Shown here piece by piece: positions 1 through 64,000 of a stretch of 64,000 nucleotides of DNA (positions are counted from its first letter, which is position 1; every line of letters starts with the position of its first letter). The notes under the pieces are model-generated. The model was not told the origin of the DNA and did not search any database. It saw nothing but the letters and a program-made list of their open reading frames with translations. Where the stretch lies: positions 6,330 through 70,329 of the forward strand of contig JBIOTN010000175.1 in assembly GCA_044866005.1 (NCBI GenBank), in the 5' to 3' direction. A program made the position numbers and the translations under genes. The stretch comes from Candidatus Rokuibacteriota bacterium. Its GTDB lineage: Bacteria > Methylomirabilota > Methylomirabilia > Rokubacteriales > DASRDR01.

Positions 1-23
1 TGGGCGGCGGCACGCATCACCCG

Positions 24-2477
24 ATGTTCCTTCAGGCCCACCTGCACCTCTTCTATCCCCTGAACGTGCTCTGGCTCGGCCTCGCCGAGCGGAAGCAGTT
101 CATCCCCCACGCACTCCTCCAGTACCATCACGCGTTTCACTACCTCCTGGCGGGCGTCTTCACCTACGCGTACGGACGCCAGCTCGGGCTGGCCCGGTTT
201 CCCGCGAGCCTGGCCGGGATCGCCTTCATGTTCTCGGGGTTCCTGCTCGCGCACGTCCAGCACTGGACGATGGTGGACACGATCGTCTGGCTCCCGCTCG
301 TCCTGGCGTGCGTGGTCCGGGCCGACGCGACCGGCCAGCGGCGATGGGGCGTCCTGGCCGGGCTCGGCCTCGGGATCGCCTTCCTCGCGGGGCATCCACA
401 GATCTTTTACTACATGGCCCTGGTCGCGGCCGCGCTCGGGCTCACGCTCCTCGGTCGGCGGGTCATGGCGCGGCAGCCCTGGGCGCGCCTCGCGACGGTC
501 TACCTCCTCGTGCCGGCCGTCGCGCTCGGCATCGCGGCGGTGCAGCTCCTGCCGTCGTGGGAGGCGGCGCTCGGCTCGCACCGCGCGGGACTCGACTACG
601 GCTGGAAGGCGATCGGCTCCTATCGTCCGGCGTTCCTGCTGCAGCTCGTTCTTCCCTGGGGCCTCCTGCCGGTCGAGGGGTGGCAGGCCAGCACCTCGGA
701 GTTCTACCTCTATCCCGGGATCCTTCCCCTCGTGCTCGCCGGGTACGCGGTGGCACGACGGTGGGACTGGCGGGTGGGCTTCCATGCGGCGGTGGCGCTC
801 GGCGCGGTCCTCCTGGCCTTCGGCGACAACTACGGCGCGTTCCGTCTGGCCTACGAGCTGATCCCCGGGCTGGGCCTCTTCCGGATCCCGGCCCGGATCC
901 TGGGACTCGTGAGCTTCGCGCTGGCCGTGCTCGCTGGGCTCGGCGCGCAGACGCTCCTCGGGGAGTCCGGATCACCGGGGCTGACGCGCTTCCTCCGCGC
1001 CGCCCTCGCCATCGCCGGGATCGGCGCCGTCGCCGTCCACCTCCTGCTCGTCCGTAGCCAGGCGCCGCCGGCCTCGGACCTCGCCCAGCGCCTCGCCGAC
1101 CAGTACGTCATGCTCGCTCTCCTCCTCGCCGGGACCCTGCTCGTCGTCAGCTGGCGGCCGCGCGCGTCGCCCGCGCTCGTCCGGGCCGGCCTCCTCGTCA
1201 TCCTGCTCGTCGATCTCCTCTTCGGCTCGTTCAGCCTCGGCAGCGCCGCGTCCAACCCGGACCACCGCCCGCCGGCCGAGCCGGAGTGGCTCGCCGTGCT
1301 GCGTCAGGAGCGGGAGCCGATCCGCCTGAGCCGGGGCCGGCGAATCCATCCCCGCCTGATCTACGAGCACGGCTGGGGCATCGTCGACGGCGAGAGCACG
1401 TTCGCGCCCCCGGCGTTTCTGGACCTGTACGGGCTGATCGAGGCGAACCCGCGGATCTTCGACCTCCTCAACGTGAAGTACGTGGTGACGGGATCGAGCC
1501 GCGAGCTCCGCGTGCCGCGCGCGAAGTTCGGGCGGCTCGCGCTCTGGCCGGACGCCCTTCGCCGCGTGGCGCTGCCGGCACCCACGGCGGCGCGCACGCT
1601 CGAGCTCGACTCCCACCTGGTGTACGGCGCCGGCGTGCCCCAGGGCGCGCCCGTCGCCGTGGTCCACGCCGTCTTCGAGGACGGCTCGACCGAACGGTTG
1701 ACCCTCCGTGCGGGCGTGGAGACCGCCGAATGGGCGCTCGACCGTCCGGGAAGCGCGGCGCGCCACGGCCGGCCGCCGGCGATCGCGCGCTCCTGGACCG
1801 TCGGCGACGAGGGCTTCCGCGGGCACACGTACCGGGCGACCCTGCCGCTGCGGCCGGCCGGGCGGCTCACCGAGCTGATCGTCGAGCACGCCGGGACGGA
1901 CGCGGTGCTGGTCGTCGAGGCCCTGCGCCTCGATGGCCGCGATCCGCCGCCGCCCCCCGACCGGCTGGAGCCCGTCGTCCCGGGGCTCTACCGGAACCGC
2001 TACGCGCTGCCACGGGCGTTCCTCGTCCGCCGCGCGCGGCAGGTCCCCCCGGAGCGCATCCTCGACGCGCTGCGCGATCTGGACCCCGCCGAGGAGGCCC
2101 TCGTGACCGACCCGCTGCCGACCGGCTGGCCGACGCCGGGCCGGCCGACGGGACCCCCCCTCCCGGCGGTCCGGATCGTCGACTACCTCCCGGAGCGGGT
2201 CCGCCTGGAGACCGAGGTCGCCGAGCCGCTGATCCTGGTCCTCGGCGACACCTACGATGCGCGCTGGCGCGCCTGGGACAACGGCCGGCCGGTCCCCATC
2301 CTCCGCGCCGACCATGCGCTCCGCGCGGTCCCCCTCCAGCCGGGCCGCCATGTGGTCGAGTTCCGCTACCGCCAGCCCTCGTTCTGGGTCGGCCTGGCGC
2401 TCTCGCTCGGGACGATCGGCGCCGTCGTGACCGGCGGCCTTGTCGCGGGCCGCCGACGGGGGAAGCGCGCGCCCTAG
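24..2477 (+). CDS. YfhO-family GT-C membrane glycosyltransferase (N-terminus may extend upstream of the window)
   Basis: ORF 24..2477 (817 aa): many N-terminal TM helices, DLLNVKYVV motif, large periplasmic domain and a C-terminal TM anchor (RYRQPSFWVGLALSLG) typical of the YfhO family. The frame stays open back to nt 3. Confidence 0.8.
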   Translation: MFLQAHLHLFYPLNVLWLGLAERKQFIPHALLQYHHAFHYLLAGVFTYAYGRQLGLARFPASLAGIAFMFSGFLLAHVQHWTMVDTIVWLPLVLACVVRADATGQRRWGVLAGLGLGIAFLAGHPQIFYYMALVAAALGLTLLGRRVMARQPWARLATVYLLVPAVALGIAAVQLLPSWEAALGSHRAGLDYGWKAIGSYRPAFLLQLVLPWGLLPVEGWQASTSEFYLYPGILPLVLAGYAVARRWDWRVGFHAAVALGAVLLAFGDNYGAFRLAYELIPGLGLFRIPARILGLVSFALAVLAGLGAQTLLGESGSPGLTRFLRAALAIAGIGAVAVHLLLVRSQAPPASDLAQRLADQYVMLALLLAGTLLVVSWRPRASPALVRAGLLVILLVDLLFGSFSLGSAASNPDHRPPAEPEWLAVLRQEREPIRLSRGRRIHPRLIYEHGWGIVDGESTFAPPAFLDLYGLIEANPRIFDLLNVKYVVTGSSRELRVPRAKFGRLALWPDALRRVALPAPTAARTLELDSHLVYGAGVPQGAPVAVVHAVFEDGSTERLTLRAGVETAEWALDRPGSAARHGRPPAIARSWTVGDEGFRGHTYRATLPLRPAGRLTELIVEHAGTDAVLVVEALRLDGRDPPPPPDRLEPVVPGLYRNRYALPRAFLVRRARQVPPERILDALRDLDPAEEALVTDPLPTGWPTPGRPTGPPLPAVRIVDYLPERVRLETEVAEPLILVLGDTYDARWRAWDNGRPVPILRADHALRAVPLQPGRHVVEFRYRQPSFWVGLALSLGTIGAVVTGGLVAGRRRGKRAP

Positions 2478-2579
2478 CCGTCCGACGGCCCACGCCGGCC
2501 GCCGGCCAGGCCCGGCGGCCGCCCGGCGGGCCGCGCGGGTCCACGGGAGCGGACGGTGCGCCCCGGACCGGCCGGCGGG

Positions 2580-5318
2580 TCACTCGAAGGCGTCGAGCTC
2601 GGCGAGGCTCCAGGCACTCGCGGCCGCGGGTCCGTCGGACGAGAGCCGGAGGTAGCGCAGCGAGGTCGGGGGAAACGCGACCGCCCAGCTCTCCTCCCCG
2701 TTCCGCAAGAGCTCCGAGCCGGACCAGTAGAGCGGCCCCGCCCACGCGAGGGGCTGAAGCGCGCGCCAGTCGCGGCCGTCCACCGACCCTTCGACCCGGA
2801 GGCCCCGCGCTCCGCCCGCCGCCGGCCCGGGCCGGCCCGCCAGCCCGCCGACCCGGCGCACCTGGCCGAGATCCACCGTGAGCTGGCTCGCCGGCGTCGC
2901 GCCCGCCTGCCAGCGCGTCTCGTCGGCCCCGTCGATCGCGTGCCAGGCCTCCGCCGTGTTCTCGCTCGCCGTCGCGCGCCACCCGTCCCGCGGCAGCCGC
3001 CGCGGCACCGGCCCCGGGGTCAGGAGGAGCAGGCGGTACGCGCCGGCGGCGCGCTCCCGGACCGCGATGCCCTGGCCCGCGAGCATGGCCCGGACGCCCG
3101 GGGCGTCGGCGTCGGCCCCCAGAAGGATCGCGTAGTCCCGTCGCGCCCGGAAGCGCCCGAGCTCTCGAGGGTCGGGCGAGTGCCCGTAGGAGTTCGTGGC
3201 CGCGTTCGACTGCTCGCCGGCGATGCGGCCGTGGGACTCGGCCTGGACCCACGCCGACAGCCAGTGATCGGCGTACACGAACTGGACGCCCTCCTCGCGC
3301 AGCGCCGCCGTGATCTCTCCCTCCCGCGGCAGCGGCGGACGCGGCCCTCCCGGTCCGTACACGAACAGCTCCCGCGCCGCCCAGTCGCGATACGGGACCT
3401 CTCCCGTCTGCACCAGCCGCACCAGCCGCGTCCGCACCGGCGGGAAGATCGCCTGCACGCGCCCCTGCCGCACCTTGAGGAATGCATGGTGCTCGGAGAA
3501 GAACAGCGGCCCCCAGTACTGCGGGACGACGACCACCGGCTGCCAGCGCTTGCCGTCTCTCGACACCTCCACGCGATACCCCGAGGGCACCTCCTGCCAG
3601 TCGATCGCCAGGAGATCCACCCGGGTGACCGTCTCCTCCCTGCCGAGATCCACGGCGACCCACTGCCCCGGCGCCTGCGGGCCGGGGCTCCGCCACCCCG
3701 TCGACGCGTCCCGGTCGATCAGGTTCGCCGCCTCCGACGCGTTCCCGCTCGCCCTCACCACCCATCCCTCGGGCCCGATCGGCACGAACCCCGTGGCGAA
3801 GGTCGGCACCGGCTCGAGGACGTAGATCGCGCCCACCGGCGTCTCGCGGACGTCGATGCCGAGGGCCCGCAGCCCGCTGTGAAGCTCCTTCCGGAGCGTT
3901 CGGGTCACGATGGGCGGCGCCGCCGCGGCGTCCACCGCGTGGGCGTGCGGCAGCGCGCCCTCGCGCCAGAGATCGGCCGCCACGATCCGCATCCCCGTGA
4001 GGTAGGTGAACTCGTACGATTGCAAGTGGGGCACGTCGGCGAAGTAGACCCGCCGGATCCCCCGCTCGTCCAGCCAGCGCACCACCGGGGCCATGCGCCC
4101 CTTGACCGAGGCCCAGCGCCACTGGGACGGGGTGGTCCGGGCCACGGTGTCCCCCGTGTTGCTCCAGGCATGGAGGCCGAGCAGCGTGGCCAGCGCTGCG
4201 GCGCCGACCGCTCGCCGCGCCGACCACAGCCCGTGGAGCGTGTCGCCGATCCAGTACGGCAGGACGGAGTAGAGCGGCAGGAGGTAGCGGCCTTCGAGGG
4301 GACGCGAGCTGACGGCGGCGAGGGCGAGGTTGGCGAGCAGCACCCCCCACAGGAGCAGTCGGCCAGCCGCGGCCGGGGGCGCGGACCGCCGCGCCCCCGC
4401 GGCCCACCTCAGCGCGCCACGGTCTCGGATCGCGGCCCCGACGACCGCGGCCACGGCGAGCAGCAGCACGGCCAGCTCGAGCACGCCCTCCAGGGAGGGT
4501 GTCAGGCGAGCGAGCCGGACGCCCAGCACATCGGGAATCAGTCGGCCGGTCAGGAGGCGGATCCGTTCGCCGAGGGGCTCGGCCTCGACGTAGCCGGCCT
4601 GGTGCAGGACGAAGCGGCTCGAGGGGAAGTACTGCGCCTCGTACACCCACGCGGGCAGCCCGCCGAGGGCCAGGCCGCCGACGAAGAGCCAGATCCGGGG
4701 GCGCCAGAGGAGGCCCGTCCGCACCGCCAGGAGGCCGAAGGGCACCAGGTACACCACGACCAGCGGATTCGTCCACCACCCCAGGCCGGTCAGGAGGCCC
4801 AGCACGAGGAGCGCGCGCGGACACCCCGGGCGGCGAAAGAAGAGGGTATGGGTGGCGAGCAGGACGAGGTTCCCGAGGAGCACCAGGAAGATCCAGTTCA
4901 TGTTCCCCGAGAGGCTCCAGTGGGACAGCTCGACCGGAGGGACGGCCAGGACGGCCAGGGCGAAGAGCGCGGGGATGGGCTCGAGGACGCGTCGCGCCAG
5001 CAACCAGCCGGTCCACAGACACGCGACTCCCGCCGCCCAGGCGAAGATGTCCAGCGCGACCGAGGACCCGCCGGCCAGGGTGAACCAGATCGCCAGCGGG
5101 TAGGACGGGCTCGCGCCCAGGTACTCGATCGTCATGTGGTGGACCGGGAAGTCTCCCCCGAGGGCCTGGAGCGCCTGGATCGCGAGCTTGCTCTCGTCCC
5201 AGTGCGCCCAGGCCAGGCCGGCGAAGCGCCCCGCAAACCTGAGAGCGCGGACGAGCGCGCCGAGCGCGAGGAGGGCCACGACCACGAGCACGGCCCGCGG
5301 CGGCCTCAGTCGAAACAC
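2580..5318 (-). CDS. ArnT/PMT-like GT-C glycosyltransferase fused to two C-terminal F5/8 type C (discoidin) domains, paralog A
   Basis: C-terminal part of the fused minus ORF 2580..8015. It has a multi-TM N-terminal domain with a loop-1 acidic motif (WDES), then two discoidin-like modules (DASTGWRSPGPQAPGQWVAVDLG and ETRWQAGATPASQLTVDLG). The start is taken as GTG 5318..5316 (RVFRLRPP...), which overlaps the stop of paralog B. GTG at 5289 is the alternative. Confidence 0.75.
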   Translation of the reverse strand: MFRLRPPRAVLVVVALLALGALVRALRFAGRFAGLAWAHWDESKLAIQALQALGGDFPVHHMTIEYLGASPSYPLAIWFTLAGGSSVALDIFAWAAGVACLWTGWLLARRVLEPIPALFALAVLAVPPVELSHWSLSGNMNWIFLVLLGNLVLLATHTLFFRRPGCPRALLVLGLLTGLGWWTNPLVVVYLVPFGLLAVRTGLLWRPRIWLFVGGLALGGLPAWVYEAQYFPSSRFVLHQAGYVEAEPLGERIRLLTGRLIPDVLGVRLARLTPSLEGVLELAVLLLAVAAVVGAAIRDRGALRWAAGARRSAPPAAAGRLLLWGVLLANLALAAVSSRPLEGRYLLPLYSVLPYWIGDTLHGLWSARRAVGAAALATLLGLHAWSNTGDTVARTTPSQWRWASVKGRMAPVVRWLDERGIRRVYFADVPHLQSYEFTYLTGMRIVAADLWREGALPHAHAVDAAAAPPIVTRTLRKELHSGLRALGIDVRETPVGAIYVLEPVPTFATGFVPIGPEGWVVRASGNASEAANLIDRDASTGWRSPGPQAPGQWVAVDLGREETVTRVDLLAIDWQEVPSGYRVEVSRDGKRWQPVVVVPQYWGPLFFSEHHAFLKVRQGRVQAIFPPVRTRLVRLVQTGEVPYRDWAARELFVYGPGGPRPPLPREGEITAALREEGVQFVYADHWLSAWVQAESHGRIAGEQSNAATNSYGHSPDPRELGRFRARRDYAILLGADADAPGVRAMLAGQGIAVRERAAGAYRLLLLTPGPVPRRLPRDGWRATASENTAEAWHAIDGADETRWQAGATPASQLTVDLGQVRRVGGLAGRPGPAAGGARGLRVEGSVDGRDWRALQPLAWAGPLYWSGSELLRNGEESWAVAFPPTSLRYLRLSSDGPAAASAWSLAELDAFE

Positions 5319-8065
5319 TCGAGCTCCTCGATGACCCACGGGGCCGCGGCCGCCTCCACCGCCGGCGAGAGCCGCAGGTAACGCAGCGCGGTCGCTGGAA
5401 ACGACACCGCCCAGCCGTCCTTGCCGTGGCGCAAGAGCTCCGACCCCGACCAGTACACCGGCCCCGCCCACGCCAGCGGCTGAAGCGGCGTCCACGCCCG
5501 CCCGTCCATCGAGCCCTCGAGCCGAAGCGGCGCGAGACCGCCCGCGCCAGGCCCCGGGCGCACGGCGACGCGGCTCACCCGGCGTCCCTGTCCCAGGTCC
5601 AGCGTGAAGCGCATCGCCGGGCGCGCCGGGCCCGGCGAGGCCCAGGCCGTCCCCCGGTCGCCGTCGATGGCGAGGGGCGCGGCTGCCGCGTTCTCGCTGG
5701 CCGTGGCCCGCCAGCCGCCCCTGGCGAGGCGGGCCGGCGGCGCCGTCCGCGCGGTGATCACCAGCAGGGGGTAGGGCCCCGCCGTCGTGTCCCGCACGGC
5801 CACCGATTGGCCGGCGAGCATGGCCCGGATGGCCGCCGGATCCCCGTCCGACCCGACCAGGATGGCGTGCCCCGGCTCGGCCCGAAAGCGATCCAGGCTC
5901 TCGGGTGGGGGCAGCGTGCGCCCGTACGCATTGAGATTGATGTTGGACGGGAGCGCCCCGATCCTTCCTCGGGACTCCGCCTGCACCCGGGCCGAGAGCC
6001 AATGATTGGCGTAGACGAAGCTCACCCCCGCCTGGCGCAGCGCCGCCGTCAGCTCCCCCTCGCGCAGAACGCTGGGGCGGCCCGGGCCCGGGCCGTAGAC
6101 GAACAGCTCCCGCGCCGCCCAGCCCTGATACGCCACCTCCCCCGTCTGCACGACGCGCACCCGCCGCGCCCGCCGCGGCGGAAAGATCGCCTGCACCCGC
6201 CCGCGCCGCGCTTTCAAGAACGCGTGGTGCTCCGAAAAGAACAGCGGCCCCCAGTACTCCCGGACCGCGACCACCTCCCGCCAGCCCTCGGCTGCCTGGA
6301 AGACCTCCACGCGGAAGCCCACCGGCACCTCTCGCCACTCCACCGCCAGCAGGTCCACCCGCGCCACCGTCTCCTCCCTGCCGAGGTCGACCGCGATCCA
6401 CTGCCCCGGCCGCTGCGGTCCGGCCGTCCGCCAGCCCGTGGACGCGTCGCCGTCGATCAAGTTCGCGGCCGCCGCCCCATTCTCGCTGGCGCTCGCCGCC
6501 CAGCCGTCCGGCCGGATCGGCACGAACCCCGTCTGGAACGTCGGCAGGGGCTCGAGCACCAGGATCCCGGCCCGCCTCGTCTCTCGCGCCGCCATGCCGA
6601 TCCCTCGCAGGCTCTCCCGCAACGGTCCGGCCAGCCGGCTCCGTTCCCGCAGGAGGATGGGCGGCGCCTCGGCCGCGTCCACGAGGTGGCCGTGGGAGAC
6701 CGCTTCCTCGTTCCAGAGGCTGGCGGCGACGACTCGCCTTTCGGCCAGGTAGCTGAACTCGTAGGCCGGCATCCGCAAGGGGTCCACCCAGTAGGCGCGT
6801 CGGATCCCGTCTGCGTCCAGCCACCGCATCAGCGGCTGCGCCGCCCGCGCCACGGGGGCCCAGCGCCGGTCCTCCGCCGGCGTCCGGCCCAGCGTGTCCA
6901 CCCAGTTCGCCCACAGGTGAGCGCCGAGGATCAGGACGACCGCCGCGCGCCCCAGGGCCGGTCGCAGGCGCGCCAGCCAGGACAGCGCCTCGCCCATCCA
7001 GCACGGCGCCACGGAGTAGAGCGAGAGCAGATAGTAGTTGTCGGGGGTCCGGGACGTCGCGAGGATCAGAGCCAGGTTCGTGAGCGCCACCCACCAGAGG
7101 ATCGAGCGGCCTCCCGCGGGACCGCCGCCCAGGCCGATCGTCCACGCGAGCTCGCGCCGGTCCTCCCGTGCCGCGCGGATCAGCGCGAGCCCCCAGAGCA
7201 GAAGGAGGGCGAGCGGCAGGACCGCGGCCGCCGATCGCATCCCCCGGAGATCGACTCCCAGGATGCTGGGGATGAACTTGCCTGCCACGAGGGCCAGCCG
7301 ATCCCGAAACTGCTCCAGCCCGACCGACCCGGCGAGCGCGAAGCGGGACGACGGGAAGTGCTGGAGCTCGTAGAGCCAGGCGGGGAGCCCCCCCAGGAGC
7401 ACGCCCAGGGGAACGAGCCCGGCGCGGGCCCGCCAGAGCAGCGCGGTCCGCACCGCGAGCAGGCCGAACGGCGCCAGGTAGACGACGATCAGCGGATTGG
7501 TCCACCAGCCGAGCCCGGCGAGGACTCCGAGAACCAGCAGCGTGCGGCGACGCCCGGGCCGGCGGAAGAACAGGGTATGGGTGGCGAGGAGCAGCAGATT
7601 TCCGATGATCAGCAGTCCGCTCTGGTTCAGGTTCCCGATGAGACTCCACCGCGCGAGGATCAGGGGCGGAACGGCCAGGACCGCCAGGGCGAGAAGCGCC
7701 GCCCGCGGCGGGAGAAGCCGGCGCGCCACGAGGTACGCGGTCGTGAGGACCCCGAGTCCGACGCCGTAGTCGAACAGATCCAGGGCCAGCGTCGAGGCGC
7801 CGGCGACGGCGAACCAGACGGCGAGGGGATAGGACGGCGCGGCGCCCAGATACTCGAGCCCCAGGATCTGGACGGGGAGCTCTCCTCCCAGGATCTCCAT
7901 GGCGGGGAGCGCGTACCGCGCGTCGTCCCAGTGGGCCCACCAGAACAGGCGCCCCCAGAACCGGAGCGCCCGCACGGCCGCCCCCACCGCGAGGAGCACG
8001 AGCACGGGCAGCCACGCCGGGAGGCGGCGCGCCCCCGGCGACGCGGCCTCGAGCGCGTGCGCCAC
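5306..8065 (-). CDS. ArnT/PMT-like GT-C glycosyltransferase fused to two F5/8 type C domains, paralog B
   Basis: Real part of ORF 5306..8623. The N-terminal roughly 180 codons of that ORF are low-complexity out-of-frame noise. The TM domain carries WDDA, and the C-terminus has tandem discoidin-like repeats ([25 protein letters not shown] and DGDRGTAWASPGPARPAMRFTLDLG). A GTG start at 8065 sits 12 nt after the GT2 stop. Confidence 0.75.
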   Translation of the reverse strand: MAHALEAASPGARRLPAWLPVLVLLAVGAAVRALRFWGRLFWWAHWDDARYALPAMEILGGELPVQILGLEYLGAAPSYPLAVWFAVAGASTLALDLFDYGVGLGVLTTAYLVARRLLPPRAALLALAVLAVPPLILARWSLIGNLNQSGLLIIGNLLLLATHTLFFRRPGRRRTLLVLGVLAGLGWWTNPLIVVYLAPFGLLAVRTALLWRARAGLVPLGVLLGGLPAWLYELQHFPSSRFALAGSVGLEQFRDRLALVAGKFIPSILGVDLRGMRSAAAVLPLALLLLWGLALIRAAREDRRELAWTIGLGGGPAGGRSILWWVALTNLALILATSRTPDNYYLLSLYSVAPCWMGEALSWLARLRPALGRAAVVLILGAHLWANWVDTLGRTPAEDRRWAPVARAAQPLMRWLDADGIRRAYWVDPLRMPAYEFSYLAERRVVAASLWNEEAVSHGHLVDAAEAPPILLRERSRLAGPLRESLRGIGMAARETRRAGILVLEPLPTFQTGFVPIRPDGWAASASENGAAAANLIDGDASTGWRTAGPQRPGQWIAVDLGREETVARVDLLAVEWREVPVGFRVEVFQAAEGWREVVAVREYWGPLFFSEHHAFLKARRGRVQAIFPPRRARRVRVVQTGEVAYQGWAARELFVYGPGPGRPSVLREGELTAALRQAGVSFVYANHWLSARVQAESRGRIGALPSNINLNAYGRTLPPPESLDRFRAEPGHAILVGSDGDPAAIRAMLAGQSVAVRDTTAGPYPLLVITARTAPPARLARGGWRATASENAAAAPLAIDGDRGTAWASPGPARPAMRFTLDLGQGRRVSRVAVRPGPGAGGLAPLRLEGSMDGRAWTPLQPLAWAGPVYWSGSELLRHGKDGWAVSFPATALRYLRLSPAVEAAAAPWVIEELECFD

Positions 8066-8076
8066 GAGCGGCAGAG

Positions 8077-8835
8077 TCAGACGGCGGGGCGGGCCCGCGG
8101 CATGAAGAGCGGGTCCCGCCGGAGGCCCAGGCGGTGGGCGTAGAAGCGGCCGAGCGTCCAGAGCGTCTTCACGCCGTAGGTCACGCTCCGCCGGAAGCCG
8201 ATGGACGACGCTTCGGCCATGTAGCGGACCGGGACCGGCACGTCGCCGATCCGGAAGTCGAAGTGCACGGCCTGGATCAGGAGCTGCGAGTCGAAGACGA
8301 AGTCGTCGGAGTTGGCGTGGTAGGGGATCGTCTCGAGGACCTGCCGCGCGTAGGCCCGGAAGCCCGAGTGGAACTCGCCGAGGTTCTGCCCCAGCGCCAC
8401 GTTCTCCACCAGCGTGAGGAACCGGTTCGCGAAGTACTTGTAGACCGGCATGCCGCAGTCCAGCGCCTCGCGCCGGGTGCGGATGCGCGAGCCCAGGACG
8501 ACGTCGCAGACGCCGGCCTCGATGAAGCCCGTGAGGAACGGCGTGAGCCGGCTGTCGTACTGGTAGTCGGGATGGATCATGATGACGATGTCCGCGCCCC
8601 GCTTGAGCGCCTCGTCGTAGCACGTCTTCTGGTTGGCCCCGTACCCGCGGTTGGCGGCGTGCGCGATGACCGAGAGGCCGAGCGCCCGCGCGATCTCGAC
8701 GGTCCGATCCCGGCTCGCATCGTCCACGACGATGACCTCGTCCACGGTCTCGGGCGGGATGTCACGGTAGGTCTTCTCCAGGGTCGACGCCGCGTTGTAC
8801 GCCGGCATGACCGCGACGACCCGCAGACGGCCCAT
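8077..8835 (-). CDS. GT2 polyprenyl-phosphate sugar synthase (Dpm1/ArnC-like)
   Basis: [23 protein letters not shown]...[12 protein letters not shown] matches the GT2 DxD fold. ATG at 8835..8833, stop TGA at 8079..8077. Confidence 0.85.
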
Positions 8836-8878
8836 GGAGTCCGATTCTGCCTCATCGACGTCGCGGGGGAAAGCGTCC

Positions 8879-8887
8879 TGATACAAT
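8879..8887 (+). promoter_or_regulatory. extended -10-like element TGaTACAAT, suggesting a leaderless or very short-leader transcript for paralog C
   Basis: cctGaTACAATggg is 11 nt upstream of ATG 8898. The first ATG (8886) lies inside the hexamer. Confidence 0.3.
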
Positions 8888-8897
8888 GGGCAGGCGC

Positions 8898-11651
8898 ATG
8901 GCCTCCCCGCCTCCGCCCGCCGGCGCCGCCCGGGTCGGGATCGCTTCGACGTTCCGCGCCGGACGCCTCTTCCGCGTCGCACTCGCGGTCACCGCCCTCG
9001 GCCTCGCGATCCGTCTGGGCGCCGCCGTCACCGCGCCGATCTGGTTCGACGAGGCGACGGTCGGGCTCATGGGCCGCCACGTCCTGCGGGGGGACTTCCC
9101 GTGGTTCTTCTACGGCCAGACGTTCATGGGCGCGGCGGAGGCGTACCTCCACGCCATCCCCTTCGCCCTGTGGGGCGCCTCGGAGACGACCTTGCGCCTG
9201 TGGCCGGTGACCCTGTCGCTCGTCCACGCCGCGCTCGTCGGCCTCCTGGCACGGCGCCTCTTCGGGATGGGGCGCTTCGCCGCCCTGCTGGCCATCGTCC
9301 CCCCGCCGTTCCTCCTCAAGTGGGCGTACGACGCCCGGCTCCACTACGACGCGATCCTCGTCTTCACGCCGCTCCTCCTCCTGCTCGGCCTCGTCGTGCT
9401 CGACGCGGCCCGGACGCCGGCCGAGCGGAGCCGCGCGCTCCTGGTCTTCGCCGTCGTCGCCGGGATCGGATGGTGGATCAACCTGCTGCTCTCGCTCCTC
9501 CCCGCGGCGCTCGCGGTGGCGCTCCTCCTCGTCCGGCCACGGCTGCACCCCTCGGCCTGGGCCGCGCCCCTGGGGTTCCTCGCGGGGAGCGCGCCCTTCT
9601 GGCTCTTCTCGCTGGCTCACGGTCGGCTGGCCCTGGGCACGGCGCGGCTCGTCTCGGCGCCCGATCTGGCCGACCACGGGCGGGAGCTCGTCCTGCACGC
9701 CCTGCCGATCGTCCTGGGTCTCCCCGCGCGATGGCTCCCCGGCCTGCCGCGCCCCGGCCTGGCCGTGGCCGGCGTCGGCCTCGTCCTCGCCGCCGCCGTC
9801 GTGGCGCTCGGCGATCGCCGCGCCCGGGCGGGCGGCCGGCTCCTCCTGGCGACGCTCGTGGCGCTGACGGTCGCCTCCGTGCTGGCCACCGAGCACGGGC
9901 GGAACCTCGCGACCGAAGACCCGCGCTACCTGCTGCCCCTGGTCGCCGTCCTGCCCGTGCTGGTGGGCGGGGCCCTGGCGCGCCTTCATCGCGTCTCGCC
10001 CGTCGTGGCCGGCGCCGCCGCGCTCCTGCTCGTCCTGTCGAACGGCGCCGGCCTCATCACGCGCTACTCGTTCCTCGTCTCGCCCGCGAGGTGGCAGGCG
10101 TACCGGCTCTCCGTGCTCGGCCCGGCGCAGCGCGTGGCCTTCATGCGCGCGCGCGGGCTTACCGCGCTCTACACCCACGACCCGGACGTCCTCACCTTCG
10201 TGAGCGGCGAGCGGGCGAGCGTCTCCCACTTTTACCTGGAGTCCTACCCACCGCTGGCGCGGCACGTGGACGGCGCCGAACGCGTCGCCTACTTCTCGCA
10301 GGACCCGCCGGCCGGCTTCGCCGAGAGCCTGACGGCCGCCGGCATCCGGTTCGCGCGCATGCGCTCCCCGCTCGGGACCCTCTACACCGAGTTCACCCTC
10401 GAGCACGCCGACTACCGGGAGATCCCGCGAGAGCGGCTCGTCGCGACGGCCTCGGACCGTCCCCGGAGCGCCGCGCACGCCCTCGATCGCGACGCCGCGA
10501 CGCGCTGGGACAGCGGCGGGCCGGCGCGCGCCGGGACGTGGTTCCAGGTCGACCTCGGGCGGATCCACCCGATCGGCATGCTGGCGTGGCTTCCGGGCGG
10601 ATTCCAGGAAGTGCCCGCCGGCTTCCGCGTCGAGGCCTCGGCGGACGGCGAGGCCTGGACGACCGTCCGCGAGGCGGCGCCGTACTACGGACCGCTCTAC
10701 TGGTCCGGCGCCCATCCCCTGGGCCGCGTCCGGTGGGGCCGCGTCGAGGTGCGCTTTCCGAGCATATGGGCCCGCCATCTCAGGATCACGCACCTGGGCG
10801 AGCAGCAGCGCTTCCCCTGGAGCATCCGCGAGCTCTCCGTCTACGAGGCCCTGCCCGCGCTCACCGCGGTCCGGCCCGCCGACGTCGGCGCGACCGCCGC
10901 CGCGCTCCGTCGCGCCGGGATCGAGCGCGTCTACGCCGACCACGGCGTGGGCGCCCGGCTCGCGGCGGCCGCCGGGCAGGCCCTCGCCCTCCAGCCGGCG
11001 AACCTTCGCGTCGACGCCTACGGCTGGAGTCCCGCGCCGAACGAGCTGCCGCTCTTCCGGCCGCACGCCGACACGGCCCTCGTCCACCCCGTCGGGCTCG
11101 CCTCGGCCGAGTCGATCCAGGCCATGCTCCGGGACGCGGGCTGGACCTTCGCCGTCGAGGAGGTCGGCGGCCACCGGATCCTGAGCCGCTTCACGCCCGG
11201 CGCGCTGCCGGCGGGTGGCAGCGCCCCGCGCATCGCCCGGGTCGTCGCGTCGACCGCCGGGGCCGACGCCGCGGCCGTCCTCGACGGGCAGCCCGCGACC
11301 CGGTGGACCACCGCCGGACCGCAGCGCCCGGGCGCCTGGCTGCGGGTCGAGCTCGCGGAGCCGGCCCGGGTCGCGGGGCTCGTGCTCGAGCTCGGCCCGT
11401 TCCGCACCGACTATCCCCGGGGCCTGGTGGTCGAGAGCTCGGCGGACGGCCTCGGCTGGGACCCCGTGCGCGCCGACCTCCTGCTGCTCGGGCCGCTCCG
11501 GTGGACGGGCACGCACCTCCTCCGGGACGGGGTCGATCGCGTGCTCCTGCGCTTCGTGCCGCGACGGACCCGCGCGCTCCGGCTGACCTTGACGGGCCAG
11601 GATCCGGTTTTCGACTGGTCGGTCGCGGAGCTCCGGCTCTTCGGCGGCTGA
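8898..11651 (+). CDS. ArnT/PMT-like GT-C glycosyltransferase fused to two F5/8 type C domains, paralog C
   Basis: ORF 8886..11651. The TM domain carries the FDEA loop motif. The C-terminus has two discoidin-like modules ([26 protein letters not shown] and [26 protein letters not shown]). It is divergent from the GT2 gene at 8835. The start is ATG 8886 or 8898. Confidence 0.8.
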
Positions 11652-11737
11652 ACGCCCCGCGCCCGCACGACCCGTCGGCGAAGCCTGAGGCCCGGACACG
11701 CTGCCGTTTTCCGGCCGCCGGCCCGCCCGGGGGCCGC

Positions 11738-11746
11738 TGGTATAAT
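11738..11746 (+). promoter_or_regulatory. extended -10 promoter element TGgTATAAT
   Basis: Exact TGnTATAAT, 25 nt upstream of ATG 11771, in an otherwise ~75% GC context. Confidence 0.45.
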
Positions 11747-11770
11747 GCCCCGGTGGACGCGGGACCTTCC

Positions 11771-13192
11771 ATGCGGCTGTCCGTCGTCGTGCCGGTCTAC
11801 AACGAGCGGCTCACGCTGCCCGAGATCCTCGAGCGGATCCAGGCGGTCACGATCCCCAAGGAGATCGTGATCGTCGACGACGGCTCCACGGACGGGACCC
11901 GCGAGATGCTCCGGCAGCTCGAGGCCGAGCTCGATGCGGCCCGGCGGGCCGGCACGTTCGACGAGAAGAACGAGATCCGGGTCTTCTACCAGGAGACGAA
12001 CCAGGGAAAGGGCGCGGCGCTTCGCCGGGGGTTTGCCGAGGCGCGGGGCGACATCGTCCTGGTGCAGGACGCCGACCTCGAGTACGACCCCCGCGAATAT
12101 CCCAAGCTCATCGCCCCCATCCTCGACGGCAAGGCCGACGCGGTCTACGGCTCCCGCTTCATGGGCTTTCCCCGCCGGGTCCTCTTCTTCTGGCACCACC
12201 TGGCCAACAAGTTCCTCACGCTCGCCTCGAACGTGGCCACCAACCTGAACCTGACCGACATGGAGACGGGCTACAAGGCCTTCCGGGCGGACATCATCAA
12301 GAGCATTCCGATCCGCTCGAACCGGTTCGGGGTCGAGCCCGAGGTGACGGCGAAGCTCGCGAAGCTGCGCGCCCGGATCTACGAGGTCCCCATCTCGTAC
12401 GCCGGCCGCGGGTACTGGGAAGGGAAGAAGATCCGCTGGACCGACGGCGTGGCGGCGCTCTGGACCATCCTGAAGTACGTGGTCGTGGACGACCAGGACA
12501 ACGCCGACCCGGGATACCAGACGCTCCTGCGCCTGGGGCGCGCCGAGCGCTACAACCGCTGGATGTTCGGCCAGCTCCAGCCCTACCTGGGGCAGCGGGT
12601 CCTGGAGATCGGCGCGGGGATCGGGACCCTGACCCGCTACCTGGTCGGGCGCGACCTCGTCCTCGTCAGCGAGCTGAACCCGCGCTACGTGCGGATCCTG
12701 GCCAACACCTTCGAGCGCCACACGCGCGTCCACGTGCTGCCGCTGGACCTCGAAGGCTTCGACCCCGCGGCGCTGCGGACCCACCGGCTCGACACCATCG
12801 TCTGCCTCAACGTCCTCGAGCACGTGCAGGACGACCGCGGGGCGCTCCGGCGGCTCCACGAGAGCCTGGTCCCGGGCGGGCGGCTCGTGCTCCTCGTGCC
12901 GGCGCACCGGCGGCTCCACGGCGCCATCGACGAGGCGCTCGGTCACCACCGGCGCTACGAGCGGGCGGAGCTCGCGGCCCGGCTTCAGGAGGCCGGCTTC
13001 CAGGTCGAGCGCCTCGCCTTCTTCAACCGGCTCGGCGTGCTGGGCTGGTACCTGAACAGCGTCCTGCTGCGCCGGAGCCGCGTCCCGGGACTCCAGGTGC
13101 GGCTCCAGAACCTGCTCGTCCCGGTCCTGCGCGCCGAGGGGGCCCTCTCGCTGCCCTTCGGCCTCTCCCTGATCGGCGTGGGGCGGACGTAG
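11771..13192 (+). CDS. bifunctional GT2 (Dpm1-like) / class I SAM-dependent methyltransferase fusion
   Basis: N-terminus [19 protein letters not shown]...[11 protein letters not shown]...[10 protein letters not shown] is a GT2. The C-terminus [14 protein letters not shown]...[10 protein letters not shown] is the Rossmann-fold methyltransferase motif I. This is the real C-terminal part of track ORF 9101..13192. Confidence 0.85.
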
Positions 13193-13196
13193 CGGC

Positions 13197-13886
13197 GTGG
13201 CCTCCCCGCTCGCGCACGGGCTGGCCGGGGCCGTCGTGTACGCCGCGCTCACGCCGCGCAGCGCGACGGCGTGGGACTGGCGGCCCTGGGCGCTCGCGGC
13301 GTTCGCGGGGGCGGCGGCGGACCTGGACTTCCTGCCGGGCCTGGTCGTCGGCCATCCCAACCGCTACCACCACTGGGCCACGCACAGCCTGCTCGCCGCC
13401 GTCGCCTTCGCCCTGGTCGTGGGCGCCGTGGCGTCCCCGGCGCTCGGCTCGCTCCGCCGCCGGGCGAGCGTGCTCGGCCTCGCCTACCTCTCGCACCTCG
13501 GGCTCGACGTCCTCACCGCGCACGTGCGGGTCCAGGGCATCCCGCTCTTCTGGCCGCTCTCCGACCGCGTCTTCATCGCGCCGGTCAGCGTCTTCTGGCA
13601 CGTCCGGCACGGCCACGGCTGGGCGGCCTTCGTGAACTGGCACAACGTGGGGGCGGTCCTCCTCGAAGCGCTCCTCGTCGGCATCCCCGTCGCCCTCGTC
13701 CTCGCCTGGCGCGCCATGCGCGAGACCCGCGACGCAACAGCGCCGGCTTTCCCCGGGGGGAGGCAGGCCCGATCCGTTCGCCGCCACGGCCGGGACTCCG
13801 TCCCGGCCGCCAATCGATCAGAACGGCCGCGGCTCAGGCCCGGAGGGCCGTCGGAGGGGGGCAACGCCCCCCTCCGAAGCGTATGA
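13197..13886 (+). CDS. membrane-bound metal-dependent hydrolase (DUF457/YdjM-like)
   Basis: Multi-TM protein with conserved His clusters (HPNRYHHWATHS, HLGLDVLTAH). GTG start lies 4 nt after the preceding TAG. Confidence 0.65.
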   Translation: MASPLAHGLAGAVVYAALTPRSATAWDWRPWALAAFAGAAADLDFLPGLVVGHPNRYHHWATHSLLAAVAFALVVGAVASPALGSLRRRASVLGLAYLSHLGLDVLTAHVRVQGIPLFWPLSDRVFIAPVSVFWHVRHGHGWAAFVNWHNVGAVLLEALLVGIPVALVLAWRAMRETRDATAPAFPGGRQARSVRRHGRDSVPAANRSERPRLRPGGPSEGGNAPLRSV

Positions 13887-14851
13887 GGCGCTGGAAGCTC
13901 TGGCTCGGGATCGCGGTGAGCGCGGGGCTCCTCTACCTCGCCGGGCGCGGGGTCGAGCTGGAGGAGCTCCAGCGCTCGCTCGGCGAGGTCCGGACGGCGT
14001 GGCTCGTCCCGGTGCTCGCCAGCATCCTTGTCCGCTTCTGGCTCACGGCGCTGCGCTGGCGGATGCTCCTCCGGCCGATCAAGGCGATCGCGGTGCACCG
14101 GCTCTTCGGCGTCACCATGATCGGCTTCATGGCGAACAACGTGCTGCCGGCGCGCATGGGCGAGTTCGTCCGGGCCTACGCGCTCGGGAAGTCGGAGTCG
14201 CTCTCCAAGTCGCTCTCGTTCGCCACCATCGTCCTGGAGCGCGTGTTCGACGGCTTCACGCTGCTCGCCTTCCTCCTGGTCGGCGTCCTCGCCCGCCGGC
14301 CGGAGCCCTGGCTCGTCTGGTCGGCGGTCGGCTCCTTCTGCCTCTACCTGGGCGTGCTGGGCGGACTGCTCTGGTTACGGCACGGGCGCGGCCTCGGCGC
14401 GCTGCTGGCGTGGCTGCCGGAGGCCCTCCGCCGCCGGGCGGCCGGGCCCCTCGATTCGTTCACGCTCGGGCTCGACGTCTTGAACGACGGCCGGGCGCTC
14501 GGGCTCGTGGCCCTGCTCTCGCTCGGGATCTGGCTCGTCAACGTCGCGGGCTTCTACGCGATGTTCCTGGCCTTCTCGCTGGATCTCCCGCTCGACGCGG
14601 CGTTCCTCGTCCTCGCCATCATCGCGGTCGCGCTGGTCATCCCCTCGACGCCCGGCTACGTGGGGCCCTTCCAGGCGGGAACGGTGCTCGGGCTCGCCCT
14701 CTTCGCGGTGCCGAAGGCCACGGCGCTGTCGCTCTCCATCGTCTACCACGCCGTCAACTACGTCCCCATCACCCTCATCGGTCTCGCCTACCTGGGGGTC
14801 ATGAACCTGACGCTCGGCGAGCTCCGCGCGGCGGGGGAGAAGGTCTCGTGA
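13883..14851 (+). CDS. flippase-like TM protein (UPF0104 / MprF C-terminal-like)
   Basis: MRRWKLWLGIAVSAGLLYLAG..., 8 predicted TM helices. The ATG overlaps the upstream stop as ATGA. It is the real part of ORF 13271..14851. Confidence 0.8.
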   Translation: MRRWKLWLGIAVSAGLLYLAGRGVELEELQRSLGEVRTAWLVPVLASILVRFWLTALRWRMLLRPIKAIAVHRLFGVTMIGFMANNVLPARMGEFVRAYALGKSESLSKSLSFATIVLERVFDGFTLLAFLLVGVLARRPEPWLVWSAVGSFCLYLGVLGGLLWLRHGRGLGALLAWLPEALRRRAAGPLDSFTLGLDVLNDGRALGLVALLSLGIWLVNVAGFYAMFLAFSLDLPLDAAFLVLAIIAVALVIPSTPGYVGPFQAGTVLGLALFAVPKATALSLSIVYHAVNYVPITLIGLAYLGVMNLTLGELRAAGEKVS

Positions 14852-15837
14852 GCGGGCCGGCGGGACGGCCGCCGGACGTGGCCGGCATGGTGTCGATCGT
14901 CGTCCCCGTCTACAACGAGGCGCAGAACGTCGGCCCGTTGCTGGAGAGCGTGCGCGACGTGCTCGACGGGCTCGGCCGCCCCTGGGAGCTGATCGTCGTG
15001 GACGACGGCTCGACCGACGACACGGCGGCGCGGCTGCGGGAGCTGACGGCGCGGGTGCCGGCGCTCCGGGTGGTGCGCCTGCGGTCGAACTTCGGGCAGT
15101 CGGCCGCGCTGGCGGCGGGATTCGACCTGGCGCGGGGCGAATTCGTCGTCACGATGGACGGGGACCGCCAGAACGACCCGGCCGACATCCCGCGGCTCCT
15201 GGACGAGCTCAAGGACGGCTACGACGTCGTGAGCGGATGGCGGCGGGAGCGGCGAGACCCCTTCTGGTCGCGGCGCGTCCCCTCCCGCCTGGCGAACGCG
15301 CTCATCTCCTGGATCACCGGGGTGCGCCTCCACGACTACGGCTGCGCGCTCAAGGTCTACCGGCGCGAGATCCTCCGCGACATCCAGCTCTACGGGGAGA
15401 TGCACCGGTTCCTCCCCGCGCTCGCCCGCTGGGTGGGCGCGACGGTCGGCGAGGTTCCCGTCACGCACTGGCCGCGACGGAGCGGCGTCTCGAAGTACGG
15501 GATCGGACGGACGGTCCGCGTGCTGCTCGATCTCCTGACCGTGAAGTTCCTGATGAGCTACTGGACGCGACCGATCCAGATCTTCGGCCTCCTGGGCCTC
15601 GCGGTGGGCGGGAGCGGGATGCTGCTGGCCGTGGTCCTCTCGTATCAAAGGATCGTCCAGGGCGTGCCGCTGGCGAACCGGCCGATCCTGCTGCTGGCCG
15701 TGCTGCTCGTCGTCGTGGGCGCGCAGTTCGTGGGCATCGGCCTTCTCGGAGAGATGATGGTCCGCACCTATCACGAGTCCCAGCGGAAGCCCGTCTACAG
15801 CGTGCGAGAGATCGTCTCCGGCGAGGACCGCCCGTGA
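14848..15837 (+). CDS. GT2 polyprenol-phosphate glycosyltransferase (GtrB/CsbB/ArnC-like) with C-terminal 2-TM anchor
   Basis: MVSIVVPVYNEAQNV...LIVVDDGSTDDT...TMDGDRQNDP, with C-terminal TM helices. GTG 14848 overlaps the upstream stop (GTGA) and follows the RBS GGGGGAGAAGG. ATG 14887 is the alternative start. Confidence 0.85.
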   Translation: MSGPAGRPPDVAGMVSIVVPVYNEAQNVGPLLESVRDVLDGLGRPWELIVVDDGSTDDTAARLRELTARVPALRVVRLRSNFGQSAALAAGFDLARGEFVVTMDGDRQNDPADIPRLLDELKDGYDVVSGWRRERRDPFWSRRVPSRLANALISWITGVRLHDYGCALKVYRREILRDIQLYGEMHRFLPALARWVGATVGEVPVTHWPRRSGVSKYGIGRTVRVLLDLLTVKFLMSYWTRPIQIFGLLGLAVGGSGMLLAVVLSYQRIVQGVPLANRPILLLAVLLVVVGAQFVGIGLLGEMMVRTYHESQRKPVYSVREIVSGEDRP

Positions 15838-16613
15838 AGACCGGGCCTGCCGGCCGGACGGGGGCGCGCGGCCTCCTCCTCCTGGCCGTCGTGCTGGCCC
15901 TCGCCGCCTGCGGCGGCAGCAGCAGCAAGACGACGGGGCCCAATGCCCCGACGAGCTTCAACTTCGGGTCGAACGATCCCCGGCGCGCCACCGCCTTCGG
16001 GGACAGCATCACGGTCGGCGTCCTCGACCTGCGGGTCCGGGGGAACCTCACCACGAGCAGCAACTACCCCGCCGTCCTCCAGGGGATGCTCCAGGGCCTG
16101 GACCCCGCCTGGCGCGTCGTCAACCGGGGCGTGGGCGGCGAGCGGACGGCGGGCGGGTTTCGGCGGTTTTCCAGCGTGCTGGCCGCCGACCACCCGGGGT
16201 TCGTGCTCATCATGGAAGGGACGAACGACGCCTCGGAGGAGGACGATCCCGCCTTCATCGCCGCGAACCTCGACGCGATGGTGGGGCAGGCGCAGGACAA
16301 TCACACGATCCCGATCCTCGGCACGATCCCGCCGAACTTCCGGAACGATCCGCAGGCCCGCGCGATCATCGACGAGGCGAACGTGCTCATCCGGAACATC
16401 GCGCAGGCGCGCGGCATCGTCCTCGCGGAGATCTTCAACGGGATGAACGATCGCACGCTCTTCGGCATCGCGCCCGACCGGGACCCCATCCACCCCAACG
16501 AGCGCGGCTACGGGGTCATGGCGGGCATCTGGTTCAGTGCGATGCGGCAGGCCATCCCGCCGTCGGCGGCGCCGCCGCCCATGGCCCAGAAGCAGCGTCG
16601 GGCCCGGCGGTAG
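15834..16613 (+). CDS. SGNH/GDSL hydrolase-family lipoprotein
   Basis: Signal peptide plus lipobox LALAAC. GDSI motif (AFGDSITVG) and C-terminal DxxH (DPIHPNERG). GTG 15834 overlaps the upstream TGA (GTGA). Confidence 0.8.
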   Translation: MKTGPAGRTGARGLLLLAVVLALAACGGSSSKTTGPNAPTSFNFGSNDPRRATAFGDSITVGVLDLRVRGNLTTSSNYPAVLQGMLQGLDPAWRVVNRGVGGERTAGGFRRFSSVLAADHPGFVLIMEGTNDASEEDDPAFIAANLDAMVGQAQDNHTIPILGTIPPNFRNDPQARAIIDEANVLIRNIAQARGIVLAEIFNGMNDRTLFGIAPDRDPIHPNERGYGVMAGIWFSAMRQAIPPSAAPPPMAQKQRRARR

Positions 16614-17266
16614 GTCTTCAGCCGCAGCCCTCGACCCCGAACGCCACGCTGGTCGACACAACCGACGGGACGCGAAGCCTACTCACTGACGCCATCGACT
16701 CCACGCTCGCGCTGACGGACGCGGGCGCCGCCGTCGCGACCGAGTACACCTACGAGCCCTTCGGCGCCACCACGGTGACGGGCGCACCTTCGACGAGCCC
16801 GGCCCAGTTCACCGGCCGCGAGGACGACGGGACCGGGCTCTACTACTATCGGGCCCGGTACTACCACCCTTCCCTGCAACGATTCGTCAGCGAGGATTCC
16901 CATGTGGTCCCGGTGTACTGGGTGTGTTCTGGCGGACCCGATGTCGGGGGGCGCGTCCGGGTTCTTGTCTCAAACGATCCACGGGAGTTCAATCTGTACA
17001 TGTACGCATTGAACAGTCCCACCGGCTTCGTGGATCGCCACGGCCTTCAGGCAACGCGTCCCTGGGACACGTGTCGACCGTGTCCAGCCGTGCCGAACTG
17101 CACCCTATTCGAGGTCTCAGAGTTCAGCCTACCGGTCGCGCCCGGCATACCCTTCTTCAACTACTGGCGGCTGTGCGTCTACGGCTGTTGGGAGCGAAAG
17201 AGGGGCATCTACAAGCACGAAGAGCCGATCCTCTGCGGAGTCGGACCGACTCCCCTGCAGCCTTGA
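16614..17266 (+). pseudogene. orphan Rhs core C-terminal fragment plus C-terminal toxin (CT) domain, lacking the N-terminal body
   Basis: The frame translates to ...YTYEPFGATTVTGAPSTSPAQFTGREDDGTGLYYYRARYYHPSLQRFVSEDS...NLYMYALNSPTGFVDRHGL. This is the hallmark end of the Rhs repeat-associated core (PxxxxDPxGL), followed by a 73-aa Cys-rich tail. The frame opens directly after the GDSL gene stop, so no upstream Rhs body exists. GC content falls across this region. Confidence 0.65.
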
Positions 17267-17300
17267 GGCGGCGGCTCTGGCAAGCGGCAGAGGGCAAACA

Positions 17301-18266
17301 ATGAGGCGTGTTAAGCAGACCGCGACCGTCCTGCTTGCAGGAATCGGAATGTGGTGGGTGGCTGGGCATGCCACAGCATCTTCTGATGACCTTCTCTCCT
17401 GCAAGATGGCGCAGAAGGTGCCACCGGTTCACTGGATCCCCCTGAACAGGGGAGATCACCTGCAACTCGGTCCCTATGACGCCCTGCTGACCTGCCGCGG
17501 GTCGCATGCTGTGTTCCGAGCAACGCGACCGTTTGGTCTTCGCATAGCTTGGGAGCAAGACGGGACCTCGGTGATCGGCACGATCGGTGAAGAGCATTTC
17601 GTGACGGTCCGAGCCATTCCCGGGGAGTCTCGGCCAGGCGTCCAGATCGAAGTGCTGGACGTCGTAGGCCAGGTCTTCTATTCCCGCGATCGACGAGAGA
17701 TTCGTCGGGCTTTGGTGGCGGAATCCCGGAGTGGGCCCTTTAACGAGGATAGTGAAGGCGAGGACAGGCGCTACGAAGACCTGGTGCAGCTCGGGTGGCG
17801 AACCCTGTCGATGAACGACAGGCTCGGCCCGTGGGACATGATTTGGACGCAGGCTGATGGCAGGCTCGAGGTCGAATTTGAGGGCCCAAATAACCGGATC
17901 GGCGTCTACAACGACGTGCTTGATGGACAGGCTCGCCCCACTGGCAAGGTGCGATTCCGCCCCAACGAATTCTGGGTCGTGGTACCGGGCTATTTCTCTG
18001 ACGCCAGGGTGAACAAGATCATCGGCGAGGTGTGGATCGCCACCGATCGCGCAAGGGTGGAGAGCTTCTTCCAGAAGTATCGGACCCATCACCTTTGGAG
18101 CCAATTCCCCAGCCCAGCCGAGAAGCGGGCCTGGTACTCAGAGTTGGAAGAGAGGCGGAAGCTAGACCCCGGCGGCGCTTACCAGGTATGGCAGCAGGTC
18201 CTCAAGGAGTCCGAGAAGGCGAAACGAGAGTGGGAGCGGATGCTCAGGAGCGATGTGCTGGAATGA
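17301..18266 (+). CDS. hypothetical secreted protein (candidate immunity/cargo protein of the Rhs-CT islet)
   Basis: ATG follows the RBS GAGGG and lies 35 nt after the Rhs-CT stop. N-terminal signal peptide (MRRVKQTATVLLAGIGMWWVAGHA). Local GC is about 55% against about 72% background. No recognisable domain. Confidence 0.6.
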   Translation: MRRVKQTATVLLAGIGMWWVAGHATASSDDLLSCKMAQKVPPVHWIPLNRGDHLQLGPYDALLTCRGSHAVFRATRPFGLRIAWEQDGTSVIGTIGEEHFVTVRAIPGESRPGVQIEVLDVVGQVFYSRDRREIRRALVAESRSGPFNEDSEGEDRRYEDLVQLGWRTLSMNDRLGPWDMIWTQADGRLEVEFEGPNNRIGVYNDVLDGQARPTGKVRFRPNEFWVVVPGYFSDARVNKIIGEVWIATDRARVESFFQKYRTHHLWSQFPSPAEKRAWYSELEERRKLDPGGAYQVWQQVLKESEKAKREWERMLRSDVLE

Positions 18267-19068
18267 GCCGCCTCAGGTGACGGCCCCCGGACGGCCCTCA
18301 CCCTCGAACCTGTGCAGCACGGTAAGTGCGCTTCGGGGCCGTCGGGCCGCCCGTAGATTCCGGGGGTTAGGCTGCACACGCCCCCGCGCTTTATCTTGCG
18401 CTACACGTTGCGAACATCCTGACCGGGCTGGTAGCTGAAGTCGAACGCGTCCAGCCCTTTGACAAAGGGGAAGCGGGCGAGGTGGGGGTCGGCGCGGAGC
18501 TACGGGTCAGGAGCTGGCGATGCCTGGCTGTCCGTATCTGCCGTTACTACGTGCCGGCGCGAAGTCCTATGACTCCGTGTGAGTTCTACAGAAACTTGAT
18601 GCTTTCCCAAACCCCCCAAGAGGCCCCGGCAGGTGCCGAATGTGGTTTCGAGCTCGCTCGTTTCCAGGGGAGGTAACTGGCCGTAAGGAGCCACACTAAT
18701 CCGAGTCGCGTAGACAGTCCGCTTGTACCCAAGCAAGGGTGTGGGACTGGCACCGCCTTGACCGGACGGCTCGCAGGTCCACTATGTGCGGATCTCGGGG
18801 AGCGACGCGACGCCGGGCAGCAACGTCTTCGAGCACACCAGTAGCCCCACCCGCTTCTACAAGTCCCGGATCGCGTGGAATCCCGCCGACGCCGCCTGGA
18901 ACCTCACGCTCAAGGACGGGACGGTCTACGTCCACGGCGATGTCGCCCCGCTCCAGGCGATCCGGGACCTGCGCCGCGGACCAGCGGATGACCTTCGGCC
19001 TGCCTGAAAATCCCTTAGCACCTGTCCCCCTCCGGCGCCGGACACGGGGAGCCGTACGGAGGGGACAG

Positions 19069-19601
19069 ATGCCTCGCAAGAAGGCGACACGATCCGAGGG
19101 GACCGGGGGAACGCTCGCTCGGGCGGCCCGGTCGCCGTGGCCCCTGGAAGTCCGACTGCGGGTGGCCCGGGCGGTGGTCGAGGAGGGGCTCGCCTTGGCG
19201 ACGGTGGCGCGCGCCTGCGGCGTCAGTGCGAAGACGGCGATCCTGTGGGTGCGTCGGTATCGGGCACGCGGGGTGGACGGGTTGCTCCCGGTGACGGCGC
19301 CGCCGGTTCCCGCGACGGGGGCCGAGGCGCGACGGGAGGCCGTGGTGGGGATCCGGCGGGCGCATCCCGAGGTGGGGACGCGCCGGATCCGAGATATCCT
19401 CGAGCGGTTTCACGCCTGGGCGTGTCGGAGCGGACGGTGCGGCGGATTCTGCACGCGGAGGGCCTGAGCGCGCCGCCGGCCCCGCCGCGGGCGAAGGCCC
19501 GGCCGGCCGAGCGGCGGTTTGAGCGGGCGGAGGCGAATCAGCTCTGGCAATCGGATCTCTTCACGTTTCTGCTGCGGCGGCACGAGCGGGTCTACCTGGC
19601 C
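19069..19601 (+). mobile_element. IS481-family transposase remnant (frameshifted near 19410 and 3'-truncated)
   Basis: HTH part (LEVRLRVARAVVEEGLALATVARACGVSAKTAILWVRRYRARGVDGLLP, ...RIRDILER). It then continues in another frame (LGVSERTVRRILHAEGLS...RFERAEANQLWQSDLFTF, the start of the DDE integrase core) and breaks off at the stop of the sigma-54 activator gene. A 12-13 bp inverted repeat (19023..19035 / 19056..19067) lies just upstream of the ATG. Confidence 0.7.
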
Positions 19602-21044
19602 TTAGACGCCGGCGGCGCCGGCGCCGGGCTCTTCCTCGGGCTCGCTCTCCTCGTCGCCGCGGAGGAGCTGGTACTCCTTGAGCTTGTTGTAGAGCGTCTT
19701 GTAGTTGATCCCCAGCAGCCGCGCCGCCTGGGCGCGGTTCCAGCGCGTCCGCTCCAGCGTGCGGACGATCAGGTCCCGCTCGGCCGTCTCGACGACGTGC
19801 CGCACCACGTCCTTGAGCGTGTTCCCCGGCCCCGCCCCGGCCCCCGGGGCGGTCGCGACGAGCGGCGCGCCCCGGCCCCGGAACTCGCCGGGCAGGTCGC
19901 GCAGGGTGAGCGGGCCCTCGGCGAGCACGGCGGCGCGCTTGAGCGCGTTCCGGAGCTCCCGCACGTTCCCCGGCCAGGGGTAGGCCCGCAGGGCCGCGAG
20001 CGCCTCGGCCGTCACGCCGGGCACGGGCTTTCCCAGCTCCTCGCCGATGCGCTGGAGGAAGTGGTCCACGAGCGCCGGCAGGTCCTCGTTCCGCTCGCGA
20101 AGCGCGGGGGCGTGGATGGTGAACTCGTTGAGCCGGTGGTAGAGGTCCTCGCGGAACCGCCCCTCGCGGATGGCGTCCTCGAAGTTGACGTGCGTCGCCG
20201 CGACGATCCGCACGTCGATGGGGATCTGGCCGCGCCCGCCCAGGCGCGTGATGGCGCGGTCCTCGAGCACGCGGAGGAGCTTCATCTGCGTGGAGAGCGG
20301 GAGGTTGCCGATCTCGTCGAGGAAGAGCGTGCCGCCGTGCGCCAGCTCGAACCGGCCCAGGCGGCGCTGGGTCGCGCCGGTGAAGGCCCCCCGCTCGTGT
20401 CCGAACAGCTCGGACTCGACGAGCGTCTCGGGGAGCGCCGCGCAGTCGAGCGGGATGAAGGGGCCCCGCCGGCGCTTGCTCTGGGCGTGGATGGCGTGGG
20501 CGACCAGCTCCTTGCCCGTCCCGCTCTCGCCGCGGATCAGGATCGTCACGTCGTACGGGGCGACGCGCGCGATGAACTGGCGCAGCTCCTCCATGGCGGC
20601 GCTCCCGCCGACGAGGTCCTCGGGGCTGGCGCGCTCGCGCATGGCGGCGCGGAGCGTCTGGACCTCGGCGTGCAGGCGCCGGGTCTCCAGCCCCTTCTCC
20701 ACGACCACCCGCACCTCCTCGAGGTGGACCGGCTTGATCAGGTAATCGAAGGCGCCCAGCTTCATCGCGCGGACGGCGGACTCGATCGTCCCGTGCCCGG
20801 TGAGCATGACGACCGGGACGTGCTCGTCGATCTCCCGGATGCGCCGGAGGACGTCGAGCCCGTCGCCGTCGGGGAGGCGGAGGTCGAGCAGCACCGCCTC
20901 CGGCGCCTGGGCCTCGAAGGCGGCCACGGCGGCCTGGGCGGTCTCGGCCGTCGCGACCTCGTAGCCCAGCTCGCCGAGCGCGCGGGAGAGGATCCAGCAG
21001 ATCTCGGGCTCGTCGTCAACCAGCAGCAGGCGTGTCCGGACCAT
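19602..21044 (-). CDS. sigma-54-dependent response regulator (NtrC family enhancer-binding protein)
   Basis: REC domain (LLVDDEP...D54), AAA+ sigma-54 interaction domain (GESGTGKE, GAFTGA, ESELFGHE) and C-terminal Fis-type HTH. Confidence 0.9.
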   Translation of the reverse strand: MVRTRLLLVDDEPEICWILSRALGELGYEVATAETAQAAVAAFEAQAPEAVLLDLRLPDGDGLDVLRRIREIDEHVPVVMLTGHGTIESAVRAMKLGAFDYLIKPVHLEEVRVVVEKGLETRRLHAEVQTLRAAMRERASPEDLVGGSAAMEELRQFIARVAPYDVTILIRGESGTGKELVAHAIHAQSKRRRGPFIPLDCAALPETLVESELFGHERGAFTGATQRRLGRFELAHGGTLFLDEIGNLPLSTQMKLLRVLEDRAITRLGGRGQIPIDVRIVAATHVNFEDAIREGRFREDLYHRLNEFTIHAPALRERNEDLPALVDHFLQRIGEELGKPVPGVTAEALAALRAYPWPGNVRELRNALKRAAVLAEGPLTLRDLPGEFRGRGAPLVATAPGAGAGPGNTLKDVVRHVVETAERDLIVRTLERTRWNRAQAARLLGINYKTLYNKLKEYQLLRGDEESEPEEEPGAGAAGV

Positions 21045-23244
21045 GGCTCGGCTCCGGTAGGTCGGACCGTTCCGGCGCGCCGCCGCCCGGCGGCGCGCTC
21101 CGGGCGGCGGGGAGGAGGACCATGAAGGTCGTCCCGCGCCCCGGCTCGCTGGCGGCCTCGATCGCGCCGCCGTGCTCCTCGATGATGCGGCGCGTGATGG
21201 CGAGGCCCAGGCCAGTGCCGCGACGCTTGGTGGTGTAGTAGGGCTCGAAGATGACGCCGAGGTGGGAGCCCTCGATGCCGGTCCCCGTGTCCGCCACCGT
21301 GACCGCGACGTTGCCGCTCCGTGGCGCGGGCGTCGCGCCGAACGTGAGCCGGCCGCCGTGCGGCATCGCGTCGAGCGCGTTCAGCGCGAGGTTGAGCAAG
21401 GCTTGCTCCAGCAGCCGCGCGTCGAGCATCAGGCCGGGGAGCCCGGGCTCCGCCTCGACCCGGACCTCCACCGACCGCTGGCGCGCCCGCACGCGGACGA
21501 ACGCCGCGACCGCCTCGAGGATCGGCTCGATCCGCGCGGGCTGTGGCCGGAGCTCCAGGGGGCGCGAGAAGCTCAGGAGCCCCTCCAGCGACTCGTCCAT
21601 GTCGCGCACCTTCCGGTCCGCCGCGTCGAGGAGGGCGCGCTGCTCGTCCCCCACCGGGAGTCGGTCTCGCAGGTACTGGACCGTGGTCCCGATCACCGTG
21701 AGCGGGTTCCGGATCTCGTGCGCCAGGGCCGCGGCCAGTCGCCCGATCGTCGCGTACCGCTCGGCGCGCGCCAGCCGCACCTCCAGGCGCAGCCGCTCCT
21801 CGAGGCCGAAGGTCGTCGCGCGGAGCAGCCGCGCGTGGCGCACGGCGACCGCCAGCTGCTCGGCGATGGGACGCAGCAGGCGCAGGTCGCGACGCCGGAA
21901 GCGGCCCCGCGTCCGGCTGACCAGGGTGAGCGCGCCGACGCTCTCCCGCTCCACGACGAGCGGCACGGTGGTCAGCGAGCGCGCGCCGGGCAGCTCGCGG
22001 AGGAACGGCAGCACGGGGCGGCTCGACGTGGCGATGTCGGCGACGATCGCGGCGCGGCCGGTGCGCATGGCCTCACCGCTGACGGTCTCCCGGAACTCGG
22101 GCGACCACGGGAGCGTCCGTGGCGGCCGGCCGACCTCGCCCACCATCACCTGCCCGCCGTTCCCCTCCGCGTCCATCACCACGATCGCCGAGGCGTCGAA
22201 GGCCGTGATCCGCCGGATCTCCTGCGTGGCGACCCGGAAGATCTCCTCCAGCGACAGGCAGGCCGAGATCGCCTTGCCGATCCGCCGGGTCGCCCGCACC
22301 TGCCGGTTCCGCTCCCGGAGGTCGTCGCGCAGGCAGACGTTCACGATGGGGACCGTCGCGACGTCGGCCAGCTCCAGCAGCCGCTCCGCCAGCGGCTCGC
22401 CGAACGGCCGATCGCCATCGAGCCGCCCCACTGCCAAGAGGCCGACCAGCTCGTCGTCCTGGTGCAGCGGGATGAGGACGGCCGCGGAGACGGCGTCGTC
22501 CCGGAGGTACTCGCGCGGCACGGCGAGGGGGAAGGGCGGCGCGCAGAGGGCGGCGGCGCCCAGCAGCCGGTCGAGGTCGGTCGGCGGCAGCAGCGGCCGT
22601 GGGCCGCGCCGGCCGAGCACGCGGCGCGCCGCGCGCAGGGTCAGGTCCTCCCCGGGCCGCTCGCGCAGCCAGAGGCCGCCCACGTCCCCGTCGGTCAGCG
22701 TCACGGCGAGATCGAGGACCTGCTGACAGATCTCGTCGAGGTCGCGGCCCGGCTTGGCCAGCCGGAGCATCTGGCGGAAGTGGTTGACGTGGAGCTCGGC
22801 GTGGCGGGCGCGGCGCCGCGCCGCGTCGAGCTCCGCGACGACGGCGAGCGCGGGGCCGAGCACGGCCGCCCGCGCCCGCGTCTCCGCCGACACGCCGGCG
22901 CCCGGCCGGCCGAGCAGGAGGAGGACGCCCCGCGTCTCCTCGGCCGAGCCCACCGGGAACGCGACCGCCTCCGGCCACTCGGGGGTGAGCGGCGCATCGG
23001 GGACGAGGGCGGCCGCCGCCGGGGACCGGCTCGCCTGCCGGGCGAAGGCGACGACCGGCGCCTGCTGGAAGGGCTCCTCGGTCGGATGGGCGCCCACGAG
23101 ACGCACGTCCGCCTCGACGGCGAGGAAGAGCGCCCCGCCCTCGCCATGATCGAGGGCCGAGGCGAGGAGATCCCGCGTCACTCGAGCACCGGCACTCCCG
23201 AGGGCCTGGCGAAGGCCGTGAGCCAGGTCCAGGGGCCACGTCAT
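21016..23244 (-). CDS. GAF-domain sensor histidine kinase
   Basis: Several GAF-like modules, an HisKA H-box (LAAALAHEIRNPL) and HATPase_c (DTGTGI...GTGLGLAI). It overlaps the activator gene by 29 nt. Confidence 0.85.
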   Translation of the reverse strand: MTWPLDLAHGLRQALGSAGARVTRDLLASALDHGEGGALFLAVEADVRLVGAHPTEEPFQQAPVVAFARQASRSPAAAALVPDAPLTPEWPEAVAFPVGSAEETRGVLLLLGRPGAGVSAETRARAAVLGPALAVVAELDAARRRARHAELHVNHFRQMLRLAKPGRDLDEICQQVLDLAVTLTDGDVGGLWLRERPGEDLTLRAARRVLGRRGPRPLLPPTDLDRLLGAAALCAPPFPLAVPREYLRDDAVSAAVLIPLHQDDELVGLLAVGRLDGDRPFGEPLAERLLELADVATVPIVNVCLRDDLRERNRQVRATRRIGKAISACLSLEEIFRVATQEIRRITAFDASAIVVMDAEGNGGQVMVGEVGRPPRTLPWSPEFRETVSGEAMRTGRAAIVADIATSSRPVLPFLRELPGARSLTTVPLVVERESVGALTLVSRTRGRFRRRDLRLLRPIAEQLAVAVRHARLLRATTFGLEERLRLEVRLARAERYATIGRLAAALAHEIRNPLTVIGTTVQYLRDRLPVGDEQRALLDAADRKVRDMDESLEGLLSFSRPLELRPQPARIEPILEAVAAFVRVRARQRSVEVRVEAEPGLPGLMLDARLLEQALLNLALNALDAMPHGGRLTFGATPAPRSGNVAVTVADTGTGIEGSHLGVIFEPYYTTKRRGTGLGLAITRRIIEEHGGAIEAASEPGRGTTFMVLLPAARSAPPGGGAPERSDLPEPSHGPDTPAAG

Positions 23245-23296
23245 GCGGCTTTATTGTCTCACGCCGGCGCGGGCGAAGCACTCACCGGCGGCGGGG

Positions 23297-24850
23297 CTAG
23301 GGACGCGGCAGTTCGGAGGGAAGGGCGCCCACCGGGAGACCCAGGCGGCGCAGCAGGAAGGCCAGGAGCAAGCGGGCGTCGCGCCGCCGGCTCCGGGCGG
23401 CGGCATAGAGCCGGTCGAGGGCCAGGCGGTCCGCGGACCGCAGCGGCATCGGCGTCAGGTCCGCGAGCGTGACGAGGCCCGGCGGGGCGAGCGGCAGCTG
23501 GCCGCGCGCGGCGAGCAGGCCCCACTCCGACTCCGAGCGCGCCGCCGTGCCGACCCAGTGGAGGTCGCCCCGCACGACGTTCCAGAGGTGAGGCGCCCGC
23601 GCGAGGCCGAGACGACTGAGAAGGCGCCCGAGCCGGCCCCGGCTCGCCACGCGACGGAGCAGGGCGACGTCCCCGCGGGCGCCGACGACGCGCCGCCGGG
23701 TGAGCGGCCGGCCACCGCTCTCCACGGCCAGGCCCGCGAGCACCGGCAGCCACAGGGGCGCGGCGCCGGCGACGATCGCCATCGCCAGGAGCCGGCCCAT
23801 GAGGCTCCCCGGGTGCGGCCGGAGCGGAACGCGCGTGTCGCCGAGGATCCGCGGATCGCTCACCCGGGTCCAGCTGCCGGCGTGGGCGCGACCGAGCCGC
23901 TCGCGGTCGACGAGCGCGCCCTCCAGGGCGAGCCCACGCCCCACGTGCGTGCGGGGCAGCAGGACCGAGTGCCGCACGGTCGAGCCGCCGCCCACGATGA
24001 CGTCCTCGCCGACGACGCTCCGCTCGACGACCGCGCCGCGCCCGATCACCGCGTTCACGCCCACCAGGACCGGCGGCCGGACGGCGGCGCCCGGGTGGAC
24101 GAGGGCGCCGCGGGACAGGCGGACCCCCGGGCGGACTTCGAAGCCGGGCAGGACGAGTCCCGGCAGCTCGCCGCCGATCGCCATGTGGTTGGCAGCGAGG
24201 AGGTCGCCGGGCGTGCGAACGAGGCGCCCCGGGTCCGTCGTGACGTAGCCGCAGGTGGTGAGGCCGGCGGCCAGGAGGCGCGGCAACAGATCGTCGACCA
24301 GGTCGGCGGGCGTCGCCGGCGACAGCTCGGCGAGCGCCGCGGGGCTGACGAGGGCGAGCCCCGTCGTGGCGAAGCGCCCGCTCACGGGGCGCCGCGGCGG
24401 CGCCAGGCCCCCCTCGTCATCGACGTCCACGTCGCCGTCCTCGCCGTCGGCGGGGACCACGATCAGCGTGAGGACCGCGCCCCGCAGCTGGTGGAACGCG
24501 GCGGCCTTCGAGATGTCGGCGGTGGTCAGCGCGGTGCCCGCGGCCACCAGGAACGGCTCGCTCCACCGAGCGGCGACGCGACGGACCGCGCCGGCGGTGC
24601 CGAGCGGCGTCCGCTCCAGCGCGTACCGGAGCCGCAGGCCCCAGCGCGTGCCATCCCCGAGGCCGGCCTCGATGGGGTACGGGCAGTGGTGGAGGGCCAT
24701 CACCACCTCGCGGACGCGGTGCCGGACGAGGTGGTCGAGGAGGTGCTCGACGACCGGGCGGTTCGCCACCGGCAGCAGCGCGGCCGGCCAGTCGAGCGTG
24801 AGCGGGTGCAGGCGTGTCGCCGCGCCGCCGGCCAGGACGACCGCGTTCAC
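23297..24850 (-). CDS. sugar-1-phosphate nucleotidyltransferase + left-handed beta-helix + degenerate C-terminal bacterial-sugar-transferase (PHPT-like) domain fusion
   Basis: N-terminus MNAVVLAGGAATRLHPLT is the NTP-transferase G-rich loop. The middle is hexapeptide repeats. The C-terminus has a TM helix plus HLWNVVRGDLHWVGTAARSESEWG, which resembles the PHPT core ([21 protein letters not shown]) but lacks the DE dyad. Confidence 0.7.
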   Translation of the reverse strand: MNAVVLAGGAATRLHPLTLDWPAALLPVANRPVVEHLLDHLVRHRVREVVMALHHCPYPIEAGLGDGTRWGLRLRYALERTPLGTAGAVRRVAARWSEPFLVAAGTALTTADISKAAAFHQLRGAVLTLIVVPADGEDGDVDVDDEGGLAPPRRPVSGRFATTGLALVSPAALAELSPATPADLVDDLLPRLLAAGLTTCGYVTTDPGRLVRTPGDLLAANHMAIGGELPGLVLPGFEVRPGVRLSRGALVHPGAAVRPPVLVGVNAVIGRGAVVERSVVGEDVIVGGGSTVRHSVLLPRTHVGRGLALEGALVDRERLGRAHAGSWTRVSDPRILGDTRVPLRPHPGSLMGRLLAMAIVAGAAPLWLPVLAGLAVESGGRPLTRRRVVGARGDVALLRRVASRGRLGRLLSRLGLARAPHLWNVVRGDLHWVGTAARSESEWGLLAARGQLPLAPPGLVTLADLTPMPLRSADRLALDRLYAAARSRRRDARLLLAFLLRRLGLPVGALPSELPRP

Positions 24851-24869
24851 CGACGCCCCCCGGGGTCCC

Positions 24870-25178
24870 TCACGCGGCCCGGCTCGAGACGAGAGCGTCG
24901 GCCAGCGAGGTGAGGACCGGCATGAGGCTCGGCGAGGCGAGGATGCGGACCCGGCGCTCCCGCGCCAGCTGCCGGAGACCGCGCGAGAGGACCTCCAGCC
25001 CGAAGGCTTCGACGACGGTCAGTCCCGACAGGTCGAGCACGAGCTCGCGAGCCTGCGACGGCGTGCGGGCGAGCACGTCCAGCACGTGGCAGGCCGTCGA
25101 GCCGTCCACCGCGCCCTCCAGCGTCACCGTACATCGGTCCTGGCGCTGGCGGCGGCGCACTCGCAGGCGTGGCGCCAT
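24870..25178 (-). CDS. STAS-domain anti-sigma-factor antagonist
   Basis: MAPRLRVRRRQRQDRCTVTLEGAVDGSTACHVLDVL...LVLDLSGLTVVEAFGLEVL. Preceded by the RBS GGGAGG. Confidence 0.7.
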   Translation of the reverse strand: MAPRLRVRRRQRQDRCTVTLEGAVDGSTACHVLDVLARTPSQARELVLDLSGLTVVEAFGLEVLSRGLRQLARERRVRILASPSLMPVLTSLADALVSSRAA

Positions 25179-25191
25179 GCAATCCTCCCGG

Positions 25192-25623
25192 CTAGCTGGC
25201 GACCCGCCGCTCGAGCGGCGCGCGCGCCAGGCGGATCTTCCCCAGGTGCCGCTGCGGCGCATGGCCCGGCGCCGCCACCCCGCCGGCGGCGAGCGCCTCG
25301 ACGGCCGAGGCGACGTCGTCGCAGACGTCGAAGAGCAGGTGGAGCTGCATGATCTCCAGGACGAGTCTGACCTGCGAGGCCAGCCCCACGAGGCAGACAT
25401 CCCCGCCGCGGCGCTCGGCCTGCCGGAGCAGCGTGACCAGCGCGGCAAAGCCGCTGGAGTCCACCCGCCGCACGCCGCTCAGGTCGATGGCCACCCGCGG
25501 CACCCCGATCGGCGCCAGCATGAGTCTGACGCGGCGCAGGAAGGCCGGTGCGGTGGGGACCGTGAGCTCGCCCTCGACGGTCAGGACGGTCACGCTGCCG
25601 AGTTGCTTGGACGTCACCTGCAT
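25192..25623 (-). CDS. STAS-domain anti-sigma-factor antagonist (SpoIIAA-like)
   Basis: MQVTSKQLGSVTVLTVEGELT...IDLSGVRRVDSSGFAALVTL is the classic STAS fold signature. Confidence 0.8.
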   Translation of the reverse strand: MQVTSKQLGSVTVLTVEGELTVPTAPAFLRRVRLMLAPIGVPRVAIDLSGVRRVDSSGFAALVTLLRQAERRGGDVCLVGLASQVRLVLEIMQLHLLFDVCDDVASAVEALAAGGVAAPGHAPQRHLGKIRLARAPLERRVAS

Positions 25624-26095
25624 GGACCAGGCTCCTTCTCCCGACCTCGACCCCGCGATGCACGCGACGTGGGGGCGCTCACGACGCCGCGTGACCGGAG
25701 GTCGGTGCCGTGCCTGGCTCGCGCGCTCCTGATTCGCTCCATCCGTGCCACCGGGTCGTGCGCTCGAAAATGATGCCGACTGATGCCCCTTCCGAGGAGC
25801 AAGACGGATGCCGAGCCCCCGTGGGCCGTGGGGACGCCTCGCTGGAGCCTGCCCCGGCGCGCCGACGCCGGATCAGAGGCCATGATCGGCGACCCGGCCC
25901 CGCGGCGCCCGGGCCGAAAGGTTGCGGACGAGGCTGCAACATTTGCCGCCCCGCCGGCCTGGGATGGCACACGCATGGCGTGGCATTCGCCTTGCCCGCT
26001 CGGGATCGCGACGACCGCGACGTCGTGCGTCGGTCGCCACCCCGCGAGTCGTGTCGGGCGCACCTCGCGCCGCGCAGAGCCGGACGATCGAGCCG

Positions 26096-26830
26096 TCAGG
26101 ACGCCCCCTTCCCCGAGATCACCGCGGGAATCGTACGCAACAGGATCACGAGGTCCATGCCCAAGGTCTGACGCTCGATGTACTGGACGTCGAGTCGGAC
26201 CTGGCCCGGGAAGTCGATGGCGTTCCGGCCCATCACCTGCCAGAGGCAGGTGATGCCCGGCGTCGCCATGAGCCGCCGTCGGTCGGCGGGGTCGTACAGC
26301 GCGACCTCCGACGGGAGCGGCGGACGCGGGCCGACCAGCGACATCTCGCCCTGGAGGACGTTCAGGAGCTGTGGCAGCTCGTCCAGGGACAGCTTGCGAA
26401 TCACGCGGCCGACCCGCGTGATGCGGGGATCGTTCTTGATCTTGAAGAGGATCCCGTCCCGCATCTCGTTCTGCGCCATGAGGTCGGCCTTCAGCGCCTC
26501 GGCGTTCAGCACCATGGAGCGGAACTTGTACATCACGAACAGGCGGCCGTCCTTGCCCACCCGAACCTGGTGGAAGAGGATCGGCCCGCCGTCCTCCAGC
26601 TTGATCCCGAGGGCGATGGCGAGCCAGATCGGCGCGGCGATCACGAGGAGCACGAGCCCGCCGAGGAGGTCCACGGCCCGCTTGAGGCGGGGCGTGGTCC
26701 CGACCCGCACGCGCCACAGGAGCCGGCCGACCGCGATGACGAAGAGGTCGCGGCGGCGCGCCCAGCCGACGCCGCCGCGGGCGAGACGCCGGTGAGTTTG
26801 ACGGAGGAGGCGGGCGCGCTCGGCCGTCAC
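26096..26830 (-). CDS. polyprenyl-phosphate hexose-1-phosphate transferase (bacterial sugar transferase, priming PHPT)
   Basis: [25 protein letters not shown]...[21 protein letters not shown]...[23 protein letters not shown] carries the reentrant helix plus the DE dyad and PRP motif. The GTG start is tentative. Confidence 0.8.
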   Translation of the reverse strand: [244 protein letters not shown]

Positions 26831-26867
26831 GCCAGACCCCCAACGGCGCTGCGTCCCCGGCCCGCGG

Positions 26868-28082
26868 TCATGCCGCTTTCTCCGTCGCCGGCACCCGCTT
26901 CCGCGGCGTGGGCACCCACTCCCGCGAGGCCCCGCCCAGGACCAGGGCGCAGTACCAGACCTTGGCGACCGCGTAGACCGGCCCGTACACGAACAGCGCG
27001 GCATAGGCGCGCGCCGGCACGCGAGCGAGCGCGCACCCGGTGAAGACGTAAAAGGCCTGCGCCGCGAGCAGGCCGGCCCAGATCACCGCCGGCGCGACGG
27101 GGCCGCCAGCGAGCCACGAGAGGCCGTGGAGCATCGCCGGGCCGGCGGTCCCGGCCGCGAGCAAGGCGAAGGGCGGCGTCGCCAGGTCCAGCATCAGGTC
27201 GAGATAGGGCACGCGCGCCCGGCCCGTCCGGGCCGTCGCGGCGCGGAGCAGCGGCACGAGGGCTCGCCGCGCCAGGGCGAACCGACCGCCCTCCCAGCGC
27301 AGCTCCTGGCTCCGCGCCGTCTTCATGGTCGGCTCCATGACCGTCTCGACCACGGCCCGGGGCACGAACACCGAGCGGATCCCGTGGAAGACGAGCCGGA
27401 GGTGGTACTCCTGGTCCTCCGCCACCGAGGCCGTCTCCCAGGGGACCTCCCGCAGCACTGCCCGGGTGAGGCAGATGCCGTTCCCCTGGAGGCCGGCCGA
27501 AGCGCCCAGCGCCTGCCGTCCCGCAGGACGCAGGTAGTGGATGAGCGCCATGTCCGCCGCCATCAGCGCGGTCCGCCAGCTCTCGTCGGCATTGCCAACG
27601 GCGCAGTACGCTTGCACGACCCGCGCTCCGGCCTGAAGGGCCAGATCCAGCTCGGTGAGCAGATCCGGCGCGGGGCGCGAGTCGGCGTCGAGGATGACGA
27701 ACGCGTCGTGACGGCGCTCGGGAAGCAGTCGCGCGAAGGCCCAGCCGAGCGCGGCGCCCTTGCTGCGGCGCGTGGGATCGCGGCGCTGGAGGACCCGCGC
27801 CCCGTGGGCCAGCGCGACCACCGCGGTGCCGTCGTCGCAGTTGTCGGCGACGACGATGACCTCGTAGCGTGGACGGGGATAGTCGAGCGCGTCGAGCGCG
27901 GCGAGCAGCTCAGGCAGCATCGCCGCCTCGTTGTGCGCGGGGACCACCACGGCGAACCGGTGGCGCGGCGCGCGCGGCGCCCGGCGCGCCGGGCGGGCGA
28001 CCGCCGCCGCGCCCGCCACCAGGGCCAGGTAGCCCGTGAAGACGGCGGCCAGCGCGATCAGCGGGAGCTCAGCGAGCCACAT
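26868..28082 (-). CDS. GT2 membrane glycosyltransferase
   Basis: FAVVVPAHNEAAMLPE...VIVVADNCDDGT...ILDADS, with C-terminal TM helices. Confidence 0.85.
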   Translation of the reverse strand: MWLAELPLIALAAVFTGYLALVAGAAAVARPARRAPRAPRHRFAVVVPAHNEAAMLPELLAALDALDYPRPRYEVIVVADNCDDGTAVVALAHGARVLQRRDPTRRSKGAALGWAFARLLPERRHDAFVILDADSRPAPDLLTELDLALQAGARVVQAYCAVGNADESWRTALMAADMALIHYLRPAGRQALGASAGLQGNGICLTRAVLREVPWETASVAEDQEYHLRLVFHGIRSVFVPRAVVETVMEPTMKTARSQELRWEGGRFALARRALVPLLRAATARTGRARVPYLDLMLDLATPPFALLAAGTAGPAMLHGLSWLAGGPVAPAVIWAGLLAAQAFYVFTGCALARVPARAYAALFVYGPVYAVAKVWYCALVLGGASREWVPTPRKRVPATEKAA

Positions 28083-28090
28083 GGGTGCCC

Positions 28091-30331
28091 TCAGGCGCTC
28101 TCGCGTCGGCCATCGTGCGCGTAATAGCCGTAGTTGGCGTAGAAGTACCGGTTACGGGAGAGCCGCACGTCGTTGAGCACGACGCCGAGGATCCGGGCCC
28201 CCAGGGCCTCGAGGCGGTCCCGCGCGATCTGGACGGCCTCCACCGGCGTGGCGTGGGCGCGGACCACCAGGAGCACGCCGTCCACGAGCGACGCCAGCAC
28301 GGAGGCGTCCGAGACGGCCAGGACGGGCGGGGAGTCGATGATGATCCAGGGGAACCGTTGCCGGAGCGTTCCCAGCAGGGTGCGCGCGCGCTCCGAGGAG
28401 AGCAGCGCGGCCGGATCGGGCGGCTTCGGCCCCGCCGGCAGGAACGTGAGGTTCGCGATCCCCGTCGTCACGAGCGCGACATCATGCGGCAGCCCGCGGT
28501 AGAGGAGCGAGGAGAGCCCCACCCGCGGGGACTCGATCCCGAACGCGCGATGACAGGCCGAGCGGCGGAAGTCCGCGTCGATCAGCAAGACCGTCTCGCC
28601 GCCTTCGGCGAGCGCGACCGCGAGGTTCACCGCGCTGAACGACTTGCCCTCCTGGGGCTGGGCGCTCGTCACCAGGATCGTGCGCGGCGTGTCGAAGGCG
28701 CGGCTGTGCAACACCAGCGCGCGGATCGATCGGAACGCCTCGCCGGCGATCTGCGCCGGCCAGGACAGCGCGTCCTCCGGAACCGCGCGCGTCGGCAGGT
28801 CCTCGAGCGCCGGGAGCGACTGGCGCGTATAGCTGCGCACCGACGGGACGGTGCCGAGGTTCGGCAAGCGGACGAGCAGATCGACCTCGCGCGGCGTCCG
28901 CAGCGTCTGATCGCCCGCCTCCCGGAAGAACGCGAGGGCGGCGCCGCCGATCAGGCCGGCGATGGTGGCGAGCAGCAAATCGCGGGTCTTCTTCGGGCTG
29001 GCGGGCCGGAGCGGCGCCCGGGCCGGGTCGGCGATCTTCACGTTCGTCACGCGGAGCTGGGCGGCGAGCTGCAGCTCCTTCAGCCGCTTCATCAGCTCGG
29101 CGTACACGGACTCGGTCGCGTCCGATTCCTTCTTGAGGAGCTGGAGCTGCATCTGCCGGGCGTGCTGGCTGATCGCCTCGCGCCGCTGGGAATCGAGCCG
29201 CCGGCCCAGCTCCGCCGCGCGGCGCGTCGCCGCCTGGTATTCCTGCTGGACCGCGTCCTTCGCCTTCTTGGTCTCGGTGTCGAGCCGGAGCTTCGCCAGC
29301 GAGAGCTCCGCCTCCAGCTCGATCATCTTGGGATGCTGCGGCCCGTACACCGTCTTGGCCCGCGCCAGCTCGCGCTCCAGCCGGGTGTACTCGCCCTTGA
29401 GGTTCCGGACGAGCTCGCTTCCCAGGGCGGCCGCCAGCGTCTCGGGGTCGGCGGAGGCGAGCATCCGGTAGCGCGCCTCCTTCTGGATACGGTCGCTCTC
29501 CGCCTCGGTGTAGGCGCGGTTCTGGTCGTCGAGCTGCTGGAGGACGAACTCCGTCTTGCCCTCGCGCGTCGGCACCAGGTTGTTCTTCTCGACGAACTGC
29601 TGGATGACGCCGCTCGCCTCCTGCGTGCGGGCGCGCAGACCGCCGAGCTGGTCCTCCAGCCACCGGCTGGCCGCCTCCGACGCCTCCCGCCGCTGGGCGT
29701 TCGTCATGGCGATGTACTCGCTGGCGATCGCGTTGGGAATGGCCGCCGCCAGGTCCCGGTCGGGGACGCGCGCGCTGATCCGCACGAGCCGGCTCCGCTT
29801 GACGGGCTCGATCTTGATGTCCTGCTCCAGGCCCTCGATGAACTCGTCCATGCCCGCCGACGGCTTCGGCGCGGCGGGACGCAGGCCCACCAGCCGGGCG
29901 GCGAAGGCGAAGACCTGTTCCCGCCGGCTCTGGCCCGGGGCGAAGGCGGGATGACGGGGAAGGTCGAGCCGCTCGGCCATCCGGGCGAGGAGCGTCCGGC
30001 TCCCCAGCAACTCGAACTGCGTCTGGTAGTAGGCGTCGAACACCCGCTCGTTCGCCGATTCCTCGTTCGGAGAGAGCTCCTGGAACGCGACCACGCGCGG
30101 CCGCTCGGGATCGATCTGGATCACGGCCGCGGCCTCGTAGAGCGGCCGCGTGGTGAAGCTCCACGTCGCGACCAGGCCCATCACGGCCGCGGTGAAGCCG
30201 AGAATCAGCCAGCGGCGGCCGACGAGGATGTCCCAGATGCTGCGCGCGGGCCGCTCGCCCTCGATGCGGACCACCTCGAGCTCGCGGTCGCCCGGCAGCG
30301 CGGACATCGGCCGGTGCGGGATCTCTCGCAT
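28091..30331 (-). CDS. polysaccharide co-polymerase / tyrosine autokinase (Wzc/EpsV-like PCP-2a)
   Basis: Wzz-like TM plus a long coiled-coil periplasmic domain, then a C-terminal P-loop kinase (SAQPQEGKSFSAVNLA, Walker A; DADFRRS; C-terminal YANYGYYAHD tyrosine cluster). Confidence 0.9.
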   Translation of the reverse strand: MREIPHRPMSALPGDRELEVVRIEGERPARSIWDILVGRRWLILGFTAAVMGLVATWSFTTRPLYEAAAVIQIDPERPRVVAFQELSPNEESANERVFDAYYQTQFELLGSRTLLARMAERLDLPRHPAFAPGQSRREQVFAFAARLVGLRPAAPKPSAGMDEFIEGLEQDIKIEPVKRSRLVRISARVPDRDLAAAIPNAIASEYIAMTNAQRREASEAASRWLEDQLGGLRARTQEASGVIQQFVEKNNLVPTREGKTEFVLQQLDDQNRAYTEAESDRIQKEARYRMLASADPETLAAALGSELVRNLKGEYTRLERELARAKTVYGPQHPKMIELEAELSLAKLRLDTETKKAKDAVQQEYQAATRRAAELGRRLDSQRREAISQHARQMQLQLLKKESDATESVYAELMKRLKELQLAAQLRVTNVKIADPARAPLRPASPKKTRDLLLATIAGLIGGAALAFFREAGDQTLRTPREVDLLVRLPNLGTVPSVRSYTRQSLPALEDLPTRAVPEDALSWPAQIAGEAFRSIRALVLHSRAFDTPRTILVTSAQPQEGKSFSAVNLAVALAEGGETVLLIDADFRRSACHRAFGIESPRVGLSSLLYRGLPHDVALVTTGIANLTFLPAGPKPPDPAALLSSERARTLLGTLRQRFPWIIIDSPPVLAVSDASVLASLVDGVLLVVRAHATPVEAVQIARDRLEALGARILGVVLNDVRLSRNRYFYANYGYYAHDGRRESA

Positions 30332-30353
30332 CAGACGCTCCTTGCGGTGTCGC

Positions 30354-31403
30354 TCACGGTGAAATCCCGATGCTGAAGATGCCTTTGAAGAAGTCGAGGA
30401 CGCCGTAGGCCGCCGTCTTGGCGCCGCTCGCCGGGACCACGACGACGTCCTGCGCCTGGAGCGCGACGTCCTGGCTCCGGTCGCCGGCCATGACGGCCTT
30501 GAGGTCGATCCCCCCGATCTCCTTCTTCTCCCCGGTCGGCAGCGTCCGAACGATCTTGATCTCCCGGGTCGCCGCCCGGTTGGTCACGCCGCCGGCCTCG
30601 GTGATCGCCTTGGAGATCGTGGTGTCGCGGCGCAGCGTGTAGGCCCCGCGCTTCTCCACCTCGCCCGCGACGTAGTAGGTGTTCGCCTCCGGGACGTAGA
30701 CGGAGTCTCCCGGCTCGAGCACGACGTTCTGGCGCGGGTCGCCGCTCCGCAGCAGCGCTTCGAGGTCCACGGTGACCGGCTGGGGCTCGCCCTGCCGCGG
30801 CTTCGCGCGGAGCACGTAGGCGACCCGGTCGGCGTTTTCCTTGACGCCCTTGGCCTCGGACATGGCGAGGAGCACGGTCGTGGAGTTGCTCTTCAGCGCG
30901 TACGATCCCGGCTGGTTGACCGCGCCCATGACCGCGACCTGCCGGCCCTGGAACTCCGTCACGCTGACGGTCACCTTCGGGTTGAGGAGGTAGCGGCCGC
31001 GAAGGCCGGACTCGAGCTTCTCCTCGACTTCCTTCGGAGACAGGCCCACGACGGGGACCTCGCCCAGGAGCGGAAGCGTGATCGTCCCCGTCTCGCTCAC
31101 GCGGACGGTGCGGCTGAGGTCCTCCTGCCCGTAGACGTGGATCGCCAGCTGGTCCTTGGGCGCGACCTTGTAGTCGCCCTCGGGAGCGGTGGCCGGCGTC
31201 GGCGGAGGCTGGAGCGAGACCGGCGGGGGCGCGAGCGTCGGGCCGCCCGGCGGCGTCACCGCGCCCGACGGCGTCGCCGCTCGCCCGGTCGCGGGGCTCG
31301 ACGCCGCCGGCCGGGCTCCCTCGGCGGGAGCCTTCGAGGCAGTGGCGCAGCCGCTGCCCGCGATCAAACTGCCGATCAGAGCGAACACAATCCCATGCCG
31401 CAT
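30354..31403 (-). CDS. outer-membrane polysaccharide export lipoprotein (Wza/OPX family)
   Basis: MRHGIVFALIGSLIAGSGC lipobox, Pro/Ala-rich linker, PES and SLBB-like motifs (YKVAPKDQLAIHVYG, VAVMGAVNQPGSYAL). ATG 31403 follows the RBS GAGGGG. Confidence 0.85.
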   Translation of the reverse strand: MRHGIVFALIGSLIAGSGCATASKAPAEGARPAASSPATGRAATPSGAVTPPGGPTLAPPPVSLQPPPTPATAPEGDYKVAPKDQLAIHVYGQEDLSRTVRVSETGTITLPLLGEVPVVGLSPKEVEEKLESGLRGRYLLNPKVTVSVTEFQGRQVAVMGAVNQPGSYALKSNSTTVLLAMSEAKGVKENADRVAYVLRAKPRQGEPQPVTVDLEALLRSGDPRQNVVLEPGDSVYVPEANTYYVAGEVEKRGAYTLRRDTTISKAITEAGGVTNRAATREIKIVRTLPTGEKKEIGGIDLKAVMAGDRSQDVALQAQDVVVVPASGAKTAAYGVLDFFKGIFSIGISP

Positions 31404-31430
31404 CGTACGCACTGCCCCTCCCGACCGCGG

Positions 31431-31446
31431 AGCAAGGGATGTGCCA
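31431..31446 (-). promoter_or_regulatory. sigma-54 (-24/-12) promoter driving wza-wzc-GT2-PHPT
   Basis: Minus-strand sequence TGGCACatcccTTGCT matches TGGCAC-N5-TTGCW exactly. The predicted TSS near 31420 leaves a 17-nt leader containing GAGGGG before ATG 31403. Confidence 0.6.
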
Positions 31447-31682
31447 GGGAGGGGGGCACTTCCCGGGACCCTTCGCGGAAGCGTCCCCGCTCCACGGTCC
31501 GATCGCGGGTCCGGACATCTGAGGTCCGGCCCCGGACTGGGCCGCTGCCGGTTGTGGCCCTGCATATCCCCGGCCGGCGGAGCGCGCGACCCAAAGTTGC
31601 CCACGTCAGTGCAACAATTTCCGGGGGCGGGCGGGGCGCGTGGCCGATGACCGGCCGAGGCGACGGAAGCGGAGCGGTCCAC

Positions 31683-31698
31683 TGGCACGCCCATTGCT
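31683..31698 (+). promoter_or_regulatory. sigma-54 (-24/-12) promoter driving wzy-RR-wzx-deacetylase
   Basis: TGGCACgcccaTTGCT, with GG and GC at the canonical 10-nt spacing, about 20 nt upstream of ATG 31718. Confidence 0.6.
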
Positions 31699-31717
31699 GC
31701 CTCCGGAGAAACGAGCC

Positions 31718-33193
31718 ATGCGCGCCGTGGCGTCGTTCTCCCGGGTCCGCCCCGAAGAAGCCCTGCTCGTCGGCCTCACCGCCCTCGCCCTGGTGGCCGG
31801 GCTCACGGTCGGCGCCGAGACGCCGCTCGCCTACCTCGTCCTGGCGGTCCCCGTCGTCGCCGGCCTGGCGATGTGGCGGCCGGTCTACGGCCTCGCCCTC
31901 CTGCTCGGGGCGGTCCTCTTCTCCGAGCAGTACACGATCGAGACACTCGCGGGCGACATCAAGCCCTTCCTGCTCCAGAACCTGCCGATCTTCGAGAGCC
32001 TCGACCGCTTCACCCCGGTGCCGGTCAAGACGAACGTCGTCGAGCTCTGGCTCATCGGCCTGACCGTCATCTGGGCCGTCAAGGCGATCGCCGCCCACCG
32101 GTTCCAGCTCCGCCCCGTCCCGTGCACCGTCGCCTGGATGCTCGCCGGCATCACCCTCGCCGTCACGTTCGTGCGGGGGATGTCGAGCGGCGGCGACCTG
32201 AGCGCGGCGATCGTGGAGGTCCGAGCGCTCGGCTACCTGATCGGGCTCACCTGGCTCGTCCCGCAGATCGTCGAGCACCGGCGCGACGTCGGGCTGCTCG
32301 TCGGGGTGATGGTGATCGCGCTCGCCGCCAAAGCGGTACAGGGCCTCTACCGGTACTTCGTCATCCTCGGCATGCACCTCGACCTGACCCAGACGTTTCT
32401 GGCGCACGAGGATCCCGTGATGTTCGTGCCGCTCTTCTACCTCATGATCGCGCTCTGGGGCGCGTCGACGGAGCTCCGGCTCCGGCGCCTGCTGCAGGTC
32501 AGCACGCCGATCATGTTCGCCGCGCTGGTGCTGACGCAGCGGCGCATCGCCTACATCACGCTCTGCCTGTGCGCGGTCTTCTTCGCCTTCATCCTCGCGC
32601 CGGCCGCCCGCCGGACGTTCCTGCGCGTGACCGTGCCGATCGCGCTCGCCGGGGCGGCTTACGCCGTGGCGTTCGCGGGCTCCTCCTCGCCGCTGGCGCA
32701 GCCCATCGACCGCGCGCTCACCCTCTTCGACCCGACGAACCGGTCGAACCTCTACCGGCTGATCGAGCTGGAGAACCTCCGCTACACGATCCAGCTCCAC
32801 CCGTGGGGCATCGGCTTCGGTCAGCGGTACGAGATTCTCCGGTCGCTGCCCAAGCTCGATTGGGCGCTCTACGAGTACATCCCGCACAACGAGATCCTGT
32901 GGATCTGGGTCAAGGCCGGCTGGATCGGCTTCATCCTCGTGATGTTCTTCTTCGCCCGCGTCGTGATCGAGGCGGTGTGGACCTACCGGCGGCTTCGCGA
33001 TCCGCTCCTGTCCGCGGTGGCGGCCGTCGTCGGGATCGCCGTCGTGAACCAGCTCTTCGCCTCGTACTACGAGCTCCAGCTGACGTACGGGCGGAACATG
33101 ATCTACCTCGGCACGCTGATCGGACTCCTCGGACCGATCCAGGCATGGGGCGGCCTGCGGCCGCCGCCGTCGCTCTGGCGCTGGCGTCTGTAA
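31718..33193 (+). CDS. O-antigen ligase / Wzy-like polysaccharide polymerase
   Basis: About 11 TM helices and the Wzy_C-type loop (YIPHNEILWIWVKAGWIGFILVMFF). ATG follows GGAGAAA. Confidence 0.8.
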   Translation: MRAVASFSRVRPEEALLVGLTALALVAGLTVGAETPLAYLVLAVPVVAGLAMWRPVYGLALLLGAVLFSEQYTIETLAGDIKPFLLQNLPIFESLDRFTPVPVKTNVVELWLIGLTVIWAVKAIAAHRFQLRPVPCTVAWMLAGITLAVTFVRGMSSGGDLSAAIVEVRALGYLIGLTWLVPQIVEHRRDVGLLVGVMVIALAAKAVQGLYRYFVILGMHLDLTQTFLAHEDPVMFVPLFYLMIALWGASTELRLRRLLQVSTPIMFAALVLTQRRIAYITLCLCAVFFAFILAPAARRTFLRVTVPIALAGAAYAVAFAGSSSPLAQPIDRALTLFDPTNRSNLYRLIELENLRYTIQLHPWGIGFGQRYEILRSLPKLDWALYEYIPHNEILWIWVKAGWIGFILVMFFFARVVIEAVWTYRRLRDPLLSAVAAVVGIAVVNQLFASYYELQLTYGRNMIYLGTLIGLLGPIQAWGGLRPPPSLWRWRL

Positions 33194-33205
33194 AGGGGAA
33201 ACAGG

Positions 33206-33619
33206 ATGAAGGGGGCCGGAGGGCGGCCGCCGGCGATCCTCGTCGCCGACGACGACGTGGCGATCACCGCGACGTTCGAGAACATCCTCCGGAGCGAGGG
33301 GTACGACGTCGCCACGGCGAGCGACGGGCTGGAGGCGGTCGAGCTGGCGCGGGCGCGTCGGTTCGACCTGATCCTGCTGGACCTCATCATGCCGCGCCAG
33401 GACGGCCTGGCCGCGCTCCGCGAGATCCGCGCCGTCGCGCCGGACAGCCGGGTGGTGATCCTCTCCGCCTACATCGAGCCGGATCGGGAGGCGGAGGCCT
33501 ATCGGCTCGGCGCCGTGGGCGTGCTCGCGAAGCCGCCCGACCTCAAGAAGCTGCTCCGGTTCATCGACGAGCTGACACGCGCCGAGCAGCCAGGCCCCAG
33601 CTCGGGAGCACCCCGATGA
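33206..33619 (+). CDS. single-domain response regulator (CheY-like receiver)
   Basis: ILVADDD...DLILLDLIMP...AKP, 137 aa with no output domain. Confidence 0.85.
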   Translation: MKGAGGRPPAILVADDDVAITATFENILRSEGYDVATASDGLEAVELARARRFDLILLDLIMPRQDGLAALREIRAVAPDSRVVILSAYIEPDREAEAYRLGAVGVLAKPPDLKKLLRFIDELTRAEQPGPSSGAPR

Positions 33620-33635
33620 GCCTTCACGTCGGCCC

Positions 33636-35114
33636 ATGGACCCGCTGAGCAGCATCCTGCGCAACTCCTCCCTCCTCGCCGCGGCTCAGGCGGTGTCGAG
33701 CCTGATCGGGATGGCGCTGGTCGTACTGCTGCCGCGCTTCCTGGGCGACGCGGAGTTCGGCCGCCTCCACCTCGCGCTCTCGCTCACGGGGATGTTCAGC
33801 GTGGCCGTGCAGTTCGGCCTCACCAGCGTGGTGGCGCGGGCGGTGGCGCGTCAGCGGACGCTGGCGCGTCCCTACTTCCGGAGCGCGACGGCCCTGATCA
33901 CGGCGCTGGGCGCGGTGACGTACGTGGTGCTCCTCGCCCTGGTCCGCATCCTGGGCTACCCCGTGCACATCCACGAGCTGGCCGCGATCCTCGGGATCGT
34001 GATGGTCGCCGACGCGCTGTCCGAGACGCTCAGCGCGCTCTTCCTGGCGCACGAGCGGATGCTCGTGCCGGCCGCGGCCCGGATCGTCGGCAACGCTTTC
34101 ACGCTCGCCGTCGCCGTGCCGCTCCTCGCCCACGGCTACGGCGCGCGGGCCGTGGCCACGGTCATGGTGACGGCGGCGGGGCTCCGGCTCATGATCCAGG
34201 CCGCCTCGCTCCGGCGCCTCGACGGCTTCCGGGGCACCGACGCGCCGCCGGCCGGATCCTGGCGCGAGCTCCTCGCGGCGGGCTTTCCGTTCCTCGTGTG
34301 GGAAGCCCTCGGGATCCTCTACTTCCGGATCGACGTCCTGATGCTCGGCCTGATGACCACCGACGCGACCGTCGGCTGGTACGGCGCGGCCTCCCGGCTC
34401 CTCGACGCGCTCGGGTTCGTCCCGCACATCCTGACGGTGGCGACCTTCCCGGTCGCGGCCCGTCTCTGGGTGACCGCCCCCGACGAGTTCCGCGCGATCG
34501 TGCGGAAGGCGCTCCAGCTCATGCTCGTCGTCACGGTCCCCGTGGCGGTCCTCCTCCTGACGCTCGCGCGGGACATCGTGGGGTTCCTCTTCACGCTGGA
34601 GTCGTTCGGGCCGTCGGTCCCCATCCTGAGAATCCACGCGCTGACGCTCGCGGTGCTCTTCATCAACTTCTTCCTGGTCGGGGTGCTCATGGCGATCGGC
34701 CGCGAGCGGGCCTGGATCGCGGTGGCCGGGCTGGCGTGCCTCCTGAACCCCGCCATGAACCTGGTGCTGATCCCCCTGACCGACGCGCGGTTCGCCAACG
34801 GCGGCATCGGCGCGGCGATCGCCACGCTGCTCACCGAGCTGTTCGTCCTGGCCTGCGCCGTGGCGCTCTATCCGGCCGGCACGCTGGGCCGCGCCTCGTG
34901 GCGGATCGCGGCGCAGGCGGCCGGGTCCGGCGCCCTCATGGGGGCGCTCGTCCTGGGGAGTCGCGCGCTGGACCTCCCGTGGATGCTGGCCGCGGTCGTG
35001 GGCGGGCTCGGCTATCTCCTCGCGGTCGTCCGGCTCGGCATCGTGCCCGAGGCCGTCACCGGCCTCGTGCGACGGGGCGCGGCGCGACGCTCCCCGGCGG
35101 AGCTGGTGTCGTGA
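33636..35114 (+). CDS. Wzx-type polysaccharide flippase (MOP superfamily)
   Basis: 492 aa, 12-14 TM helices. N-terminal LLAAAQAVSSLIGMALVVLLPRFLG is typical of polysaccharide biosynthesis proteins. Confidence 0.85.
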   Translation: MDPLSSILRNSSLLAAAQAVSSLIGMALVVLLPRFLGDAEFGRLHLALSLTGMFSVAVQFGLTSVVARAVARQRTLARPYFRSATALITALGAVTYVVLLALVRILGYPVHIHELAAILGIVMVADALSETLSALFLAHERMLVPAAARIVGNAFTLAVAVPLLAHGYGARAVATVMVTAAGLRLMIQAASLRRLDGFRGTDAPPAGSWRELLAAGFPFLVWEALGILYFRIDVLMLGLMTTDATVGWYGAASRLLDALGFVPHILTVATFPVAARLWVTAPDEFRAIVRKALQLMLVVTVPVAVLLLTLARDIVGFLFTLESFGPSVPILRIHALTLAVLFINFFLVGVLMAIGRERAWIAVAGLACLLNPAMNLVLIPLTDARFANGGIGAAIATLLTELFVLACAVALYPAGTLGRASWRIAAQAAGSGALMGALVLGSRALDLPWMLAAVVGGLGYLLAVVRLGIVPEAVTGLVRRGAARRSPAELVS

Positions 35115-35190
35115 GGGCCGCCGGCACCCCCGCGAGCGTGCCCGCCGCCCGGGACGGCCGGACAGGCGCCTCGCCGCCCCGGACCCGCCG

Positions 35191-35973
35191 GTGACGACGC
35201 CCGGCCGCGCCACGCTCGCTTCGTCCCCGGAGCGGAGCCGACGGCGAAAGGCCTCGCTCGGTCAACCGCCCGTCTTCATGTACCACGGCCTCACGCCCCG
35301 GACGGGCAGCCATCCGGGAAGCCTCGCCGTCTCGCGGTTCCGCGCCCAGCTCGCCGCGCTGCGGACGCTGGGCTACCGGTCGATCCGACCCGGCACGCTC
35401 GCCGCGGCCCTCCGCGGCGAGGCCCCGTTGCCCTCAGGCTCGGTCGTGCTCACCTTCGACGACGGCTACCTCGATACGCTCACCGAGGCGCTGCCGCTCC
35501 TCCTGGAGTTCGGCTTCACGGCGACCTGCTACGTGGTGGCGGGCGCCGTCGGCGGCGTCTGCCATTGGACCGACCCGGCGCCGCTCATGGGCTGGGACCA
35601 CCTGCGGAGCTGGCTTGCCGCCGGCATGGAGATCGGGGCCCACTCGGTGAGCCACCGCGACCTCACCCGGCTCGACACCGCGGCGCTCCGGGAGGAGGTC
35701 GAGGGCGCGAAGGCGCGCCTGGAGGACCGGCTCGGGGAAGCGATCCCCACGTTCGCCTATCCTTTCAACCGTGTCGACCGCCGTGCCATGGCGGGAGTCG
35801 AGGCGGCCGGCTACGCGTCGGCCTGCGCCGGCGTGGAGGTCCGCCACTCGCCCTACGCGCTCTCCCGCGTGGACGTCGCCCACGACTCCTGGGCGTGGTT
35901 CGGGCTTCAGCTCCTCCCCGTCTACCACGAGCTTCACGGCGCCTACCGCGCCCTGGTCCCGCGGCGCCGCTGA
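35191..35973 (+). CDS. polysaccharide deacetylase (CE4 / NodB homology)
   Basis: VVLTFDDGY...EIGAHSVSHRDL...PFN. GTG start, with ATG 35278 as the alternative. Confidence 0.8.
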   Translation: MTTPGRATLASSPERSRRRKASLGQPPVFMYHGLTPRTGSHPGSLAVSRFRAQLAALRTLGYRSIRPGTLAAALRGEAPLPSGSVVLTFDDGYLDTLTEALPLLLEFGFTATCYVVAGAVGGVCHWTDPAPLMGWDHLRSWLAAGMEIGAHSVSHRDLTRLDTAALREEVEGAKARLEDRLGEAIPTFAYPFNRVDRRAMAGVEAAGYASACAGVEVRHSPYALSRVDVAHDSWAWFGLQLLPVYHELHGAYRALVPRRR

Positions 35974-36202
35974 GCGCCATCGCGCCCCGCCGCGGCGGCC
36001 ACCCCGGGCCCGCCGCAGGTCCTGTCGCCGCGTCGGGCCGCCGACCGCCCGGGCGCCGCCGCGGGTCCTGTCGCCGGCTCGCCCCGGTCCGGCCGGGCTC
36101 CGTCACCCGCGGCGGCGGGGGCCGGGTCGGGATCACCGCCACCGAACTGCGTTCCGCTCCGCGAGCGGCGGCTTGGCCGCCGCAACTCCAGGGGGAGGTT
36201 TC

Positions 36203-36225
36203 GGAGGGGCCGTCGAGGCCCCCTC
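36203..36225. terminator. GC-rich hairpin between the convergent deacetylase and GH9 genes
   Basis: GGAGGGGCC gtcga GGCCCCTCC is a perfect 9-bp stem with a 5-nt loop. It lies 4 nt downstream of the GH9 stop and is followed on the + strand by GATTCAATT. Confidence 0.35.
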
Positions 36226-36229
36226 CGAT

Positions 36230-37912
36230 TCAATTCGCCAGGAAGTAGGCGAGGACGTGGGCGAGCCCCGCGTTCCAGTAGATCGCGGGCTCGTTCACGC
36301 CGTAGAGGCGGTCGTTGTCCTGGTAGGCGCGCGCGGGGAAGGGCGCGCGCACACCCTCGTCTTTGTCGTTGGGACCGCCGACGAGGAGCCCCGGCAGCAT
36401 GGCACGCGCCCGGTTGGTGAGGGACGGCTGATGGTAAGCGCGCCGCGGGGGATCGGCGCCGATGCCGGTGACGAAGCTCTTGCCGAGCGCGTTCCGGCCG
36501 AACACGTAGTGGAGCTGGTCGAGCGCGGCGCGCTGGAAGGCGGGACGGCCGCTCTCGCGGAAGGCGGCCAGGAGCTGGACGGCGCGGCCGAGCACGAGGC
36601 CGTTCGAGCCCCAGTAGTAGTCCTTGACGCCGAGCGCGACCCGGTAGCCTCCCGGGCGCTCGATCGCCTGGAGCTCCCATCCCGAGCGCTCGATGAGCGC
36701 CGCCGCGAGGCGCGCGCGCCGCGCCGGGTCGAGGGCGCTGCCCGCCTCCAGCAGCGAGAGCATCGCCAGGTTGTGGACGTGCTTCCAGGACGCGGGGTAG
36801 TCGAAGGCGGGGAACTTCTCGAGGCTGGCGAGCACGGCGGTACCGTAGCGCGCGTTCCCCGTCGCCCGCCAGAGCTCGACCGCGGCCCAGAACCGGTCGT
36901 CGCGGTCGTCGTCGTCCGCGTACTCGCCGCTCTCCACGCCGGGGGGGTTCCGGAAGCCGCCGGGCGGGAACAGGTCCGGATGGCGCTCGAGCCAGCCCCA
37001 CGCGCCCTCGGCCGCCGCGACGAGGCGCGCCGCGTATGCCGGGTCCCGGGGCTGGTAGAGCCGCGCGGTCCGCGCCGCCGCGGCGGCGAGCGTCGCGGTC
37101 GCCACGGAGGAGACGCCGAAGAGGTAGCGCGGGTCCGGGTCCTCGTGAGGCGCCCGGTCGCCCGTCCAGCGGACCTGGGCCACCTTGTGGTGGACGGCCC
37201 CGTCAGCACGCTGCATCCGGAGCAGCCAGTCGAGCTCCCACCGCATCTCGTCGAGGAGGTCCGGGAAGCCGCCCGGCTCGGACCGGGCCGCGGCGGCCTT
37301 CGGCGGCGCCGAGAGCAGCTCGTGCGTGGCGGCCAGGTGCCAGAGCGTGATGCCGGCGGCCGGCACGTACTTGCCGTAGTCACCCGCGTCGTGCCAGCCG
37401 CCCGTCACGGCGCGTCGCTCTCCCGCCTGGCCCCAGACCATCGCGTCGGCGAGGTGGCAGGCCGGGTGGGCGAACGGCGACCCGTCGCGGATCGCCGTCC
37501 CGCAGCGCTGGTAGCCGAAGATCCGCAGCGCGGCGCGGAGCGGCTCGGCGTAGATCCGGGGCCCGATCCGGAAGGGCGGCGAGCTGGCCACCCCGGGCGC
37601 CGTCACGACGTACTCCCCGGGACTCGTGAGCGGGCCGAAGTCGAGCGCCGCGACGCGATCGCCCGAGGCGGGGTCGAGCGGCCCCGGCGGACCGGCCACC
37701 CCTTCGAAGACCGGGCGCTGGGTCGCGGCCTCCCGCACGACGAAGCTCCGCGGCGCGGCCGCCACGAAGGCCACCTTCGGATCGGCGGGCCGGTAGCCGA
37801 CCTGGTCCACCCGGATCGCGGGGCCCTCGGCGCGGGGCGCCCGACCGCCGACGAGCGCGGCGGCGAGGGCGAGCGCGCCGAGGACGAGCCAGGCGGGGCG
37901 GCGGCGGCTCAC
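36230..37912 (-). CDS. glycoside hydrolase family 9 endoglucanase with N-terminal Ig-like (CelD_N) domain, secreted
   Basis: Signal peptide (SRRRPAWLVLGALALAAALVGG). GH9 signatures GGWHDAGDYGKY and the C-terminal catalytic region. The GTG start overlaps the GT4 stop (GTGA). Confidence 0.85.
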   Translation of the reverse strand: MSRRRPAWLVLGALALAAALVGGRAPRAEGPAIRVDQVGYRPADPKVAFVAAAPRSFVVREAATQRPVFEGVAGPPGPLDPASGDRVAALDFGPLTSPGEYVVTAPGVASSPPFRIGPRIYAEPLRAALRIFGYQRCGTAIRDGSPFAHPACHLADAMVWGQAGERRAVTGGWHDAGDYGKYVPAAGITLWHLAATHELLSAPPKAAAARSEPGGFPDLLDEMRWELDWLLRMQRADGAVHHKVAQVRWTGDRAPHEDPDPRYLFGVSSVATATLAAAAARTARLYQPRDPAYAARLVAAAEGAWGWLERHPDLFPPGGFRNPPGVESGEYADDDDRDDRFWAAVELWRATGNARYGTAVLASLEKFPAFDYPASWKHVHNLAMLSLLEAGSALDPARRARLAAALIERSGWELQAIERPGGYRVALGVKDYYWGSNGLVLGRAVQLLAAFRESGRPAFQRAALDQLHYVFGRNALGKSFVTGIGADPPRRAYHQPSLTNRARAMLPGLLVGGPNDKDEGVRAPFPARAYQDNDRLYGVNEPAIYWNAGLAHVLAYFLAN

Positions 37913-39153
37913 GCCGCGCCCTTCGTCCTGGGCACGGCGCGCGGCCAGACCTGGGTGGCGGCGCGCGTCCGGTGAAGCTCCTGGTAGAACGCGCTCAGAC
38001 GCTCTCCGATCGCCTCCCACCGGTAGCGGCGCTCGACCAGCTCGCGCCCGCGGGCGCCGAGCCCGGCCCGCAGCGCCGGGTCGCGAAGGCAGCGCACGAC
38101 CGCGCCGGCGAACTCCGCGGGTCGGTCGGCGACGAGCACATCCGAGCCGGGGGTGAGCTCGATCCCCTCGCAGCCGAGGGACGTCGTGACGACCGCGCAC
38201 CCGGCGGCCAGGGCCTCGAGGATCTTGAGCCGCGTCCCGCCGCCCACGCGGAGCGGCACCACGAAGACCGCCGCCTGGCGCATCCACGGGCGCACGTCCG
38301 CGACCGTCCCGGTGACGAGGACGCCGTCGCCCTGGAGCCTGCGCACCCGGTCCGGCGGGTCCTTGCCGACCACCGCGAACGTCGCCTCGGGCACGGCGGC
38401 CCGGATGCGGGGCAGGATGTCCGCGCAGAAATGGAGCACGGCGTCACTGTTCGGCTGATAGTCGATGGCCCCGGTGAAGACGATGCGCGCGGGATCCTCG
38501 GCGTCGCCGGTGGCGCGGGGCACGAAGTAGGCCGTGTCCACGCCGTTCGGGACCACGCGGATGGGGATCCCGGGCACATCATGCGCGAGCGCCGCGCGGT
38601 CGACATCCGACGTGGTGAGGATCGCGTCCACCCGGCGGCAGGCGCCGAGCTCGTCGCGCCGGAGCTTCCGGCTCTGGACGCGGTTGTAGAGGCGACGGAG
38701 CGGCCCGCGCTCCTGTCGCCACGTCCGCTCGAGCAGCCGGTATTCGACGTTGTGCTCGTCGAGCACCGTGAGGACGGTGTCCGGCCGGCGGTAGTAGCCG
38801 GCCATGTCGCCGAACTCGAGCTGGACCACGTCGAACCGGTGGCGCGCGAGCAGCGCGGTCAGCGTCGCGGCCATCTGCGGCGAGTAGTTGGCGTGGTAGG
38901 CGTAGGCGCGTCCCACGAGCGATCTCAGCTGATGGAGCCGCTTCCACCGGGCCCCCGCCGGATAGTCCACGGTGTGGACGGCGATGCCCATCTCCCGGAG
39001 CGGGCCGAGGCTGGCGCGTTCCTCGGACGAGGCGAAGCAGAGGAGCGTGACCCGGTGCGCGGCGGCGAGGACGCGGACGAGGTGGAAGATGCGGGCGGCG
39101 CCCCCGAACCGAGGCGGGTAGGGCGGGTATGGCGCGAGGACCAGGATCTCCAC
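37909..39153 (-). CDS. GT4 (GT-B fold) glycosyltransferase
   Basis: ILVLAPYPPYPPRFGGAARIFHL is the GT4 N-terminus. The C-terminus has EGIELT...GCEGIE-like motifs. GTG start 39153. Confidence 0.85.
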   Translation of the reverse strand: MEILVLAPYPPYPPRFGGAARIFHLVRVLAAAHRVTLLCFASSEERASLGPLREMGIAVHTVDYPAGARWKRLHQLRSLVGRAYAYHANYSPQMAATLTALLARHRFDVVQLEFGDMAGYYRRPDTVLTVLDEHNVEYRLLERTWRQERGPLRRLYNRVQSRKLRRDELGACRRVDAILTTSDVDRAALAHDVPGIPIRVVPNGVDTAYFVPRATGDAEDPARIVFTGAIDYQPNSDAVLHFCADILPRIRAAVPEATFAVVGKDPPDRVRRLQGDGVLVTGTVADVRPWMRQAAVFVVPLRVGGGTRLKILEALAAGCAVVTTSLGCEGIELTPGSDVLVADRPAEFAGAVVRCLRDPALRAGLGARGRELVERRYRWEAIGERLSAFYQELHRTRAATQVWPRAVPRTKGAA

Positions 39154-39158
39154 GGGGC

Positions 39159-39350
39159 TCAGCGCGAGCCCATGAGGAGGCTGCGCAGCTGGTCGAACGG
39201 ACCTCCCGAGGTGCCGTGCCAGCTCAGGAACTCGCCGGCGACGGCGGCCCCGATGAGGAAGATCAGGAGGAGCTGGACCACGGGCGTGATGCGGCGGACG
39301 ACCTTCCCGATCACCAGCGCCGCGGCGAGGATCACCAGAAGCGCGGTCAT
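39159..39350 (-). CDS. small 2-TM membrane protein (63 aa), hypothetical
   Basis: MTALLVILAAALVIGKVVRRITPVVQLLLIFLIGAAVAGEF... is hydrophobic and not low-complexity. The GC3 bias is consistent with coding. It ends 6 nt before the GT4 start. Confidence 0.5.
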   Translation of the reverse strand: MTALLVILAAALVIGKVVRRITPVVQLLLIFLIGAAVAGEFLSWHGTSGGPFDQLRSLLMGSR

Positions 39351-39362
39351 GCCCCGGGACAG

Positions 39363-39378
39363 AGCAATTGTCTTGCCA
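39363..39378 (-). promoter_or_regulatory. sigma-54-like promoter (TGGCAA-N5-TTGCT) upstream of the small-TM/GT4/GH9 operon
   Basis: Minus-strand sequence TGGCAAgacaaTTGCT. The predicted TSS is near 39352, which is 2 nt from ATG 39350, so the transcript would be leaderless. Confidence 0.4.
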
Positions 39379-39615
39379 GGGCCCCGGGCCCCGCGGCGAC
39401 GGGACGGCCGTCCGACCCCCGCGGGAAGGCGTGGGCGCCCCGGACCCGGCCGCGCCCGCCTCGCCCCGACCTGGGCGCCCGCCGGATGAAATAGTTGCCG
39501 GGGCTCGGGAAAAAGTTGGCCCGGGCGGACCGTCCACGGCTCGTCGCTCCCCCGACCGGTACGCCGTGACGCCGTGTTTCTCTCATGGTATCCCGTTTGC
39601 TGGAAGCCAGACAGG

Positions 39616-40665
39616 ATGATCGCGCTGACCGAGGGCGTACGCGGGTGTCTCGCCGAGGTCGGAGAGGCGCTCGACGATGGCCTGCTGCTCGTCGATCAGC
39701 AGGGTACGATCCACTTCTCCAACCGCACCGCTCGCAACCTCCTCGACCTCCCGGCCGACCGCTCGACGCTCGAGGCCGCGACCCAGTGGAAGAACGAGCT
39801 GATGGAGCTCCTGCGGCGACTGCCGACCGAGGGCGCGGCCACCGAGGTGCACCTCGGGAGCGCCGTCCCGCTCGTGCTCGAGGGCCACGCCGTGGAGGCC
39901 GACGGCGCCTTCTGGGGTGGCGTCTTCGTCGCCCGCTCCGCCGCCGGCCGCCGCCGCGACCTCGACTCGAACCGCGCGGGCGAGTTCGCCCACGAGGTGA
40001 AGAACTCCCTCCACTCGCTGCTCCTCAACCTCTACATGCTGCGAAAGTGGGCCGCCTCCCTGGCCTTCGTGGAGACCCAGACCCTCGGGAAGTTCGACCT
40101 GCTCTCGAACGAGGTCCACCGCCTGAACAACCTCGCCGAAGACTTCCTCCCCGACGCGCGCACGATGCGCGTGCGCCGCGACACCGTGCGGCTTCCGCAG
40201 CTCCTCGCCGAGGTCATGGGCCTGGTGACCGCGGAGGCCCGCGACGCCTGCGTCGAGATCCGCTACCGGGTGCCCGGCGAGCTGCCGCCGCTCCAGGGCG
40301 ACGCGCGGCTCCTCAAGGACGCCTTCCTGAACCTGCTGCTCAACCGGCTCCAGGTCATGCAGGGCGGCGAGCTCGAGATCCTCGCCGGACAGGGCGGGAA
40401 GCACGTCTTCGTGATGGTGAGCGACAACGGTCCCGCCATCCCGTTCGGGCTGCGGGACTCGCTCGTCGGCGAAGGGCTGCCCGGCCGCGCGGGCGCGAGC
40501 AGCCGCGGTCTCGGGATGACCGAGTGGGTGGTCCGTGGCCACGGCGGGAGCTGCGAGACGTTCAGCGCCGCCGGCCTGGGGACGACGTTCGTCCTGAAGC
40601 TCCCGCTCGCCGGGACGCCGCCCGGCGTCGCCGACGCCGACGTCGGCTTGATCCGAGAAGCCTGA
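39616..40665 (+). CDS. cytoplasmic PAS-domain sensor histidine kinase
   Basis: PAS-like N-terminus, H-box (EFAHEVKNSLHSL), and N, G1 and G2 boxes (LLNLLLNRL, DNGPAIP, GLGM). GTG 39574 is the alternative start. Confidence 0.8.
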   Translation: MIALTEGVRGCLAEVGEALDDGLLLVDQQGTIHFSNRTARNLLDLPADRSTLEAATQWKNELMELLRRLPTEGAATEVHLGSAVPLVLEGHAVEADGAFWGGVFVARSAAGRRRDLDSNRAGEFAHEVKNSLHSLLLNLYMLRKWAASLAFVETQTLGKFDLLSNEVHRLNNLAEDFLPDARTMRVRRDTVRLPQLLAEVMGLVTAEARDACVEIRYRVPGELPPLQGDARLLKDAFLNLLLNRLQVMQGGELEILAGQGGKHVFVMVSDNGPAIPFGLRDSLVGEGLPGRAGASSRGLGMTEWVVRGHGGSCETFSAAGLGTTFVLKLPLAGTPPGVADADVGLIREA

Positions 40666-40709
40666 GGCGGCCCCGCCCCGGCGCGCGCGCCGGGGCGACG
40701 GCGACCGCG

Positions 40710-41498
40710 TCAGTCGGCCAGCAGGCGGGCCAGCCCCTTGTCGCGGAGGAAGCGGCGGATCTCCGAGGCCGGGACGACGAACGTCTCCCCCGGCATCGGC
40801 ACGTCGAACGAATAGGCGTTCCCCGCGAGCTGCAGCGACACGGTGGCGGTGCGGTAGCCCTCCACGATCCCGATGAGCCGTCCCCGACGCACCTGGAAGA
40901 CGCCGCCGCCACTCGAGCCGTAGCCCACCGGCGCATCCACCTTCAGGAGCGGCTCGGATTGCTCGCCCTCCGCGGCGCTCACCGCGCCGAGCTGGCTCAC
41001 GATCCCGCTGGAGACCGACAGCCCGCGGCCGAACGGCGAGCCGACGACGACCACGTCGTCGCCGAGCCGGAGGTGCTCCTCGCGATCGAAGCGCGCCGCC
41101 GGCAGCCGGATCCCGTCGAGCCGCACGACGGCGAGGTCCGTCCCTTCGTCGATCGCCTCGACCGCGGCGGGGGCGCGGTGGAGGGCCTGGTCCGGGCCGT
41201 GATAGCGGACGGTCAGGCGCGCGGCCTCCGCCGGCGTCCCGAGGACGACATGCCCGCTGGTGACGATGTAGCTGGCGGCCGTGGCGCTTCGCCGGGGTTC
41301 GGCGCCGGAGCCCACGACGACGCCGCTCGCGACGCGGATCGGCGCGTCGTCCCGCTCGTAGACGAGCTGGACCATCGACGGCATGACCTGCTGGACGACG
41401 TCGGACTTGTTTGCAGGCGGCGGCGTGCGCTGGACGGCACAGCTCGAGACGATGACGAGCGCGAGAGAGACGGCGGCGGATCGGAATGTGTTCGTCAT
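40710..41498 (-). CDS. trypsin-like serine protease lipoprotein (S1C/DegP-like, no PDZ)
   Basis: Lipobox VSSCA. Catalytic triad context TSGHVV, DLAVV and GSSGGGVF. Confidence 0.85.
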   Translation of the reverse strand: MTNTFRSAAVSLALVIVSSCAVQRTPPPANKSDVVQQVMPSMVQLVYERDDAPIRVASGVVVGSGAEPRRSATAASYIVTSGHVVLGTPAEAARLTVRYHGPDQALHRAPAAVEAIDEGTDLAVVRLDGIRLPAARFDREEHLRLGDDVVVVGSPFGRGLSVSSGIVSQLGAVSAAEGEQSEPLLKVDAPVGYGSSGGGVFQVRRGRLIGIVEGYRTATVSLQLAGNAYSFDVPMPGETFVVPASEIRRFLRDKGLARLLAD

Positions 41499-41561
41499 GG
41501 CGCCCGATGGTAACCGGCGGCCGGGGCGATGACCATCGGGTGATCACCGGAGGGAAAAGCG

Positions 41562-41593
41562 CGAGGGGCGACGCCCCGAGACGCCGCCCCTCG
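41562..41593. terminator. GC-rich inverted repeat downstream of the Ser/Gly-repeat protein gene
   Basis: CGAGGGGCG...CGCCCCTCG are 9-bp arms around a 14-nt loop. There is no U tract. Confidence 0.25.
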
Positions 41594-41629
41594 AGCCTGC
41601 GAGGTGCTGCGAGGTGAAGGATCGACGCC

Positions 41630-42241
41630 CTACTGCTTCTCGGCCTCGATCACGGTGACGAAGTTCTCGCCGTTCCTCACCTCGTACGCCGCCTTGACCT
41701 TCGCCCCTTCGCGGAGCTCGATCATGGTGGCCTTCTTGCAGTCCACGAGGATGCTCGAGCTCGGGTCGAGCTTGAGCTTCACGTTCTGGATCTCGAAGCT
41801 GCGGCCGCTCGGGTCGAGATTCTTGATCTCGCCCTCGACCCGCTGGGTCCCCGCCGAGCCGCTCGCGCTGCCCGTGGTCCCCGCGCCGCCGCTCACCGAG
41901 GGGTAGCTGCTGCTGGATCCCGCCGAGCCGCTCGCGCTGCCCGTGGTCCCCGCGCCGCCGCTCACCGACGGCGAGGTACTCCCGGCGCCGGACGCGCCGG
42001 CCCCGCTCGTCCCGCTCGACCCCATGGCCGCGCTCGACGGGCAGTCGATCGTTGCCATGTGTCCTCCGGCCGATCCGGACGCGCCGCCGCTCTGCGAGGC
42101 CCCGACCCCGCCACTCGAGCCCGGCGACTGGGCCGGACTCGGGGCGGGTGGCGACGTCGGCCCGGTCTGCTGCGCCCCGGACAGGGAAGCGACGCCTACC
42201 ATCAGCCCGAGCACGAGGGTTACGGCCACGAGTTGTTTCAT
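41630..42241 (-). CDS. secreted Ser/Gly-rich tandem-repeat protein with conserved C-terminal domain
   Basis: ATG 42241 follows the RBS AAAGGAG. Signal peptide MKQLVAVTLVLGLMVGVASLSGA. Two copies of a 23-aa repeat (SSYPSVSGGAGTTGSASGSAG). C-terminal about 70 aa are Lys/Glu-rich and non-repetitive. Confidence 0.7.
   Translation of the reverse strand: MKQLVAVTLVLGLMVGVASLSGAQQTGPTSPPAPSPAQSPGSSGGVGASQSGGASGSAGGHMATIDCPSSAAMGSSGTSGAGASGAGSTSPSVSGGAGTTGSASGSAGSSSSYPSVSGGAGTTGSASGSAGTQRVEGEIKNLDPSGRSFEIQNVKLKLDPSSSILVDCKKATMIELREGAKVKAAYEVRNGENFVTVIEAEKQ
41849..41967. repeat. 69-bp tandem direct repeat (2 copies) inside the Ser/Gly-repeat protein gene
   Basis: cccgccgagccgctcgcgctgcccgtggtccccgcgccgccgctcaccga occurs twice with a 69-nt period (23 codons). 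Confidence 0.7.
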
Positions 42242-42537
42242 CTCGAAGCTCCTTTCTTCCACCTCCCGCGGGAGCATCCATGCAGGCGAGAGTGCCGCGA
42301 CGACACTGCCGCGGAACCGGCGTCTCCCAGGGTGCAAAGCCGGTACCGGCAGACCGTCGCGGCGAAGCCGTCGATCCCGCGCGGGATTCCCCCGGGCGGG
42401 TCCGCGCACCCTGATGCCGGGTCATACACCGGCAGACCGGGCCCGACACCGCCCGGGGGACGAGGACGTCCGGGCGGCTGCCGTTGACCCCGACCCGCGC
42501 GAAATGCTTTGATGGCGGAGGCCAGCGAGGGGGATCC

Positions 42538-42759
42538 GTGCTCGACGCCGTCACGCTGAAGGAGATCGAGGCCATCTTCGCGGTCACCGACGCGCTGGGG
42601 ATTTCGCGCGAGGCGCTCGTGATCCCGCTCGCCCCCGGTCGGCCGGGCCGCGTGCGGCGTCTGCCGAGCGGCAAGCTCGAGATCGTGGTCGACGCGGACG
42701 TGCCGCTCGCCGAGTGGCTGACGGGGCTTCCCGCCCTGATCGACGCGGCGCGGGCGTGA
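42538..42759 (+). CDS. small hypothetical protein (73 aa) translationally coupled to the AddB-like gene
   Basis: GTG follows GAGGGGGA. Its stop overlaps the AddB-like GTG start (GTGA). The sequence (VLDAVTLKEIEAIFAV...) has no recognisable domain. Confidence 0.4.
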   Translation: MLDAVTLKEIEAIFAVTDALGISREALVIPLAPGRPGRVRRLPSGKLEIVVDADVPLAEWLTGLPALIDAARA

Positions 42760-45700
42760 ACCGCCCCGCCCGCCGCGCCGCGCGCGGGCCCGAGCCGCGC
42801 CACCCGTCCCGGACGGAGGCCTCGACGCGGAGCGTTGCGGCCCTGCCGGCGAAGACGGCGTGGACCGGGCCGTTCCAGCCCGTGCTCGAGGCGGCCTGGC
42901 TCGACGCGCTCCGCGCGGTGCGCGCGCGCGATCCGCTGGGCGCCGTCTGGCTGCTGGTGCCCTCGCGCTTCCTCGGTCTCCACCTGGCGCGGCTCGCCGC
43001 GCGCGCCGGCGGCGCCGTCAACGTCCACGTCCTCACCTTCACCGACCTGGCCGACCGCCTCCTCGCATCCGCCACCCGGCCGCTCCGCCGCCTCCCCGAG
43101 GTGGGGGACGTGCTCGTCCTGCGCCAGGCCCTCCGCGCCGTCGTCCGCGACGACGGCTACTTCGCCGCCGTTCGCGAGGCGCGACGCTTCCCCGCGCTCC
43201 TGGCCGCCACGCTGGCCGAGCTGCGCACGGCAGGGGTCGCGCCCGACGACCTCGAGGCCGCCGCCGCGAAGGCCGTGACCGTCGCCGGCGCGGCGAAGCT
43301 CCGTGAGGTCGCGCAGATCGCGCGCCACGCGGCCGAACTGCTCGGCGCCGGCGGGTTCACGCACCCCACGGACGCCCTCTGGGCCGCGGCCGAGCGCGCG
43401 CCGAGGGCGCCGGCGCTCGAGGGCTGCGCGGCCCTCCTGGTGTACGGGTTCGTGGACTGGAACGCGGCCGAGCGCGCCCTGCTCGCCCGCCTCGTCGCGC
43501 GACTCCCCGGCGTCTGCTTCGTGCCCGCGGAGCCCGGTCCGGCCTTCGCCCCGCTCGAGCCGCTCCTCGCCTGGCTCGCCGACCAGGGGTTCACCATCGA
43601 GCCTCCGCCGACCGCGCCCCCGCCGCGCGGGCCACGGGCCCTCGCCGCGCGCCTCTTCCACGAGGCCGGGACCGCGCCGCCGGCGCCCGATCCGGTCACG
43701 GGGCTCGAGGTGATCGCGGCGCCCGGCGAGGAACGCGAGGTCCGCGAGATCGCGCGCCGCATCCTCGCGGCCGCGGCCGAGGGGATCCCGTTCGACGCGA
43801 TGGGCATCCTCGTGCGACGCCCCGACGACTACCGCAGCGCGATCCGCGACGTCTTCGCCGTGGCGGGCATCCCCTACACCTGGGGCGTGGCGCCGCGCCT
43901 GGGCGAGACGCGCGCCGGGCGGAGCCTGCGACTCCTGCTCCTGGCACGGCGCGACGGCTTCGGGCGCGCGGCGGTCATGGAGTTCCTGGCGACAGCCGAG
44001 CTGCGGGCCGGCGAGGGGGTGGAGCCGGCCGAGTGGGACCGGCTGTCGCGCGAGGCGGGGATCGTCGCCGGCCGCGAGGACTGGCGGCGCGGGCTCGGGC
44101 GCCTCCGTCACCGGCTCGCGACGGCGCCGCCGCCGGCCGATGACGAGGACCGCGTGGCGCCCCCGCCGCCCGACGCGACGGCGGTGGACGCCCTCGGCCG
44201 CATCGTCGGAACGCTCCTCGACGCGCTCGCGACGCTGTCCGACCCGGCCCCCGCGGCCACGCTCGCGCGCGGCCTCCTCCGGGCCTTCCTCCGCTTGTGC
44301 CGGCGCGACCACGATGTCGAGCAGGTCGCCGCCGGGCTGGCCGGCTTCGAGGCGCTCGCCCCGCTCGCAGAGCCCATCTCGCTCGACGAGTTCGCGGACC
44401 TCGTGGACGTGGCGCTCGCGCTCCCCGCCGAGCCGGGACCCGAGGCCCGCCAGGGCAAGGTCTTCGTCGGCGAGCTCCACCAGGCGCTCGGGTTGCCCTT
44501 CCGCTTCGTCGTGATCCCCGGGCTCGTGGAGCAGGGCTTCCCCGCCGCGCCCCGGCCGGACCCCATCCTCGCCGAGGACGAGCGCGCGACGCTCGACGCG
44601 CAGGTCCCGGGCGGACGGCCCGGCCTCGGCGCCGCGGCCCGCCGGCCGGCCGAGGAGCGCCTCGCCTTCCGGCTCGCGGTCGCGGCGGCGGAGGAGCGAC
44701 TCCTCCTCACCTACCCGCGGGTCGAGGTGCCGTCCGGGCGGCCGCGCGTCCCGTCCTTCTTCCTCCTGCGGCTCGCGGAGGCCGCGACGGGACGGCCCTT
44801 CGACTTCTCGCGCCTGGAGACGGAATGGCCCGCGTTCCGCCGCGTCGCGCTCGCGCCGGCGCCGCGCGAAGCGATCGCCGCGCCCATCGACGAGCGCGAG
44901 TGGCTGCTCGCGCAGGCGAGCCGCGGCCGGGAGGGCGGCGCGCGGGGGCGCGCGGCCTGCCTGGCGCTCTCGCCGCGCGCGGCGCGGGGCCGCGTCGTGC
45001 TCGAGGCGCGCGAGCACGGCCTCGTCGTCAGCCCCTGGGACGGCCTCCTGCCCGCCGAGCTTCGCCCGGCGCTGGCGCGTCACCACCGCCCCGCGGAGGC
45101 GCCGGTAGCCGCGACGCCGCTCGAGACCTACGCGACGTGCCCCTTTCGCTACTACCTCGCGCACGTGCTGGGCCTGGCCCCCGCACGCGAGCCCGAACGG
45201 CTGCTCACGCTGCCTCCGGCCGACCGCGGCCGGCTGCTCCACACGGTCCTCGCCCGCGCTTACGCCGCGTTCCGCGACGGGGGCCTCCTGCCGCTCACCC
45301 CCGAACGCCTGCCCGAGGCGCGGCCGATCGTCGAGCGCGCCTTCGACGAGGCCGAAGCCGCCCTCGGCGCGCTCGGTCTGGCGCCCTTCTGGCAGGGCGA
45401 GCGCGCGCGGCTCCGCGCCGACGTCCTCGCCGCGCTCGAAGCCGAGGCGCGCGCCACGGCGGATGGCGTCGGCTGGGTCCCCAGCGAGTTCGAGCTCGCC
45501 TTCGGCGCGGGTCCGGAGCCGGGGGTCGAGCACCGGCTGGCGAGCGGCCGCGTCCTCGGCTTCCGCGGGCGCCTGGACCGACTCGACGTCTCGGCCGACG
45601 GGACGCGCGCGCGGGTCATCGACTACAAGTCCGGCCGGGCGCGCGGCGCCGCCGGGAAGCTCGCCGGCGGGACCGCGCTGCAGCTGCCGATCTATCGCCT

Positions 45701-46031
45701 CGCCGCGGAGGCGATCTGCGAGGCCCGCGGGCTCGGCGCGCGCGTCGAGCGGGCGGAGTACTACTTCCTCACGCGTCGGGGCGGGCGCCGGCACGTGCCC
45801 TTCGGCCTCGAGGACTGGCAGGCACGCCGCGCGGACTTCGACCGCGCGCTGGAGGCGGTCCTGGACGGCATCGCGGCCGGGCGTTTCTTTCAGGAGCCGA
45901 GCGCCGAGAGCTGTCGCGCCTGCGACTACCCGGTCGCGTGCGGGCCGGAGCGGGAGCGCATCGCCTGGGTCGAGCAGAAGCGCGCCGATCCCGTCCGGGA
46001 GCCGTTCGCGCGCCTCCGGGAGATCCAGTGA
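42755..46031 (+). CDS. AddB/RexB-like PD-(D/E)XK nuclease subunit of a helicase-nuclease complex
   Basis: Inactivated helicase-like N-terminus. C-terminal RecB-family nuclease (VIDYKSGRA...LQLPIY) and a Cys cluster (SCRACDYPVAC) suggest an Fe-S domain. The start is GTG 42755 or GTG 42714. Confidence 0.75.
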
Positions 46032-49000
46032 GGGCCCCGGGCCGGCCTCCCGGCCGCGGACAACTGCCCGACGAGGCGGCCCGCGTGCGCGCCACCACCG
46101 ATCTCGACACCTCGCTCCTCGTCGAGGCGCCCGCCGGGAGCGGGAAGACCACCCTCCTCGTCGCCCGCATCCTCGCCTGGCTCATGAGCGGCCGCGCCCG
46201 CCTCTCCCAGATCGTGGCCATCACGTTCACCGAAAAGGCGGCGGCCGAGCTCCGCCTGCGCGTCCGCGAGAGCGTGGAGGCGGCGCGGCGCGCGGCCCCG
46301 CCCGCCGAGCGCCCGGTCCTCGACCAGGCGCTGGCCGACCTCGACCTGGCGCCGATCCGGACGATTCACGGCTTCTGCGGCGATCTCCTCCGCCAGCGGC
46401 CGGTCGAGGCCGGCGTGGACCCCGGCTTCGCCATCGCCGACGCGCTCGGCGCCGGGCTCGCGTTCGAGGAGACGTGGGAGCGGTGGCTGGAGGAGGCCGT
46501 CGCCGGGGCGCCGCCCGCGCTCGCGGAGGCCGTGGCGCTCGGGGTCTCGGTCGAGACGCTGCGGGCCCTGGCGCGCGCGATGCTCGAGGACCGCGAGCTC
46601 CTCGACGGGCTCCCCGGACCGCGCCTGGAGGACACGGCGGCGCTCAACCGCGAGGTCCGCGCGCGGCTGCCGGCCTTGCTGGCGAGCGCGCCGCCGAGCG
46701 CCCGCGCCGAGCGCGACCGGCTCGTCCAGCATCTGGGAGAGCTGGCCGCGTGGGTCCGGCAGACCGATCCCTTGCCGGACGCCGAGCAGGTGACGGCCGT
46801 CCTCACCGAGCTGCCGTTCCGCAAGGTCGCGCACCTCGGGACCCAGACCGCGTGGGGACGCGAGCGGATCGCGGACGTGCGCCGGGAGCTCGCCGAGCTG
46901 ACGGACCGCGTCGCCGCGGCGCGGACGATCCGCCTCCACAACCTCGCGGCGACCCTCGGCGGCTGGCTTCGCGGCTTCACCGCCGTCTACGAGGAGCGCC
47001 TGCGACGGGGCGGCGCCCTCGACTTCCACGGCCTGCTCGCGCGCGCCCGCGACCTCGTGCGCGACCGGCCCGACGTGCGGCGCGACTTCCAGCAGCGCTA
47101 CCGGACGATCCTGGTCGACGAGTTCCAGGACACGGACCCGCTCCAGGTCGAGATCGCCTTCTTCCTGGCCGAGGACCCCGCGAGCCCGCCCGCCGCGACG
47201 TGGGAGGCCGTCCGGCTCGCGCCCGGCCGCCTGTTCGTCGTCGGCGACCCCAAGCAGTCCATCTACCGGTTCCGGCGGGCCGACATCGAGACGTACGAGC
47301 GCGCCCGGGAGCGCATCGCCGCGCAGGGCGACGTCCTCATGCTGACGACGAACTTCCGCTCGGTCGGGCGGCTCCTCGACGCCGTGAACCGAACGTTCGC
47401 CGATCAGATGCAGCCGCCGGACGACGGCCGCTACCAGCCCGCCTACGCGCCGGTGGCGCGGGCGCCCGACACGCCCGAGGGCGAGGGGCCGCTCCTGCTC
47501 GAATGGCCCGCGGACGCGCCCCCGTCGCCCGCCGCCGGCGCCGACGACCGCCGCGCCCGCGAGGCGGCCGCCCTGGCGCGTCTCGTCGCGCGCGCCGTGG
47601 CGGAGGCGGCGTGGCCCGTGCGCGAGCGTCAGGGCGGCACGACGCGGCCCGCGACCTTCGGTGACGTGGTGTGCCTGTTCCGCACCTACGTCGGCGTCGC
47701 GACGTACGAGGAGGCCTTCCGCGCGGCGGGGGTGCCCTTCCGCACGCTCGGTGGCCGCCAGTACTACGAGCGCTCCGAGGTCGGCTGGGCGCTCGCCGCG
47801 CTCGCCGCGATCGAGGACCCCTACGATCCGGTCGCGCTGGTCGCGGCGCTCCGCTCGCCCTTCTTCGGTGTCCCGGACGGCGCGCTCCTCGCGCACGCGG
47901 CGGCGGGCGGGCGCTTCTCCTACCTGGCCCCGCTCCCGGCCGAGGCCGACCCCGGCCTCGCGGAGGGCTGGCGGCTCCTGCGCGAGCTCCACGGCCGCCG
48001 CACGCGCGAGAGCCCGGCCGCCGTCGTGGAGGCGCTCTACGCCGAGACGGAAGTGCTCGCCACCTACGCCCTCGACCCGTTCGGCGACCAGCGCGTGGCG
48101 AACCTCCTGCGGATCATCGACACCGCGCGCGGCCTCGAGGCGGCGGGCCGGCCGACCTTCCGCGCGCTGACGCGCTGGCTCGGCGCGCAGACCACCGGCG
48201 GCTACGAGGAGAGCGAGTCGCCGGTCGCCGAGGAGGGCGACCAGGTCGTCCGCTTCATGACCGTCCACGCGGCGAAGGGTCTCGAGTTTCCGGTCGTGAT
48301 CGTGCCGGATCTCGACTGGGACCGCGCGCCCCGGACGCCGCCGCTGCTGGTGGACCGCCGCGCCGAGGGCGCGACCCTCGGCGTCTCGCTGGGCAAGGCC
48401 GGGGAGTTCCGCGTGGAGACGGAGAACCTCGCCGCGTTCCAGGAGCGCGAAGCGCGGCGCGCCGAGGCCGAAGCGCTGCGGCTCTTCTACGTCGCCACGA
48501 CCCGCGCGCGCGACCACCTCGTCCTGCCGCTCCTCTTCGCCGAGCCGCGCGGCTTCGCCGGCTTCTGCGCCCCCCTCTGCGACCCGGCGTGGGACGGCGC
48601 GCGGCGCGTCGCCCTCCAGGCGGCGGACGTGGCCGCGGCGGCGGGCGGGGACGCGCCCGAGGCGGTGGGCCAGGCGGCGGACGCGCTCGTGCCGCGCGCG
48701 GTGTGGGCCGCCGCGCGGGCGCGCGTGCTCGCGCGCGGCGCGACGGCGGCGACCGTCGTGCACCCGGGCAGCCGCCCGGCCGCCGCGGCGGACGGCGCCG
48801 GCCGGCGGCTCGGCGCGCTCGTGCACCTCGCCCTCGCGCTCGCCGAGCTCCAGGCGTCGGAGGGCGCGGCGGCCGCGGTCGAGGCCGCGGCGGGACGTCT
48901 CGGCGAGCGGGGCGAGCGCGTCGCGCTGGCCCGGCGACTCGTCGCGCGCGCGCTCGCCTCGCCGCCCTACCGGCGGGCGGCGACGGCGGCCCGCGCCTCC

Positions 49001-49246
49001 CGCGAGGTGCCCGTGGCCGCCGTCGTCGACGGCCAGCTCGTCGAAGGGGTCGTGGACCTCGTGTTCGAGAGCGTCGCGGGTCCGGTCGCCGTGGAGGTCA
49101 AGCTGGCGCCGGCCGACGCGGCGGCGCGGGGCCAGCTCGGCGCGTACTGCCGCGCCCTGGCGGCCGGCGGCTTGCCGGTCGCGGAGGCGTGCCTGCTCGT
49201 GCTCGCGCCCGACCGCGCGGAGCCGATCCCCGTCCCCGTTCGTTGA
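46028..49246 (+). CDS. AddA/UvrD-like helicase-nuclease subunit
   Basis: Walker A (EAPAGSGKTTLL) and UvrD motifs (VVAITFTEKAAAEL, ILVDEFQDTDPLQ, VGDPKQSIYRFRRAD). C-terminal PD-(D/E)XK nuclease (VVDLVFES...VEVKL). The GTG start overlaps the addB-like stop (GTGA). Confidence 0.85.
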   Translation: MRAPGRPPGRGQLPDEAARVRATTDLDTSLLVEAPAGSGKTTLLVARILAWLMSGRARLSQIVAITFTEKAAAELRLRVRESVEAARRAAPPAERPVLDQALADLDLAPIRTIHGFCGDLLRQRPVEAGVDPGFAIADALGAGLAFEETWERWLEEAVAGAPPALAEAVALGVSVETLRALARAMLEDRELLDGLPGPRLEDTAALNREVRARLPALLASAPPSARAERDRLVQHLGELAAWVRQTDPLPDAEQVTAVLTELPFRKVAHLGTQTAWGRERIADVRRELAELTDRVAAARTIRLHNLAATLGGWLRGFTAVYEERLRRGGALDFHGLLARARDLVRDRPDVRRDFQQRYRTILVDEFQDTDPLQVEIAFFLAEDPASPPAATWEAVRLAPGRLFVVGDPKQSIYRFRRADIETYERARERIAAQGDVLMLTTNFRSVGRLLDAVNRTFADQMQPPDDGRYQPAYAPVARAPDTPEGEGPLLLEWPADAPPSPAAGADDRRAREAAALARLVARAVAEAAWPVRERQGGTTRPATFGDVVCLFRTYVGVATYEEAFRAAGVPFRTLGGRQYYERSEVGWALAALAAIEDPYDPVALVAALRSPFFGVPDGALLAHAAAGGRFSYLAPLPAEADPGLAEGWRLLRELHGRRTRESPAAVVEALYAETEVLATYALDPFGDQRVANLLRIIDTARGLEAAGRPTFRALTRWLGAQTTGGYEESESPVAEEGDQVVRFMTVHAAKGLEFPVVIVPDLDWDRAPRTPPLLVDRRAEGATLGVSLGKAGEFRVETENLAAFQEREARRAEAEALRLFYVATTRARDHLVLPLLFAEPRGFAGFCAPLCDPAWDGARRVALQAADVAAAAGGDAPEAVGQAADALVPRAVWAAARARVLARGATAATVVHPGSRPAAAADGAGRRLGALVHLALALAELQASEGAAAAVEAAAGRLGERGERVALARRLVARALASPPYRRAATAARASREVPVAAVVDGQLVEGVVDLVFESVAGPVAVEVKLAPADAAARGQLGAYCRALAAGGLPVAEACLLVLAPDRAEPIPVPVR

Positions 49247-49353
49247 TTTCCGACGCCGTGGGGCCGTATGCTTCGGGGGGGTTTGGGATAGCCTCGCGGA
49301 TGGCACCGCCGCCGTCTGGCCCGCGTCCGAGCGGCGGCTCTGCCGCCGCCACC

Positions 49354-49405
49354 GAGGGGGGAATCGGGGGGGTCTTCCCGGACCCCCCGAGACAGCTCCG
49401 GAGGC
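49354..49405. repeat. repeated palindromic intergenic element type A, copy 1 (GGGGAATCGGGGGGGTnTTCCnGAnCCCCCCGA)
   Basis: Hairpin CGGGGGGGTC/GACCCCCCG in the 5' leader of the aminotransferase gene. A near-identical copy lies at 52605..52658. Confidence 0.5.
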
Positions 49406-49409
49406 GACC

Positions 49410-50756
49410 ATGAGCAAGCAGGTCATCCAGTCGAGCGTCCTCTACCGCGACCTCAAGCGCGAGTACCCCGTCATCGTCCGCGGCGAGGGCGTGTACCTCT
49501 GGGACGCGGACGGCAAGCGCTACCTGGACGGGTCGGGCGGCTCCTCCGCGGTGACCTCGATCGGGCACGGCGTGAAGGAGATCGCCGACGCCATGGCGGC
49601 CCAGGCGCGCAAGGTCGCGTTCGTCCCCATGCACCTGTTCACGAGCGAGCCGCTGCCGGCGCTGGCCGAGGCGGTCGCGAAGTTCGCGCCCGCCGACCTG
49701 AACAAGGTCTGGTTCGTCTCGGGCGGCTCCGAGGCCACCGAGAACGCCGCGAAGCTGGCGCGCCAGTACTGGCTCGAGCGGGGGCAGCCGTCCAAGTCCA
49801 TCGTGATCGGGCGCTGGCAGTCATTCCACGGGAACCTCTTCGACTCGCTCGGCTTCGGCGGCCACACCATCCGGCGGCGAAAGTACGTGCCGATGCTGCA
49901 GGAAGGGAGCCACCTGCCGCCGATGTACTGCTACCGCTGCCACTTCAACCTCACCTATCCCGCCTGCGAGACCTACTGCGCCGACTACCTCGAGCGGCTC
50001 ATCCGGATGCAGGGTCCGGAAAACGTCGCCGCGTTCATCGCCGAGCCGGTCGTGGGGGCGACGCTCGGCGCCGTCCCGCCGGTGCCCGAGTACTTCCCGA
50101 AGATCCGCCAGATCTGTGACCGGTACGAGGTCCTCTTCATCGCGGACGAGGTGATGACCGGCTTCGGGCGCACCGGCGCGAACTTCGCGGTCGACCACTG
50201 GGGGGTCGTCCCCGACCTGATCGCGACGGCCAAGGGCATCTCCGGCGGCTACATCCCGCTCGGCGCCGTCATCGTGCGCGACGAGGTCTTCGCGGCGTTC
50301 GAGCGAAACCAGTCGAACTTCGTGGGCGGCCACACCTACACGGGGCACCCGGTGGCCGCGGCCGTCGGGCTGGCCGTTCTCCGCTACATCGAGGCCCACG
50401 ACCTGGTGCGCAACGCGCGCGAGGTGGGCGCGCACCTCCTGGCCGGTCTCACCCGGCTCATGGCCAGGCACCCGATCATCGGCGACGTCCGAGGGCTCGG
50501 CCTCATGGTCGGGCTCGAGTTCGTCGCCGACCGCCGGACCCGCGCCCCGTTCCCGCCGGAGCGCGAGGTCGCCCGGGCCATCGCCCTGGAGGCGCTCGAC
50601 CGCGGCCTCGTCACCTATCCCGGCACGGGGTCCGTGGACGGGATCCTGGGTGACCACATGAAGTTCACCCCACCCCTCGTGCTCACGCGCGCGCAAGCCG
50701 ACGAGCTCGTGGCGGCCCTCGACGCGGCGATCGCGGCCGTCGAGGCGCGGCTTTAA
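49410..50756 (+). CDS. class III (omega) aminotransferase, PLP-dependent
   Basis: YLWDADGKRYLDGSGG...ADEVMTGFGRTG...TAKGISGGYIPLGA, with PLP Lys in the TAKG context. Confidence 0.9.
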   Translation: MSKQVIQSSVLYRDLKREYPVIVRGEGVYLWDADGKRYLDGSGGSSAVTSIGHGVKEIADAMAAQARKVAFVPMHLFTSEPLPALAEAVAKFAPADLNKVWFVSGGSEATENAAKLARQYWLERGQPSKSIVIGRWQSFHGNLFDSLGFGGHTIRRRKYVPMLQEGSHLPPMYCYRCHFNLTYPACETYCADYLERLIRMQGPENVAAFIAEPVVGATLGAVPPVPEYFPKIRQICDRYEVLFIADEVMTGFGRTGANFAVDHWGVVPDLIATAKGISGGYIPLGAVIVRDEVFAAFERNQSNFVGGHTYTGHPVAAAVGLAVLRYIEAHDLVRNAREVGAHLLAGLTRLMARHPIIGDVRGLGLMVGLEFVADRRTRAPFPPEREVARAIALEALDRGLVTYPGTGSVDGILGDHMKFTPPLVLTRAQADELVAALDAAIAAVEARL

Positions 50757-50761
50757 TTTCG

Positions 50762-50800
50762 GCGGGGGCCTCGGACGGCCTCTCCGATGCCTCCCCCGAC
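50762..50800. repeat. repeated intergenic element type B, copy 1 (TTCGGnGGGGGCCTCGGACGGCC...CCGATGCCTCCCCCG)
   Basis: Lies immediately 3' of the aminotransferase TAA. A second copy is immediately 3' of the GT2 gene stop at 59891. Confidence 0.4.
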
Positions 50801-50928
50801 TCCGCTTCGGGCTGGGTGAGTGGGCCGGCGGCGAGCCGCCGCTCGAAGCGCTTCGGTGGAAGCGGGAGCGAGAGACGACGCGTGGCGGCCTTGATCAGGG
50901 TCCGCTGGGGACGGGCGGGAGGCGCGGC

Positions 50929-51540
50929 GTGATCTGCCCGCAGTGTCGCGCCACGGTCCCGGACGAGAGCGCCTTCTGCCTGCGCTGCGGCGCGCGGCTC
51001 CGGTCCCCCGAGCGCCCCGCCCGGACCAACGGCGGCGGCTCGGCCCTGACGACCGCGCCGCGCGAGACCCCGCCGGCGAGCGCGACGACCCGAGGGCCCA
51101 CGGCGGCCCCGGGCGGCAAGCACCCCTACGCCCTGAGCTTCAAGCCGCTCGCGGACGAGCGCCTGCGCTACCGCGTCGCGCGGTGGGTCTGCGAGCAGGC
51201 GCCGGCCCACGGGCTCCCCGACGTCCAGGCGGCGTTGACGCGGGGCGAGTTCGCCACCTTCCTGGCGCTGACCCATGATGAGGCCGGGCGGGCGCGTGCG
51301 GGCATCGAGGCGCTCGGCGTCCATCCCGCGCTCTGGCAGCTCGCGCCGGCGACGGCCGCTGAGTTGCTCCTGCCGCGGACGTCCCCGCCGGCGACGGCGG
51401 GCTGGAGCCTGCAGAAGAAGCTCGTCGTCGCGGTCCTCGCGGTCGCCGCGCTGGCCGGGTTGGGCACGGCGGCGATGTATCTGCACCATCCGGGCGCCCC
51501 GGTGTCTCCCGGCGCGCCCTCGATCGGAGGCCAGCCATGA
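50929..51540 (+). CDS. zinc-ribbon domain protein with C-terminal TM anchor
   Basis: N-terminus ICPQCRATVPDESAFCLRCGARL has CxxC...CxxC. The C-terminus has a TM helix (LVVAVLAVAALAGLG). Confidence 0.6.
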   Translation: MICPQCRATVPDESAFCLRCGARLRSPERPARTNGGGSALTTAPRETPPASATTRGPTAAPGGKHPYALSFKPLADERLRYRVARWVCEQAPAHGLPDVQAALTRGEFATFLALTHDEAGRARAGIEALGVHPALWQLAPATAAELLLPRTSPPATAGWSLQKKLVVAVLAVAALAGLGTAAMYLHHPGAPVSPGAPSIGGQP

Positions 51541-52490
51541 GCGATGTCTCGCGCCGTGACTTTCTCGCGGGGGCCGCCGCGACGACCGCCGCGTCCGCCG
51601 TCGCCGCGTCCCCGGCCGCGGCCCTCGAGACCGTCAACGTCGAGGCCTTCATCACGGGGGTCCGCGCGGCGCGCGTCTTCGATCTCGGCTTCACCTGGGA
51701 CAGCCGCGCCCCCGTCCTGTCGCTCAACCCGCCGTTCGCCTTCGCGCTGAACGCCACGCACCGGCAGACGTACGAGGTCTTCGGGAGCGCGGCGGGGAGC
51801 CAGGTGTCCTGGGCGTCGGAGATCATGTACTTCTCGGGCCAGCACGGCGCCCCGACCATCGACGCCATCGGCCACATCGGGCGGAACCTGAAGCTCCACG
51901 GCGGGGTGGACGCGGTCGCGGCGACCGCGCGCCCCGACGGCATCGGCAACGACCTGGGGATCGAGACCTTCCCCGCCGAGCTGCTCCTCAGCCGGGGCCT
52001 GCTCCTCGACGTGGCCCGCGTCGTCGCGAGCGGACGACCGGATCCGCTCGCCTCGGGCTTCGAGATCACCGCGCGCCACCTCGAGGACGCCGCGCGCGCC
52101 CACGGCGTCACCCTGCGCCGGGGCGATGCCGTGCTGATCCGGACGGGGTGGGGTCAGTACTTCGGGAAGGACAACGCCCGGTACCTGGGCGAGAAGTCAC
52201 CCGGTCCGGGGGTGGACGCCGCGCGCTGGCTGGCCGCGCAGGGCGTGCGGCTCACCGGGACGGACACGGCGACCTACGAGGTCCGTCCCGCCGTGCACGG
52301 CTCGGAGCTCTTCCCCGTCCACATGCTCCTGATCGCGGACCACGGGATCTATCTCGTCGAGAACGCGAACCTCGAAGAGCTCGGCGCGGCCGACGTCCAT
52401 CTCTTCCTGCTCGTCGTGCCGCCGCTCCGGATCCGAGGGGCCTCCGGCTCCCCCCTCCGGATGCTGGCCCTGACCCCCCGGACCACCTGA
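51537..52490 (+). CDS. cyclase-family protein (kynurenine formamidase-like) with Tat signal peptide
   Basis: SRRDFLAGAAATTAASAVAASPAAA twin-arginine motif. The ATG overlaps the upstream stop (ATGA). Cyclase-family His motifs (HIGRN...HGG). Confidence 0.8.
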   Translation: MSDVSRRDFLAGAAATTAASAVAASPAAALETVNVEAFITGVRAARVFDLGFTWDSRAPVLSLNPPFAFALNATHRQTYEVFGSAAGSQVSWASEIMYFSGQHGAPTIDAIGHIGRNLKLHGGVDAVAATARPDGIGNDLGIETFPAELLLSRGLLLDVARVVASGRPDPLASGFEITARHLEDAARAHGVTLRRGDAVLIRTGWGQYFGKDNARYLGEKSPGPGVDAARWLAAQGVRLTGTDTATYEVRPAVHGSELFPVHMLLIADHGIYLVENANLEELGAADVHLFLLVVPPLRIRGASGSPLRMLALTPRTT

Positions 52491-52604
52491 CCGCCCCGCC
52501 GAGGGCCGGCAACGTCTCGCAGTAGCGAAGGGTCTGCGCCCTAGTGGGATCATGCGCGAGCCGTCCGAGCGCCGGCTCCGCCGGCGGCCCACCCGCCCAG
52601 CCCG

Positions 52605-52658
52605 AAGAGGTTGGGGAATCGGGGGGGTGTTCCGAGACCCCCCCGAAAAGCTAGCGGG
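52605..52658. repeat. repeated palindromic intergenic element type A, copy 2
   Basis: TCGGGGGGGT gttccgag ACCCCCCCGA has a perfect 10-bp stem. It lies between the convergent cyclase gene and the minus-strand hypothetical gene. Confidence 0.5.
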
Positions 52659-53235
52659 CCGACCAGGTGACCTTGCCGGACTTGCTGAAGAGCGTCAGGC
52701 CGGGCGAGCCGTCGGCCTCGAGGTTCAAGAGCGCCCGCCCCTGGCCGTCGCGGTCGTAGAGGCCGAAGGCCAGGATCCCGTCCACCGTCGTCCCGAGCAC
52801 CGCGCGCAGCTTGCCGTTCTGCTCGAGCCGCAAGGCCGGCCGGCCGTCGGGGTTGACGAAGAGCTTCACGCCCGTCCCGCTCTCCCCGCCGGAGAGCAGG
52901 AGCTCGGATTGCGCCAGCGCGGCGCGCGTCCGCTCGTTCTCGTCGAGGAGCACGAGCACGGGCGCGCCCTCGTGCGAGATGGCGAGCGTCGCCCGCATGA
53001 CCCCGCTCTTGTCCCGCAGCACGAACTGCTGCGCCTCGACGACGTCCGGCGCCTTCCGCGGCATCGGGAGCGGCAGCTCGACCCCCTTGGCCGTGGCCCA
53101 CGGCACGGTCTGGCCCGCCGCGACGGCGGCGGCGACCCCCGCGAGGCCGAGGACGGCGAGACGTCGCCAGCGGCGATTCTCCCGCTCGAGGCGTTCGACG
53201 CGGCGGGTCAGCTCGGCGGTGGTCGGCTCGATCAT
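52651..53235 (-). CDS. hypothetical membrane-anchored or secreted protein
   Basis: MIEPTTAELTRRVERLERENRRWRRLAVLGLAGVAAAVAAG, then a beta-rich periplasmic domain. No recognised family. Confidence 0.55.
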   Translation of the reverse strand: MIEPTTAELTRRVERLERENRRWRRLAVLGLAGVAAAVAAGQTVPWATAKGVELPLPMPRKAPDVVEAQQFVLRDKSGVMRATLAISHEGAPVLVLLDENERTRAALAQSELLLSGGESGTGVKLFVNPDGRPALRLEQNGKLRAVLGTTVDGILAFGLYDRDGQGRALLNLEADGSPGLTLFSKSGKVTWSAR

Positions 53236-53541
53236 TGGCGCCCTCCCTCGCATCGGCGGCGGTGGCGATACCGCACCGGGTCACGCGGCCCCCGCTACCC
53301 TGCCCTCCGCCGCGGCGCTTTGTCAAATCTTCAGGAGATCGGGGAACTCCCCTACGGCCCCGGCGGGGCAAAAATTGCGCGGCGCCGTGCAAGGGGGCGG
53401 GATCCCGGGCACGGCCGGCGCGCCCAGGCGGGCCGCGACGGCGGCGGGGCGGACGACGCGGGTTGGCGAGCGCTTTGCTCTGACGCCCGGTAGGCCCACG
53501 TGTGGCCCGCGGTCCACCGCGTCGTGACCCGGAGGTCGACC

Positions 53542-54312
53542 ATGATCCGACCCGCACGCGTCCTCGCCCCGCCCCTCCCCTCCGTGGCCTCCCTCGCCGA
53601 CGCGCCGGCCGCCGGCCCCCCCGGGCCGCCGCGCCCCCGGGCCAGGCGGCCCGCCGTGCTGGCGGCGCTCCTGGCCGCCCTCGCCGTCGCCGGGTGCGCG
53701 GGCCCGATGAGGCAAGTCGCCCGGAGCGTCGAGCACCTCTACCGCTCCGATCGGCTCAACGGCGACCTCCCCAAGCACCGCGTCGCCGTGCTCCTCGCCT
53801 CCACGCGCCCGGAGCTCGGCCAGTGGCGGCAGTCCGCGTCCGACTCCCTCGTCGGCGTCTTCCGGGAGCAGCGGCCCGACGTCGCCGTGATCCCGTGGGA
53901 GGAGACGGTGAGCCGGATCAACGCGGCCGAGGCCACCGACGCCTATGCGGAGATGCTGCGGACCTACGACGCGACCGGCATCCTCAAGAAGGCGCACCTC
54001 AAGACGCTCGGCACCACCCTGAACACCCGCTACATCGCGCAGCCCAGCCTGATCGTGTTCACCGAGCGCACCAACACGCGGCTGGGCTTCTTCGGGCTCC
54101 GCCTCGTGGAGACGCGCGAGGCGACGGCCCGCGGGCGGCTTCAGATCTGGGACGTGGAGGACGCGCGGATCGTCTGGACGGCGGAGAGCGAGGCGACGCT
54201 GGCCGGCGAAAACGTCCTCTCCCGCCCGATCGGGTTCGAGGTGATCCGCTTCGTGTGGCAGGACCTCGTCCGCCGCCTGCTAGACGGGAACGATCATCCA
54301 CAGGCCAGCTGA
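53542..54312 (+). CDS. hypothetical lipoprotein
   Basis: ATG follows GGAGG. Signal peptide plus lipobox LAVAGC. Confidence 0.65.
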   Translation: MIRPARVLAPPLPSVASLADAPAAGPPGPPRPRARRPAVLAALLAALAVAGCAGPMRQVARSVEHLYRSDRLNGDLPKHRVAVLLASTRPELGQWRQSASDSLVGVFREQRPDVAVIPWEETVSRINAAEATDAYAEMLRTYDATGILKKAHLKTLGTTLNTRYIAQPSLIVFTERTNTRLGFFGLRLVETREATARGRLQIWDVEDARIVWTAESEATLAGENVLSRPIGFEVIRFVWQDLVRRLLDGNDHPQAS

Positions 54313-54582
54313 CGCGAGCAGGAGCCCGAGCCCGACGAGGGCGCTCCCGGCGCCCGTCGCCAGACCGAACGCCAGCCAGCCGTAACCGATCGCGCCGAGG
54401 CCCAGGACCATGAGCGCGGCGCCGACGACGTTCCAGTAGCCCCACACCCAGGTGAGCGCGCGCCGCCGGAACACGAGCCACGTGAGGACGTGGGCGGTGA
54501 CGCCGATCAGCACGACGAGCGTGGCGAGGGAGAGCGCCGTCCGCAGGCCCGAGCCCACCGTCTCGACGAGCCGTTCCAGCAT
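54280..54582 (-). CDS. small 3-TM membrane protein (100 aa), hypothetical
   Basis: MLERLVETVGSG...; RBS GGGAGGG. Sits downstream of the PhyH gene. Confidence 0.5.
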   Translation of the reverse strand: MLERLVETVGSGLRTALSLATLVVLIGVTAHVLTWLVFRRRALTWVWGYWNVVGAALMVLGLGAIGYGWLAFGLATGAGSALVGLGLLLASAGLWMIVPV

Positions 54583-54614
54583 CGACCCTCCCGGCGCGCG
54601 CGCGGCGCCGGGCC

Positions 54615-55391
54615 TCACTCCCGCGACAGGCAGTCGTCGGGGAGGCACTCCACGGGCGTGAAGTCGCGCTCGTGGATGTAGTCCGGCCGCTTGAACGTGA
54701 GCTGGGCGTTCTCGACGGGGTTGGCGATCGCGGAGAAGATCGTCCGCGGCCACGGCGACATGTTGCCGTTCGAGCCGTGGACCATGCAGTCGCCGAAGAC
54801 GAGGCCCGTGCCGGCCGGTCCCGTGGCCGACACGATCCCGCGCGCCTCGACGAGCCGGGCGATGGTCGCGTGGTCGAGCGTCCAGAGCGGATAGCTCGTG
54901 GTCGCGGTGTCGTGCCCCGCGCCGAGCAGCCCGTACCGGTGGGAGCCCGGGATGAACATCAGCGGGCCGTTGAACTCGTTGACGTCGTCCAGGAACACGT
55001 GGAGGTTCAAGGCCGTCGGCTGGGGGACCCCGTCTTCCGCGTGGTGCGTCGCGAAGTCCTGGTGCCACTGCCAGACCTCGCCCGCGAACGGCGCCTTCGC
55101 GTTGACCTTGATCTGCTGGAGGTAGACCTTGCCGCCCGTGAGCTGCATGGCCGGCTCGAGGAGGCGCGGGTGCCGCACGAGGCGCGCGAAGAGCGCGCTG
55201 CGGCGATGGAGCGCGAACGCGGTCCGGACCTCGTCGCTCCCCTTCTCCCGCCAGTTCTCGGGCCGGCGCTCGGCGTAGAGGGCGGGCAGCTCCCCGCGGA
55301 GCCGTGCGGCCTCCGCGGGCGAGAAGAGGCCCGGCAGGACGAGGAAGCCGTCCCGCTGGTATCGCGCGACCTGCTCGTCCGTCAGCCACAT
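54615..55391 (-). CDS. phytanoyl-CoA dioxygenase (PhyH) family Fe(II)/2-oxoglutarate oxygenase
   Basis: MWLTDEQVARYQRDGFLVLPGLF...WHQD...H...GDCMVHGSNGN has the PhyH-family HxD...H facial triad context. Confidence 0.8.
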   Translation of the reverse strand: MWLTDEQVARYQRDGFLVLPGLFSPAEAARLRGELPALYAERRPENWREKGSDEVRTAFALHRRSALFARLVRHPRLLEPAMQLTGGKVYLQQIKVNAKAPFAGEVWQWHQDFATHHAEDGVPQPTALNLHVFLDDVNEFNGPLMFIPGSHRYGLLGAGHDTATTSYPLWTLDHATIARLVEARGIVSATGPAGTGLVFGDCMVHGSNGNMSPWPRTIFSAIANPVENAQLTFKRPDYIHERDFTPVECLPDDCLSRE

Positions 55392-55562
55392 GGGCGGGCC
55401 CTCCGTCGTCTCGCGCCGCGGGGTGGGCGTCTCCCGGCGGGGCAAGCCTAGCCGGGGGGACGCCGCCGGTCAAGGCGCGCCAGACAGGCGCGGCAGAACC
55501 GCACGGGCGCCGGGGTGGCCCGGCGCCCGTATGGACGCTGCGTGGAGGCGGCGATCGCGGGT

Positions 55563-55784
55563 TTACCGCGACCAGTCGTAGATCGTGCCGGCCGCCGCCC
55601 CCACGCCGGTACCGATCAGGGCGCCACTCGCCGCCCCGCGCCCGCGGTCCTTCTTGTCGACGCCGGCGCCGATGGCGGCGCCGGCACCCGCGCCCACCGC
55701 CGCGCCGCCGAGCGTGCCGCAGGCGGCCGTCAGCAGCGCGAGCAGGGACAGGCCCACGATCGGGGCTACCACGTGCTTCTTCAT
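55563..55784 (-). CDS. small glycine-zipper lipoprotein
   Basis: MKKHVVAPIVGLSLLALLTAACG lipobox, followed by GxxxG glycine-zipper repeats. RBS GGAGG. Confidence 0.65.
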   Translation of the reverse strand: MKKHVVAPIVGLSLLALLTAACGTLGGAAVGAGAGAAIGAGVDKKDRGRGAASGALIGTGVGAAAGTIYDWSR

Positions 55785-55810
55785 GGGACTCGACCTCCTA
55801 GCCGGAGTCG

Positions 55811-56131
55811 GTGGAGCAAACGACGTTCCAGGCCCGCCTCGCTGCCTGCCGGGGCGTCCCCTCCGACGCCCTTCCTACACACCGACGATCACCCTCGCGC
55901 AGCCTGCCTGCGGGAGCGACCGACACCACGGTGCGGCTCAATCGGGTGCACGACAACGCCCTGGGCGGGATCCAGGTCGGCGAGGGCGGCACCGGAAACC
56001 TCTTGCAAGCCAATCGGGCGCGCCAGAACGGCGTGTACGATCTGGCGGACTTCCCACCCGGCCCCTGCGCTCTCAACACATGGAAGGCCAACCGCGGCAC
56101 ACATCTCCTGGATGGCTGCGAGACGGGCTGA
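55811..56131 (+). pseudogene. possible C-terminal fragment of a right-handed beta-helix repeat protein
   Basis: VRLNRVHDNALGGIQVGEGGTGNLLQANRARQNGVYDLAD looks like pectate-lyase-type beta-helix rungs. There is no credible N-terminus or RBS. Confidence 0.25.
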
Positions 56132-56242
56132 GCCCCTGCTCCTGTGTGACCGGCAGGCCAACAGACGGCCCCCTTGGCGACGCCGCATCCTCGCGGCCCT
56201 GCACACGTCCCGGGCTTTGGGCTACAATAAGGCGCGAAGGCC

Positions 56243-56509
56243 ATGCCGGACGCCTACCGCGAGTTCGAAGCCGAGAGCCTGTTCTGCCCGCGCTGCCGGC
56301 GGGCCGTGGCCGTGCGGAAGAAGCTCCTCCTCGTCCTGCCGACCGGCAACAAGTACGACTACGTCTGCCAGCAGTGCGGGACGCCGGTCGGCGGGAAGCT
56401 CGACCACGACTCCACCGCGTTCCGGCAGACCTCGCAGGCCGCCGTCGCGGCGGCTCGGCGCGCGCCGCCGCCCGAGCGTCCCACGCGGCCGCGTCGGCCC
56501 ACTCCCTGA
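56243..56509 (+). CDS. small zinc-ribbon protein (CPRC...CQQC)
   Basis: 88 aa with two CxxC pairs 28 residues apart and a Pro/Arg-rich tail. Confidence 0.5.
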   Translation: MPDAYREFEAESLFCPRCRRAVAVRKKLLLVLPTGNKYDYVCQQCGTPVGGKLDHDSTAFRQTSQAAVAAARRAPPPERPTRPRRPTP

Positions 56510-56522
56510 CGCGGAGGTCGCC

Positions 56523-56915
56523 ATGCCCAGGACCACCCAGCTCGTCCTCAGCCTCGCCTCGAAGCCCGGCGTCCTCGCGCAGGTCGCCTCGACGCTCGCC
56601 CAGGCCGGCGTGAACATCACGGCCATCTGCGCGGGCGAGGCCACCGGCGGCCGCGGCAAGATCCGCCTCCTCGTCGACAATCCGGCCCGCGCCACCGAGG
56701 CGCTCAAGGCGGCGAAGCTCCGGGTGGGCGAGGAAGAGGCGCTGACCGTCACCCTCGACAACCGCCCCGGCAGCCTCGCCGAGGTCGCCGAGCGGCTCGG
56801 CCGCGCCCGGGTCAACGTGAAGTGCGCCTACGCGACCACCCAGGGCGGCGGCCCGGCGCTCGTCGTGCTCTCGGTCTCGAACGCGGCGAAGGCACAGGCA
56901 GCGCTCGGCGGGTAG
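56523..56915 (+). CDS. tandem ACT-domain protein
   Basis: Two ACT-like modules of about 60 aa (LVLSLASKPGVLAQVASTLAQAGVNI..., LTVTLDNRPGSLAEVAERLGRARVNV...). Confidence 0.75.
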   Translation: MPRTTQLVLSLASKPGVLAQVASTLAQAGVNITAICAGEATGGRGKIRLLVDNPARATEALKAAKLRVGEEEALTVTLDNRPGSLAEVAERLGRARVNVKCAYATTQGGGPALVVLSVSNAAKAQAALGG

Positions 56916-56923
56916 GGCGCCCG

Positions 56924-58531
56924 GTGGCCGGGGCGCGCGAGGGCGCCGAGGCAGGCCGCGCGCGCGCCTATCACGAGGCGACGAAGCACTCGTGGCAGAG
57001 CGTCCGGGCGAGCGAGCACGTCCTCGACTGGGCGAACAAGCCCTTCCTCTTCAAGGTCTATCCTGACGCGCCGGCCGTCCCGCTGCCGCGCGATCTCCCG
57101 GCGCCCGAGATGCCCGCCCTCGACGCGGTGGGGGCAGGGCCGGTTGCCGCGGCGGGCCGCGCGCTCGACCTCGGCGGCCTCGCCCAGCTCCTCTTCTTCT
57201 CGGCCGGGCTGACCAAGAAGAAGGTCTACCCGGGCGGCGAGACGATCCACTTCCGCGCCGCCGCCTCGACCGGCGCGCTCTACGAGGTCGAGGTCTACGT
57301 CGTGGCGGGCGCCGTGGCCGGCCTCGAGCCGGGCGTCTACCATTTCGGGCCGGGCGACTTCGCCCTGCGCCGCCTCCGCGCGGGCGACTGCCGGGCCGCC
57401 CTGGCCGACGCCGCGAGCGACCCCGACGCGGTCCGGCGCGCGCCCGCCTCGCTCGTCCTGACCGCCCTCTACGCGCGCAACACGTGGAAGTACCAGGCGC
57501 GGGCCTTCCGCCACTTCTTCTGGGATGCCGGGACCCTCCTCGCGAACCTCACCGCGACCGCGACCGCGGCGGGGCGGCCGGCGGCGATCCTGGTCGGCTT
57601 CGCCGATCCCGCCGTGAACCATCTCCTCGGCCTCGACCCGACCCGCGAGGGGAGCCTCGCCGTCGTGCCGCTCGGCGACGGCGCGCCGCTCCCGCCGGCG
57701 GCGCCCGCCCTGCCGCCGCTCGACCTGCCCGTCATCCCGCTCGCGGACCGCGAGGTGGACGCTCCGCTGGTCCGGGAGGCCTACGCGGCGTCCTCGCTGC
57801 CGAGCGGCGCCGCCGCGCGCGCCTGGGCCGGTGCGGACACGCCCGCCGACCCGCCGCCGTCGAGCGATCCGGCGGCGGCCCCGTTCCACGCCCTGGCCGT
57901 GACCGGCGCGGCGCCGCCGGCCTCGCTCGGCGCGACCATCCTCCGCCGGGGCTCGACCCGGGCCTTCAGCCGCGAGCCGATCGCCTTCGCCGAGCTGTCG
58001 CGAATCCTGGACGCGGCCGGCCGCCCGCTGCCGCTGGACGTCGGCGGCGCCGGGACGCCGCTCGTGCGCGTGTACCTGCTCGTCCACGCGGTGGACGGCT
58101 TCCCCGCCGGCGCCTACCGCCACGACCCCCGGCGCCGCGGGCTCCAGCTCCTGCAGGCCGGCGCGTTCCGCGCCGAGGGCGGCTACCTCTGCCTCGAGCA
58201 GCCGCTCGGCGCCGACGCCGGCGCCGTGCTCTTCTTCCTCTCGGACCTCGGGGCGATCCTCGACCGGTACGGCGATCGGGGCTACCGCGCGGTGAACCTG
58301 GCCGCCGGCCTCCTCGGGGGGCGCGCCTATCTCGCCGCGTACGCCCAGGGACTCGGCGCCTCGGGCCTCACCTTCTACGACGACGACGTGGTGCGCTTCT
58401 TCTCGCCCGACGCCGCGGGCACGGAGGCGATCTTCGTGACGGCCCTCGGCCGTGCCCACCGGGCGCCGGCGCGCGGGCTCGGGCGCATCGAGGGCCGCGT
58501 CGCGGCCCTGCGCCCGGGCGAGCACGGATGA
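56924..58531 (+). CDS. SagB-type (ThcOx-like) two-domain nitroreductase-fold dehydrogenase
   Basis: N-terminal YHEATKHS signature of SagB-type dehydrogenases. Two nitroreductase-like halves (...RRGSTRAFSREPIAF...). GTG start lies 9 nt after the ACT gene stop. Confidence 0.8.
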   Translation: MAGAREGAEAGRARAYHEATKHSWQSVRASEHVLDWANKPFLFKVYPDAPAVPLPRDLPAPEMPALDAVGAGPVAAAGRALDLGGLAQLLFFSAGLTKKKVYPGGETIHFRAAASTGALYEVEVYVVAGAVAGLEPGVYHFGPGDFALRRLRAGDCRAALADAASDPDAVRRAPASLVLTALYARNTWKYQARAFRHFFWDAGTLLANLTATATAAGRPAAILVGFADPAVNHLLGLDPTREGSLAVVPLGDGAPLPPAAPALPPLDLPVIPLADREVDAPLVREAYAASSLPSGAAARAWAGADTPADPPPSSDPAAAPFHALAVTGAAPPASLGATILRRGSTRAFSREPIAFAELSRILDAAGRPLPLDVGGAGTPLVRVYLLVHAVDGFPAGAYRHDPRRRGLQLLQAGAFRAEGGYLCLEQPLGADAGAVLFFLSDLGAILDRYGDRGYRAVNLAAGLLGGRAYLAAYAQGLGASGLTFYDDDVVRFFSPDAAGTEAIFVTALGRAHRAPARGLGRIEGRVAALRPGEHG

Positions 58532-59190
58532 CCCGGCGCCCCGCGCTCGGCCGCCTGCTCGGGCTCGGCCTCGCCCTCGCGCTCGGGTACGCGGCGACCG
58601 GCCGCGCGGCGCCCGGCGTCCCGGATCCCTCGCCCGCCACGCCTTCGGCCGCGGAGCGCCAGCGCCTGCGCGAGGGCGAGGTGGTCTACCGGAACGGCGC
58701 GGCCCCGCGCGACGGCGTCGCCGTCCCGGGCGCGCGCGGGGCCGTCGCCTTCGTTCGCGTGCCGACCGCGCCCGAGCCGGTCTGGGCGATCCTCACCACG
58801 CCGACCCGGTACCCCGAGATCTTCCCGGGTCTCCAGCGCGTCGAGGTGCTCGAGACCGGGGCCGAGGGGTGGCTCCTCCGGACCGAGGGCAAGGTCGGCC
58901 CCTTCACCTTCCGCTACCACACGTGGTACCGCGTCCGGCCGGAGGCGCGCACCATCGCCTGGCGCCTGGACGGGAGCCGGGACAACGACGTCCTCGACGA
59001 CAACTGGGGGTGGTGGCGCCTGGTCCCGGACGACGGCGGGACCCTGGTCGTCTACGCCATCGGGTCGATCCCGTCGAGCTGGCAGCCGCTGGCCGGCTTC
59101 TTCGAGCGGCGCGGCATCGTGCAGGCACTGGCCGCGCTGCGGGACGCCGCGGCCCGCCGCGCCGCGGCCCGCGACGGGGGCGCGGGGTGA
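58528..59190 (+). CDS. secreted SRPBCC (START/Bet v1-like, polyketide cyclase/dehydrase-type) protein
   Basis: The ATG overlaps the upstream stop (ATGA). Signal peptide MTRRPALGRLLGLGLALALGYAA. Beta-grip-like core (FVRVPTAPEPVWAIL...WRLVPDDGGTLVVY). Confidence 0.7.
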   Translation: MTRRPALGRLLGLGLALALGYAATGRAAPGVPDPSPATPSAAERQRLREGEVVYRNGAAPRDGVAVPGARGAVAFVRVPTAPEPVWAILTTPTRYPEIFPGLQRVEVLETGAEGWLLRTEGKVGPFTFRYHTWYRVRPEARTIAWRLDGSRDNDVLDDNWGWWRLVPDDGGTLVVYAIGSIPSSWQPLAGFFERRGIVQALAALRDAAARRAAARDGGAG

Positions 59191-59891
59191 TCAGCGTGGT
59201 CATTCCCGCCCGCAACGAAGCCCGGACGATCGGCGCGACGCTCGACCATCTCGAGGCCTGCACGCCCCCGGACGCGGCAGAGGTCGTGGTCGCCGTCGGC
59301 GGCTCGACCGACGAGACGGCGAAGATCGCCGCCCGGGCCGCGCGCGTCGTCCACGGGGACGACCCCACGCGCGCCGGGCTCCTCAACGCCGGGGCGCGAG
59401 CGGCCCGGGGGGACGTCCTCCTCTTCCTCCACGCCGACACGCTCCCCCCGCCGGACTACGTCGCCGCGATCGAGGCCGCGCTCGTCCCCCCCGCGGTCGT
59501 CGGCGGCGCGTTCGACTTCGAGTTCCAGGAGCGGGCCTGGCGCCTCGCGGCGATCTCGACGCTGAACCGCCTGCGCTGTCGCCTCACGGGCAACTTCTAC
59601 GGCGACCAGGGCATCTTCGTCCGCCGCGCCGTCTTCGACCGGCTCGGGGGCTTCCCGCGCCGGCAGCTCTTCGAGGACGTCGTCTTCTCGCAGGCGATGC
59701 GCGAGGCGGGGCAGACCGTGCTCCTCCGGGGCCGGCGCGTCCGGAGCTCCGGCCGGCGGCTCCTCGCGCGCGGCTTCTGCCGGACGATCGGTCTCATGAC
59801 GTGGCTCATCGCGCTCCACGCGCTCGGCCGGGACACCGAAGGCTATGCCGCCCGCTATCACGGCGGGCGGCCGACGGGCCCGGGCTCGTGA
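59187..59891 (+). CDS. small soluble GT2 glycosyltransferase (possibly the TIGR04283-like subfamily)
   Basis: VISVVIPARNEARTI...VAVGGSTDET...FLHADT is a GT2 A-fold. The GTG start overlaps the upstream stop (GTGA). The subfamily assignment is from memory only. Confidence 0.75.
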   Translation: MISVVIPARNEARTIGATLDHLEACTPPDAAEVVVAVGGSTDETAKIAARAARVVHGDDPTRAGLLNAGARAARGDVLLFLHADTLPPPDYVAAIEAALVPPAVVGGAFDFEFQERAWRLAAISTLNRLRCRLTGNFYGDQGIFVRRAVFDRLGGFPRRQLFEDVVFSQAMREAGQTVLLRGRRVRSSGRRLLARGFCRTIGLMTWLIALHALGRDTEGYAARYHGGRPTGPGS

Positions 59892-59929
59892 CGCCTTCGG
59901 AGGGGGCCTCGACGGCCCCCGCCGATGCC
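59891..59929. repeat. repeated intergenic element type B, copy 2
   Basis: gagggggcctcgacggcccccgccgatgcctcccccggg lies immediately 3' of the GT2 stop. Compare 50762..50800. Confidence 0.4.
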
Positions 59930-60021
59930 TCCCCCGGGAAGTGCGCCGGCACAGCCGGCGCTCGGAGCGCTCGTTCCAGAGCGCGGGGTCATTCGGCGAC
60001 TGGAGCCCCCTGCGCGGCGCT

Positions 60022-60957
60022 TCAGGCCGCGCGGGCGCCTGGCGTCGCCGGGGGCTCGCCGGCCCGGTGGACGGGGTGCCCGCCGTACTGGTTGCGCAGG
60101 AGGGCGACCGCCTTGGCGGTGGGCGAGTCGAGGTCGCGATACTGCATGAGCATGGTCTGCGAGAGCGTCACGACGGGGGTCGGGATGTCCCGCTGGAAGG
60201 CCCAGTCCACGACCCACTTGACCTCGCCCGTGTCCTCGACGTAGGGCGAGAGCCGCGCGAACTCCGGCTCCTCCCGGAGCGCCTGGCCCATCAGCTCGAC
60301 GAGCCAGCTCCGGATCACCGAGCCGTGCTGCCAGTTGTCGAAGAGGGCCGGGAGGTCGAGCGCGAAGCCGGAGCGCTGCAAGAGCTCCACGCCCTCCGCG
60401 ATCGCCTGGACCATCCCGAACTCGATCGCGTTGTGGACGAGCTTGACGAAGTGGCCGGCTCCCGAGGGGCCGACGAAGACCGCGCCGCGCGCGTCCACCG
60501 CCAGGTCCCGGAGGATCGGGAGGACGAGGTCATAGGCCGCGCGGTCGCCGCCGGCCATGAAGCAGGCCCCGTGGCGGGCGCCGCTCACCCCGCCGCTCGT
60601 GCCGACGTCCAGGAACCGGATCCCGCGCTCGGCGAAGAGGCGCGCCCGCCGCTGGGAGTCCGCCCAGTGGGAGTTGCCGCCGTCCACCACGACGTCGCCC
60701 GCCGCGAGGAGCGGTCGGAGCCCGTCGCACACGCTCTCGGTCGCGGCCCCGTGCGGCACGTAGACGAAGACGATGCGCGGCGGCTCGAGCCGCGCGGCCA
60801 GCTCGGCGAGCGACGCGGCCGCCGCGAGCCCTTCCCGGGCGAGCCGCTCGGTGGGCCCGGGATCGCGGTTGTAGCCGGCGACGCGGTGGCCTTTCTCCAT
60901 CGCGCGCCGCGCCAGGTTCGCCCCCATGCGACCGAGGCCGACGATCCCGAAGGTCAT
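60022..60957 (-). CDS. 6-phosphogluconate dehydrogenase-like NAD(P)-binding dehydrogenase (short Gnd/YqeC type)
   Basis: MTFGIVGLGRMGANLA Rossmann motif. Central GxxGxGH-type motif (VGPSGAGHFVKLVHN) is typical of the 6PGDH/beta-hydroxyacid dehydrogenase family. Confidence 0.85.
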   Translation of the reverse strand: MTFGIVGLGRMGANLARRAMEKGHRVAGYNRDPGPTERLAREGLAAAASLAELAARLEPPRIVFVYVPHGAATESVCDGLRPLLAAGDVVVDGGNSHWADSQRRARLFAERGIRFLDVGTSGGVSGARHGACFMAGGDRAAYDLVLPILRDLAVDARGAVFVGPSGAGHFVKLVHNAIEFGMVQAIAEGVELLQRSGFALDLPALFDNWQHGSVIRSWLVELMGQALREEPEFARLSPYVEDTGEVKWVVDWAFQRDIPTPVVTLSQTMLMQYRDLDSPTAKAVALLRNQYGGHPVHRAGEPPATPGARAA

Positions 60958-61002
60958 GCCTGCCTCCTTTGCCTCTGCCCGCGCGCCCGCGGCCGGCCCG
61001 CC

Positions 61003-62343
61003 TCAATCCCACATCGCGTCGAAGACGGAGCCCGCGACCGTGGGGAAGACGTAGTGCATGCCCGCCAACTCCCGCCGCGTGAGGCCGCCCCGCATCGCGA
61101 CCGCCGCGATGTGGATCAGGTCCTCCGCGCCGGCCCCCAGGACGTGGACGCCGAGGAGCCGGCCGCTCGACCGCTCGTAGACGACCTTGACGAGCCCCTC
61201 GGTCTCCGCCCGCACGCCGGCCGCCGCGCTGTCCGCGAACGGCGCGCGGCTCACCGCGACGTCGAGCCCCCGGCGCCGCGCCTCGGCCTCCGTGAGGCCG
61301 ACCTGCGCGAGGGTCGGGATCGTGAACACCGTCGTCGGCAGGAGGCCGAAGTCGACGCCGCGGCGGTTGCCCTGGAGCGCGTTCTCCACCGCGAGGCGGC
61401 CCTCGTACCAGGCGACGGGCGTGTGCTGGTGCTGCCCCGTCACGTCGCCGGCCGCGTAGACGTGGGGGGCGCTCACGGACTGGCGGTACTCGTTCACCTT
61501 GACGCCGCCGCGCTCCGTCGCGACACCGGCCGCCTCGAGGCCGAGCCGGCCGGTGTTGGGCGGGCGGCCGGTCGCGACGAGGACGACGTCGGCCCGGAAG
61601 CGCGCCGCCTTGCCGTCCACCTCGGCCTCGACCGTCCGATCGGGCGCGATCCGGCGGACCTTCGCCCCCGTGCGGACCACGAGACCCGCGGCGCGGCCCA
61701 GCTCGACCAGCGCCTCGCGGAGCTCCGCGTCCACGTGCGGGAGCACCGCCGGTCCGGACTGGAGCACCGTGACGCGCGTCCCGGCCCGGGCGAAGGCGAA
61801 GCCGAATTCCATTCCGATGAGGCCGCCGCCGATGACCACGAGCCGCGCGGGACGCGTGGTGCGGTCGAGCAGCTCGTCGCTCGTGAGCGCGCGCTCGACG
61901 CCCTCGATCGATGGACGCGCGGGCGAGGAGCCGGTCGCCAGGACGACGCGCTCGGCGGTCACCCGCCGGTCGCCGACCCGGAGCTCGTGCGCGCCGGTGA
62001 ACGCGGCCTGGCCCCGGAGCACCGCGATGCCTTGATCTTCCAGGCTCCTGGGCTTGCCCTTCGACCACTCCGCGACGAGCCGGTTCTTCCGCGCGATGAC
62101 GGCGCGCCAGTTCAGGCCGACGCCGGCCGTCCCCGTGAGCCCGAGCTTGGCGGCGTGCCGGGCCCGCCACCAGAGCTCGACGGTGCTGACCAGCACCTTC
62201 TTCGGAATTCAGCCCGTGCCGAGGCAGGTCCCCGCGAACCCGTCCTGCTCGACGATCGCCGTCCGGGCGCCGAGCTCCCTGCCCGTCCGGGCGGCCGTCG
62301 TCCCGGCGGTCCCGGCCCCGATGACCACGAGATCGTAGTCCAC
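61003..62343 (-). CDS. flavoprotein disulfide reductase (dihydrolipoamide dehydrogenase/glutathione reductase/MerA class I family) with in-frame UGA (candidate selenocysteine) at 62211..62209
   Basis: Track ORFs 62209..62421 and 61003..62196 are in the same frame, separated by one TGA. Together they read VDYDLVVIGAGTAGTT...GTCLGTG[U]IPKKVLV... The TGA occupies the position of the second Cys in the CxxxxC active-site motif GGTC(V/L)N(V/G)GC(I/V)P(S/K)K. The GTG start 62343 follows GAGGAGGG. The C-terminal HxxxP dimer motif is present (MHYVFPT). Confidence 0.7.
62182..62197 (-). other. SECIS-like hairpin (GGUGCU-GGUC-AGCACC) starting 11 nt downstream of the in-frame UGA
   Basis: 6-bp stem with an apical GGUC loop. 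The E. coli fdhF minimal SECIS is GGUUGCAGGUCUGCACC, also with a GGUC loop 11 nt after its UGA (recalled from memory). Confidence 0.55.
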
Positions 62344-62599
62344 CTGACCCTCCTCGCTCGCGGCGTCGTTCCGCCTCAGCACGGTGTCTCGCGGGCAGAT
62401 TCCGCCGCACAGGTGGCGCACTCGAACGTGAGCCGGTAGCGGCGCCCCAGCACTCGACGGCCTCCCCCGCCTACTACTCTACGATACTGCCAGAAATGCG
62501 CCGGCCTGGCCCGGACGCGCCGCGGTCGCGGCTGCGCCGCGCCGCGAGCAACAGAAGGACGTCGAGCCAGGGGCGATGACAGACAACCGGGCCGCGCCG

Positions 62600-62648
62600 T
62601 TTATTCCGTGGGGACGCGACCCGGCGCCGGGGCGTCGCACGGAATAAA
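62600..62648. promoter_or_regulatory. long near-palindrome with perfect 11-bp AT-containing arms (TTTATTCCGTG ... CACGGAATAAA)
   Basis: Lies in the divergent intergenic region between the selenoprotein gene and the NPCAAK peptide gene. The inner 27 nt are GC-rich and partly self-complementary. Confidence 0.4.
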
Positions 62649-62709
62649 GCCGGGGACTCCTCTGTTGAGGGGGCAGAGTCGCACATCGGGCGAATGGAGG
62701 TGAGGCCCC

Positions 62710-63003
62710 ATGGTTCGAGAAGTCCTGGGCACCGTGTCGGTCGCTGCGCTGCTGGCGCTCGGCGGAACGGACGCGCTGGCTCAAGCCGCGAACCCCTGTG
62801 CCGCGAAGAAGCCGGCCGCGCAGCCCGCCAACCCGTGCGCGGCCAAGAACCCGTGCGCGGCGAAGAACCCGTGCGCCGCCAAGAAGCCCGTCGCCGCTCA
62901 GATCGCGAGAGGCACGACGATCACCACGGCCAGCGCGCCGGAGGAGATCCCACGTTTTCCGCGATCCTTCGGCGCCGGGACCGGTGGCGGCGTCCAGAAG
63001 TAG
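62710..63003 (+). CDS. small secreted protein with four NPCAAK(K/N) cysteine repeats
   Basis: ATG follows GGAGGTGAGG. Signal peptide MVREVLGTVSVAALLALGGTDALA. Mature part is PCAAKKPAAQPANPCAAKNPCAAKNPCAAKKP. Confidence 0.6.
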   Translation: MVREVLGTVSVAALLALGGTDALAQAANPCAAKKPAAQPANPCAAKNPCAAKNPCAAKKPVAAQIARGTTITTASAPEEIPRFPRSFGAGTGGGVQK

Positions 63004-63098
63004 GCCTTAGCCTCCGCGGCTGTCGGGCAGGCCGGGGCGGTGCCACCTGGGCCAGCCCCGGCCTTCGCGGCCACGCGATGGGCCGCGGCGGTCCGCGA

Positions 63099-63563
63099 TC
63101 ATGGCGCGCCTGCCGCCTGCCTCGTGATCTTCTCGAAGATCGGGTCGAGCTCGGCGCCGACCCGGCGTACCTCGGGATGACCGTAGCCCCGGAGGAGCGC
63201 GGACGGCTTTCCGTAGACGAGCGTCGACGTCCGATCCGGGTTCTCGTAGACGTAGATGCGGATCGGCGCCTCGTACGCCGCGCGCGGATCCGCGTTGATC
63301 AGCCGCACGGCGAAGTCGTTGCGGAAGACGAAGAAGACCTGATTGCCCGGTAACGTCACCCCTCGGGCCGCCGCGCCCTGCTGGGCGTTGGCGCGGCAGA
63401 CCAACCCCATGCGCTGGTCCGCGATCGCCTGCTCGAGCGCGGCGGTGACCCGCTCGAAGGGCGCCGTCGAGCTGAGCACGACCGTTTCGTCCTGAGCGGA
63501 TGCCGCCGACCAGGGTCCGGCGGCGAACACCAGCGCGACGGCGAGGGATCCCGGCAGCCACAT
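63099..63563 (-). CDS. DUF302-family protein, secreted
   Basis: Signal peptide, then a domain (...ERVTAALEQAIADQRMGLVCRANAQQGAAARGVTLPGNQVFFVFRNDFAVRLI...) matching DUF302 proteins, as I recall them. Confidence 0.7.
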   Translation of the reverse strand: MWLPGSLAVALVFAAGPWSAASAQDETVVLSSTAPFERVTAALEQAIADQRMGLVCRANAQQGAAARGVTLPGNQVFFVFRNDFAVRLINADPRAAYEAPIRIYVYENPDRTSTLVYGKPSALLRGYGHPEVRRVGAELDPIFEKITRQAAGAP

Positions 63564-63577
63564 ACGACACCTCCGTC

Positions 63578-64000
63578 TCAGCTCAGCGTCAGCTCGCGCG
63601 CGTAGAGCAGGAAGGTCGAGCGTCGCGTCGCGGCGAGGGCCTCTCGGATCTCGAGGGTCCCCTTGCCGGCGCCCTGGGCGAGGAACGATTCGAAGAAGCG
63701 GGTGTAGAAGTGGTCGGGATATACGGTGACGACGACCCGGAGCCGCAGGCCGGGGGCGTCGACCGGGCGCCGATAGGCGAGGACGAAGCGCTCGCCGGGC
63801 GGGATCCGCGTGTCCGCCAGCTCGCGGGAGAGGTCGAGGGGAACGTCGCGGCCGATCACGCGCTCCTCCCGGCTACCGGGCACCGGGCGGCCGGCCGCGT
63901 CGGTCAGCTCGGCCGTCACCACCACGCGCGGCGTGACGTAGGTCGGGAAGTAGTGGCCGACCTTCGTGCTGGCGAGCGTCACGGTCGCGCTCACCGTGTC
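63578..64000 (-). CDS. hypothetical protein, N-terminus beyond the window end
   Basis: The ORF runs to the window edge with no upstream stop. No recognisable domain. Confidence 0.45.
   Translation of the reverse strand, partial: DTVSATVTLASTKVGHYFPTYVTPRVVVTAELTDAAGRPVPGSREERVIGRDVPLDLSRELADTRIPPGERFVLAYRRPVDAPGLRLRVVVTVYPDHFYTRFFESFLAQGAGKGTLEIREALAATRRSTFLLYARELTLS

Follow-up and report, generated by a model that had tools for sequence, protein, structure and literature searches.

Among the closest described systems to the locus reported here are the three-component Gtr system (GtrA/GtrB/GtrX) of Shigella and Salmonella and its Gram-positive relatives CsbB/GtcA/YfhO and GacI/J/K/L. Our locus, found in a 64,000-nucleotide stretch of DNA (the window), shares with these a GT2 polyprenyl-phosphate-sugar synthase type with a C-terminal transmembrane (TM) hairpin, g9 resembling GtrB over its full length, and GT-C glycosyltransferases that act outside the cytoplasm, one of which (g1) belongs to the YfhO family. 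It differs in that a UPF0104 protein takes the place of the GtrA/GtcA flippase, in having more than one synthase and four or more GT-Cs where those systems have one each, and in GT-Cs that carry pairs of CBM32 domains. An earlier note on this DNA had called the locus exactly such a CsbB/GtcA/YfhO system and had drawn a comparison to teichoic acid glycosylation; neither point holds, as no GtrA/GtcA-family protein was found in the window and the host is diderm, so that teichoic acid is not the acceptor.

A second likeness is to mycobacterial AftD and EmbA/B/C, in which a GT-C membrane domain is likewise followed by periplasmic carbohydrate-binding modules (CBMs), paralogs form tandem arrays (embCAB, compared with g3-g2 here and arrays of three to four genes in loci L001 and L009), and the sugar donors are lipid monophosphates, as we predict for this locus; AftD was also the best structural match of g5. 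However, our enzymes lack sequence-level membership in that group, their CBMs are of the F5/8 type C (CBM32-like) kind, their donors are predicted to come from GT2 enzymes rather than the PRPP/DprE route, and the phylum is not actinobacterial. A CBM is also appended to the GT-C in the pentofuranose three-component system of Citrobacter youngae ORF12 (GT136), where its ligand is the polysaccharide backbone before modification; the flippase of that system was assigned by context alone, and variants with several GT-Cs were noted (PMC11127046). That system uses a phosphoribosyltransferase synthase and a MATE flippase, in place of the GT2 synthases and UPF0104 protein seen here (PMC11127046). Finally, archaeal UPF0104 proteins (arCOG00899) occur fused to the Dol-P-sugar GT2 AglD and have PMT/STT3-like proteins as conserved genomic neighbours (PMC5898192; bioRxiv 10.1101/2022.03.11.483950). 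The same three protein classes recur in our locus (UPF0104 in g8, DPM1-like GT2s in g9 and g6, PMT/STT3-like GT-Cs), as separate bacterial genes with CBM-bearing GT-Cs, whereas the archaeal proteins handle dolichol-based N-glycan sugars; flipping is a prediction in both.

Organization of the locus

Using a third-position GC frame plot together with profile searches we confirmed all ten genes (g1 to g10) that the earlier note had proposed, with coordinates and families unchanged. The minus-strand operon reads g4-g3-g2, with g4 first and g2 last; an 11-nt gap separates g4 from g3, and g3 overlaps the start of g2. On the plus strand g7 and g8, g8 and g9, and g9 and g10 each overlap by 4 nt, and 4 nt separate g6 from g7. 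The two operons diverge from a 50-bp intergenic region (8836..8885) presumed to be a shared promoter region, in which a promoter scan found no sigma-70 consensus. The public annotation of g2 places an alternative start at 5318, giving 912 aa, an exact match to the 912-aa product. The plus-strand gene g1 (1..2477) has its start ~220 nt before the first window position, so that its first 81 codons lie outside the window, and its full length on the source contig (L074, 12842-15538) is 898 aa. Beyond the left window edge the source contig continues the locus with a fourth GT2, a methyltransferase, a GNAT, an ILEI membrane protein and a fourth GT-C paralog.

Genes for a sigma-54 activator and for the outer-membrane exporter Wza are also present in the window, which in addition matches Methylomirabilota metagenome-assembled genomes (MAGs); from this we conclude, on sequence grounds, that the host is a diderm, uncultivated Methylomirabilota-type bacterium that lacks teichoic acid.

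GT2 enzymes related to polyprenyl-phosphate-sugar synthases

The closest solved or curated relative of every GT2 was a DPM synthase, ArnC or GtrB, in agreement with the earlier assignment of g4, g6 and g9 as polyprenyl-phosphate-sugar synthases; this is the class they most closely resemble, and we treat all three as candidates for that activity. The ArnC/GtrB-type g9 (14848..15837, plus strand) aligned over its full length with ArnC structures (E-value 2e-61, residues 14-329) and with GtrB (5ekp, 3e-39), and these alignments covered its two TM segments, which form the C-terminal hairpin. The product of g6 (11771..13192, plus strand) is a DPM-synthase/AglJ-like GT2 fused to a class I SAM methyltransferase, a fusion on which the earlier note was silent. 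It matched Pfam GT2 (122 bits) and Methyltransf_23/12/25/11, the NCBIfam models AglJ (107 bits) and ArnC (69 bits), and, among solved structures, PfDPMS (8e-20) and ArnC (1e-15). No other gene of the locus is as conserved: the best 120 homolog clusters of g6 are 77-86% identical and have the fusion in common. Its AlphaFold (AF2) model was too low in quality for use. The short, soluble g4 (8077..8835, minus strand), of DPM1/PpgS type, has no TM segments, with a Pfam GT2 score of 69 bits, best NCBIfam scores (dolichyl-P-hexose transferase, PpgS and AglJ) of ~66 bits against equivalog cut-offs >325, and a weak best PDB match to PfDPMS (5mlz, 8e-7) followed by ArnC. By TM prediction, none of g4, g6 and g9 is built like a processive GT2 synthase, with its multiple TM segments. 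Pairwise identity among the four GT2s, including the one left of the window, is only 29-35%, which is compatible with different donors.

Given that ArnC is the closest solved relative of g9, a modification of lipid A or LPS core of the Arn, Lgm or Flm kind has to be weighed, in which a C55-P amino sugar made by g9 would be deacylated by the YdjM protein, flipped by the UPF0104 protein and passed on to lipid A by a GT-C. The order of synthase, hydrolase-like protein, flippase-like protein and GT-C does parallel that of the Arn pathway (ArnC/ArnD/ArnEF/ArnT). However, the NCBIfam ArnC score of g9 is 229.6 bits against an equivalog cut-off of 529, the scanned parts of the window yielded no gene of the ArnA, ArnB or ArnD type, ArnT-type enzymes are without CBMs while g2, g3 and g5 have two each, and four to six GT-Cs far exceed what lipid A modification needs, making this reading very unlikely.

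The flippase candidate and its neighbors

The plus-strand gene g8 (13883..14851) encodes, as the earlier note had reported, a UPF0104 protein (LPG_synthase_TM; the MprF flippase-domain family; PplT/AglD2); it has seven TM segments. It matched the Pfam profile over positions 2-302 of 302 (4e-54) and passed the TIGR00374 'flippase-like' model (92 bits, cut-off 43). We predict that g8, the sole candidate in the window, is most plausibly the flippase. Experimental links for UPF0104 are confined to diacylglycerol-based lipids (MprF, GpgF, HexF), and GpgS and HexS, of the gpgSDF (P. aeruginosa) and hexSDF (C. difficile) modules, are GT-B-fold enzymes acting on such lipids. Flipping of polyprenyl-phosphate sugars by UPF0104 is in the literature a prediction and not a shown activity (PMC5898192). 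The proposed scheme of synthase, flippase-like protein and GT-C stands by sequence and structure, with its flipping step at the level of that prediction.

Upstream, g7 (13197..13886, plus strand) encodes an inner-membrane protein whose YdjM/DUF457 membership is sound (Pfam YdjM, 66 bits); the 'hydrolase' label previously attached to it is nominal only (22 bits on the NCBIfam hydrolase model, cut-off 216). YdjM genes adjoin g9 homologs in three lineages (L007, L008 and L105). The last gene, g10 (15834..16613, plus strand), does encode the GDSL/SGNH lipoprotein expected (Lipase_GDSL_2, 96.5 bits; lipobox LAAC at residues 23-26), predicted to be periplasmic and, from its family, a candidate O-acyl esterase or transferase on the glycan.

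With two hydrolase-like proteins (YdjM and GDSL) in the operon, g6-g10 could instead be a self-contained membrane-glycolipid module of synthase, deacylase and flippase, functionally unrelated to the adjoining GT-C genes. The characterised stand-alone UPF0104 proteins GpgF and HexF sit in such modules (PMC12713373, PMC10128005), each a flippase candidate beside a glycosyltransferase and a hydrolase, and the very strong conservation of g6 and g9 is expected of a core membrane function. Yet the annotation of GpgS is GT4 and that of HexS monogalactosyldiacylglycerol synthase (PMC12713373, PMC10128005), whereas g6 and g9 have the GT-A fold and polyprenyl phosphate is what their nearest relatives use. 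Those modules also have no GT-C, while here ArnC-/DPM-like GT2s lie beside GT-C arrays, and the pairing of a g9-like GT2 with GT-C/discoidin genes recurs in unrelated lineages, in L007 without UPF0104. We consider a glycolipid module quite unlikely.

GT-C enzymes with paired CBM32 domains

The YfhO GT-C and three ArnT/PMT-like GT-Cs of the earlier note were borne out by Pfam, by homologs and by structure. The g1 protein has ~10 TM segments and a Pfam YfhO match (48.3 bits) confined to its C-terminal end, with weak matches to PMT_2 and PgfM2; its assignment is helped by its 581 homologs: among the 120 listed, almost every one has PF09586, and NCBI calls them 'YfhO family protein'. The other three, g2 (2580..5339, minus strand), g3 (5306..8065, minus strand) and g5 (8886..11651, plus strand), are paralogs of ~920 aa each, g2 and g3 sharing 59% identity and g5, the most divergent, 35% with g2. 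PMT_2 scores were weak for g2 (29.4) and g3 (24.6), with no match for g5, and each paralog carries two F5/8 type C (discoidin/CBM32) domains, predicted to be periplasmic, which the earlier note had not mentioned. Matches to CBM_AftD were sub-threshold (16-17 bits). Among 60 relatives, PMT_2 was present in 41 and F5/8 type C in 54.

The AF2 model of g5 (pLDDT 91.6, pTM 0.86) comprises a TM domain (~20-393) followed by two units of an alpha/beta domain (400-510 and 665-770) and a discoidin domain (520-655 and 780-921), the same arrangement of units that is assigned to g2. Its top Foldseek match was mycobacterial AftD (6w98, 1.4e-14) over the full length, and ArnT (5f15/5ezm) followed with TM-scores of 0.56-0.57 across 585 columns. 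For the C-terminal halves of the paralogs the matches were CBM32 modules. Asp55 of g5, right behind TM1, is invariant across 60-67 diverse relatives. Judged by the modelled fold, the paralogs are true GT-C enzymes.

The PMT_2 matches, in g2 as in the 41 relatives, together with TMEM260-like matches in 3 of the 60, raise the alternative of protein O-glycosylation, in which the same donor machinery would serve GT-Cs like PMT, TMEM260 or PgfM1/PgfM2 of Streptococcus mutans, with secreted or surface proteins (S-layer, adhesins) as targets. The DPM1-like GT2s do resemble Ppm1, the partner of actinobacterial Pmt, and the S. mutans Pgf locus (PgfS, PgfM1, PgfE, PgfM2) likewise combines one ArnC-like GT2 with more than one YfhO-like GT-C; g9 scored 139.8 bits on the PgfS model and g1 weakly on PgfM2 and PgfM1, none of these scores coming near the equivalog cut-offs (500-1500). 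The Pgf machinery, however, targets surface adhesins in a Gram-positive host, without UPF0104 or CBM32-bearing GT-Cs. The top structural matches here are AftD and ArnT rather than PMT, MIR domains are absent, tandem arrays of up to four paralogs are closer to glycan-building sets like Emb/Aft than to protein mannosyltransferases, and two CBM32-type modules per enzyme suggest a carbohydrate ligand, although they could bind glycan that a protein already bears. On balance we think protein O-glycosylation unlikely.

Co-conservation of the core operon

Among 30 metagenomic loci with g9 identity of at least 69%, g8 was immediately upstream of g9 in 26/26 and g10 immediately downstream in 20/23; g6 was upstream in 10/11, and a GT-C or YfhO gene lay farther upstream in three of the four with enough flank. 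As these loci are mutually related, the counts are not independent events. GT-C arrays and g9-like GT2 genes were also found paired in other lineages. In two delta-proteobacterial MAGs (L007 and L008) a g9 ortholog (57-58% identity) and YdjM diverge from two tandem GT-C/discoidin genes; MreB and DnaJ adjoin the module in L007, the only one with flank on that side. UPF0104 is missing from the L007 module and is thus not obligatory, the L008 contig being uninformative here because it stops within the g9 homolog. L105 has YdjM-UPF0104-g9 beside GT-C genes.

By sequence comparison, then, the locus is a conserved core operon (GT2-methyltransferase, UPF0104, ArnC-like GT2, GDSL) beside a variable GT-C array. 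The earlier note had pictured stacked modules, but with three synthases and four GT-Cs to a single flippase candidate the window does not show repeated 1:1:1 units. It had also named, as findings that would tell against it, genes that are not co-transcribed or co-conserved and GT2s that are nucleotide-sugar-dependent polymerases; what we found was tight packing, synteny across relatives and GT2s like polyprenyl-phosphate-sugar synthases, none of which refutes it.

Proposed mechanism

We think it probable that the locus is a composite set for glycosylation outside the cytoplasm, working by lipid-carrier loading, flipping and GT-C transfer to a surface glycan; we infer the enzymatic activities, flipping, sugars and acceptor from what was observed of the genes, namely their folds and families, how tightly they are packed and their conservation together. 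At the cytoplasmic face, several distinct GT2s would each load polyprenyl phosphate with a sugar taken from a nucleotide sugar: membrane-anchored g9, peripheral g6 and g4, and the fourth GT2 beyond the left window edge. The methyltransferase part of g6 probably alters that enzyme's sugar or lipid-linked intermediate, and the separate methyltransferase and GNAT may likewise modify their donor. The g8 protein would most plausibly bring the lipid-linked monosaccharides to the periplasmic leaflet, where they would be donors for YfhO-type g1 and for g2, g3 and g5. The g10 lipoprotein probably alters the O-acylation of the product, by adding or removing acyl groups.

Several observations run against this mechanism: there is one flippase candidate for three or four synthases; the adjoining EPS cluster, an obvious candidate acceptor, is a lineage-specific insertion; the likeness of g4 to DPM synthases is weak; and in two long Methylomirabilota contigs the g5 orthologs are solitary, with the operon absent.

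In the mechanism we favor, the two discoidin domains of each paralog would hold a carbohydrate acceptor, as do the CBMs of AftD, EmbC and ORF12, which makes a polysaccharide, or a surface molecule that already bears sugars, the most likely acceptor. The cluster is most likely a new variation on a well-known scheme and not a new kind of system.

Gene layout and host

The locus region has a GC content of 70-79%, which produces long spurious ORFs in every frame, and we called genes with a third-position GC frame plot combined with a survey of start codons. This resolved ten genes (g1-g10) in two tightly packed divergent operons 50 bp apart (8836-8885), at the same coordinates that an earlier note, made from the sequence alone, had listed. 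The YfhO-family gene g1 (to 2477, +), a predicted GT-C, converges on g2 (5339-2580, -); g2, g3 (8065-5306, -) and g5 (8886-11651, +) encode paralogous GT-C proteins, each with two F5/8 type C (discoidin) domains, and g4 (8835-8077, -) encodes a GT2 enzyme. The remaining genes are g6 (11771-13192, +), a GT2 fused to a class I SAM methyltransferase; g7 (13197-13886, +), a YdjM/DUF457 protein (66 bits); g8 (13883-14851, +), an LPG_synthase_TM/UPF0104 protein; g9 (14848-15837, +), a further GT2; and g10 (15834-16613, +), a GDSL/SGNH protein with the lipobox LAAC. To the earlier list we added the discoidin pairs, the methyltransferase fusion of g6 and the lipobox of g10. Overlaps of 4 nt join g7/g8, g8/g9 and g9/g10, the start of g2 is overlapped by g3, and because no intergenic gap exceeds 120 nt, no further gene is hidden between the locus genes. 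A scan of positions 1-19600 found no sigma-70 promoters and four intrinsic terminators against 3.9 expected by chance, so it gave no evidence on operon structure.

The window shares ~99.9% identity with two MAG contigs at NCBI (JBIOYM010000024.1 and JBIOVG010000232.1), and relatives of its proteins come from Methylomirabilota/Rokubacteria MAGs. Together with a sigma-54 activator and a Wza-type outer-membrane polysaccharide exporter encoded in the window, these relatives indicate that the host is a diderm and not Gram-positive. The GC content of 74% had raised the possibility of an actinobacterial origin, which we dismissed in view of the sigma-54 activator and of best matches to Methylomirabilota. 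Our literature search found nothing specific on glycans of Methylomirabilota/Rokubacteria.

Because of the window edge g1 is truncated; its full length is 898 residues. The locus runs on to the left of position 1, as seen in a source contig that reaches beyond this edge (L074, 15622-22739). This continuation encodes a GT2 (237 aa), a SAM methyltransferase (341 aa), a GNAT protein (221 aa), a fourth GT-C/discoidin paralog with 39% identity to g5, and a 900-aa multi-pass membrane protein with a C-terminal ILEI domain and a weak DUF6311 match. The ILEI protein, which was found again in a related locus (L087), did not match the GT-C family HMM and can be regarded only as a possible member of that family.

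GT2 enzymes

Residues 14-329 of g9 align with residues 9-320 of ArnC (E-value 2e-61), and the match to GtrB was also strong (3e-39); the alignment includes the membrane hairpin. Hydropathy analysis placed two C-terminal TM segments in g9 and none in g4 or g6, as in DPM1/Ppm1-type enzymes. Judged by these alignments, g9 alone of the GT2 enzymes appears to have the full-length ArnC/GtrB layout, comprising a GT-A domain, juxtamembrane helices and a C-terminal TM hairpin. It scored 229.6 bits against the ArnC model, under the equivalog cut-off of 529, and 139.8 bits against PgfS, and we regard it as ArnC-like in its predicted architecture. The best PDB matches of g6 (8e-20) and g4 (8e-7) were to PfDPMS followed by ArnC. 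Their nearest curated NCBIfam models (AglJ at 107 bits and ArnC at 69 bits for g6; dolichyl-P-hexose transferase, PpgS and AglJ for g4) were all matched far under the equivalog cut-offs, and because this holds for all of the GT2 scores no sugar can be named for these enzymes. Assignment of g4 as a polyprenyl-phosphate sugar synthase is tentative. The GT2 enzymes, including the fourth one just left of the window, share 29-35% mutual identity, which would fit the use of different donors. We also considered processive GT2 polymerases and rejected them, as there was no multi-TM synthase architecture and matches to PgaC and NodC were weak and confined to the N-terminus.

The fusion g6 is the most conserved gene of the locus: among its best 120 clusters identity was 77-86% and all had the same fusion, while the GT-C genes are far less conserved (~50-60% identity). 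This strong conservation suggests that g6 may have a core function in this lineage. An AF2 model of g6, built from a shallow alignment of these 77-86% identical sequences, reached a pLDDT of 62 and was left out of the fold search.

GT-C paralogs

The paralogs g2 and g3 are 59% identical to each other, and g5 is 35% identical to g2. At the threshold used, hydropathy analysis found 5-8 TM segments in the first ~390 residues of all three. Their matches to Pfam PMT_2 were marginal, with g2 above the cut-off of 26.1 (29.4 bits), g3 below it (24.6 bits) and g5 without a match. Searching PDB sequences with the family profile matched the discoidin/CBM32 parts and returned nothing for the membrane domain, and since the profile reached only CBM32/discoidin structures, a structure comparison was needed. 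An AF2 model of g5 built from a 43-sequence alignment (pLDDT 91.6, pTM 0.86) had a helical membrane domain at ~20-393 and, after it, a unit of one alpha/beta domain and one beta-sandwich that occurs twice. In a Foldseek search of the PDB the top match was mycobacterial AftD (6w98; E-value 1.4e-14), aligned over the whole length; ArnT (5f15/5ezm) was matched with target TM-scores of 0.56-0.57 over 585 columns, and the C-terminal halves of the model matched CBM32 modules. On this model g5 is predicted to be a GT-C enzyme, with a multi-pass GT-C membrane domain followed by a periplasmic domain, and g2 and g3 are its paralogs. Directly after TM1, in the first extracytoplasmic loop, Asp55 (in W-F-D-E in g5, and W-D-E in g2 and g3) showed no variation in two alignments of diverse relatives (60 and 67 sequences). 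This is the position where, as we take to be established for the fold, GT-C enzymes bear their catalytic acid, and from it we infer that Asp55 is the catalytic residue.

An exhaustive search with g5 residues 1-520, which span the membrane domain and the first periplasmic alpha/beta domain, identified 2385 cluster representatives at E-values of 1e-3 or less, 889 at 1e-10 or less and 57 at 1e-30 or less. F5/8 type C was present in 54 of 60 diverse family representatives and PMT_2 in 41 (E-value of 1e-3 or less), and source annotations for the family were "hypothetical" or "discoidin domain-containing". CBM_AftD matches in g3 and g5 were sub-threshold (16-16.8 bits; cut-off 27), and none of the family-specific Pfam domains of AftD/Emb was found above threshold in the GT-C paralogs. 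The resemblance of the paralogs to AftD, as modeled, is structural and architectural, without sequence membership.

These matches bear on two rival explanations. The donor machinery might serve protein O-glycosylation, as similarities to PMT_2, TMEM260 and Pgf proteins would suggest; however, the structural matches are to AftD and ArnT, and CBMs are present. For an Arn-like modification of lipid A, the GT-C enzymes are too numerous and all carry CBMs, g9 falls under the ArnC cut-off, and the scanned parts of the window contain no ArnA, ArnB or ArnD genes.

YfhO, UPF0104 and YdjM proteins

The match of g1 to PF09586 scored 48.3 bits (gathering cut-off 28.5) and covered profile positions 784-835 only; weak matches to PMT_2, PgfM2 and PgfM1 were also seen. 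We found 581 homologs of g1, and nearly all of the 120 listed carried PF09586, with YfhO family as the NCBI name. No significant sequence match among solved structures in the PDB was found for g1, g7 or g8.

The earlier note had assigned the flippase role to g8. The family assignment was upheld, as g8 has seven TM segments by hydropathy analysis and matches PF03706 over positions 2-302 of 302 (4e-54) and the "flippase-like" model TIGR00374 above its cut-off (92.2 bits; cut-off 43.2), but the flippase role is predicted only. In the literature, too, translocation of lipid-linked sugars by UPF0104 proteins stands as a prediction (PMC5898192, PMC12713373, PMC10128005), and a link of UPF0104 to a DPM1-like GT2 and PMT/STT3-like proteins has been predicted in archaea from AglD fusions and gene neighborhoods (PMC5898192; bioRxiv 10.1101/2022.03.11.483950). 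One paper (PMC11127046) sets out the logic of three-component systems, describes GT-C enzymes that bear CBMs and notes that direct evidence for the flippases is lacking.

YdjM/DUF457 genes stand beside ArnC-like GT2 and GT-C/discoidin genes in three separate lineages (L007, 6947-7672; L008, 905-1465; L105, 8453-8908; and the window, 13197-13886). A literature search on DUF457/YdjM found nothing tying it to glycosylation.

Another rival is a self-contained glycolipid module similar to gpgSDF or hexSDF. GpgS and HexS are GT-B-fold enzymes that use diacylglycerol-based lipids. GpgS carries a GT4 annotation and HexS that of a monogalactosyldiacylglycerol synthase (PMC12713373, PMC10128005).

Conservation in relatives

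From the loci found by tblastn with the window proteins we read tandem arrays of GT-C family genes, three in L001, four in L009 and two in L005, with at least two tandem genes each in L004, L007, L008, L010 and L011. The delta-proteobacterial arrays are adjoined by a GT2 gene, and GT2 genes and GT-C arrays occurred together in L004, L007, L008, L010, L011 and L105. The smallest version of the module was seen in L007 and L008, where a g9 ortholog (57-58% identity) follows YdjM and is divergent from two GT-C/discoidin genes. The module of L007 is adjoined by MreB and DnaJ and has no UPF0104, and the L008 contig breaks off within the g9 homolog, which left that side unreadable.

A metagenome scan with g9 gave 80 loci, of which 30 had at least 69% identity and were used to count neighbors wherever there was enough flank. 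In these, g8 was immediately 5' of g9 in 26/26 loci, g10 was immediately 3' in 20/23, g6 lay upstream in 10/11, and a GT-C or YfhO gene was found farther upstream in 3/4, counts that overstate independence because the g9 loci are mutually related. One locus (L087) repeated the layout of the window, with genes for the ILEI protein, a GT-C/discoidin protein and a small GT2 divergent from g6-g8-g9-g10, and in L105 YdjM-UPF0104-g9 stood next to GT-C genes. Distant g9 homologs (48-61% identity) were mostly without these partners, with UPF0104 kept in L109, L110 and L129, and g5 orthologs were solitary on two long contigs. Genes for the synthase, the candidate flippase and the GT-C proteins lie side by side and are conserved together. 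The earlier note spoke of stacked modules, which overstated the regularity of the locus; the picture is instead one of a conserved core operon with a variable set of GT-C genes.

Right border and the adjoining EPS cluster

To the right of g10 the GC content drops to 0.61-0.64. Two-component regulators of the sigma-54 type and an EPS cluster of the Wzx/Wzy type occupy ~19.6-39 kb; the cluster encodes an initiating sugar transferase, GT2, Wzc, Wza, Wzy, Wzx, a deacetylase, GH9 and GT4. In at least 10 relatives g10 is directly followed by an ortholog (88% identity) of the window aminotransferase at 49410-50756, with cyclase and nitroreductase genes after it in L087, and in two other relatives by AddB (window 42714). 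Absent from the relatives were the Rhs remnant, the sigma-54 response regulator, a GAF histidine kinase, the Wzx/Wzy EPS cluster and some further genes. Because g10 in relatives runs straight into the aminotransferase or AddB, window ~16.7-42.7 kb is a lineage-specific insertion, an island of ~26-33 kb that extends to 49.4 kb in some comparisons. These junctions weaken the EPS cluster as an ancestral partner or acceptor, and as an insertion it therefore offers no guilt-by-association evidence for the acceptor, although it may still be the acceptor itself.

Several features of this border and of the EPS cluster were seen in passing. Right after g10, 16661-17266 (+) carries the RHS repeat-associated core signature TEYTYEPFG...GLYYYRARYYHPSLQRFVSEDS; no full Rhs gene was found upstream of it, and the segment resembles an orphan Rhs toxin tip. 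Next come a 321-aa ORF (17301-18266) without a Pfam match, possibly an immunity gene, and an IS481-like HTH transposase fragment (18739-19467). A sister MAG contig (L070, 17742-19473) has an extra 1732 bp exactly at window 16660/16661, which encodes a protein of 316 aa with a faint match to NHL, and a second sister contig ends at the same point; the locus thus has a strain-variable junction at its right border. On the margin of the EPS cluster, 23297-24850 (-) encodes a 517-aa protein with an unusual combination of a nucleotidyltransferase domain, a GlmU-like hexapeptide domain and a C-terminal region with a partial, sub-threshold match to Bac_transf (sugar transferase; 26.9 bits, cut-off 27). 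Within the cluster, a GH9 endoglucanase with a CelD_N domain (36230-37912, -) is adjoined by GT4 and polysaccharide deacetylase genes, which may point to a polymer that is of a beta-glucan type or partly deacetylated.

Discussion

To our knowledge there are few well-understood models of polyprenyl-phosphate-sugar glycosylation outside the cytoplasm, namely O-antigen seroconversion, teichoic acid decoration, mycobacterial arabinan and lipid A modification. The class-level interpretation of this locus in the earlier note, as lipid-linked glycosylation by synthase, flippase and GT-C components, was largely right. Its analogy to the CsbB/GtcA/YfhO system of Bacillus and Listeria is inexact: adjacency and co-conservation of a synthase, a flippase candidate and GT-C genes are shared, but family searches found no small flippase of the GtrA/GtcA family among the ten locus genes, and since the host is a diderm, teichoic acid, the acceptor in that system, is not the acceptor here.

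In the mechanism that has the best support, cytoplasmic GT2 enzymes would load different sugars onto polyprenyl phosphate, with the g6 fusion probably methylating one donor. The lipid-linked donors would cross to the periplasmic leaflet, most plausibly via UPF0104, and the GT-C enzymes would pass the sugars to a carbohydrate acceptor gripped by the CBM32 pairs, and the SGNH lipoprotein g10 would probably edit O-acyl groups. A bolder joint reading of the locus and its left continuation, which we consider rather unlikely, is that an uncultivated diderm phylum possesses a "mycobacterium-style" assembly line. Its polyprenyl-phosphate sugar donors, of at least four kinds and in part methylated or acetylated, would then supply at least six GT-C enzymes (four AftD-like double-CBM32 paralogs, YfhO and possibly the ILEI protein) that build a complex heteroglycan wholly at the periplasmic face, going beyond decoration, and UPF0104 would fill the long-sought role of a general flippase for polyprenyl-monophosphate sugars.

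Compared with known systems, what is new is the combination of AftD-like GT-C/CBM32 arrays, a UPF0104-coupled ArnC-like synthase and a conserved GT2-methyltransferase fusion. Work on it is limited in practice by the uncultivated state of the host lineage. The tight coupling of UPF0104 with an ArnC-like synthase provides a bacterial link for this family, and since no proposed polyprenyl-monophosphate-sugar flippase has been directly demonstrated, the g8-g9 pair would be a clean place for testing one. The highly conserved g6 fusion may yield a modified lipid-linked donor, and the g5 relatives represent an unannotated GT-C family outside Actinobacteria with an AftD-like architecture, paired CBM32 modules and repeated tandem arrays.

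What the first reader, a model, noticed from the sequence alone, without database searches (positions are those of the whole stretch)
16614..17266. Orphan Rhs C-terminal toxin cassette grafted directly behind a housekeeping GDSL gene
The frame encodes the last Rhs repeats and the diagnostic core end (GLYYYRARYYHPSLQRFVSEDS ... NLYMYALNSPTGFVDRHGL), then a 73-aa Cys-rich variable tail (QATRPWDTCRPCPAVPNCTLFEVSEFSLPVAPGIPFFNYWRLCVYGCWERKRGIYK...). There is no upstream Rhs body; the frame opens immediately after the GDSL stop codon. This is the classic signature of a displaced orphan rhs-CT module left by recombination or horizontal transfer. The small Cys-rich CT does not resemble any toxin domain I recognise.
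Basis: partly seen in the sequence, partly recalled or inferred. Interest (0 to 1): 0.7.

Follow-up and report, generated by a model that had tools for sequence, protein, structure and literature searches.

The report
Decayed orphan Rhs toxin–immunity cassette
This is the broken-off tail of a bacterial Rhs "toxin-cocoon" gene plus its intact antidote gene, stranded behind a lipase gene in an uncultured Rokubacteria genome. Such orphans are ordinary, but the small six-cysteine toxin and its large exported antidote belong to two rare, undescribed protein families.

Summary
Window 16661-17266 encodes the last 129 codons of an Rhs core (TIGR03696, E 5e-18) and a 72-aa six-Cys tail. There is no Rhs shell anywhere in the 64 kb, and no start codon before GTG 16775.

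It is a 5'-truncated orphan rhs-CT followed by its partner gene (17301-18266, a 321-aa exported protein). In a 99.9%-identical sister MAG the same site holds 1732 more bp with a second orphan cassette, so the window is a deletion derivative. Bases 16614-16660 are an out-of-frame scrap of that other cassette. An Rhs N-terminal scrap (18762-18968) and an IS481 transposase remnant follow.

The tail is a real but rare family, about a dozen members among 1.84 billion representatives. It ends 1250-1750-aa TIG/Kelch-DUF6531-YD Rhs proteins elsewhere, and a homolog of the 321-aa gene followed it in all 8 loci examined.

Only cysteines and one aromatic residue are conserved in the tail, and the partner carries a signal peptide or lipobox. 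This suggests a disulfide-stapled, non-enzymatic toxin acting outside the cytoplasm. The family also carries a ~24-aa insertion in the Rhs protease plug that travels with the cassette.

Neither family matches Pfam, PDB sequences or PDB folds. The kind is known; the member is new.

The parts
15837..16613 (+). GDSL-family lipoprotein gene. Left boundary of the island, not part of the cassette.
   Evidence: Pfam Lipase_GDSL_2 3.5e-27. GC3 0.95. Lipobox LAAC seen in the translation.
16614..16660 (+). 47-nt remnant of a different orphan Rhs core end (core #1). In the sister MAG it continues into ...IAEDPIGLAAGDTNLYGYVLNNPVKLKDPLGL plus CT-A. Here it is out of frame with what follows.
   Evidence: Identical to L006 8249-8295. 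L006 sequence and ORFs.
16660..16661 (.). Deletion junction. 1732 bp that are present in sister MAG GCA_044870165.1 are missing here. No microhomology at the join.
   Evidence: blastn of L006 against the window. Junction sequences, with the same junction in a third assembly, L008.
16661..16900 (+). Rhs core fragment #2 (TDGTRSLL...YYYRARYYHPSLQRFVSEDS) with host-like codon usage.
   Evidence: TIGR03696 E 5e-18. 43-50% identity to the C-terminal ends of full-length Rhs proteins. GC3 0.875.
16901..17047 (+). Non-canonical end of the core. A ~24-aa insertion with a conserved Cys (HVVPVYWVCSGG...VLVSNDPREF), then NLYMYALNSPTGFVDRHGL.
   Evidence: Family alignments A4 and A2. GC3 drops to 0.69 here. 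The canonical arrangement is two DPLGL motifs 17 residues apart (PMC8636562).
17048..17266 (+). 72-aa six-Cys CT tail plus stop codon: C-x2-C-x5-C ... C-x-Y-x-C ... C.
   Evidence: 12-member alignment A6, in which only Cys and one Tyr/Phe are conserved. AF2 gives three long beta strands with pLDDT 85-97. No Pfam, PDB or fold match.
17301..18266 (+). Cognate immunity-type gene. 321 aa, with a signal peptide (MRRVKQTATVLLAGIGMWWVAGHATA|SS) and GAGGG six nt upstream of the ATG.
18267..18761 (.). Spacer with no recognisable gene (GC 0.63). Possibly a decayed Rhs 5' region carrying stop codons.
   Evidence: Translation. No Pfam hit even with the stops masked. No Rfam hit.
18762..18968 (+). Rhs N-terminal scrap. 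It corresponds to the segment just after DUF6531 in full-length Rhs proteins.
   Evidence: 45% identity to L003 Rhs aa 269-322 (E 1.5e-8 within the window). 43% over 74 aa to P0280 aa 767-839. GC3 0.89.
19069..19601 (+). Truncated, frameshifted IS481-family transposase remnant. An HTH part, then ...NQLWQSD... in another frame. It abuts the stop of the sigma-54 response regulator gene (19602-21044, minus strand).
   Evidence: NF033577 transpos_IS481 1.4e-12 over profile positions 2-90 of 284. Pfam HTH_23, HTH_32 and LZ_Tnp_IS481. ORF translations.

Best explanation
Window 16614-19601 is the wreck of an rhs locus in a Candidatus Rokuibacteriota (Methylomirabilota) genome. It lies between a GDSL lipoprotein gene and a sigma-54 two-component pair, inside an exopolysaccharide gene cluster.

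The flagged segment is a 5'-truncated orphan rhs-CT. It holds 129 codons of Rhs core (from 16661) and a 72-aa tail. It has no shell, no secretion domain and no usable start, so it is inert as a toxin. At most it is a recombination substrate.

Its partner gene (17301-18266) is intact, has a ribosome-binding site and encodes an exported protein. That gene is probably what selection keeps, as protection against neighbours that deliver this toxin.

In intact systems the same cassette ends 1250-1750-aa Rhs proteins of a non-T6SS type (at least one has a Sec signal peptide) that carry TIG/Kelch/Big_5 domains, DUF6531 and a YD shell. The following steps are inferred. The shell encloses the tail. Aspartyl autoproteolysis after D-x-x-G-L releases a ~70-aa peptide. 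The peptide folds into a three-stranded beta sheet stapled by three disulfides in the cell envelope. It acts by binding or inserting at an extracytoplasmic target rather than by catalysis. It is neutralised one-to-one by the exported partner protein.

Shown here: the anatomy, the truncation, the deletion, the family membership, the linkage of CT and partner, and the export signals. Inferred: toxicity, disulfides, site of action, non-enzymatic mode, and expression of the partner gene.
For: Rhs identity: TIGR03696 E 5e-18.

No shell in the window. No start codon before GTG 16775 and no promoter-like site.

Sister MAG contig JBIOYM010000024.1 is 99.8-99.97% identical on both sides and carries 1732 extra bp. 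These hold a second core end, CT-A, an NHL-repeat gene and 55 more codons of core #2. A third assembly shares the window's junction.

The CT family was recovered by an exhaustive profile search. Only about a dozen full-span members exist among 1.84e9 representatives, including a 1681-aa Rhs. Full-length carriers: L003, L004, L034 and L035.

A partner homolog lies directly downstream in 8 of 8 loci (31-39% identity, E 5e-34 to 4e-42).

Partner homologs have signal peptides or a lipobox and a conserved Cys pair.

The tail conserves only 6 Cys and one Tyr/Phe across 12 members. AF2 models the tail as a confident beta meander in which C67 and C96 fall opposite each other by register. That register is my reading of the strand limits.

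The GC3 break at ~16900 marks a foreign cassette.

The orphan concept, and CTs shared between orphans and full-length genes, come from PMC3150448.
Against: No experiment or expression data exist. Toxicity of the tail and protection by the partner rest on position and analogy.

No full-length rhs is known in this genome. The source genome is not in the searchable genome collection, so the reservoir role cannot be assessed.

Partner homologs also occur alone, without Rhs, in at least 3 metagenome contexts. That fits orphan immunity genes, but it also fits an independent function.

A 321-aa immunity protein for a ~70-aa toxin is unusually large.

The first protease motif is degenerate here (EDS) and the spacing is changed, so autocleavage is unproven for this family.

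The AF2 models rest on shallow alignments of 7-9 sequences, with mean pLDDT 67-69.

C-x2-C plus C-x3-C could bind a metal instead of forming disulfides.
Confidence: 0.8

Rival explanations
1. Silent cassette that is still in use. The orphan serves as a template that recombines, through its 240 nt of host-like core sequence, with a full-length rhs elsewhere in the genome and so swaps that gene's toxin tip, as in Salmonella. This is compatible with the best explanation. It differs only in claiming present function for the toxin part.
For: Orphan activation by recombination is documented (PMC3967940, listed; PMC3150448). Core #2 has host-like GC3 of 0.875, as expected if it is homogenised with a resident rhs. 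The third assembly's contig breaks 80 bp upstream of the GDSL stop, just before the Rhs-derived DNA begins. That would fit a repeat present elsewhere in the genome.
Against: No full-length rhs lies in the 64-kb window or in the sister contig stretch examined. The deletion shortened the homology arm from about 400 nt to 240 nt. The neighbouring Rhs and IS scraps indicate decay rather than maintenance.
Confidence: 0.2
2. The fragment is translated from GTG 16775 into a 163-aa protein. Together with the downstream gene it works as an intracellular toxin-antitoxin-like module, as proposed for the Salmonella orphan Rhs.
For: NCBI annotation calls this 163-aa ORF (P0001). There is a precedent in PMC7043789.
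Against: No Shine-Dalgarno sequence lies before GTG 16775 (upstream sequence agcccttcggcgccaccacg) and there is no promoter-like site. The product would lack a signal peptide while the partner is exported, so the two would sit in different compartments. A six-Cys disulfide scaffold would not form in the cytoplasm.
Confidence: 0.05
3. The tail is not a toxin. It is a released peptide with another role (signal, adhesin tip or metal-binding module, comparable to teneurin C-terminal peptides), and the downstream exported protein is its receptor, chaperone or processing factor.
For: The tail has no conserved catalytic residues. The partner is four times larger than the tail. Partner homologs also occur without Rhs. 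The carriers have adhesin-like TIG/Kelch/Big_5 N-termini and no T6SS markers.
Against: The architecture is exactly that of polymorphic toxin and immunity pairs: hypervariable tails, strict adjacency, orphan copies, and a second unrelated CT with its own partner next door in the sister genome.
Confidence: 0.1
4. Assembly artefact. The join of GDSL to the Rhs fragment is a chimeric or collapsed contig.
For: These are MAG assemblies. Rhs cores are repeats, and one related contig ends near this point.
Against: The junction 16660|16661 recurs base for base in a second assembly, GCA_044867585.1. Both flanks are collinear with the sister contig over 8.3 and 10.6 kb. The breakpoints are at non-homologous core positions with no shared k-mer, so repeat collapse cannot produce them.
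Confidence: 0.03

Closest known systems
Orphan rhs-CT/rhsI modules (Dickeya dadantii 3937 rhsC locus, Yersinia pseudotuberculosis, Salmonella Typhimurium LT2; PMC3150448, PMC3967940)
   Same: A 3' core fragment without an initiation region, a variable CT and an adjacent immunity gene. The same CT is found on full-length Rhs proteins in other bacteria. The sister strain has tandem orphans, and one relative has an in-frame stop in the retained core (L001).
   Different: No full-length rhs lies upstream. The orphans sit directly behind an unrelated GDSL gene, among Rhs and IS scraps. The organism is an uncultured Rokubacteria lineage. The carriers elsewhere are TIG/Kelch-type Rhs proteins (a Sec signal peptide is visible on L003), not PAAR/T6SS-type. 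The variable cassette begins about 50 codons before the DPxGL-type motif rather than at it.
Canonical Rhs/TcC C-terminal aspartyl-protease plug (two DPLGL motifs 17 residues apart; PMC8636562; PDB 7q97, 4igl, 6h6e)
   Same: The NLYxYxxNxPxxxxDxxGL segment aligns to Teneurin-like, TcC and Rhs chains in the PDB. Both Asp positions are retained (ED at 16895-16900, VD at 17033-17035).
   Different: The first motif is EDS/EDPH followed by a ~24-aa Cys-containing insertion, so the two Asp are 46 rather than ~22-24 residues apart. The second motif is DRHGL here, and DENGA or DAGGL in relatives. Cleavage has not been tested.
Envelope-acting Rhs and T6SS toxins with non-cytoplasmic immunity (for example the pore-forming Tse5-CT; PMC10684867, from its listing)
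   Same: The inferred site of action is outside the cytoplasm. The immunity protein carries export or membrane signals. The mode of action is non-enzymatic.
   Different: There is no sequence or fold similarity. The tail here is a soluble-looking six-Cys beta sheet, not hydrophobic helices. This is a comparison of how it may work, not of membership.
Small disulfide-rich beta-sheet bacteriocins (for example laterosporulin, PDB 6lwy)
   Same: A ~50-70-aa beta-sheet peptide with three presumed disulfides, acting from outside the cytoplasm. 6lwy aligns over 48 of its 49 residues.

Membership tests
Rhs / YD-repeat polymorphic toxin | RHS repeat-associated core domain (TIGR03696) at the end of the conserved region | tested here: met
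   E 5.1e-18, 65.3 bits against a cut-off of 32.5, profile positions 1-76 of 76.
Rhs / YD-repeat polymorphic toxin | YD/RHS-repeat shell (PF05593, PF25023) in the same protein | tested here: not met
   No Pfam hit in the fragment. tblastn with 1250-aa and 1752-aa Rhs proteins finds only 16667-17236 and 18762-18929 in the 64 kb. The feature is met in relatives L003, P0134 and P0280.
Rhs / YD-repeat polymorphic toxin | PxxxxDPxGL motif demarcating the CT | tested here: inconclusive
   The window has P-TGFV-D-R-H-G-L: Pro at -5, Asp, Gly and Leu are present, but Arg replaces the Pro after Asp. Relatives have DPTGL, DPLGL, DENGA and DAGGL.
Rhs / YD-repeat polymorphic toxin | Two DPxGL-type protease motifs about 17 residues apart (PMC8636562) | tested here: not met
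   The first motif is EDS and the two Asp are 46 residues apart because of a ~24-aa insertion conserved in this CT family. Autocleavage itself cannot be tested with these tools.
Rhs / YD-repeat polymorphic toxin | Immunity gene immediately downstream of the CT | tested here: met
   17301-18266 starts 34 nt after the stop codon. Homologs follow the CT family in 8 of 8 loci. Protection itself was not tested.
Orphan rhs-CT/rhsI module (Poole et al. 2011) | Only a 3' piece of core plus CT, lacking the N-terminal region and translation initiation signals | tested here: met
   Homology starts at 16661. No ATG/GTG/TTG lies in frame from 15758 to 16774, and GTG 16775 has no SD. No promoter-like site.
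Orphan rhs-CT/rhsI module (Poole et al. 2011) | [quoted passage not shown] | tested here: met
   L003 (1250 aa), L004 (>1752 aa), P0134 (1681 aa) and P0280 (1718 aa).
Orphan rhs-CT/rhsI module (Poole et al. 2011) | Located downstream of a full-length rhs gene in the same locus | tested here: not met
   GDSL and exopolysaccharide genes lie upstream. The sister contig has only a second orphan there. The rest of the genome could not be searched.
Described toxin domains (Pfam Ntox/Tox families, PDB) | Sequence or fold match of the CT tail | tested here: not met
   [not shown]
Described immunity or other protein families for the 321-aa partner | Sequence or fold match | tested here: not met
   [not shown]
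IS481-family insertion sequence | Complete transposase (HTH plus DDE/rve domain) with terminal inverted repeats | tested here: not met
   Only profile positions 2-90 of 284 match. The rest is frameshifted and cut off at 19601. No flanking inverted repeats were found.

The most novel reading that the evidence does not exclude
This CT family may define a new class of Rhs cargo: a ~70-aa, six-cysteine, non-enzymatic mini-protein that is oxidatively folded in the envelope. It would kill by binding an extracytoplasmic target, and it would be neutralised by a dedicated ~30-kDa periplasmic binder. It would co-evolve with a Cys-bearing insertion in the Rhs aspartyl-protease plug, so that the exchangeable cassette includes part of the plug itself.
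Probability: 0.3. Interest if true: 0.55.

Novelty: new member of a known kind. Interest (0 to 1): 0.38.

Why it matters
Orphan Rhs cassettes are textbook material, so the locus itself changes nothing.

Its value is as a pointer to two uncharacterised, rare protein families that are strictly linked across soil and groundwater metagenomes. The toxin tip has no catalytic signature, and the immunity protein is exported.

If the tip is confirmed as toxic, it would add a small disulfide-rich binder to the mostly enzymatic repertoire of Rhs cargo. It could also reveal a new envelope target. The plug insertion bears on how Rhs cocoons accommodate and release cargo.

The paired strains give a clean natural example of how orphan arrays erode: a 1.7-kb illegitimate deletion that removes one cassette and truncates the next.

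Tried and rejected
- Translating from 16614 as given is the wrong frame and gives stops.
- Pfam on the fragment, the partner and the N-terminal scrap found nothing. Pfam on all family members also found nothing.
- A word-indexed search with the partner alone found only one relative. It needed the three-sequence profile.
- A genome-contig scan with the partner profile found nothing, so the source genome and this family are absent from 185,579 species representatives at that pattern.
- The afdb50 fold library was unavailable.
- I tested whether CT-A and the NHL gene of the sister cassette are distant relatives of this pair. They are not.
- I looked for a decayed DUF6531 in the spacer 18267-18761, with the stop codons masked. 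It was not detected.
- Repeats, tRNAs and Rfam families around the island gave nothing informative.
- The apparent 'VFSR' match between window 16614 and the sister ORF's 'MDEVFSRTN' is a coincidence. The DNA differs and lies on the other side of the deletion.

Full report
**What is there**

The window is 73.8% G+C. The GDSL gene 15837-16613 (Pfam Lipase_GDSL_2, 3.5e-27) has GC3 of 0.95. Downstream, in the frame with pos%3==2, the sequence reads ...TDGTRSLLTDAIDSTLALTDAGAAVATEYTYEPFGATTVTGAPSTSPAQFTGREDDGTGLYYYRARYYHPSLQRFVSEDSHVVPVYWVCSGGPDVGGRVRVLVSNDPREFNLYMYALNSPTGFVDRHGL. A 72-aa tail with six Cys follows, ending at TGA 17264-17266.

NCBIfam TIGR03696 (RHS repeat-associated core domain) matches over its full length (E 5.1e-18, 65.3 bits against a cut-off of 32.5). 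Pfam finds nothing. The frame is open from 15758, overlapping GDSL, but has no ATG, GTG or TTG before GTG 16775, and that GTG lacks a Shine-Dalgarno sequence. No sigma-70-like promoter is found between 16400 and 19700.

tblastn with two full-length Rhs proteins finds no Rhs shell anywhere in the 64 kb.

**The neighbourhood is a wrecked rhs locus**

Directly downstream lies an intact ORF, 17301-18266. It encodes 321 aa, has GAGGG six nt before the ATG, and has a signal peptide ending HATA|SS.

Then comes a 495-bp spacer with no recognisable gene.

Next is a scrap, 18762-18968, that matches the segment just after DUF6531 in full-length Rhs proteins. It is 45% identical to L003 aa 269-322 and 43% identical over 74 aa to P0280 aa 767-839.

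After that is a truncated, frameshifted IS481-family transposase remnant, 19069-19601 (NF033577, 1.4e-12, profile positions 2-90 of 284). It abuts the stop of a sigma-54 response regulator gene on the other strand.

The flanks are an exopolysaccharide cluster: glycosyltransferases, Wzz/GNVR kinase, Wzy_C, a flippase and Bac_transf. No secretion-system genes, tRNAs or Rfam families are present.

**A sister genome shows how the junction arose**

The 163-aa NCBI ORF shares its 90% cluster with a 210-aa variant from GCA_044870165.1. That contig (L006) is 99.84% identical to window 8366-16660 and 99.97% identical to window 16661-27266. It carries 1732 extra bp between the two stretches.

The extra DNA encodes four things:
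- the end of another Rhs core (...IAEDPIGLAAGDTNLYGYVLNNPVKLKDPLGL);
- a proline-rich, five-Cys tail (CT-A);
- a 316-aa NHL-repeat gene;
- 55 more codons of the core that precedes our tail (...GRRWTKTINGAQTDFLYDGLNPVQELSGAGVLANVLTGLRVDEVFSRTN|TDGTRSLL...).

It follows that window 16614-16660 is a 47-nt remnant of orphan core #1, read out of frame. Homology to core #2 starts at 16661, and the window is a deletion derivative of a two-orphan array.

The breakpoints lie at non-homologous core positions and share no microhomology. A third assembly (GCA_044867585.1, L008) has the identical junction. This argues against an assembly artefact. Only one base differs between the strains across 16661-18300.

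**The tail and the downstream gene are two real, linked, rare families**

Among 1275 Rhs-core hits, three short proteins share both an unusual insertion in the core end and a Cys-rich tail.

An exhaustive profile search of 1.84 billion representatives found 298 proteins at E ≤ 0.001. Most of them match only the shared core motif. The sequences retrieved added about five more members spanning the insertion and tail, including a 1681-aa Rhs.

The downstream protein has only nine or so relatives, and none among 185,579 species-representative genomes.

In every locus where DNA downstream of this tail family is available, a homolog of the 321-aa protein follows immediately. These loci are window/L006, L001, L002, L003 (same as L013), L004 (same as L005), L015, L034 and L035.

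Four of these tails end full-length Rhs proteins of 1250 to more than 1750 aa. Those proteins carry TIG, Kelch or Big_5 domains, DUF6531 and many RHS repeats, with no PAAR or VgrG. The L003 protein starts with a Sec-type signal peptide. L001, like the window, has an in-frame stop in the retained core.

Partner homologs also occur alone, without Rhs, in at least three contexts. This is as expected for orphan immunity genes, but it does not prove that role.

**Where the variable cassette starts**

GC3 is 0.875 for 16661-16900. It falls to 0.69 for 16901-17047 (insertion to DRHGL), 0.76 for the tail and 0.72 for the partner gene.

The family-specific sequence likewise starts at the insertion. Its pattern is EDP-H-V-x-L-T-x-W-x-C-S..., about 24 aa, then S-x-D-P-x-D-F-N-L-Y. 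Canonical Rhs proteins have two DPLGL motifs 17 residues apart, and the catalytic Asp lies in the second (PMC8636562). In the window the two Asp are 46 residues apart, and the motifs read EDS and DRHGL. The exchangeable unit therefore includes part of the protease plug. Whether cleavage still occurs is unknown.

**What the tail may do**

Across 12 members the tail keeps only five invariant Cys, a sixth Cys in 11 of 12, and one Tyr/Phe. The pattern is C-x2(4)-C-x5-7-C ... C-x-[YF]-x-C ... x13-16-C, with no conserved His, Asp, Glu or Ser.

AF2, using a 9-sequence alignment, gives a confident three-stranded antiparallel sheet for residues 67-116 (pLDDT 85-97). The insertion is modelled poorly. 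By strand register, C67 and C96 face each other. That pairing is my inference, because no coordinates were available.

I therefore infer a disulfide-stapled, non-enzymatic toxin that acts outside the cytoplasm and is neutralised by stoichiometric binding. I put roughly 0.5 on this mechanistic part. A metal-binding C4 site instead of disulfides cannot be excluded.

**Organism**

A dihydrolipoyl-dehydrogenase-like protein from the window is 66-76% identical only to Candidatus Rokuibacteriota / Methylomirabilota MAGs. One of those comes from the same accession series as the sister assemblies. No paper in the library mentions both Rokubacteria and Rhs.

**Verdict**

This is a genuine orphan rhs-CT and immunity cassette, a well-known kind of feature (PMC3150448, PMC3967940). 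The toxin half is dead in this genome, and the immunity half is intact and probably the selected part.

What is new is the membership:
- an undescribed six-Cys tail family with a co-inherited plug insertion;
- an undescribed family of exported partner proteins;
- a lineage where Rhs systems have not been discussed.

Interest is moderate to low (0.38). The novelty class is a new member of a known kind.

Noticed in passing
L006 8249-9671 (sister MAG GCA_044870165.1, absent from the window): A second orphan cassette. It has a canonical core end (EDPIGLAAGDTNLYGYVLNNPVKLKDPLGL), a ~50-aa Pro/Val/Ile-rich linker and a five-Cys tail (KKCKQDNLC...LCYYECQDG...GCP), followed by a 316-aa NHL-repeat protein (PF01436, 3.3e-6). 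The tail and partner are unrelated to the window's pair by hhalign.
   Followed up: partly
L010, L011, L012, L014 (JGI metagenome contigs, 47-50% GC): Homologs of the 321-aa partner protein stand alone, with no Rhs-CT upstream. In L012 no Rhs lies within 8 kb. These may be orphan immunity genes in unrelated, lower-GC organisms.
   Followed up: partly
window 16901-16975 and alignment A4: The ~24-aa insertion between the two protease motifs carries one conserved Cys (W-x-C-S). With it, the region from the insertion to the stop codon has an odd number of Cys (7 in the window). Its role is unknown; it could pair with cargo or be structural.
   Followed up: no
L008 position 1 (= window 16534): The contig of the third assembly starts 80 bp before the GDSL stop, just in front of the Rhs-derived DNA. 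This could reflect a repeat or strain heterogeneity at this site.
   Followed up: no
window 19069-19601: IS481-family transposase remnant. The HTH part is intact as a 132-aa ORF, then a frameshift leads into ...NQLWQSDLFTFLL..., which is cut off exactly at the 3' end of the convergent sigma-54 response regulator gene. No terminal inverted repeats were found.
   Followed up: partly
window 1-16613 and 21016-35114: A large exopolysaccharide or cell-surface glycan cluster surrounds the island. It includes YfhO-like, F5/8 type C, glycosyltransferase-methyltransferase, YdjM, LPG_synthase_TM, Wzz/GNVR tyrosine kinase, Wzy_C ligase-like, a flippase, Bac_transf and STAS-domain proteins.
   Followed up: partly
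window 42513-49243: An AddB-like (PD-(D/E)XK, ADDB_N) and AddA/UvrD-like helicase-nuclease pair, followed by a class-III aminotransferase. These are ordinary housekeeping genes.
   Followed up: partly
[not shown]
   Followed up: no
L003 1-789 and 6122-6997; L004 6746-8056; L035 1607-3928: The intact rhs loci carrying this cassette are flanked by further genes with RHS-repeat and TIG or Big_5 domains. This suggests arrays of several large Rhs or Ig-like surface proteins rather than T6SS islands.
   Followed up: partly

What the first reader, a model, noticed from the sequence alone, without database searches (positions are those of the whole stretch)
16900..19601. Low-GC islet: candidate immunity/cargo gene, gene remnant and IS481 scar
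GC drops from about 72% to 50-55% between roughly 16.9 and 19.0 kb. The islet holds a 321-aa signal-peptide protein (17301..18266) right after the Rhs-CT, a probable gene remnant (18786..19007, ...SPTRFYKSRIAWNPADAAWNLTLKDGTVYV...) and a frameshifted IS481-family transposase (19069..19601). The transposase is cut off exactly at the 3' end of the sigma-54 activator gene.

Together this looks like a horizontally acquired toxin/immunity islet inserted between the glycosylation locus and the EPS regulatory genes. A signal peptide on an immunity protein would imply a periplasm-acting toxin.
Basis: partly seen in the sequence, partly recalled or inferred. Interest (0 to 1): 0.55.

Follow-up and report, generated by a model that had tools for sequence, protein, structure and literature searches.

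The report
Decayed Rhs toxin-immunity islet with IS scars
This lower-GC stretch is the worn-down tail of a bacterial Rhs "toxin plus antidote" locus: a stranded toxin tip, its intact exported partner gene (probably the antidote) and broken pieces of three other mobile or Rhs genes. This is an ordinary kind of genomic debris, although the toxin tip and its partner belong to families nobody has described.

Summary
GC falls from about 74% to about 60-62%, not 50-55%. It is still the strongest compositional outlier in the 64-kb window.

The islet holds, in order:
- An orphan rhs fragment without a shell, N-terminal domain or proper start: the Rhs core end plus a 72-aa six-cysteine C-terminal domain (CT).
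- An intact 321-aa Sec-exported protein, starting 34 bp later.
- A second rhs fragment, from the early YD shell.
- A frameshifted IS481-like transposase, cut in half and abutting the stop codon of the sigma-54 activator.

The 321-aa protein belongs to a small unannotated family of 63 representative clusters. In 5 of 8 genomic contexts examined, a family member sits directly behind an Rhs end carrying the same six-cysteine CT, even at 27% identity. That marks it as a cognate partner, most likely a periplasmic immunity protein.

A sister assembly carries one more orphan module that the window has lost through a 1,732-bp deletion. More distant relatives lack the whole 16.6-42.5 kb block, not just the islet.

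Verdict: a known kind of element (orphan Rhs toxin/immunity remnant) with new toxin and immunity families. Interest is modest.

The parts
15834..16613 (+). GDSL/SGNH lipase gene. It is the last gene of the glycosylation locus that keeps synteny with related species, and so marks the left flank of the variable region.
   Evidence: Pfam Lipase_GDSL_2 E=1.1e-26. The gene call comes from sister assembly L001. Orthologs at 57-66% identity occur in Rokubacteria/Methylomirabilota MAGs.
16614..16660 (+). A 47-bp stub left from the first orphan rhs fragment present in the sister assembly. The 1,732-bp deletion junction lies at 16660|16661.
   Evidence: blastn of L001 against the window shows L001 14385..16116 missing between window 16660 and 16661. 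The junction sequences share no useful homology.
16661..17047 (+). Orphan rhs fragment: the last ~130 codons of the Rhs core. It has no start codon other than an internal GTG at 16775. It includes YYYRARYY (16841..16864), a ~25-aa insert (16901..16975) and a DRHGL cleavage-type motif (17033..17047).
   Evidence: TIGR03696 Rhs_assc_core E=5.5e-18. There are 1,905 homologs, and the named ones among the 120 listed are called 'RHS repeat-associated protein'. tblastn with Rhs proteins hits only 16667..17254 and 18762..18968 in the whole window.
17048..17266 (+). Rhs C-terminal domain (CT) of 72 aa with six invariant cysteines plus invariant P, Y and K. The pattern is C-x2-C-P-x4-5-C ... C-x-Y-x-C-x3-K ... 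C. It is the presumed toxin domain and has no known family.
   Evidence: Alignment A2 of 5 CTs gives the invariant columns. The same pattern is seen in L107. There is no Pfam hit and no word-sharing homolog. The AF2 model has pLDDT 75-95 over the CT and shows a three-stranded sheet. Foldseek against the PDB gives a best E of 0.5.
17301..18266 (+). Intact 321-aa gene for a Sec-exported protein. It is the conserved genetic partner of the six-cysteine CT and most likely its periplasmic immunity protein.
   Evidence: An AGAGGG Shine-Dalgarno-like motif lies 6 nt upstream of the ATG. The signal-peptide-like N-terminus reads MRRVKQTATVLLAGIGMWWVAGHATA|SS. The family has 63 representatives at E<=1e-3. 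Alignment A1 gives invariant W45, C65, W166 and near-invariant C34. Pfam, NCBIfam and PADLOC give no meaningful hit. The AF2 model has pLDDT 86.
18404..18667 (-). Probable scar of an IS21-family istB helper ATPase gene. It is an N-terminal fragment interrupted by a stop codon.
   Evidence: The minus-frame translation reads '...LARFPFVKGLDAFDFSYQPGQ'. NCBIfam PRK09183 IstB matches at E=0.016, positions 62-84. tblastn gives 122 plasmid records; 10 of the 12 listed fall in annotated istB genes (one is an 'AAA family ATPase', one has no feature), and each hit is individually weak (E>=0.06).
18762..19007 (+). Second rhs fragment, from the early part of the YD-repeat shell. It is cut on the right by the IS481-like element and has a degraded reading frame at its end.
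   Evidence: tblastn gives 7 of 7 plasmid hits inside 'RHS repeat-associated core domain' genes, at E from 6e-5 to 0.3. It maps to residues 1148-1213 of a 2349-aa Streptomyces Rhs whose core end is at 1907-2008.
19069..19601 (+). IS481-like transposase remnant. It covers only the N-terminal HTH region and the start of the catalytic domain (about half the protein). It has a frameshift near 19413 and its 3' half is deleted.
   Evidence: NF033577 matches at E=3.8e-13 (positions 2-91) and 2.9e-6 (positions 91-139) in two frames. The hand-repaired peptide gives E=3.5e-25 over positions 2-142 of 284, at 89 bits against a 224-bit cutoff. The Pfam HTH and LZ_Tnp_IS481 families also match. The sequence is identical in L001 and differs at one base (99.84%) in L002.
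19602..21044 (-). Sigma-54-dependent response regulator, the first gene of the EPS cluster. Its stop codon directly abuts the truncated transposase.
   Evidence: Pfam Response_reg, Sigma54_activat (E=8.8e-71) and HTH_8. The sequence was read directly.

Best explanation
The islet is the decayed tail of an Rhs polymorphic-toxin locus, lodged at a strain- and species-variable junction of a Rokubacteria/Methylomirabilota-type genome.

**What remains**
- An orphan rhs C-terminal fragment: about 130 codons of the conserved core end followed by a 72-residue six-cysteine CT.
- An intact gene, 34 bp downstream, for a 321-aa exported protein.
- Scars of an IS21 istB gene, of a second rhs gene (early shell) and of a frameshifted, half-deleted IS481-like transposase.

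**How it works (inferred, by analogy with characterised orphan rhs-CT/rhsI and cdiA-CT/cdiI modules)**
- The CT fragment lacks the YD shell, the N-terminal delivery domain and a proper initiation region. It therefore cannot be packaged or delivered.
- The partner gene is complete, has its own ribosome-binding site and is exported by Sec to the periplasm. There it would bind and neutralise the same CT when that CT is injected by relatives carrying a full-length Rhs. This would be 'orphan immunity'.
- The toxin probably acts in the periplasm or cell envelope as a small disulfide-stabilised, probably non-enzymatic domain. The grounds are the exported location of the partner, its conserved cysteine pair and the six invariant cysteines of the CT.

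**Origin**
- The lower GC reflects the usual foreign origin of the exchangeable CT/immunity cassette.
- The compositional switch falls at the cassette boundary inside the core end.
- Insertion sequences and illegitimate deletions then eroded the locus. One such deletion, of 1,732 bp, is caught between sister strains.
For: **Shown**
- Rhs core-end identity of 16661..17047.
- No other rhs sequence in the 64-kb window except 18762..18968.
- A GDSL gene abuts the fragment, so no upstream rhs body exists.
- The CT and partner are paired in the window and in L013, L014/L015, L016 and L107. The same C-x2-C-P...C-x-Y-x-C...K...C signature persists down to 27% partner identity. In L016 the partner's start overlaps the Rhs stop. 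In L014 the pair sits inside a classical array of rhs fragments, each followed by one small ORF.
- N-terminal signal or lipoprotein-type sequences occur across the partner family, together with a conserved cysteine pair.
- Composition: GC3 0.72-0.73 against 0.93-0.98, with tetranucleotide z=6.4.
- Sister assembly L001 holds one more orphan CT plus a downstream ORF at the same place.
- Relatives L005 and L006 lack the region.
- IS scars are present.

**From the literature**
- Orphan modules lack translation initiation signals.
- Orphan modules are often disrupted by IS elements.
- Orphan immunity genes are expressed and are thought to form an immunity repertoire (PMC3150448; PMC3967940).
Against: - No toxicity, binding or localisation has been tested.
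- Three of 8 family contexts (L018-L020 next to an OmpA-like gene, L021, L104-L106) have no Rhs upstream. The family is therefore not exclusively toxin-linked, although free-standing immunity genes are common.
- The partner is large (about 280-320 aa) and has strongly conserved motifs (PWDMIWT, GRVEIEIL, VNKIIGEVWIA, C-terminal ELE). This is unusual for fast-evolving immunity proteins.
- The CT has no recognisable catalytic residues and no fold match, so 'toxin' rests on position only.
- A CxxC...CxxxC pattern could also be a zinc site of a cytoplasmic domain.
- Whether the genome holds a full-length rhs elsewhere is unknown.
Confidence: 0.72

Rival explanations
1. The 321-aa protein is not an immunity protein. 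It is a periplasmic or envelope protein with a function of its own (for example ligand binding by its two beta-barrel domains) that merely hitch-hikes in some Rhs arrays as cargo.
For: - Three of 8 contexts lack any Rhs, and one is next to an OmpA-like gene.
- The size and strongly conserved motifs are atypical for immunity proteins.
- The fold resembles tandem cyclic-nucleotide-binding or cupin-type barrels, which are ligand-binding modules.
Against: - In 5 of 8 contexts it is the first ORF after one specific CT type and no other, across 27-39% identity and very different GC contents.
- Its start overlaps the Rhs stop in L016.
- In L014 it occupies the slot that unrelated small ORFs occupy after the neighbouring Rhs fragments.
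- The Foldseek TM-scores are only about 0.2, at about 10% identity.
Confidence: 0.15
2. The orphan module is still active inside the cell. The fragment would be translated from the internal GTG at 16775 (the 163-aa ORF called in the public annotation) and act with the downstream gene as a toxin-antitoxin-like pair, as reported for a Salmonella orphan Rhs.
For: - An ORF 16775..17266 is callable and was annotated (P0064).
- A precedent for orphan Rhs acting as a type II TA-like module is given by the title and abstract of PMC7043789.
Against: - The partner has a conserved export signal, so it would not meet a cytoplasmic toxin.
- A six-cysteine domain is poorly suited to the reducing cytoplasm unless it binds metal.
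- No promoter-like site was found.
- The window copy has lost upstream sequence relative to L001 by an out-of-frame illegitimate deletion, which suggests no selection on the fragment.
Confidence: 0.06
3. The lower-GC segment is a metagenome-assembly chimera: reads of another organism joined through conserved Rhs or IS sequence.
For: - The source appears to be a MAG lineage.
- Rhs cores and IS elements are classical misassembly points.
Against: - Three independent assemblies (the window, GCA_044870165.1 and GCA_044867585.1) share the same junctions at 99.97-99.98% identity.
- The junctions with the GDSL gene and the sigma-54 activator are unique sequence.
- The host-like GC3 of the core part grades into the cassette exactly at a known recombination boundary.
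Confidence: 0.03
4. The unit that was gained or lost is the whole 25.9-kb block 16.6-42.5 kb, meaning the Rhs/IS debris plus the complete EPS (Wzx/Wzy-type) cluster. The islet would simply be the scarred edge of that larger island. This is compatible with the main explanation and concerns the history only.
For: - In L005 and L006 the GDSL gene is followed within about 190 bp by the homolog of window 42538..42759.
- The truncated IS481-like gene abuts the first EPS gene with no spacer.
Against: - The EPS cluster has native composition (GC3 0.93-0.98).
- No flanking repeats, tRNA or integrase were found.
- The direction of the event (gain here or loss there) cannot be told from two relatives at 60-87% protein identity.
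- Further differences, such as the AddAB-like genes at 42.76-49.25 kb, show the whole region is rearranged.
Confidence: 0.4

Closest known systems
Orphan rhs-CT/rhsI modules of Enterobacteria (Dickeya dadantii, Salmonella Typhimurium LT2, E. coli; Poole et al. 2011 PMC3150448; Koskiniemi et al. 2014 PMC3967940)
   Same: - The fragment keeps only the 3' end of the conserved rhs core up to the DPxGL-type motif.
- It is followed by a variable CT and an immediately downstream small-operon partner gene.
- It has no initiation or export signals for the toxin fragment.
- Its composition is foreign relative to the core.
- Modules occur in tandem (two in sister assembly L001).
- IS elements disrupt such arrays.
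   Different: - No 'main' rhs gene lies upstream: a GDSL lipase gene abuts the array. Recombinational reactivation as in Salmonella is therefore impossible locally.
- The cleavage motif reads DRHGL.
- A ~25-aa insert precedes the last core block.
- The organism is a Rokubacteria/Methylomirabilota-type soil bacterium with 74% GC.
- The delivery route (T6SS or other) is unknown.
Orphan immunity gene arrays (for example in Vibrio cholerae T6SS clusters, PMC5361080, and Serratia Rhs orphan immunity, PMC10539506; known to me from the titles and abstracts listed)
   Same: An intact immunity-type gene is kept after loss of the cognate effector, presumably protecting against non-kin attack.
   Different: - Here the effector fragment is still partly present.
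- The immunity role is inferred only from gene order and co-occurrence.
Periplasmic or lipoprotein immunity proteins of envelope-acting T6SS effectors (Tsi and Tli classes; own knowledge, with PMC6899460 and PMC9796082 as examples listed)
   Same: A Sec signal peptide or lipobox on the immunity protein implies that the toxin acts in the periplasm.
   Different: - There is no sequence or significant fold relation to any of them.
- The partner is a two-barrel protein of about 300 aa.
- The toxin is a 60-95-aa cysteine-rich domain without hydrolase motifs.
IS481-family and IS21-family insertion sequences
   Same: The N-terminal HTH and leucine-zipper region, plus the start of the DDE domain, match the IS481 model best. 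A short istB N-terminal motif is present on the other strand.
   Different: Both are non-functional scars. The IS481-like gene is frameshifted and lacks about half of the protein. No inverted repeats or target duplications were identified. The istB piece is under 90 codons and contains a stop.

Membership tests
Rhs / YD-repeat polymorphic toxin (full-length effector) | Long YD-repeat shell (RHS_repeat / TEN_YD-shell) upstream of the core end | tested here: not met
   Pfam found no RHS_repeat in the fragment. tblastn with five Rhs proteins finds only 16667..17254 and an isolated 69-aa shell piece at 18762..18968. A GDSL gene abuts the fragment.
Rhs / YD-repeat polymorphic toxin (full-length effector) | RHS repeat-associated core domain (TIGR03696) ending in a DPxGL-type autoproteolysis motif | tested here: met
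   TIGR03696 E=5.5e-18, 65 bits against a 32.5-bit cutoff, full profile 1-76. The motif is the variant VDRHGL at 17030..17047. Relatives carrying the same CT have DRDGL or DPTGL.
Rhs / YD-repeat polymorphic toxin (full-length effector) | N-terminal delivery domain (PAAR, plug or other) and a start codon | tested here: not met
   The frame has no start upstream of GTG 16775. The sequence left of 16661 is a 47-bp stub and then the GDSL stop codon.
Orphan rhs-CT/immunity module | Core-end fragment plus variable CT plus an immediately downstream ORF, with related modules fused to longer rhs genes elsewhere | tested here: met
   The window has this layout. The same CT type sits on longer Rhs ORFs in L014 (624 aa), L016 (>=364 aa) and L107. 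There is a tandem second module in L001.
Orphan rhs-CT/immunity module | Located downstream of a main rhs gene sharing core homology | tested here: not met
   No main rhs lies in the 64-kb window or in the 10 kb beyond the GDSL side in L001. The rest of the genome could not be searched.
Cognate immunity protein | Specific co-occurrence with one toxin domain family | tested here: met
   In 5 of 8 contexts the family member directly follows the six-cysteine CT. No family member was seen after a different CT. The other 3 contexts stand alone.
Cognate immunity protein | Binds and neutralises the toxin | not testable with these tools
   This needs co-expression, pull-down or competition assays. A complex prediction was not possible with the tool restrictions.
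Sec-exported / periplasmic protein | N-terminal signal peptide with n-, h- and c-regions and an AxA-type site or lipobox | tested here: met
   The sequence reads MRRVKQ / TATVLLAGIGMWWVAG / HATA|SS. A hydrophobic N-terminal segment is present in 34 of 37 members, and a lipobox-like motif in about 8. No dedicated predictor was available, so the cleavage site is inferred.
IS481 family transposase | Full-length DDE (rve) transposase passing the NF033577 cutoff | tested here: not met
   The match is 89 bits against a 224-bit cutoff. Only profile positions 2-142 of 284 are present, and only after repairing a frameshift. IS630 and IS3 models also match the same N-terminal part more weakly.
IS481 family transposase | Terminal inverted repeats and target-site duplication | tested here: inconclusive
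   No second copy was available for comparison and no meaningful repeats were found. A 12-bp hairpin at 19021..19066 upstream of the ATG was seen in the sequence, but it is not an IS end pair.
IS21 IstB helper ATPase | AAA+ ATPase domain with the N-terminal 'FP..K.L..FDF' motif | tested here: inconclusive
   Only the N-terminal motif region is present. NCBIfam gives E=0.016. tblastn hits are weak, and 10 of the 12 listed lie in annotated istB genes, out of 122 matching records. There is no ATPase domain.
Cyclic-nucleotide-binding / cupin beta-barrel proteins | Homology to CNB domains, including the phosphate-binding cassette | tested here: not met
   The only resemblance is Foldseek architecture-level similarity (E=2.5e-7, TM about 0.2, about 10% identity). 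No Pfam cNMP_binding or cupin hit appears for any of 37 members. The profile against PDB sequences gives nothing.

The most novel reading that the evidence does not exclude
The six-cysteine Rhs CT (C-x2-C-P-x4-5-C...C-x-Y-x-C-x3-K...C, 60-95 aa) and the ~290-aa exported two-barrel protein form a previously undescribed, widely scattered toxin/immunity family pair. On this reading the toxin is a small disulfide-locked, non-enzymatic domain that acts in the periplasm by binding or blocking an envelope target. A weak, non-significant fold echo of LptE and an OmpA-like neighbour of one stand-alone partner hint at the outer-membrane or peptidoglycan layer. The immunity protein would be derived from a ligand-binding tandem beta-barrel protein.
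Probability: 0.35. Interest if true: 0.5.

Novelty: new member of a known kind. Interest (0 to 1): 0.3.

Why it matters
**For genome annotation.** A compositional 'island' next to an EPS cluster turns out to be junk from inter-bacterial warfare loci, with one gene probably still useful as orphan immunity. It also shows such loci eroding in real time between sister strains of an uncultivated soil phylum.

**For toxin biology.** The useful by-product is a clean, testable pair: a 72-aa cysteine-rich Rhs tip and a 321-aa periplasmic partner. Both lack any Pfam or NCBIfam family, and both have confident structure models. If the tip proves toxic, it would be among the smallest Rhs toxin domains and probably non-enzymatic.

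Nothing here challenges current concepts.

Tried and rejected
- **Pfam, NCBIfam and PADLOC** on the CT, the 321-aa protein and the remnant gave no family. Two of 37 family members hit 'retention_LapA' at 1e-4, which I judged noise.
- **Word-based homolog search with the CT alone** found nothing.
- **Exact-sequence look-up of the 321-aa protein** was not on record, although the identical cluster representative P0001 exists.
- **Metagenome scan with the sigma-54 activator**, meant to find orthologous EPS loci and test the 3' junction, returned only 40-51% paralogs. It spent the single scan for nothing.
A 2-sequence alignment was used instead.
- **PDB sequence search with the remnant** gave only chance-level hits.
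- **tblastn of the repaired IS481-like peptide against plasmids** gave no match at 1e-5.
- **tRNA and Rfam scans, flanking repeats, and promoter/terminator scans** gave nothing informative.
- **Weak hits of the family to giant repeat proteins** (P0058, P0060, P0063) turned out to be Ig/PKD/BNR-repeat proteins, judged spurious.
- **Homologous recombination between the two Rhs core ends** as the cause of the 1,732-bp deletion was rejected. The junction lies outside shared homology and joins different frames.


Full report
**1. Observation**

The window averages 73.8% GC. Between about 16,900 and 18,760 the GC falls to 61.6%.
- The lowest 500-bp and 1-kb windows are 60.4% and 60.6%. For 1-kb windows, the rest of the window has a mean of 74.2% with sd 2.7%.
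- Only isolated 100-bp windows reach 55%.
- The dip is nevertheless about 5 sd and is the lowest-GC stretch of the 64 kb.
- A tetranucleotide profile makes 17,001-19,000 the top outlier (KL z=6.4).
- Third-codon-position GC is 0.72-0.73 for the two coding pieces inside the dip, against 0.93-0.98 for flanking host genes.
- No tRNA, Rfam family, flanking repeat or promoter/terminator signal marks the region.

**2. Anatomy**

From left to right:
- (a) The GDSL lipase gene 15834..16613 closes the glycosylation locus.
- (b) From 16661 a reading frame without a start encodes the last ~130 residues of an Rhs core ('...TEYTYEPFG...GLYYYRARYYHPSLQRFVSEDS...NLYMYALNSPTGFVDRHGL').
  - TIGR03696 matches at E=5.5e-18.
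  - There are 1,905 database homologs; the named ones among the 120 listed are called 'RHS repeat-associated protein'.
- (c) After DRHGL comes a 72-aa C-terminal domain (CT) with six cysteines (17048..17266).
- (d) 34 bp later, behind an AGAGGG ribosome-binding motif, comes the intact 321-aa ORF 17301..18266.
- (e) On the minus strand at about 18404..18667 there is a short scar of an IS21 istB gene ('LARFPFVKGLDAFDFSYQPGQ').
  - NCBIfam IstB matches at E=0.016.
  - 122 plasmid records give weak tblastn hits; 10 of the 12 listed lie in annotated istB genes.
- (f) 18762..19007 is a second rhs fragment.
  - All 7 tblastn hits in plasmids fall in RHS genes.
  - It aligns to residues 1148-1213 of a 2349-aa Streptomyces Rhs whose core end is at 1907-2008, so it comes from the early shell.
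- (g) 19069..19601 is the N-terminal half of an IS481-like transposase with a frameshift near 19413.
  - With the shift repaired it matches NF033577 at E=3.5e-25 over profile positions 2-142 of 284.
  - The catalytic half is gone.
- (h) The stop codon of the sigma-54 response regulator (19602..21044, minus strand) follows with no spacer.

A tblastn with five Rhs proteins finds no other rhs sequence in the whole window. The toxin gene is therefore a true orphan fragment without a 'main' rhs.

**3. Comparison with sister assemblies**

Two public MAG assemblies carry the same region at 99.97-99.98% identity.
- GCA_044867585.1 has the window's arrangement as far as its contig reaches.
- GCA_044870165.1 (L001) has 1,732 extra bases between window positions 16660 and 16661.

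The extra DNA is a further orphan module (58% GC). It consists of:
- an Rhs end, '...EDPIGLAGGDTNLYGYVLNNPVKLKDPLGL';
- a different proline- and cysteine-rich CT;
- a 316-aa NHL-type beta-propeller ORF;
- about 45 more N-terminal codons of the Rhs fragment that the window retains.

The junction shows no shared homology and joins different frames. The window allele is therefore an illegitimate deletion, not a core-to-core recombination. The locus is being eroded at the strain level.

**4. Comparison with related species**

The lipase gene finds syntenic loci in Rokubacteria/Methylomirabilota MAGs. In L005 and L006 the proteins are 60-87% identical and the order is as follows:
- The upstream glycosylation genes are conserved.
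- The lipase gene is followed within about 190 bp by the homolog of window 42538..42759.
- Next comes the aminotransferase, window 49410..50756.

The 'empty site' therefore spans 16.6-42.5 kb. That includes the islet plus the entire native-GC EPS cluster: sigma-54 regulator, GAF kinase, Wzz/Wza/Wzy, flippase, glycosyltransferases, GH9 and a trypsin-like protease. An AddAB-like pair is also absent from those relatives.

The islet thus sits at the scarred edge of a larger variable block. Whether that block was gained here or lost there cannot be decided from these two relatives.

**5. The 321-aa protein**

It is nearly an ORFan in the word-indexed search, with only itself and one 39% relative. 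An exhaustive HMMER search finds a small family: 63 representatives at E<=1e-3 and 46 at <=1e-10, mostly 270-300 aa.

Family properties:
- No member hits Pfam or NCBIfam meaningfully, and a family profile finds nothing among PDB sequences.
- The alignment shows an N-terminal hydrophobic signal segment in 34 of 37 members and a lipobox-like motif in about 8.
- There is a conserved cysteine pair (C34, C65) and invariant W45 and W166.
- Conserved motifs are PWDMIWT, GRVEIEIL, VNKIIGEVWIA and a C-terminal ELE.
- The window protein has a private ~30-residue insertion near its C-terminus.

Structure:
- AlphaFold2 with this alignment gives a confident model (pLDDT 86). It has a signal helix followed by two beta-barrel-plus-helix units.
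- Foldseek's best PDB matches are tandem cyclic-nucleotide-binding domains of PKA regulatory subunits, followed by cupins (E=2.5e-7, but TM about 0.2 and about 10% identity).
- I read this as an architectural resemblance, not as family membership.

**6. Genetic coupling to the CT**

I examined eight independent genomic contexts of family members.

Five contexts have a family member as the first ORF after an Rhs end carrying the same CT signature:

| Context | Family member |
|---|---|
| window | the 321-aa ORF (P0001) |
| L013 | P0002 |
| L014/L015 | P0003 |
| L016/L017 | P0008 |
| L107 | P0048 |

- The shared CT signature is C-x2-C-P-x4-5-C ... C-x-Y-x-C-x3-K ... C.
- P0048 is only 27% identical and comes from a low-GC organism.
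- In L016 the partner's start overlaps the Rhs stop.
- In L014 the pair lies inside a textbook array: main Rhs, small ORF, Rhs fragment, partner, Rhs fragment, small ORF, Rhs fragment.
- Four of the five carriers also share a ~25-residue insert between 'SEDP' and the last core block. In the window the GC switch at 16,900 falls exactly at the start of this insert. The exchangeable cassette therefore begins there.

Three contexts have no Rhs upstream:
- L018-L020, next to an OmpA-like gene;
- L021;
- L104-L106.

Free-standing immunity genes are common. Even so, this leaves room for a function independent of the toxin.

**7. The CT itself**

- It has no Pfam match and no word-sharing homologs beyond the L013-type copy P0065.
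- Its AlphaFold model was built from only two sequences. It is nevertheless confident over the CT (pLDDT 75-95) and shows a long three-stranded antiparallel sheet.
- Foldseek finds nothing significant in the PDB. The best E is 0.5, to the sheet of LptE.
- No conserved His/Asp/Glu constellation suggests catalysis. The invariants are six Cys, one Pro, one Tyr and one Lys.

**8. Mechanism**

Shown:
- the orphan architecture;
- the conserved pairing of CT and partner;
- the export signal on the partner;
- the foreign composition;
- the IS scars;
- the strain-level deletion.

Inferred from established work on orphan modules:
- Orphan modules lack initiation and export signals, are often hit by IS elements, and their immunity genes stay expressed as a protective repertoire (PMC3150448; PMC3967940).
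- By analogy, the fragment here is undeliverable.
- The 321-aa protein is the cognate immunity, exported to the periplasm. It protects the cell from relatives that still fire this CT.

Further inference:
- A periplasmic immunity protein plus a six-cysteine toxin points to a disulfide-stabilised, probably non-enzymatic toxin acting on the envelope.
- The target is unknown.

**9. Rivals**

- A non-immunity periplasmic cargo protein: about 0.15.
- A still-active intracellular toxin-antitoxin-like orphan, as reported for Salmonella (PMC7043789, abstract): about 0.06. The export signal argues against it.
- Assembly chimera: about 0.03. Three assemblies share the junctions.
- The islet is only the edge of a 26-kb gained or lost block: about 0.4. 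This is compatible with the main reading and concerns history only.

**10. Novelty and score**

The kind of element is well known: an orphan Rhs toxin/immunity remnant with IS debris at a variable locus. The compositional pattern, with a host-like core and a foreign cassette, is the classical Rhs signature.

What is new:
- the family identity of the CT and of its partner;
- the setting in an uncultivated, very GC-rich soil lineage.

I rate it 'new member of a known kind', with interest 0.3. The most novel reading not excluded is a new periplasm-acting, non-enzymatic Rhs toxin class with a two-barrel immunity protein. I give that a probability of about 0.35 and an interest of about 0.5 if true.

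Noticed in passing
L001 14385..16116 (GCA_044870165.1; inserts between window 16660|16661): A sister strain carries an extra orphan module at 58% GC. It consists of an Rhs end 'NNPVKLKDPLGL', a ~105-aa CT with a Pro-rich linker and a Cys-rich tail (L001 15704..16060, minus strand), and a 316-aa NHL-repeat beta-propeller ORF (14741..15691, minus strand) in the immunity position. The window and L002 have lost it by an illegitimate 1,732-bp deletion.
   Followed up: partly
window 16614..42537, compared with L005 10603..10789 and L006 10618..10674: Related Rokubacteria/Methylomirabilota MAGs go straight from the GDSL lipase gene to the homolog of the 73-aa gene at 42538..42759. The whole EPS cluster (sigma-54 regulator, GAF kinase, Wzz, Wza, Wzy, flippase, GTs, GH9, deacetylase, trypsin-like protease) is absent there, even though its GC is native.
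   Followed up: partly
window 42756..49246 (+): An AddB-like (PDDEXK) plus AddA/UvrD-like helicase-nuclease pair is also missing from L005 and L006. In those relatives the 73-aa gene is followed directly by the aminotransferase (window 49410..50756).
   Followed up: no
window 18404..18667 (-): A short scar of an IS21-family istB helper gene lies in the 'spacer' between the 321-aa gene and the second rhs fragment.
   Followed up: yes
window 16901..16975: A ~25-residue insert containing a cysteine sits between 'RFxSEDP' and the final 'NLYxYxxNxP...DxxGL' block of the Rhs core. It is shared by four of the five carriers of the six-cysteine CT (window, L013, L014, L016) but absent in L107 and in typical Rhs proteins. 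The GC switch of the islet starts exactly here.
   Followed up: partly
window 41850..41987: A 69-bp tandem duplication (87% identical copies) lies inside a 203-aa hypothetical gene (41630..42241, minus strand), next to the right edge of the variable block.
   Followed up: no
window 18140..18230 (residues ~280-310 of the 321-aa protein): Relative to all 36 aligned family members, the window protein has a private ~30-residue helical insertion before the conserved C-terminal 'W.E.L...LE' tail.
   Followed up: no
L022 5766..12783 (ENA ERZ25039477 contig_8625): An unrelated genome shows the same kind of debris: three short Rhs fragments, each followed by a small ORF, sit beside an IS66 element with no full-length rhs nearby. 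This supports the view that such main-less orphan arrays with IS scars are common.
   Followed up: no
L018 4494..5855 (also L019, L020): A distant stand-alone member of the 321-aa family (P0041, 28% identity) is encoded 48 bp after a 152-aa OmpA-like peptidoglycan-binding lipoprotein-type gene. This is a possible hint at an envelope-related role or target.
   Followed up: no
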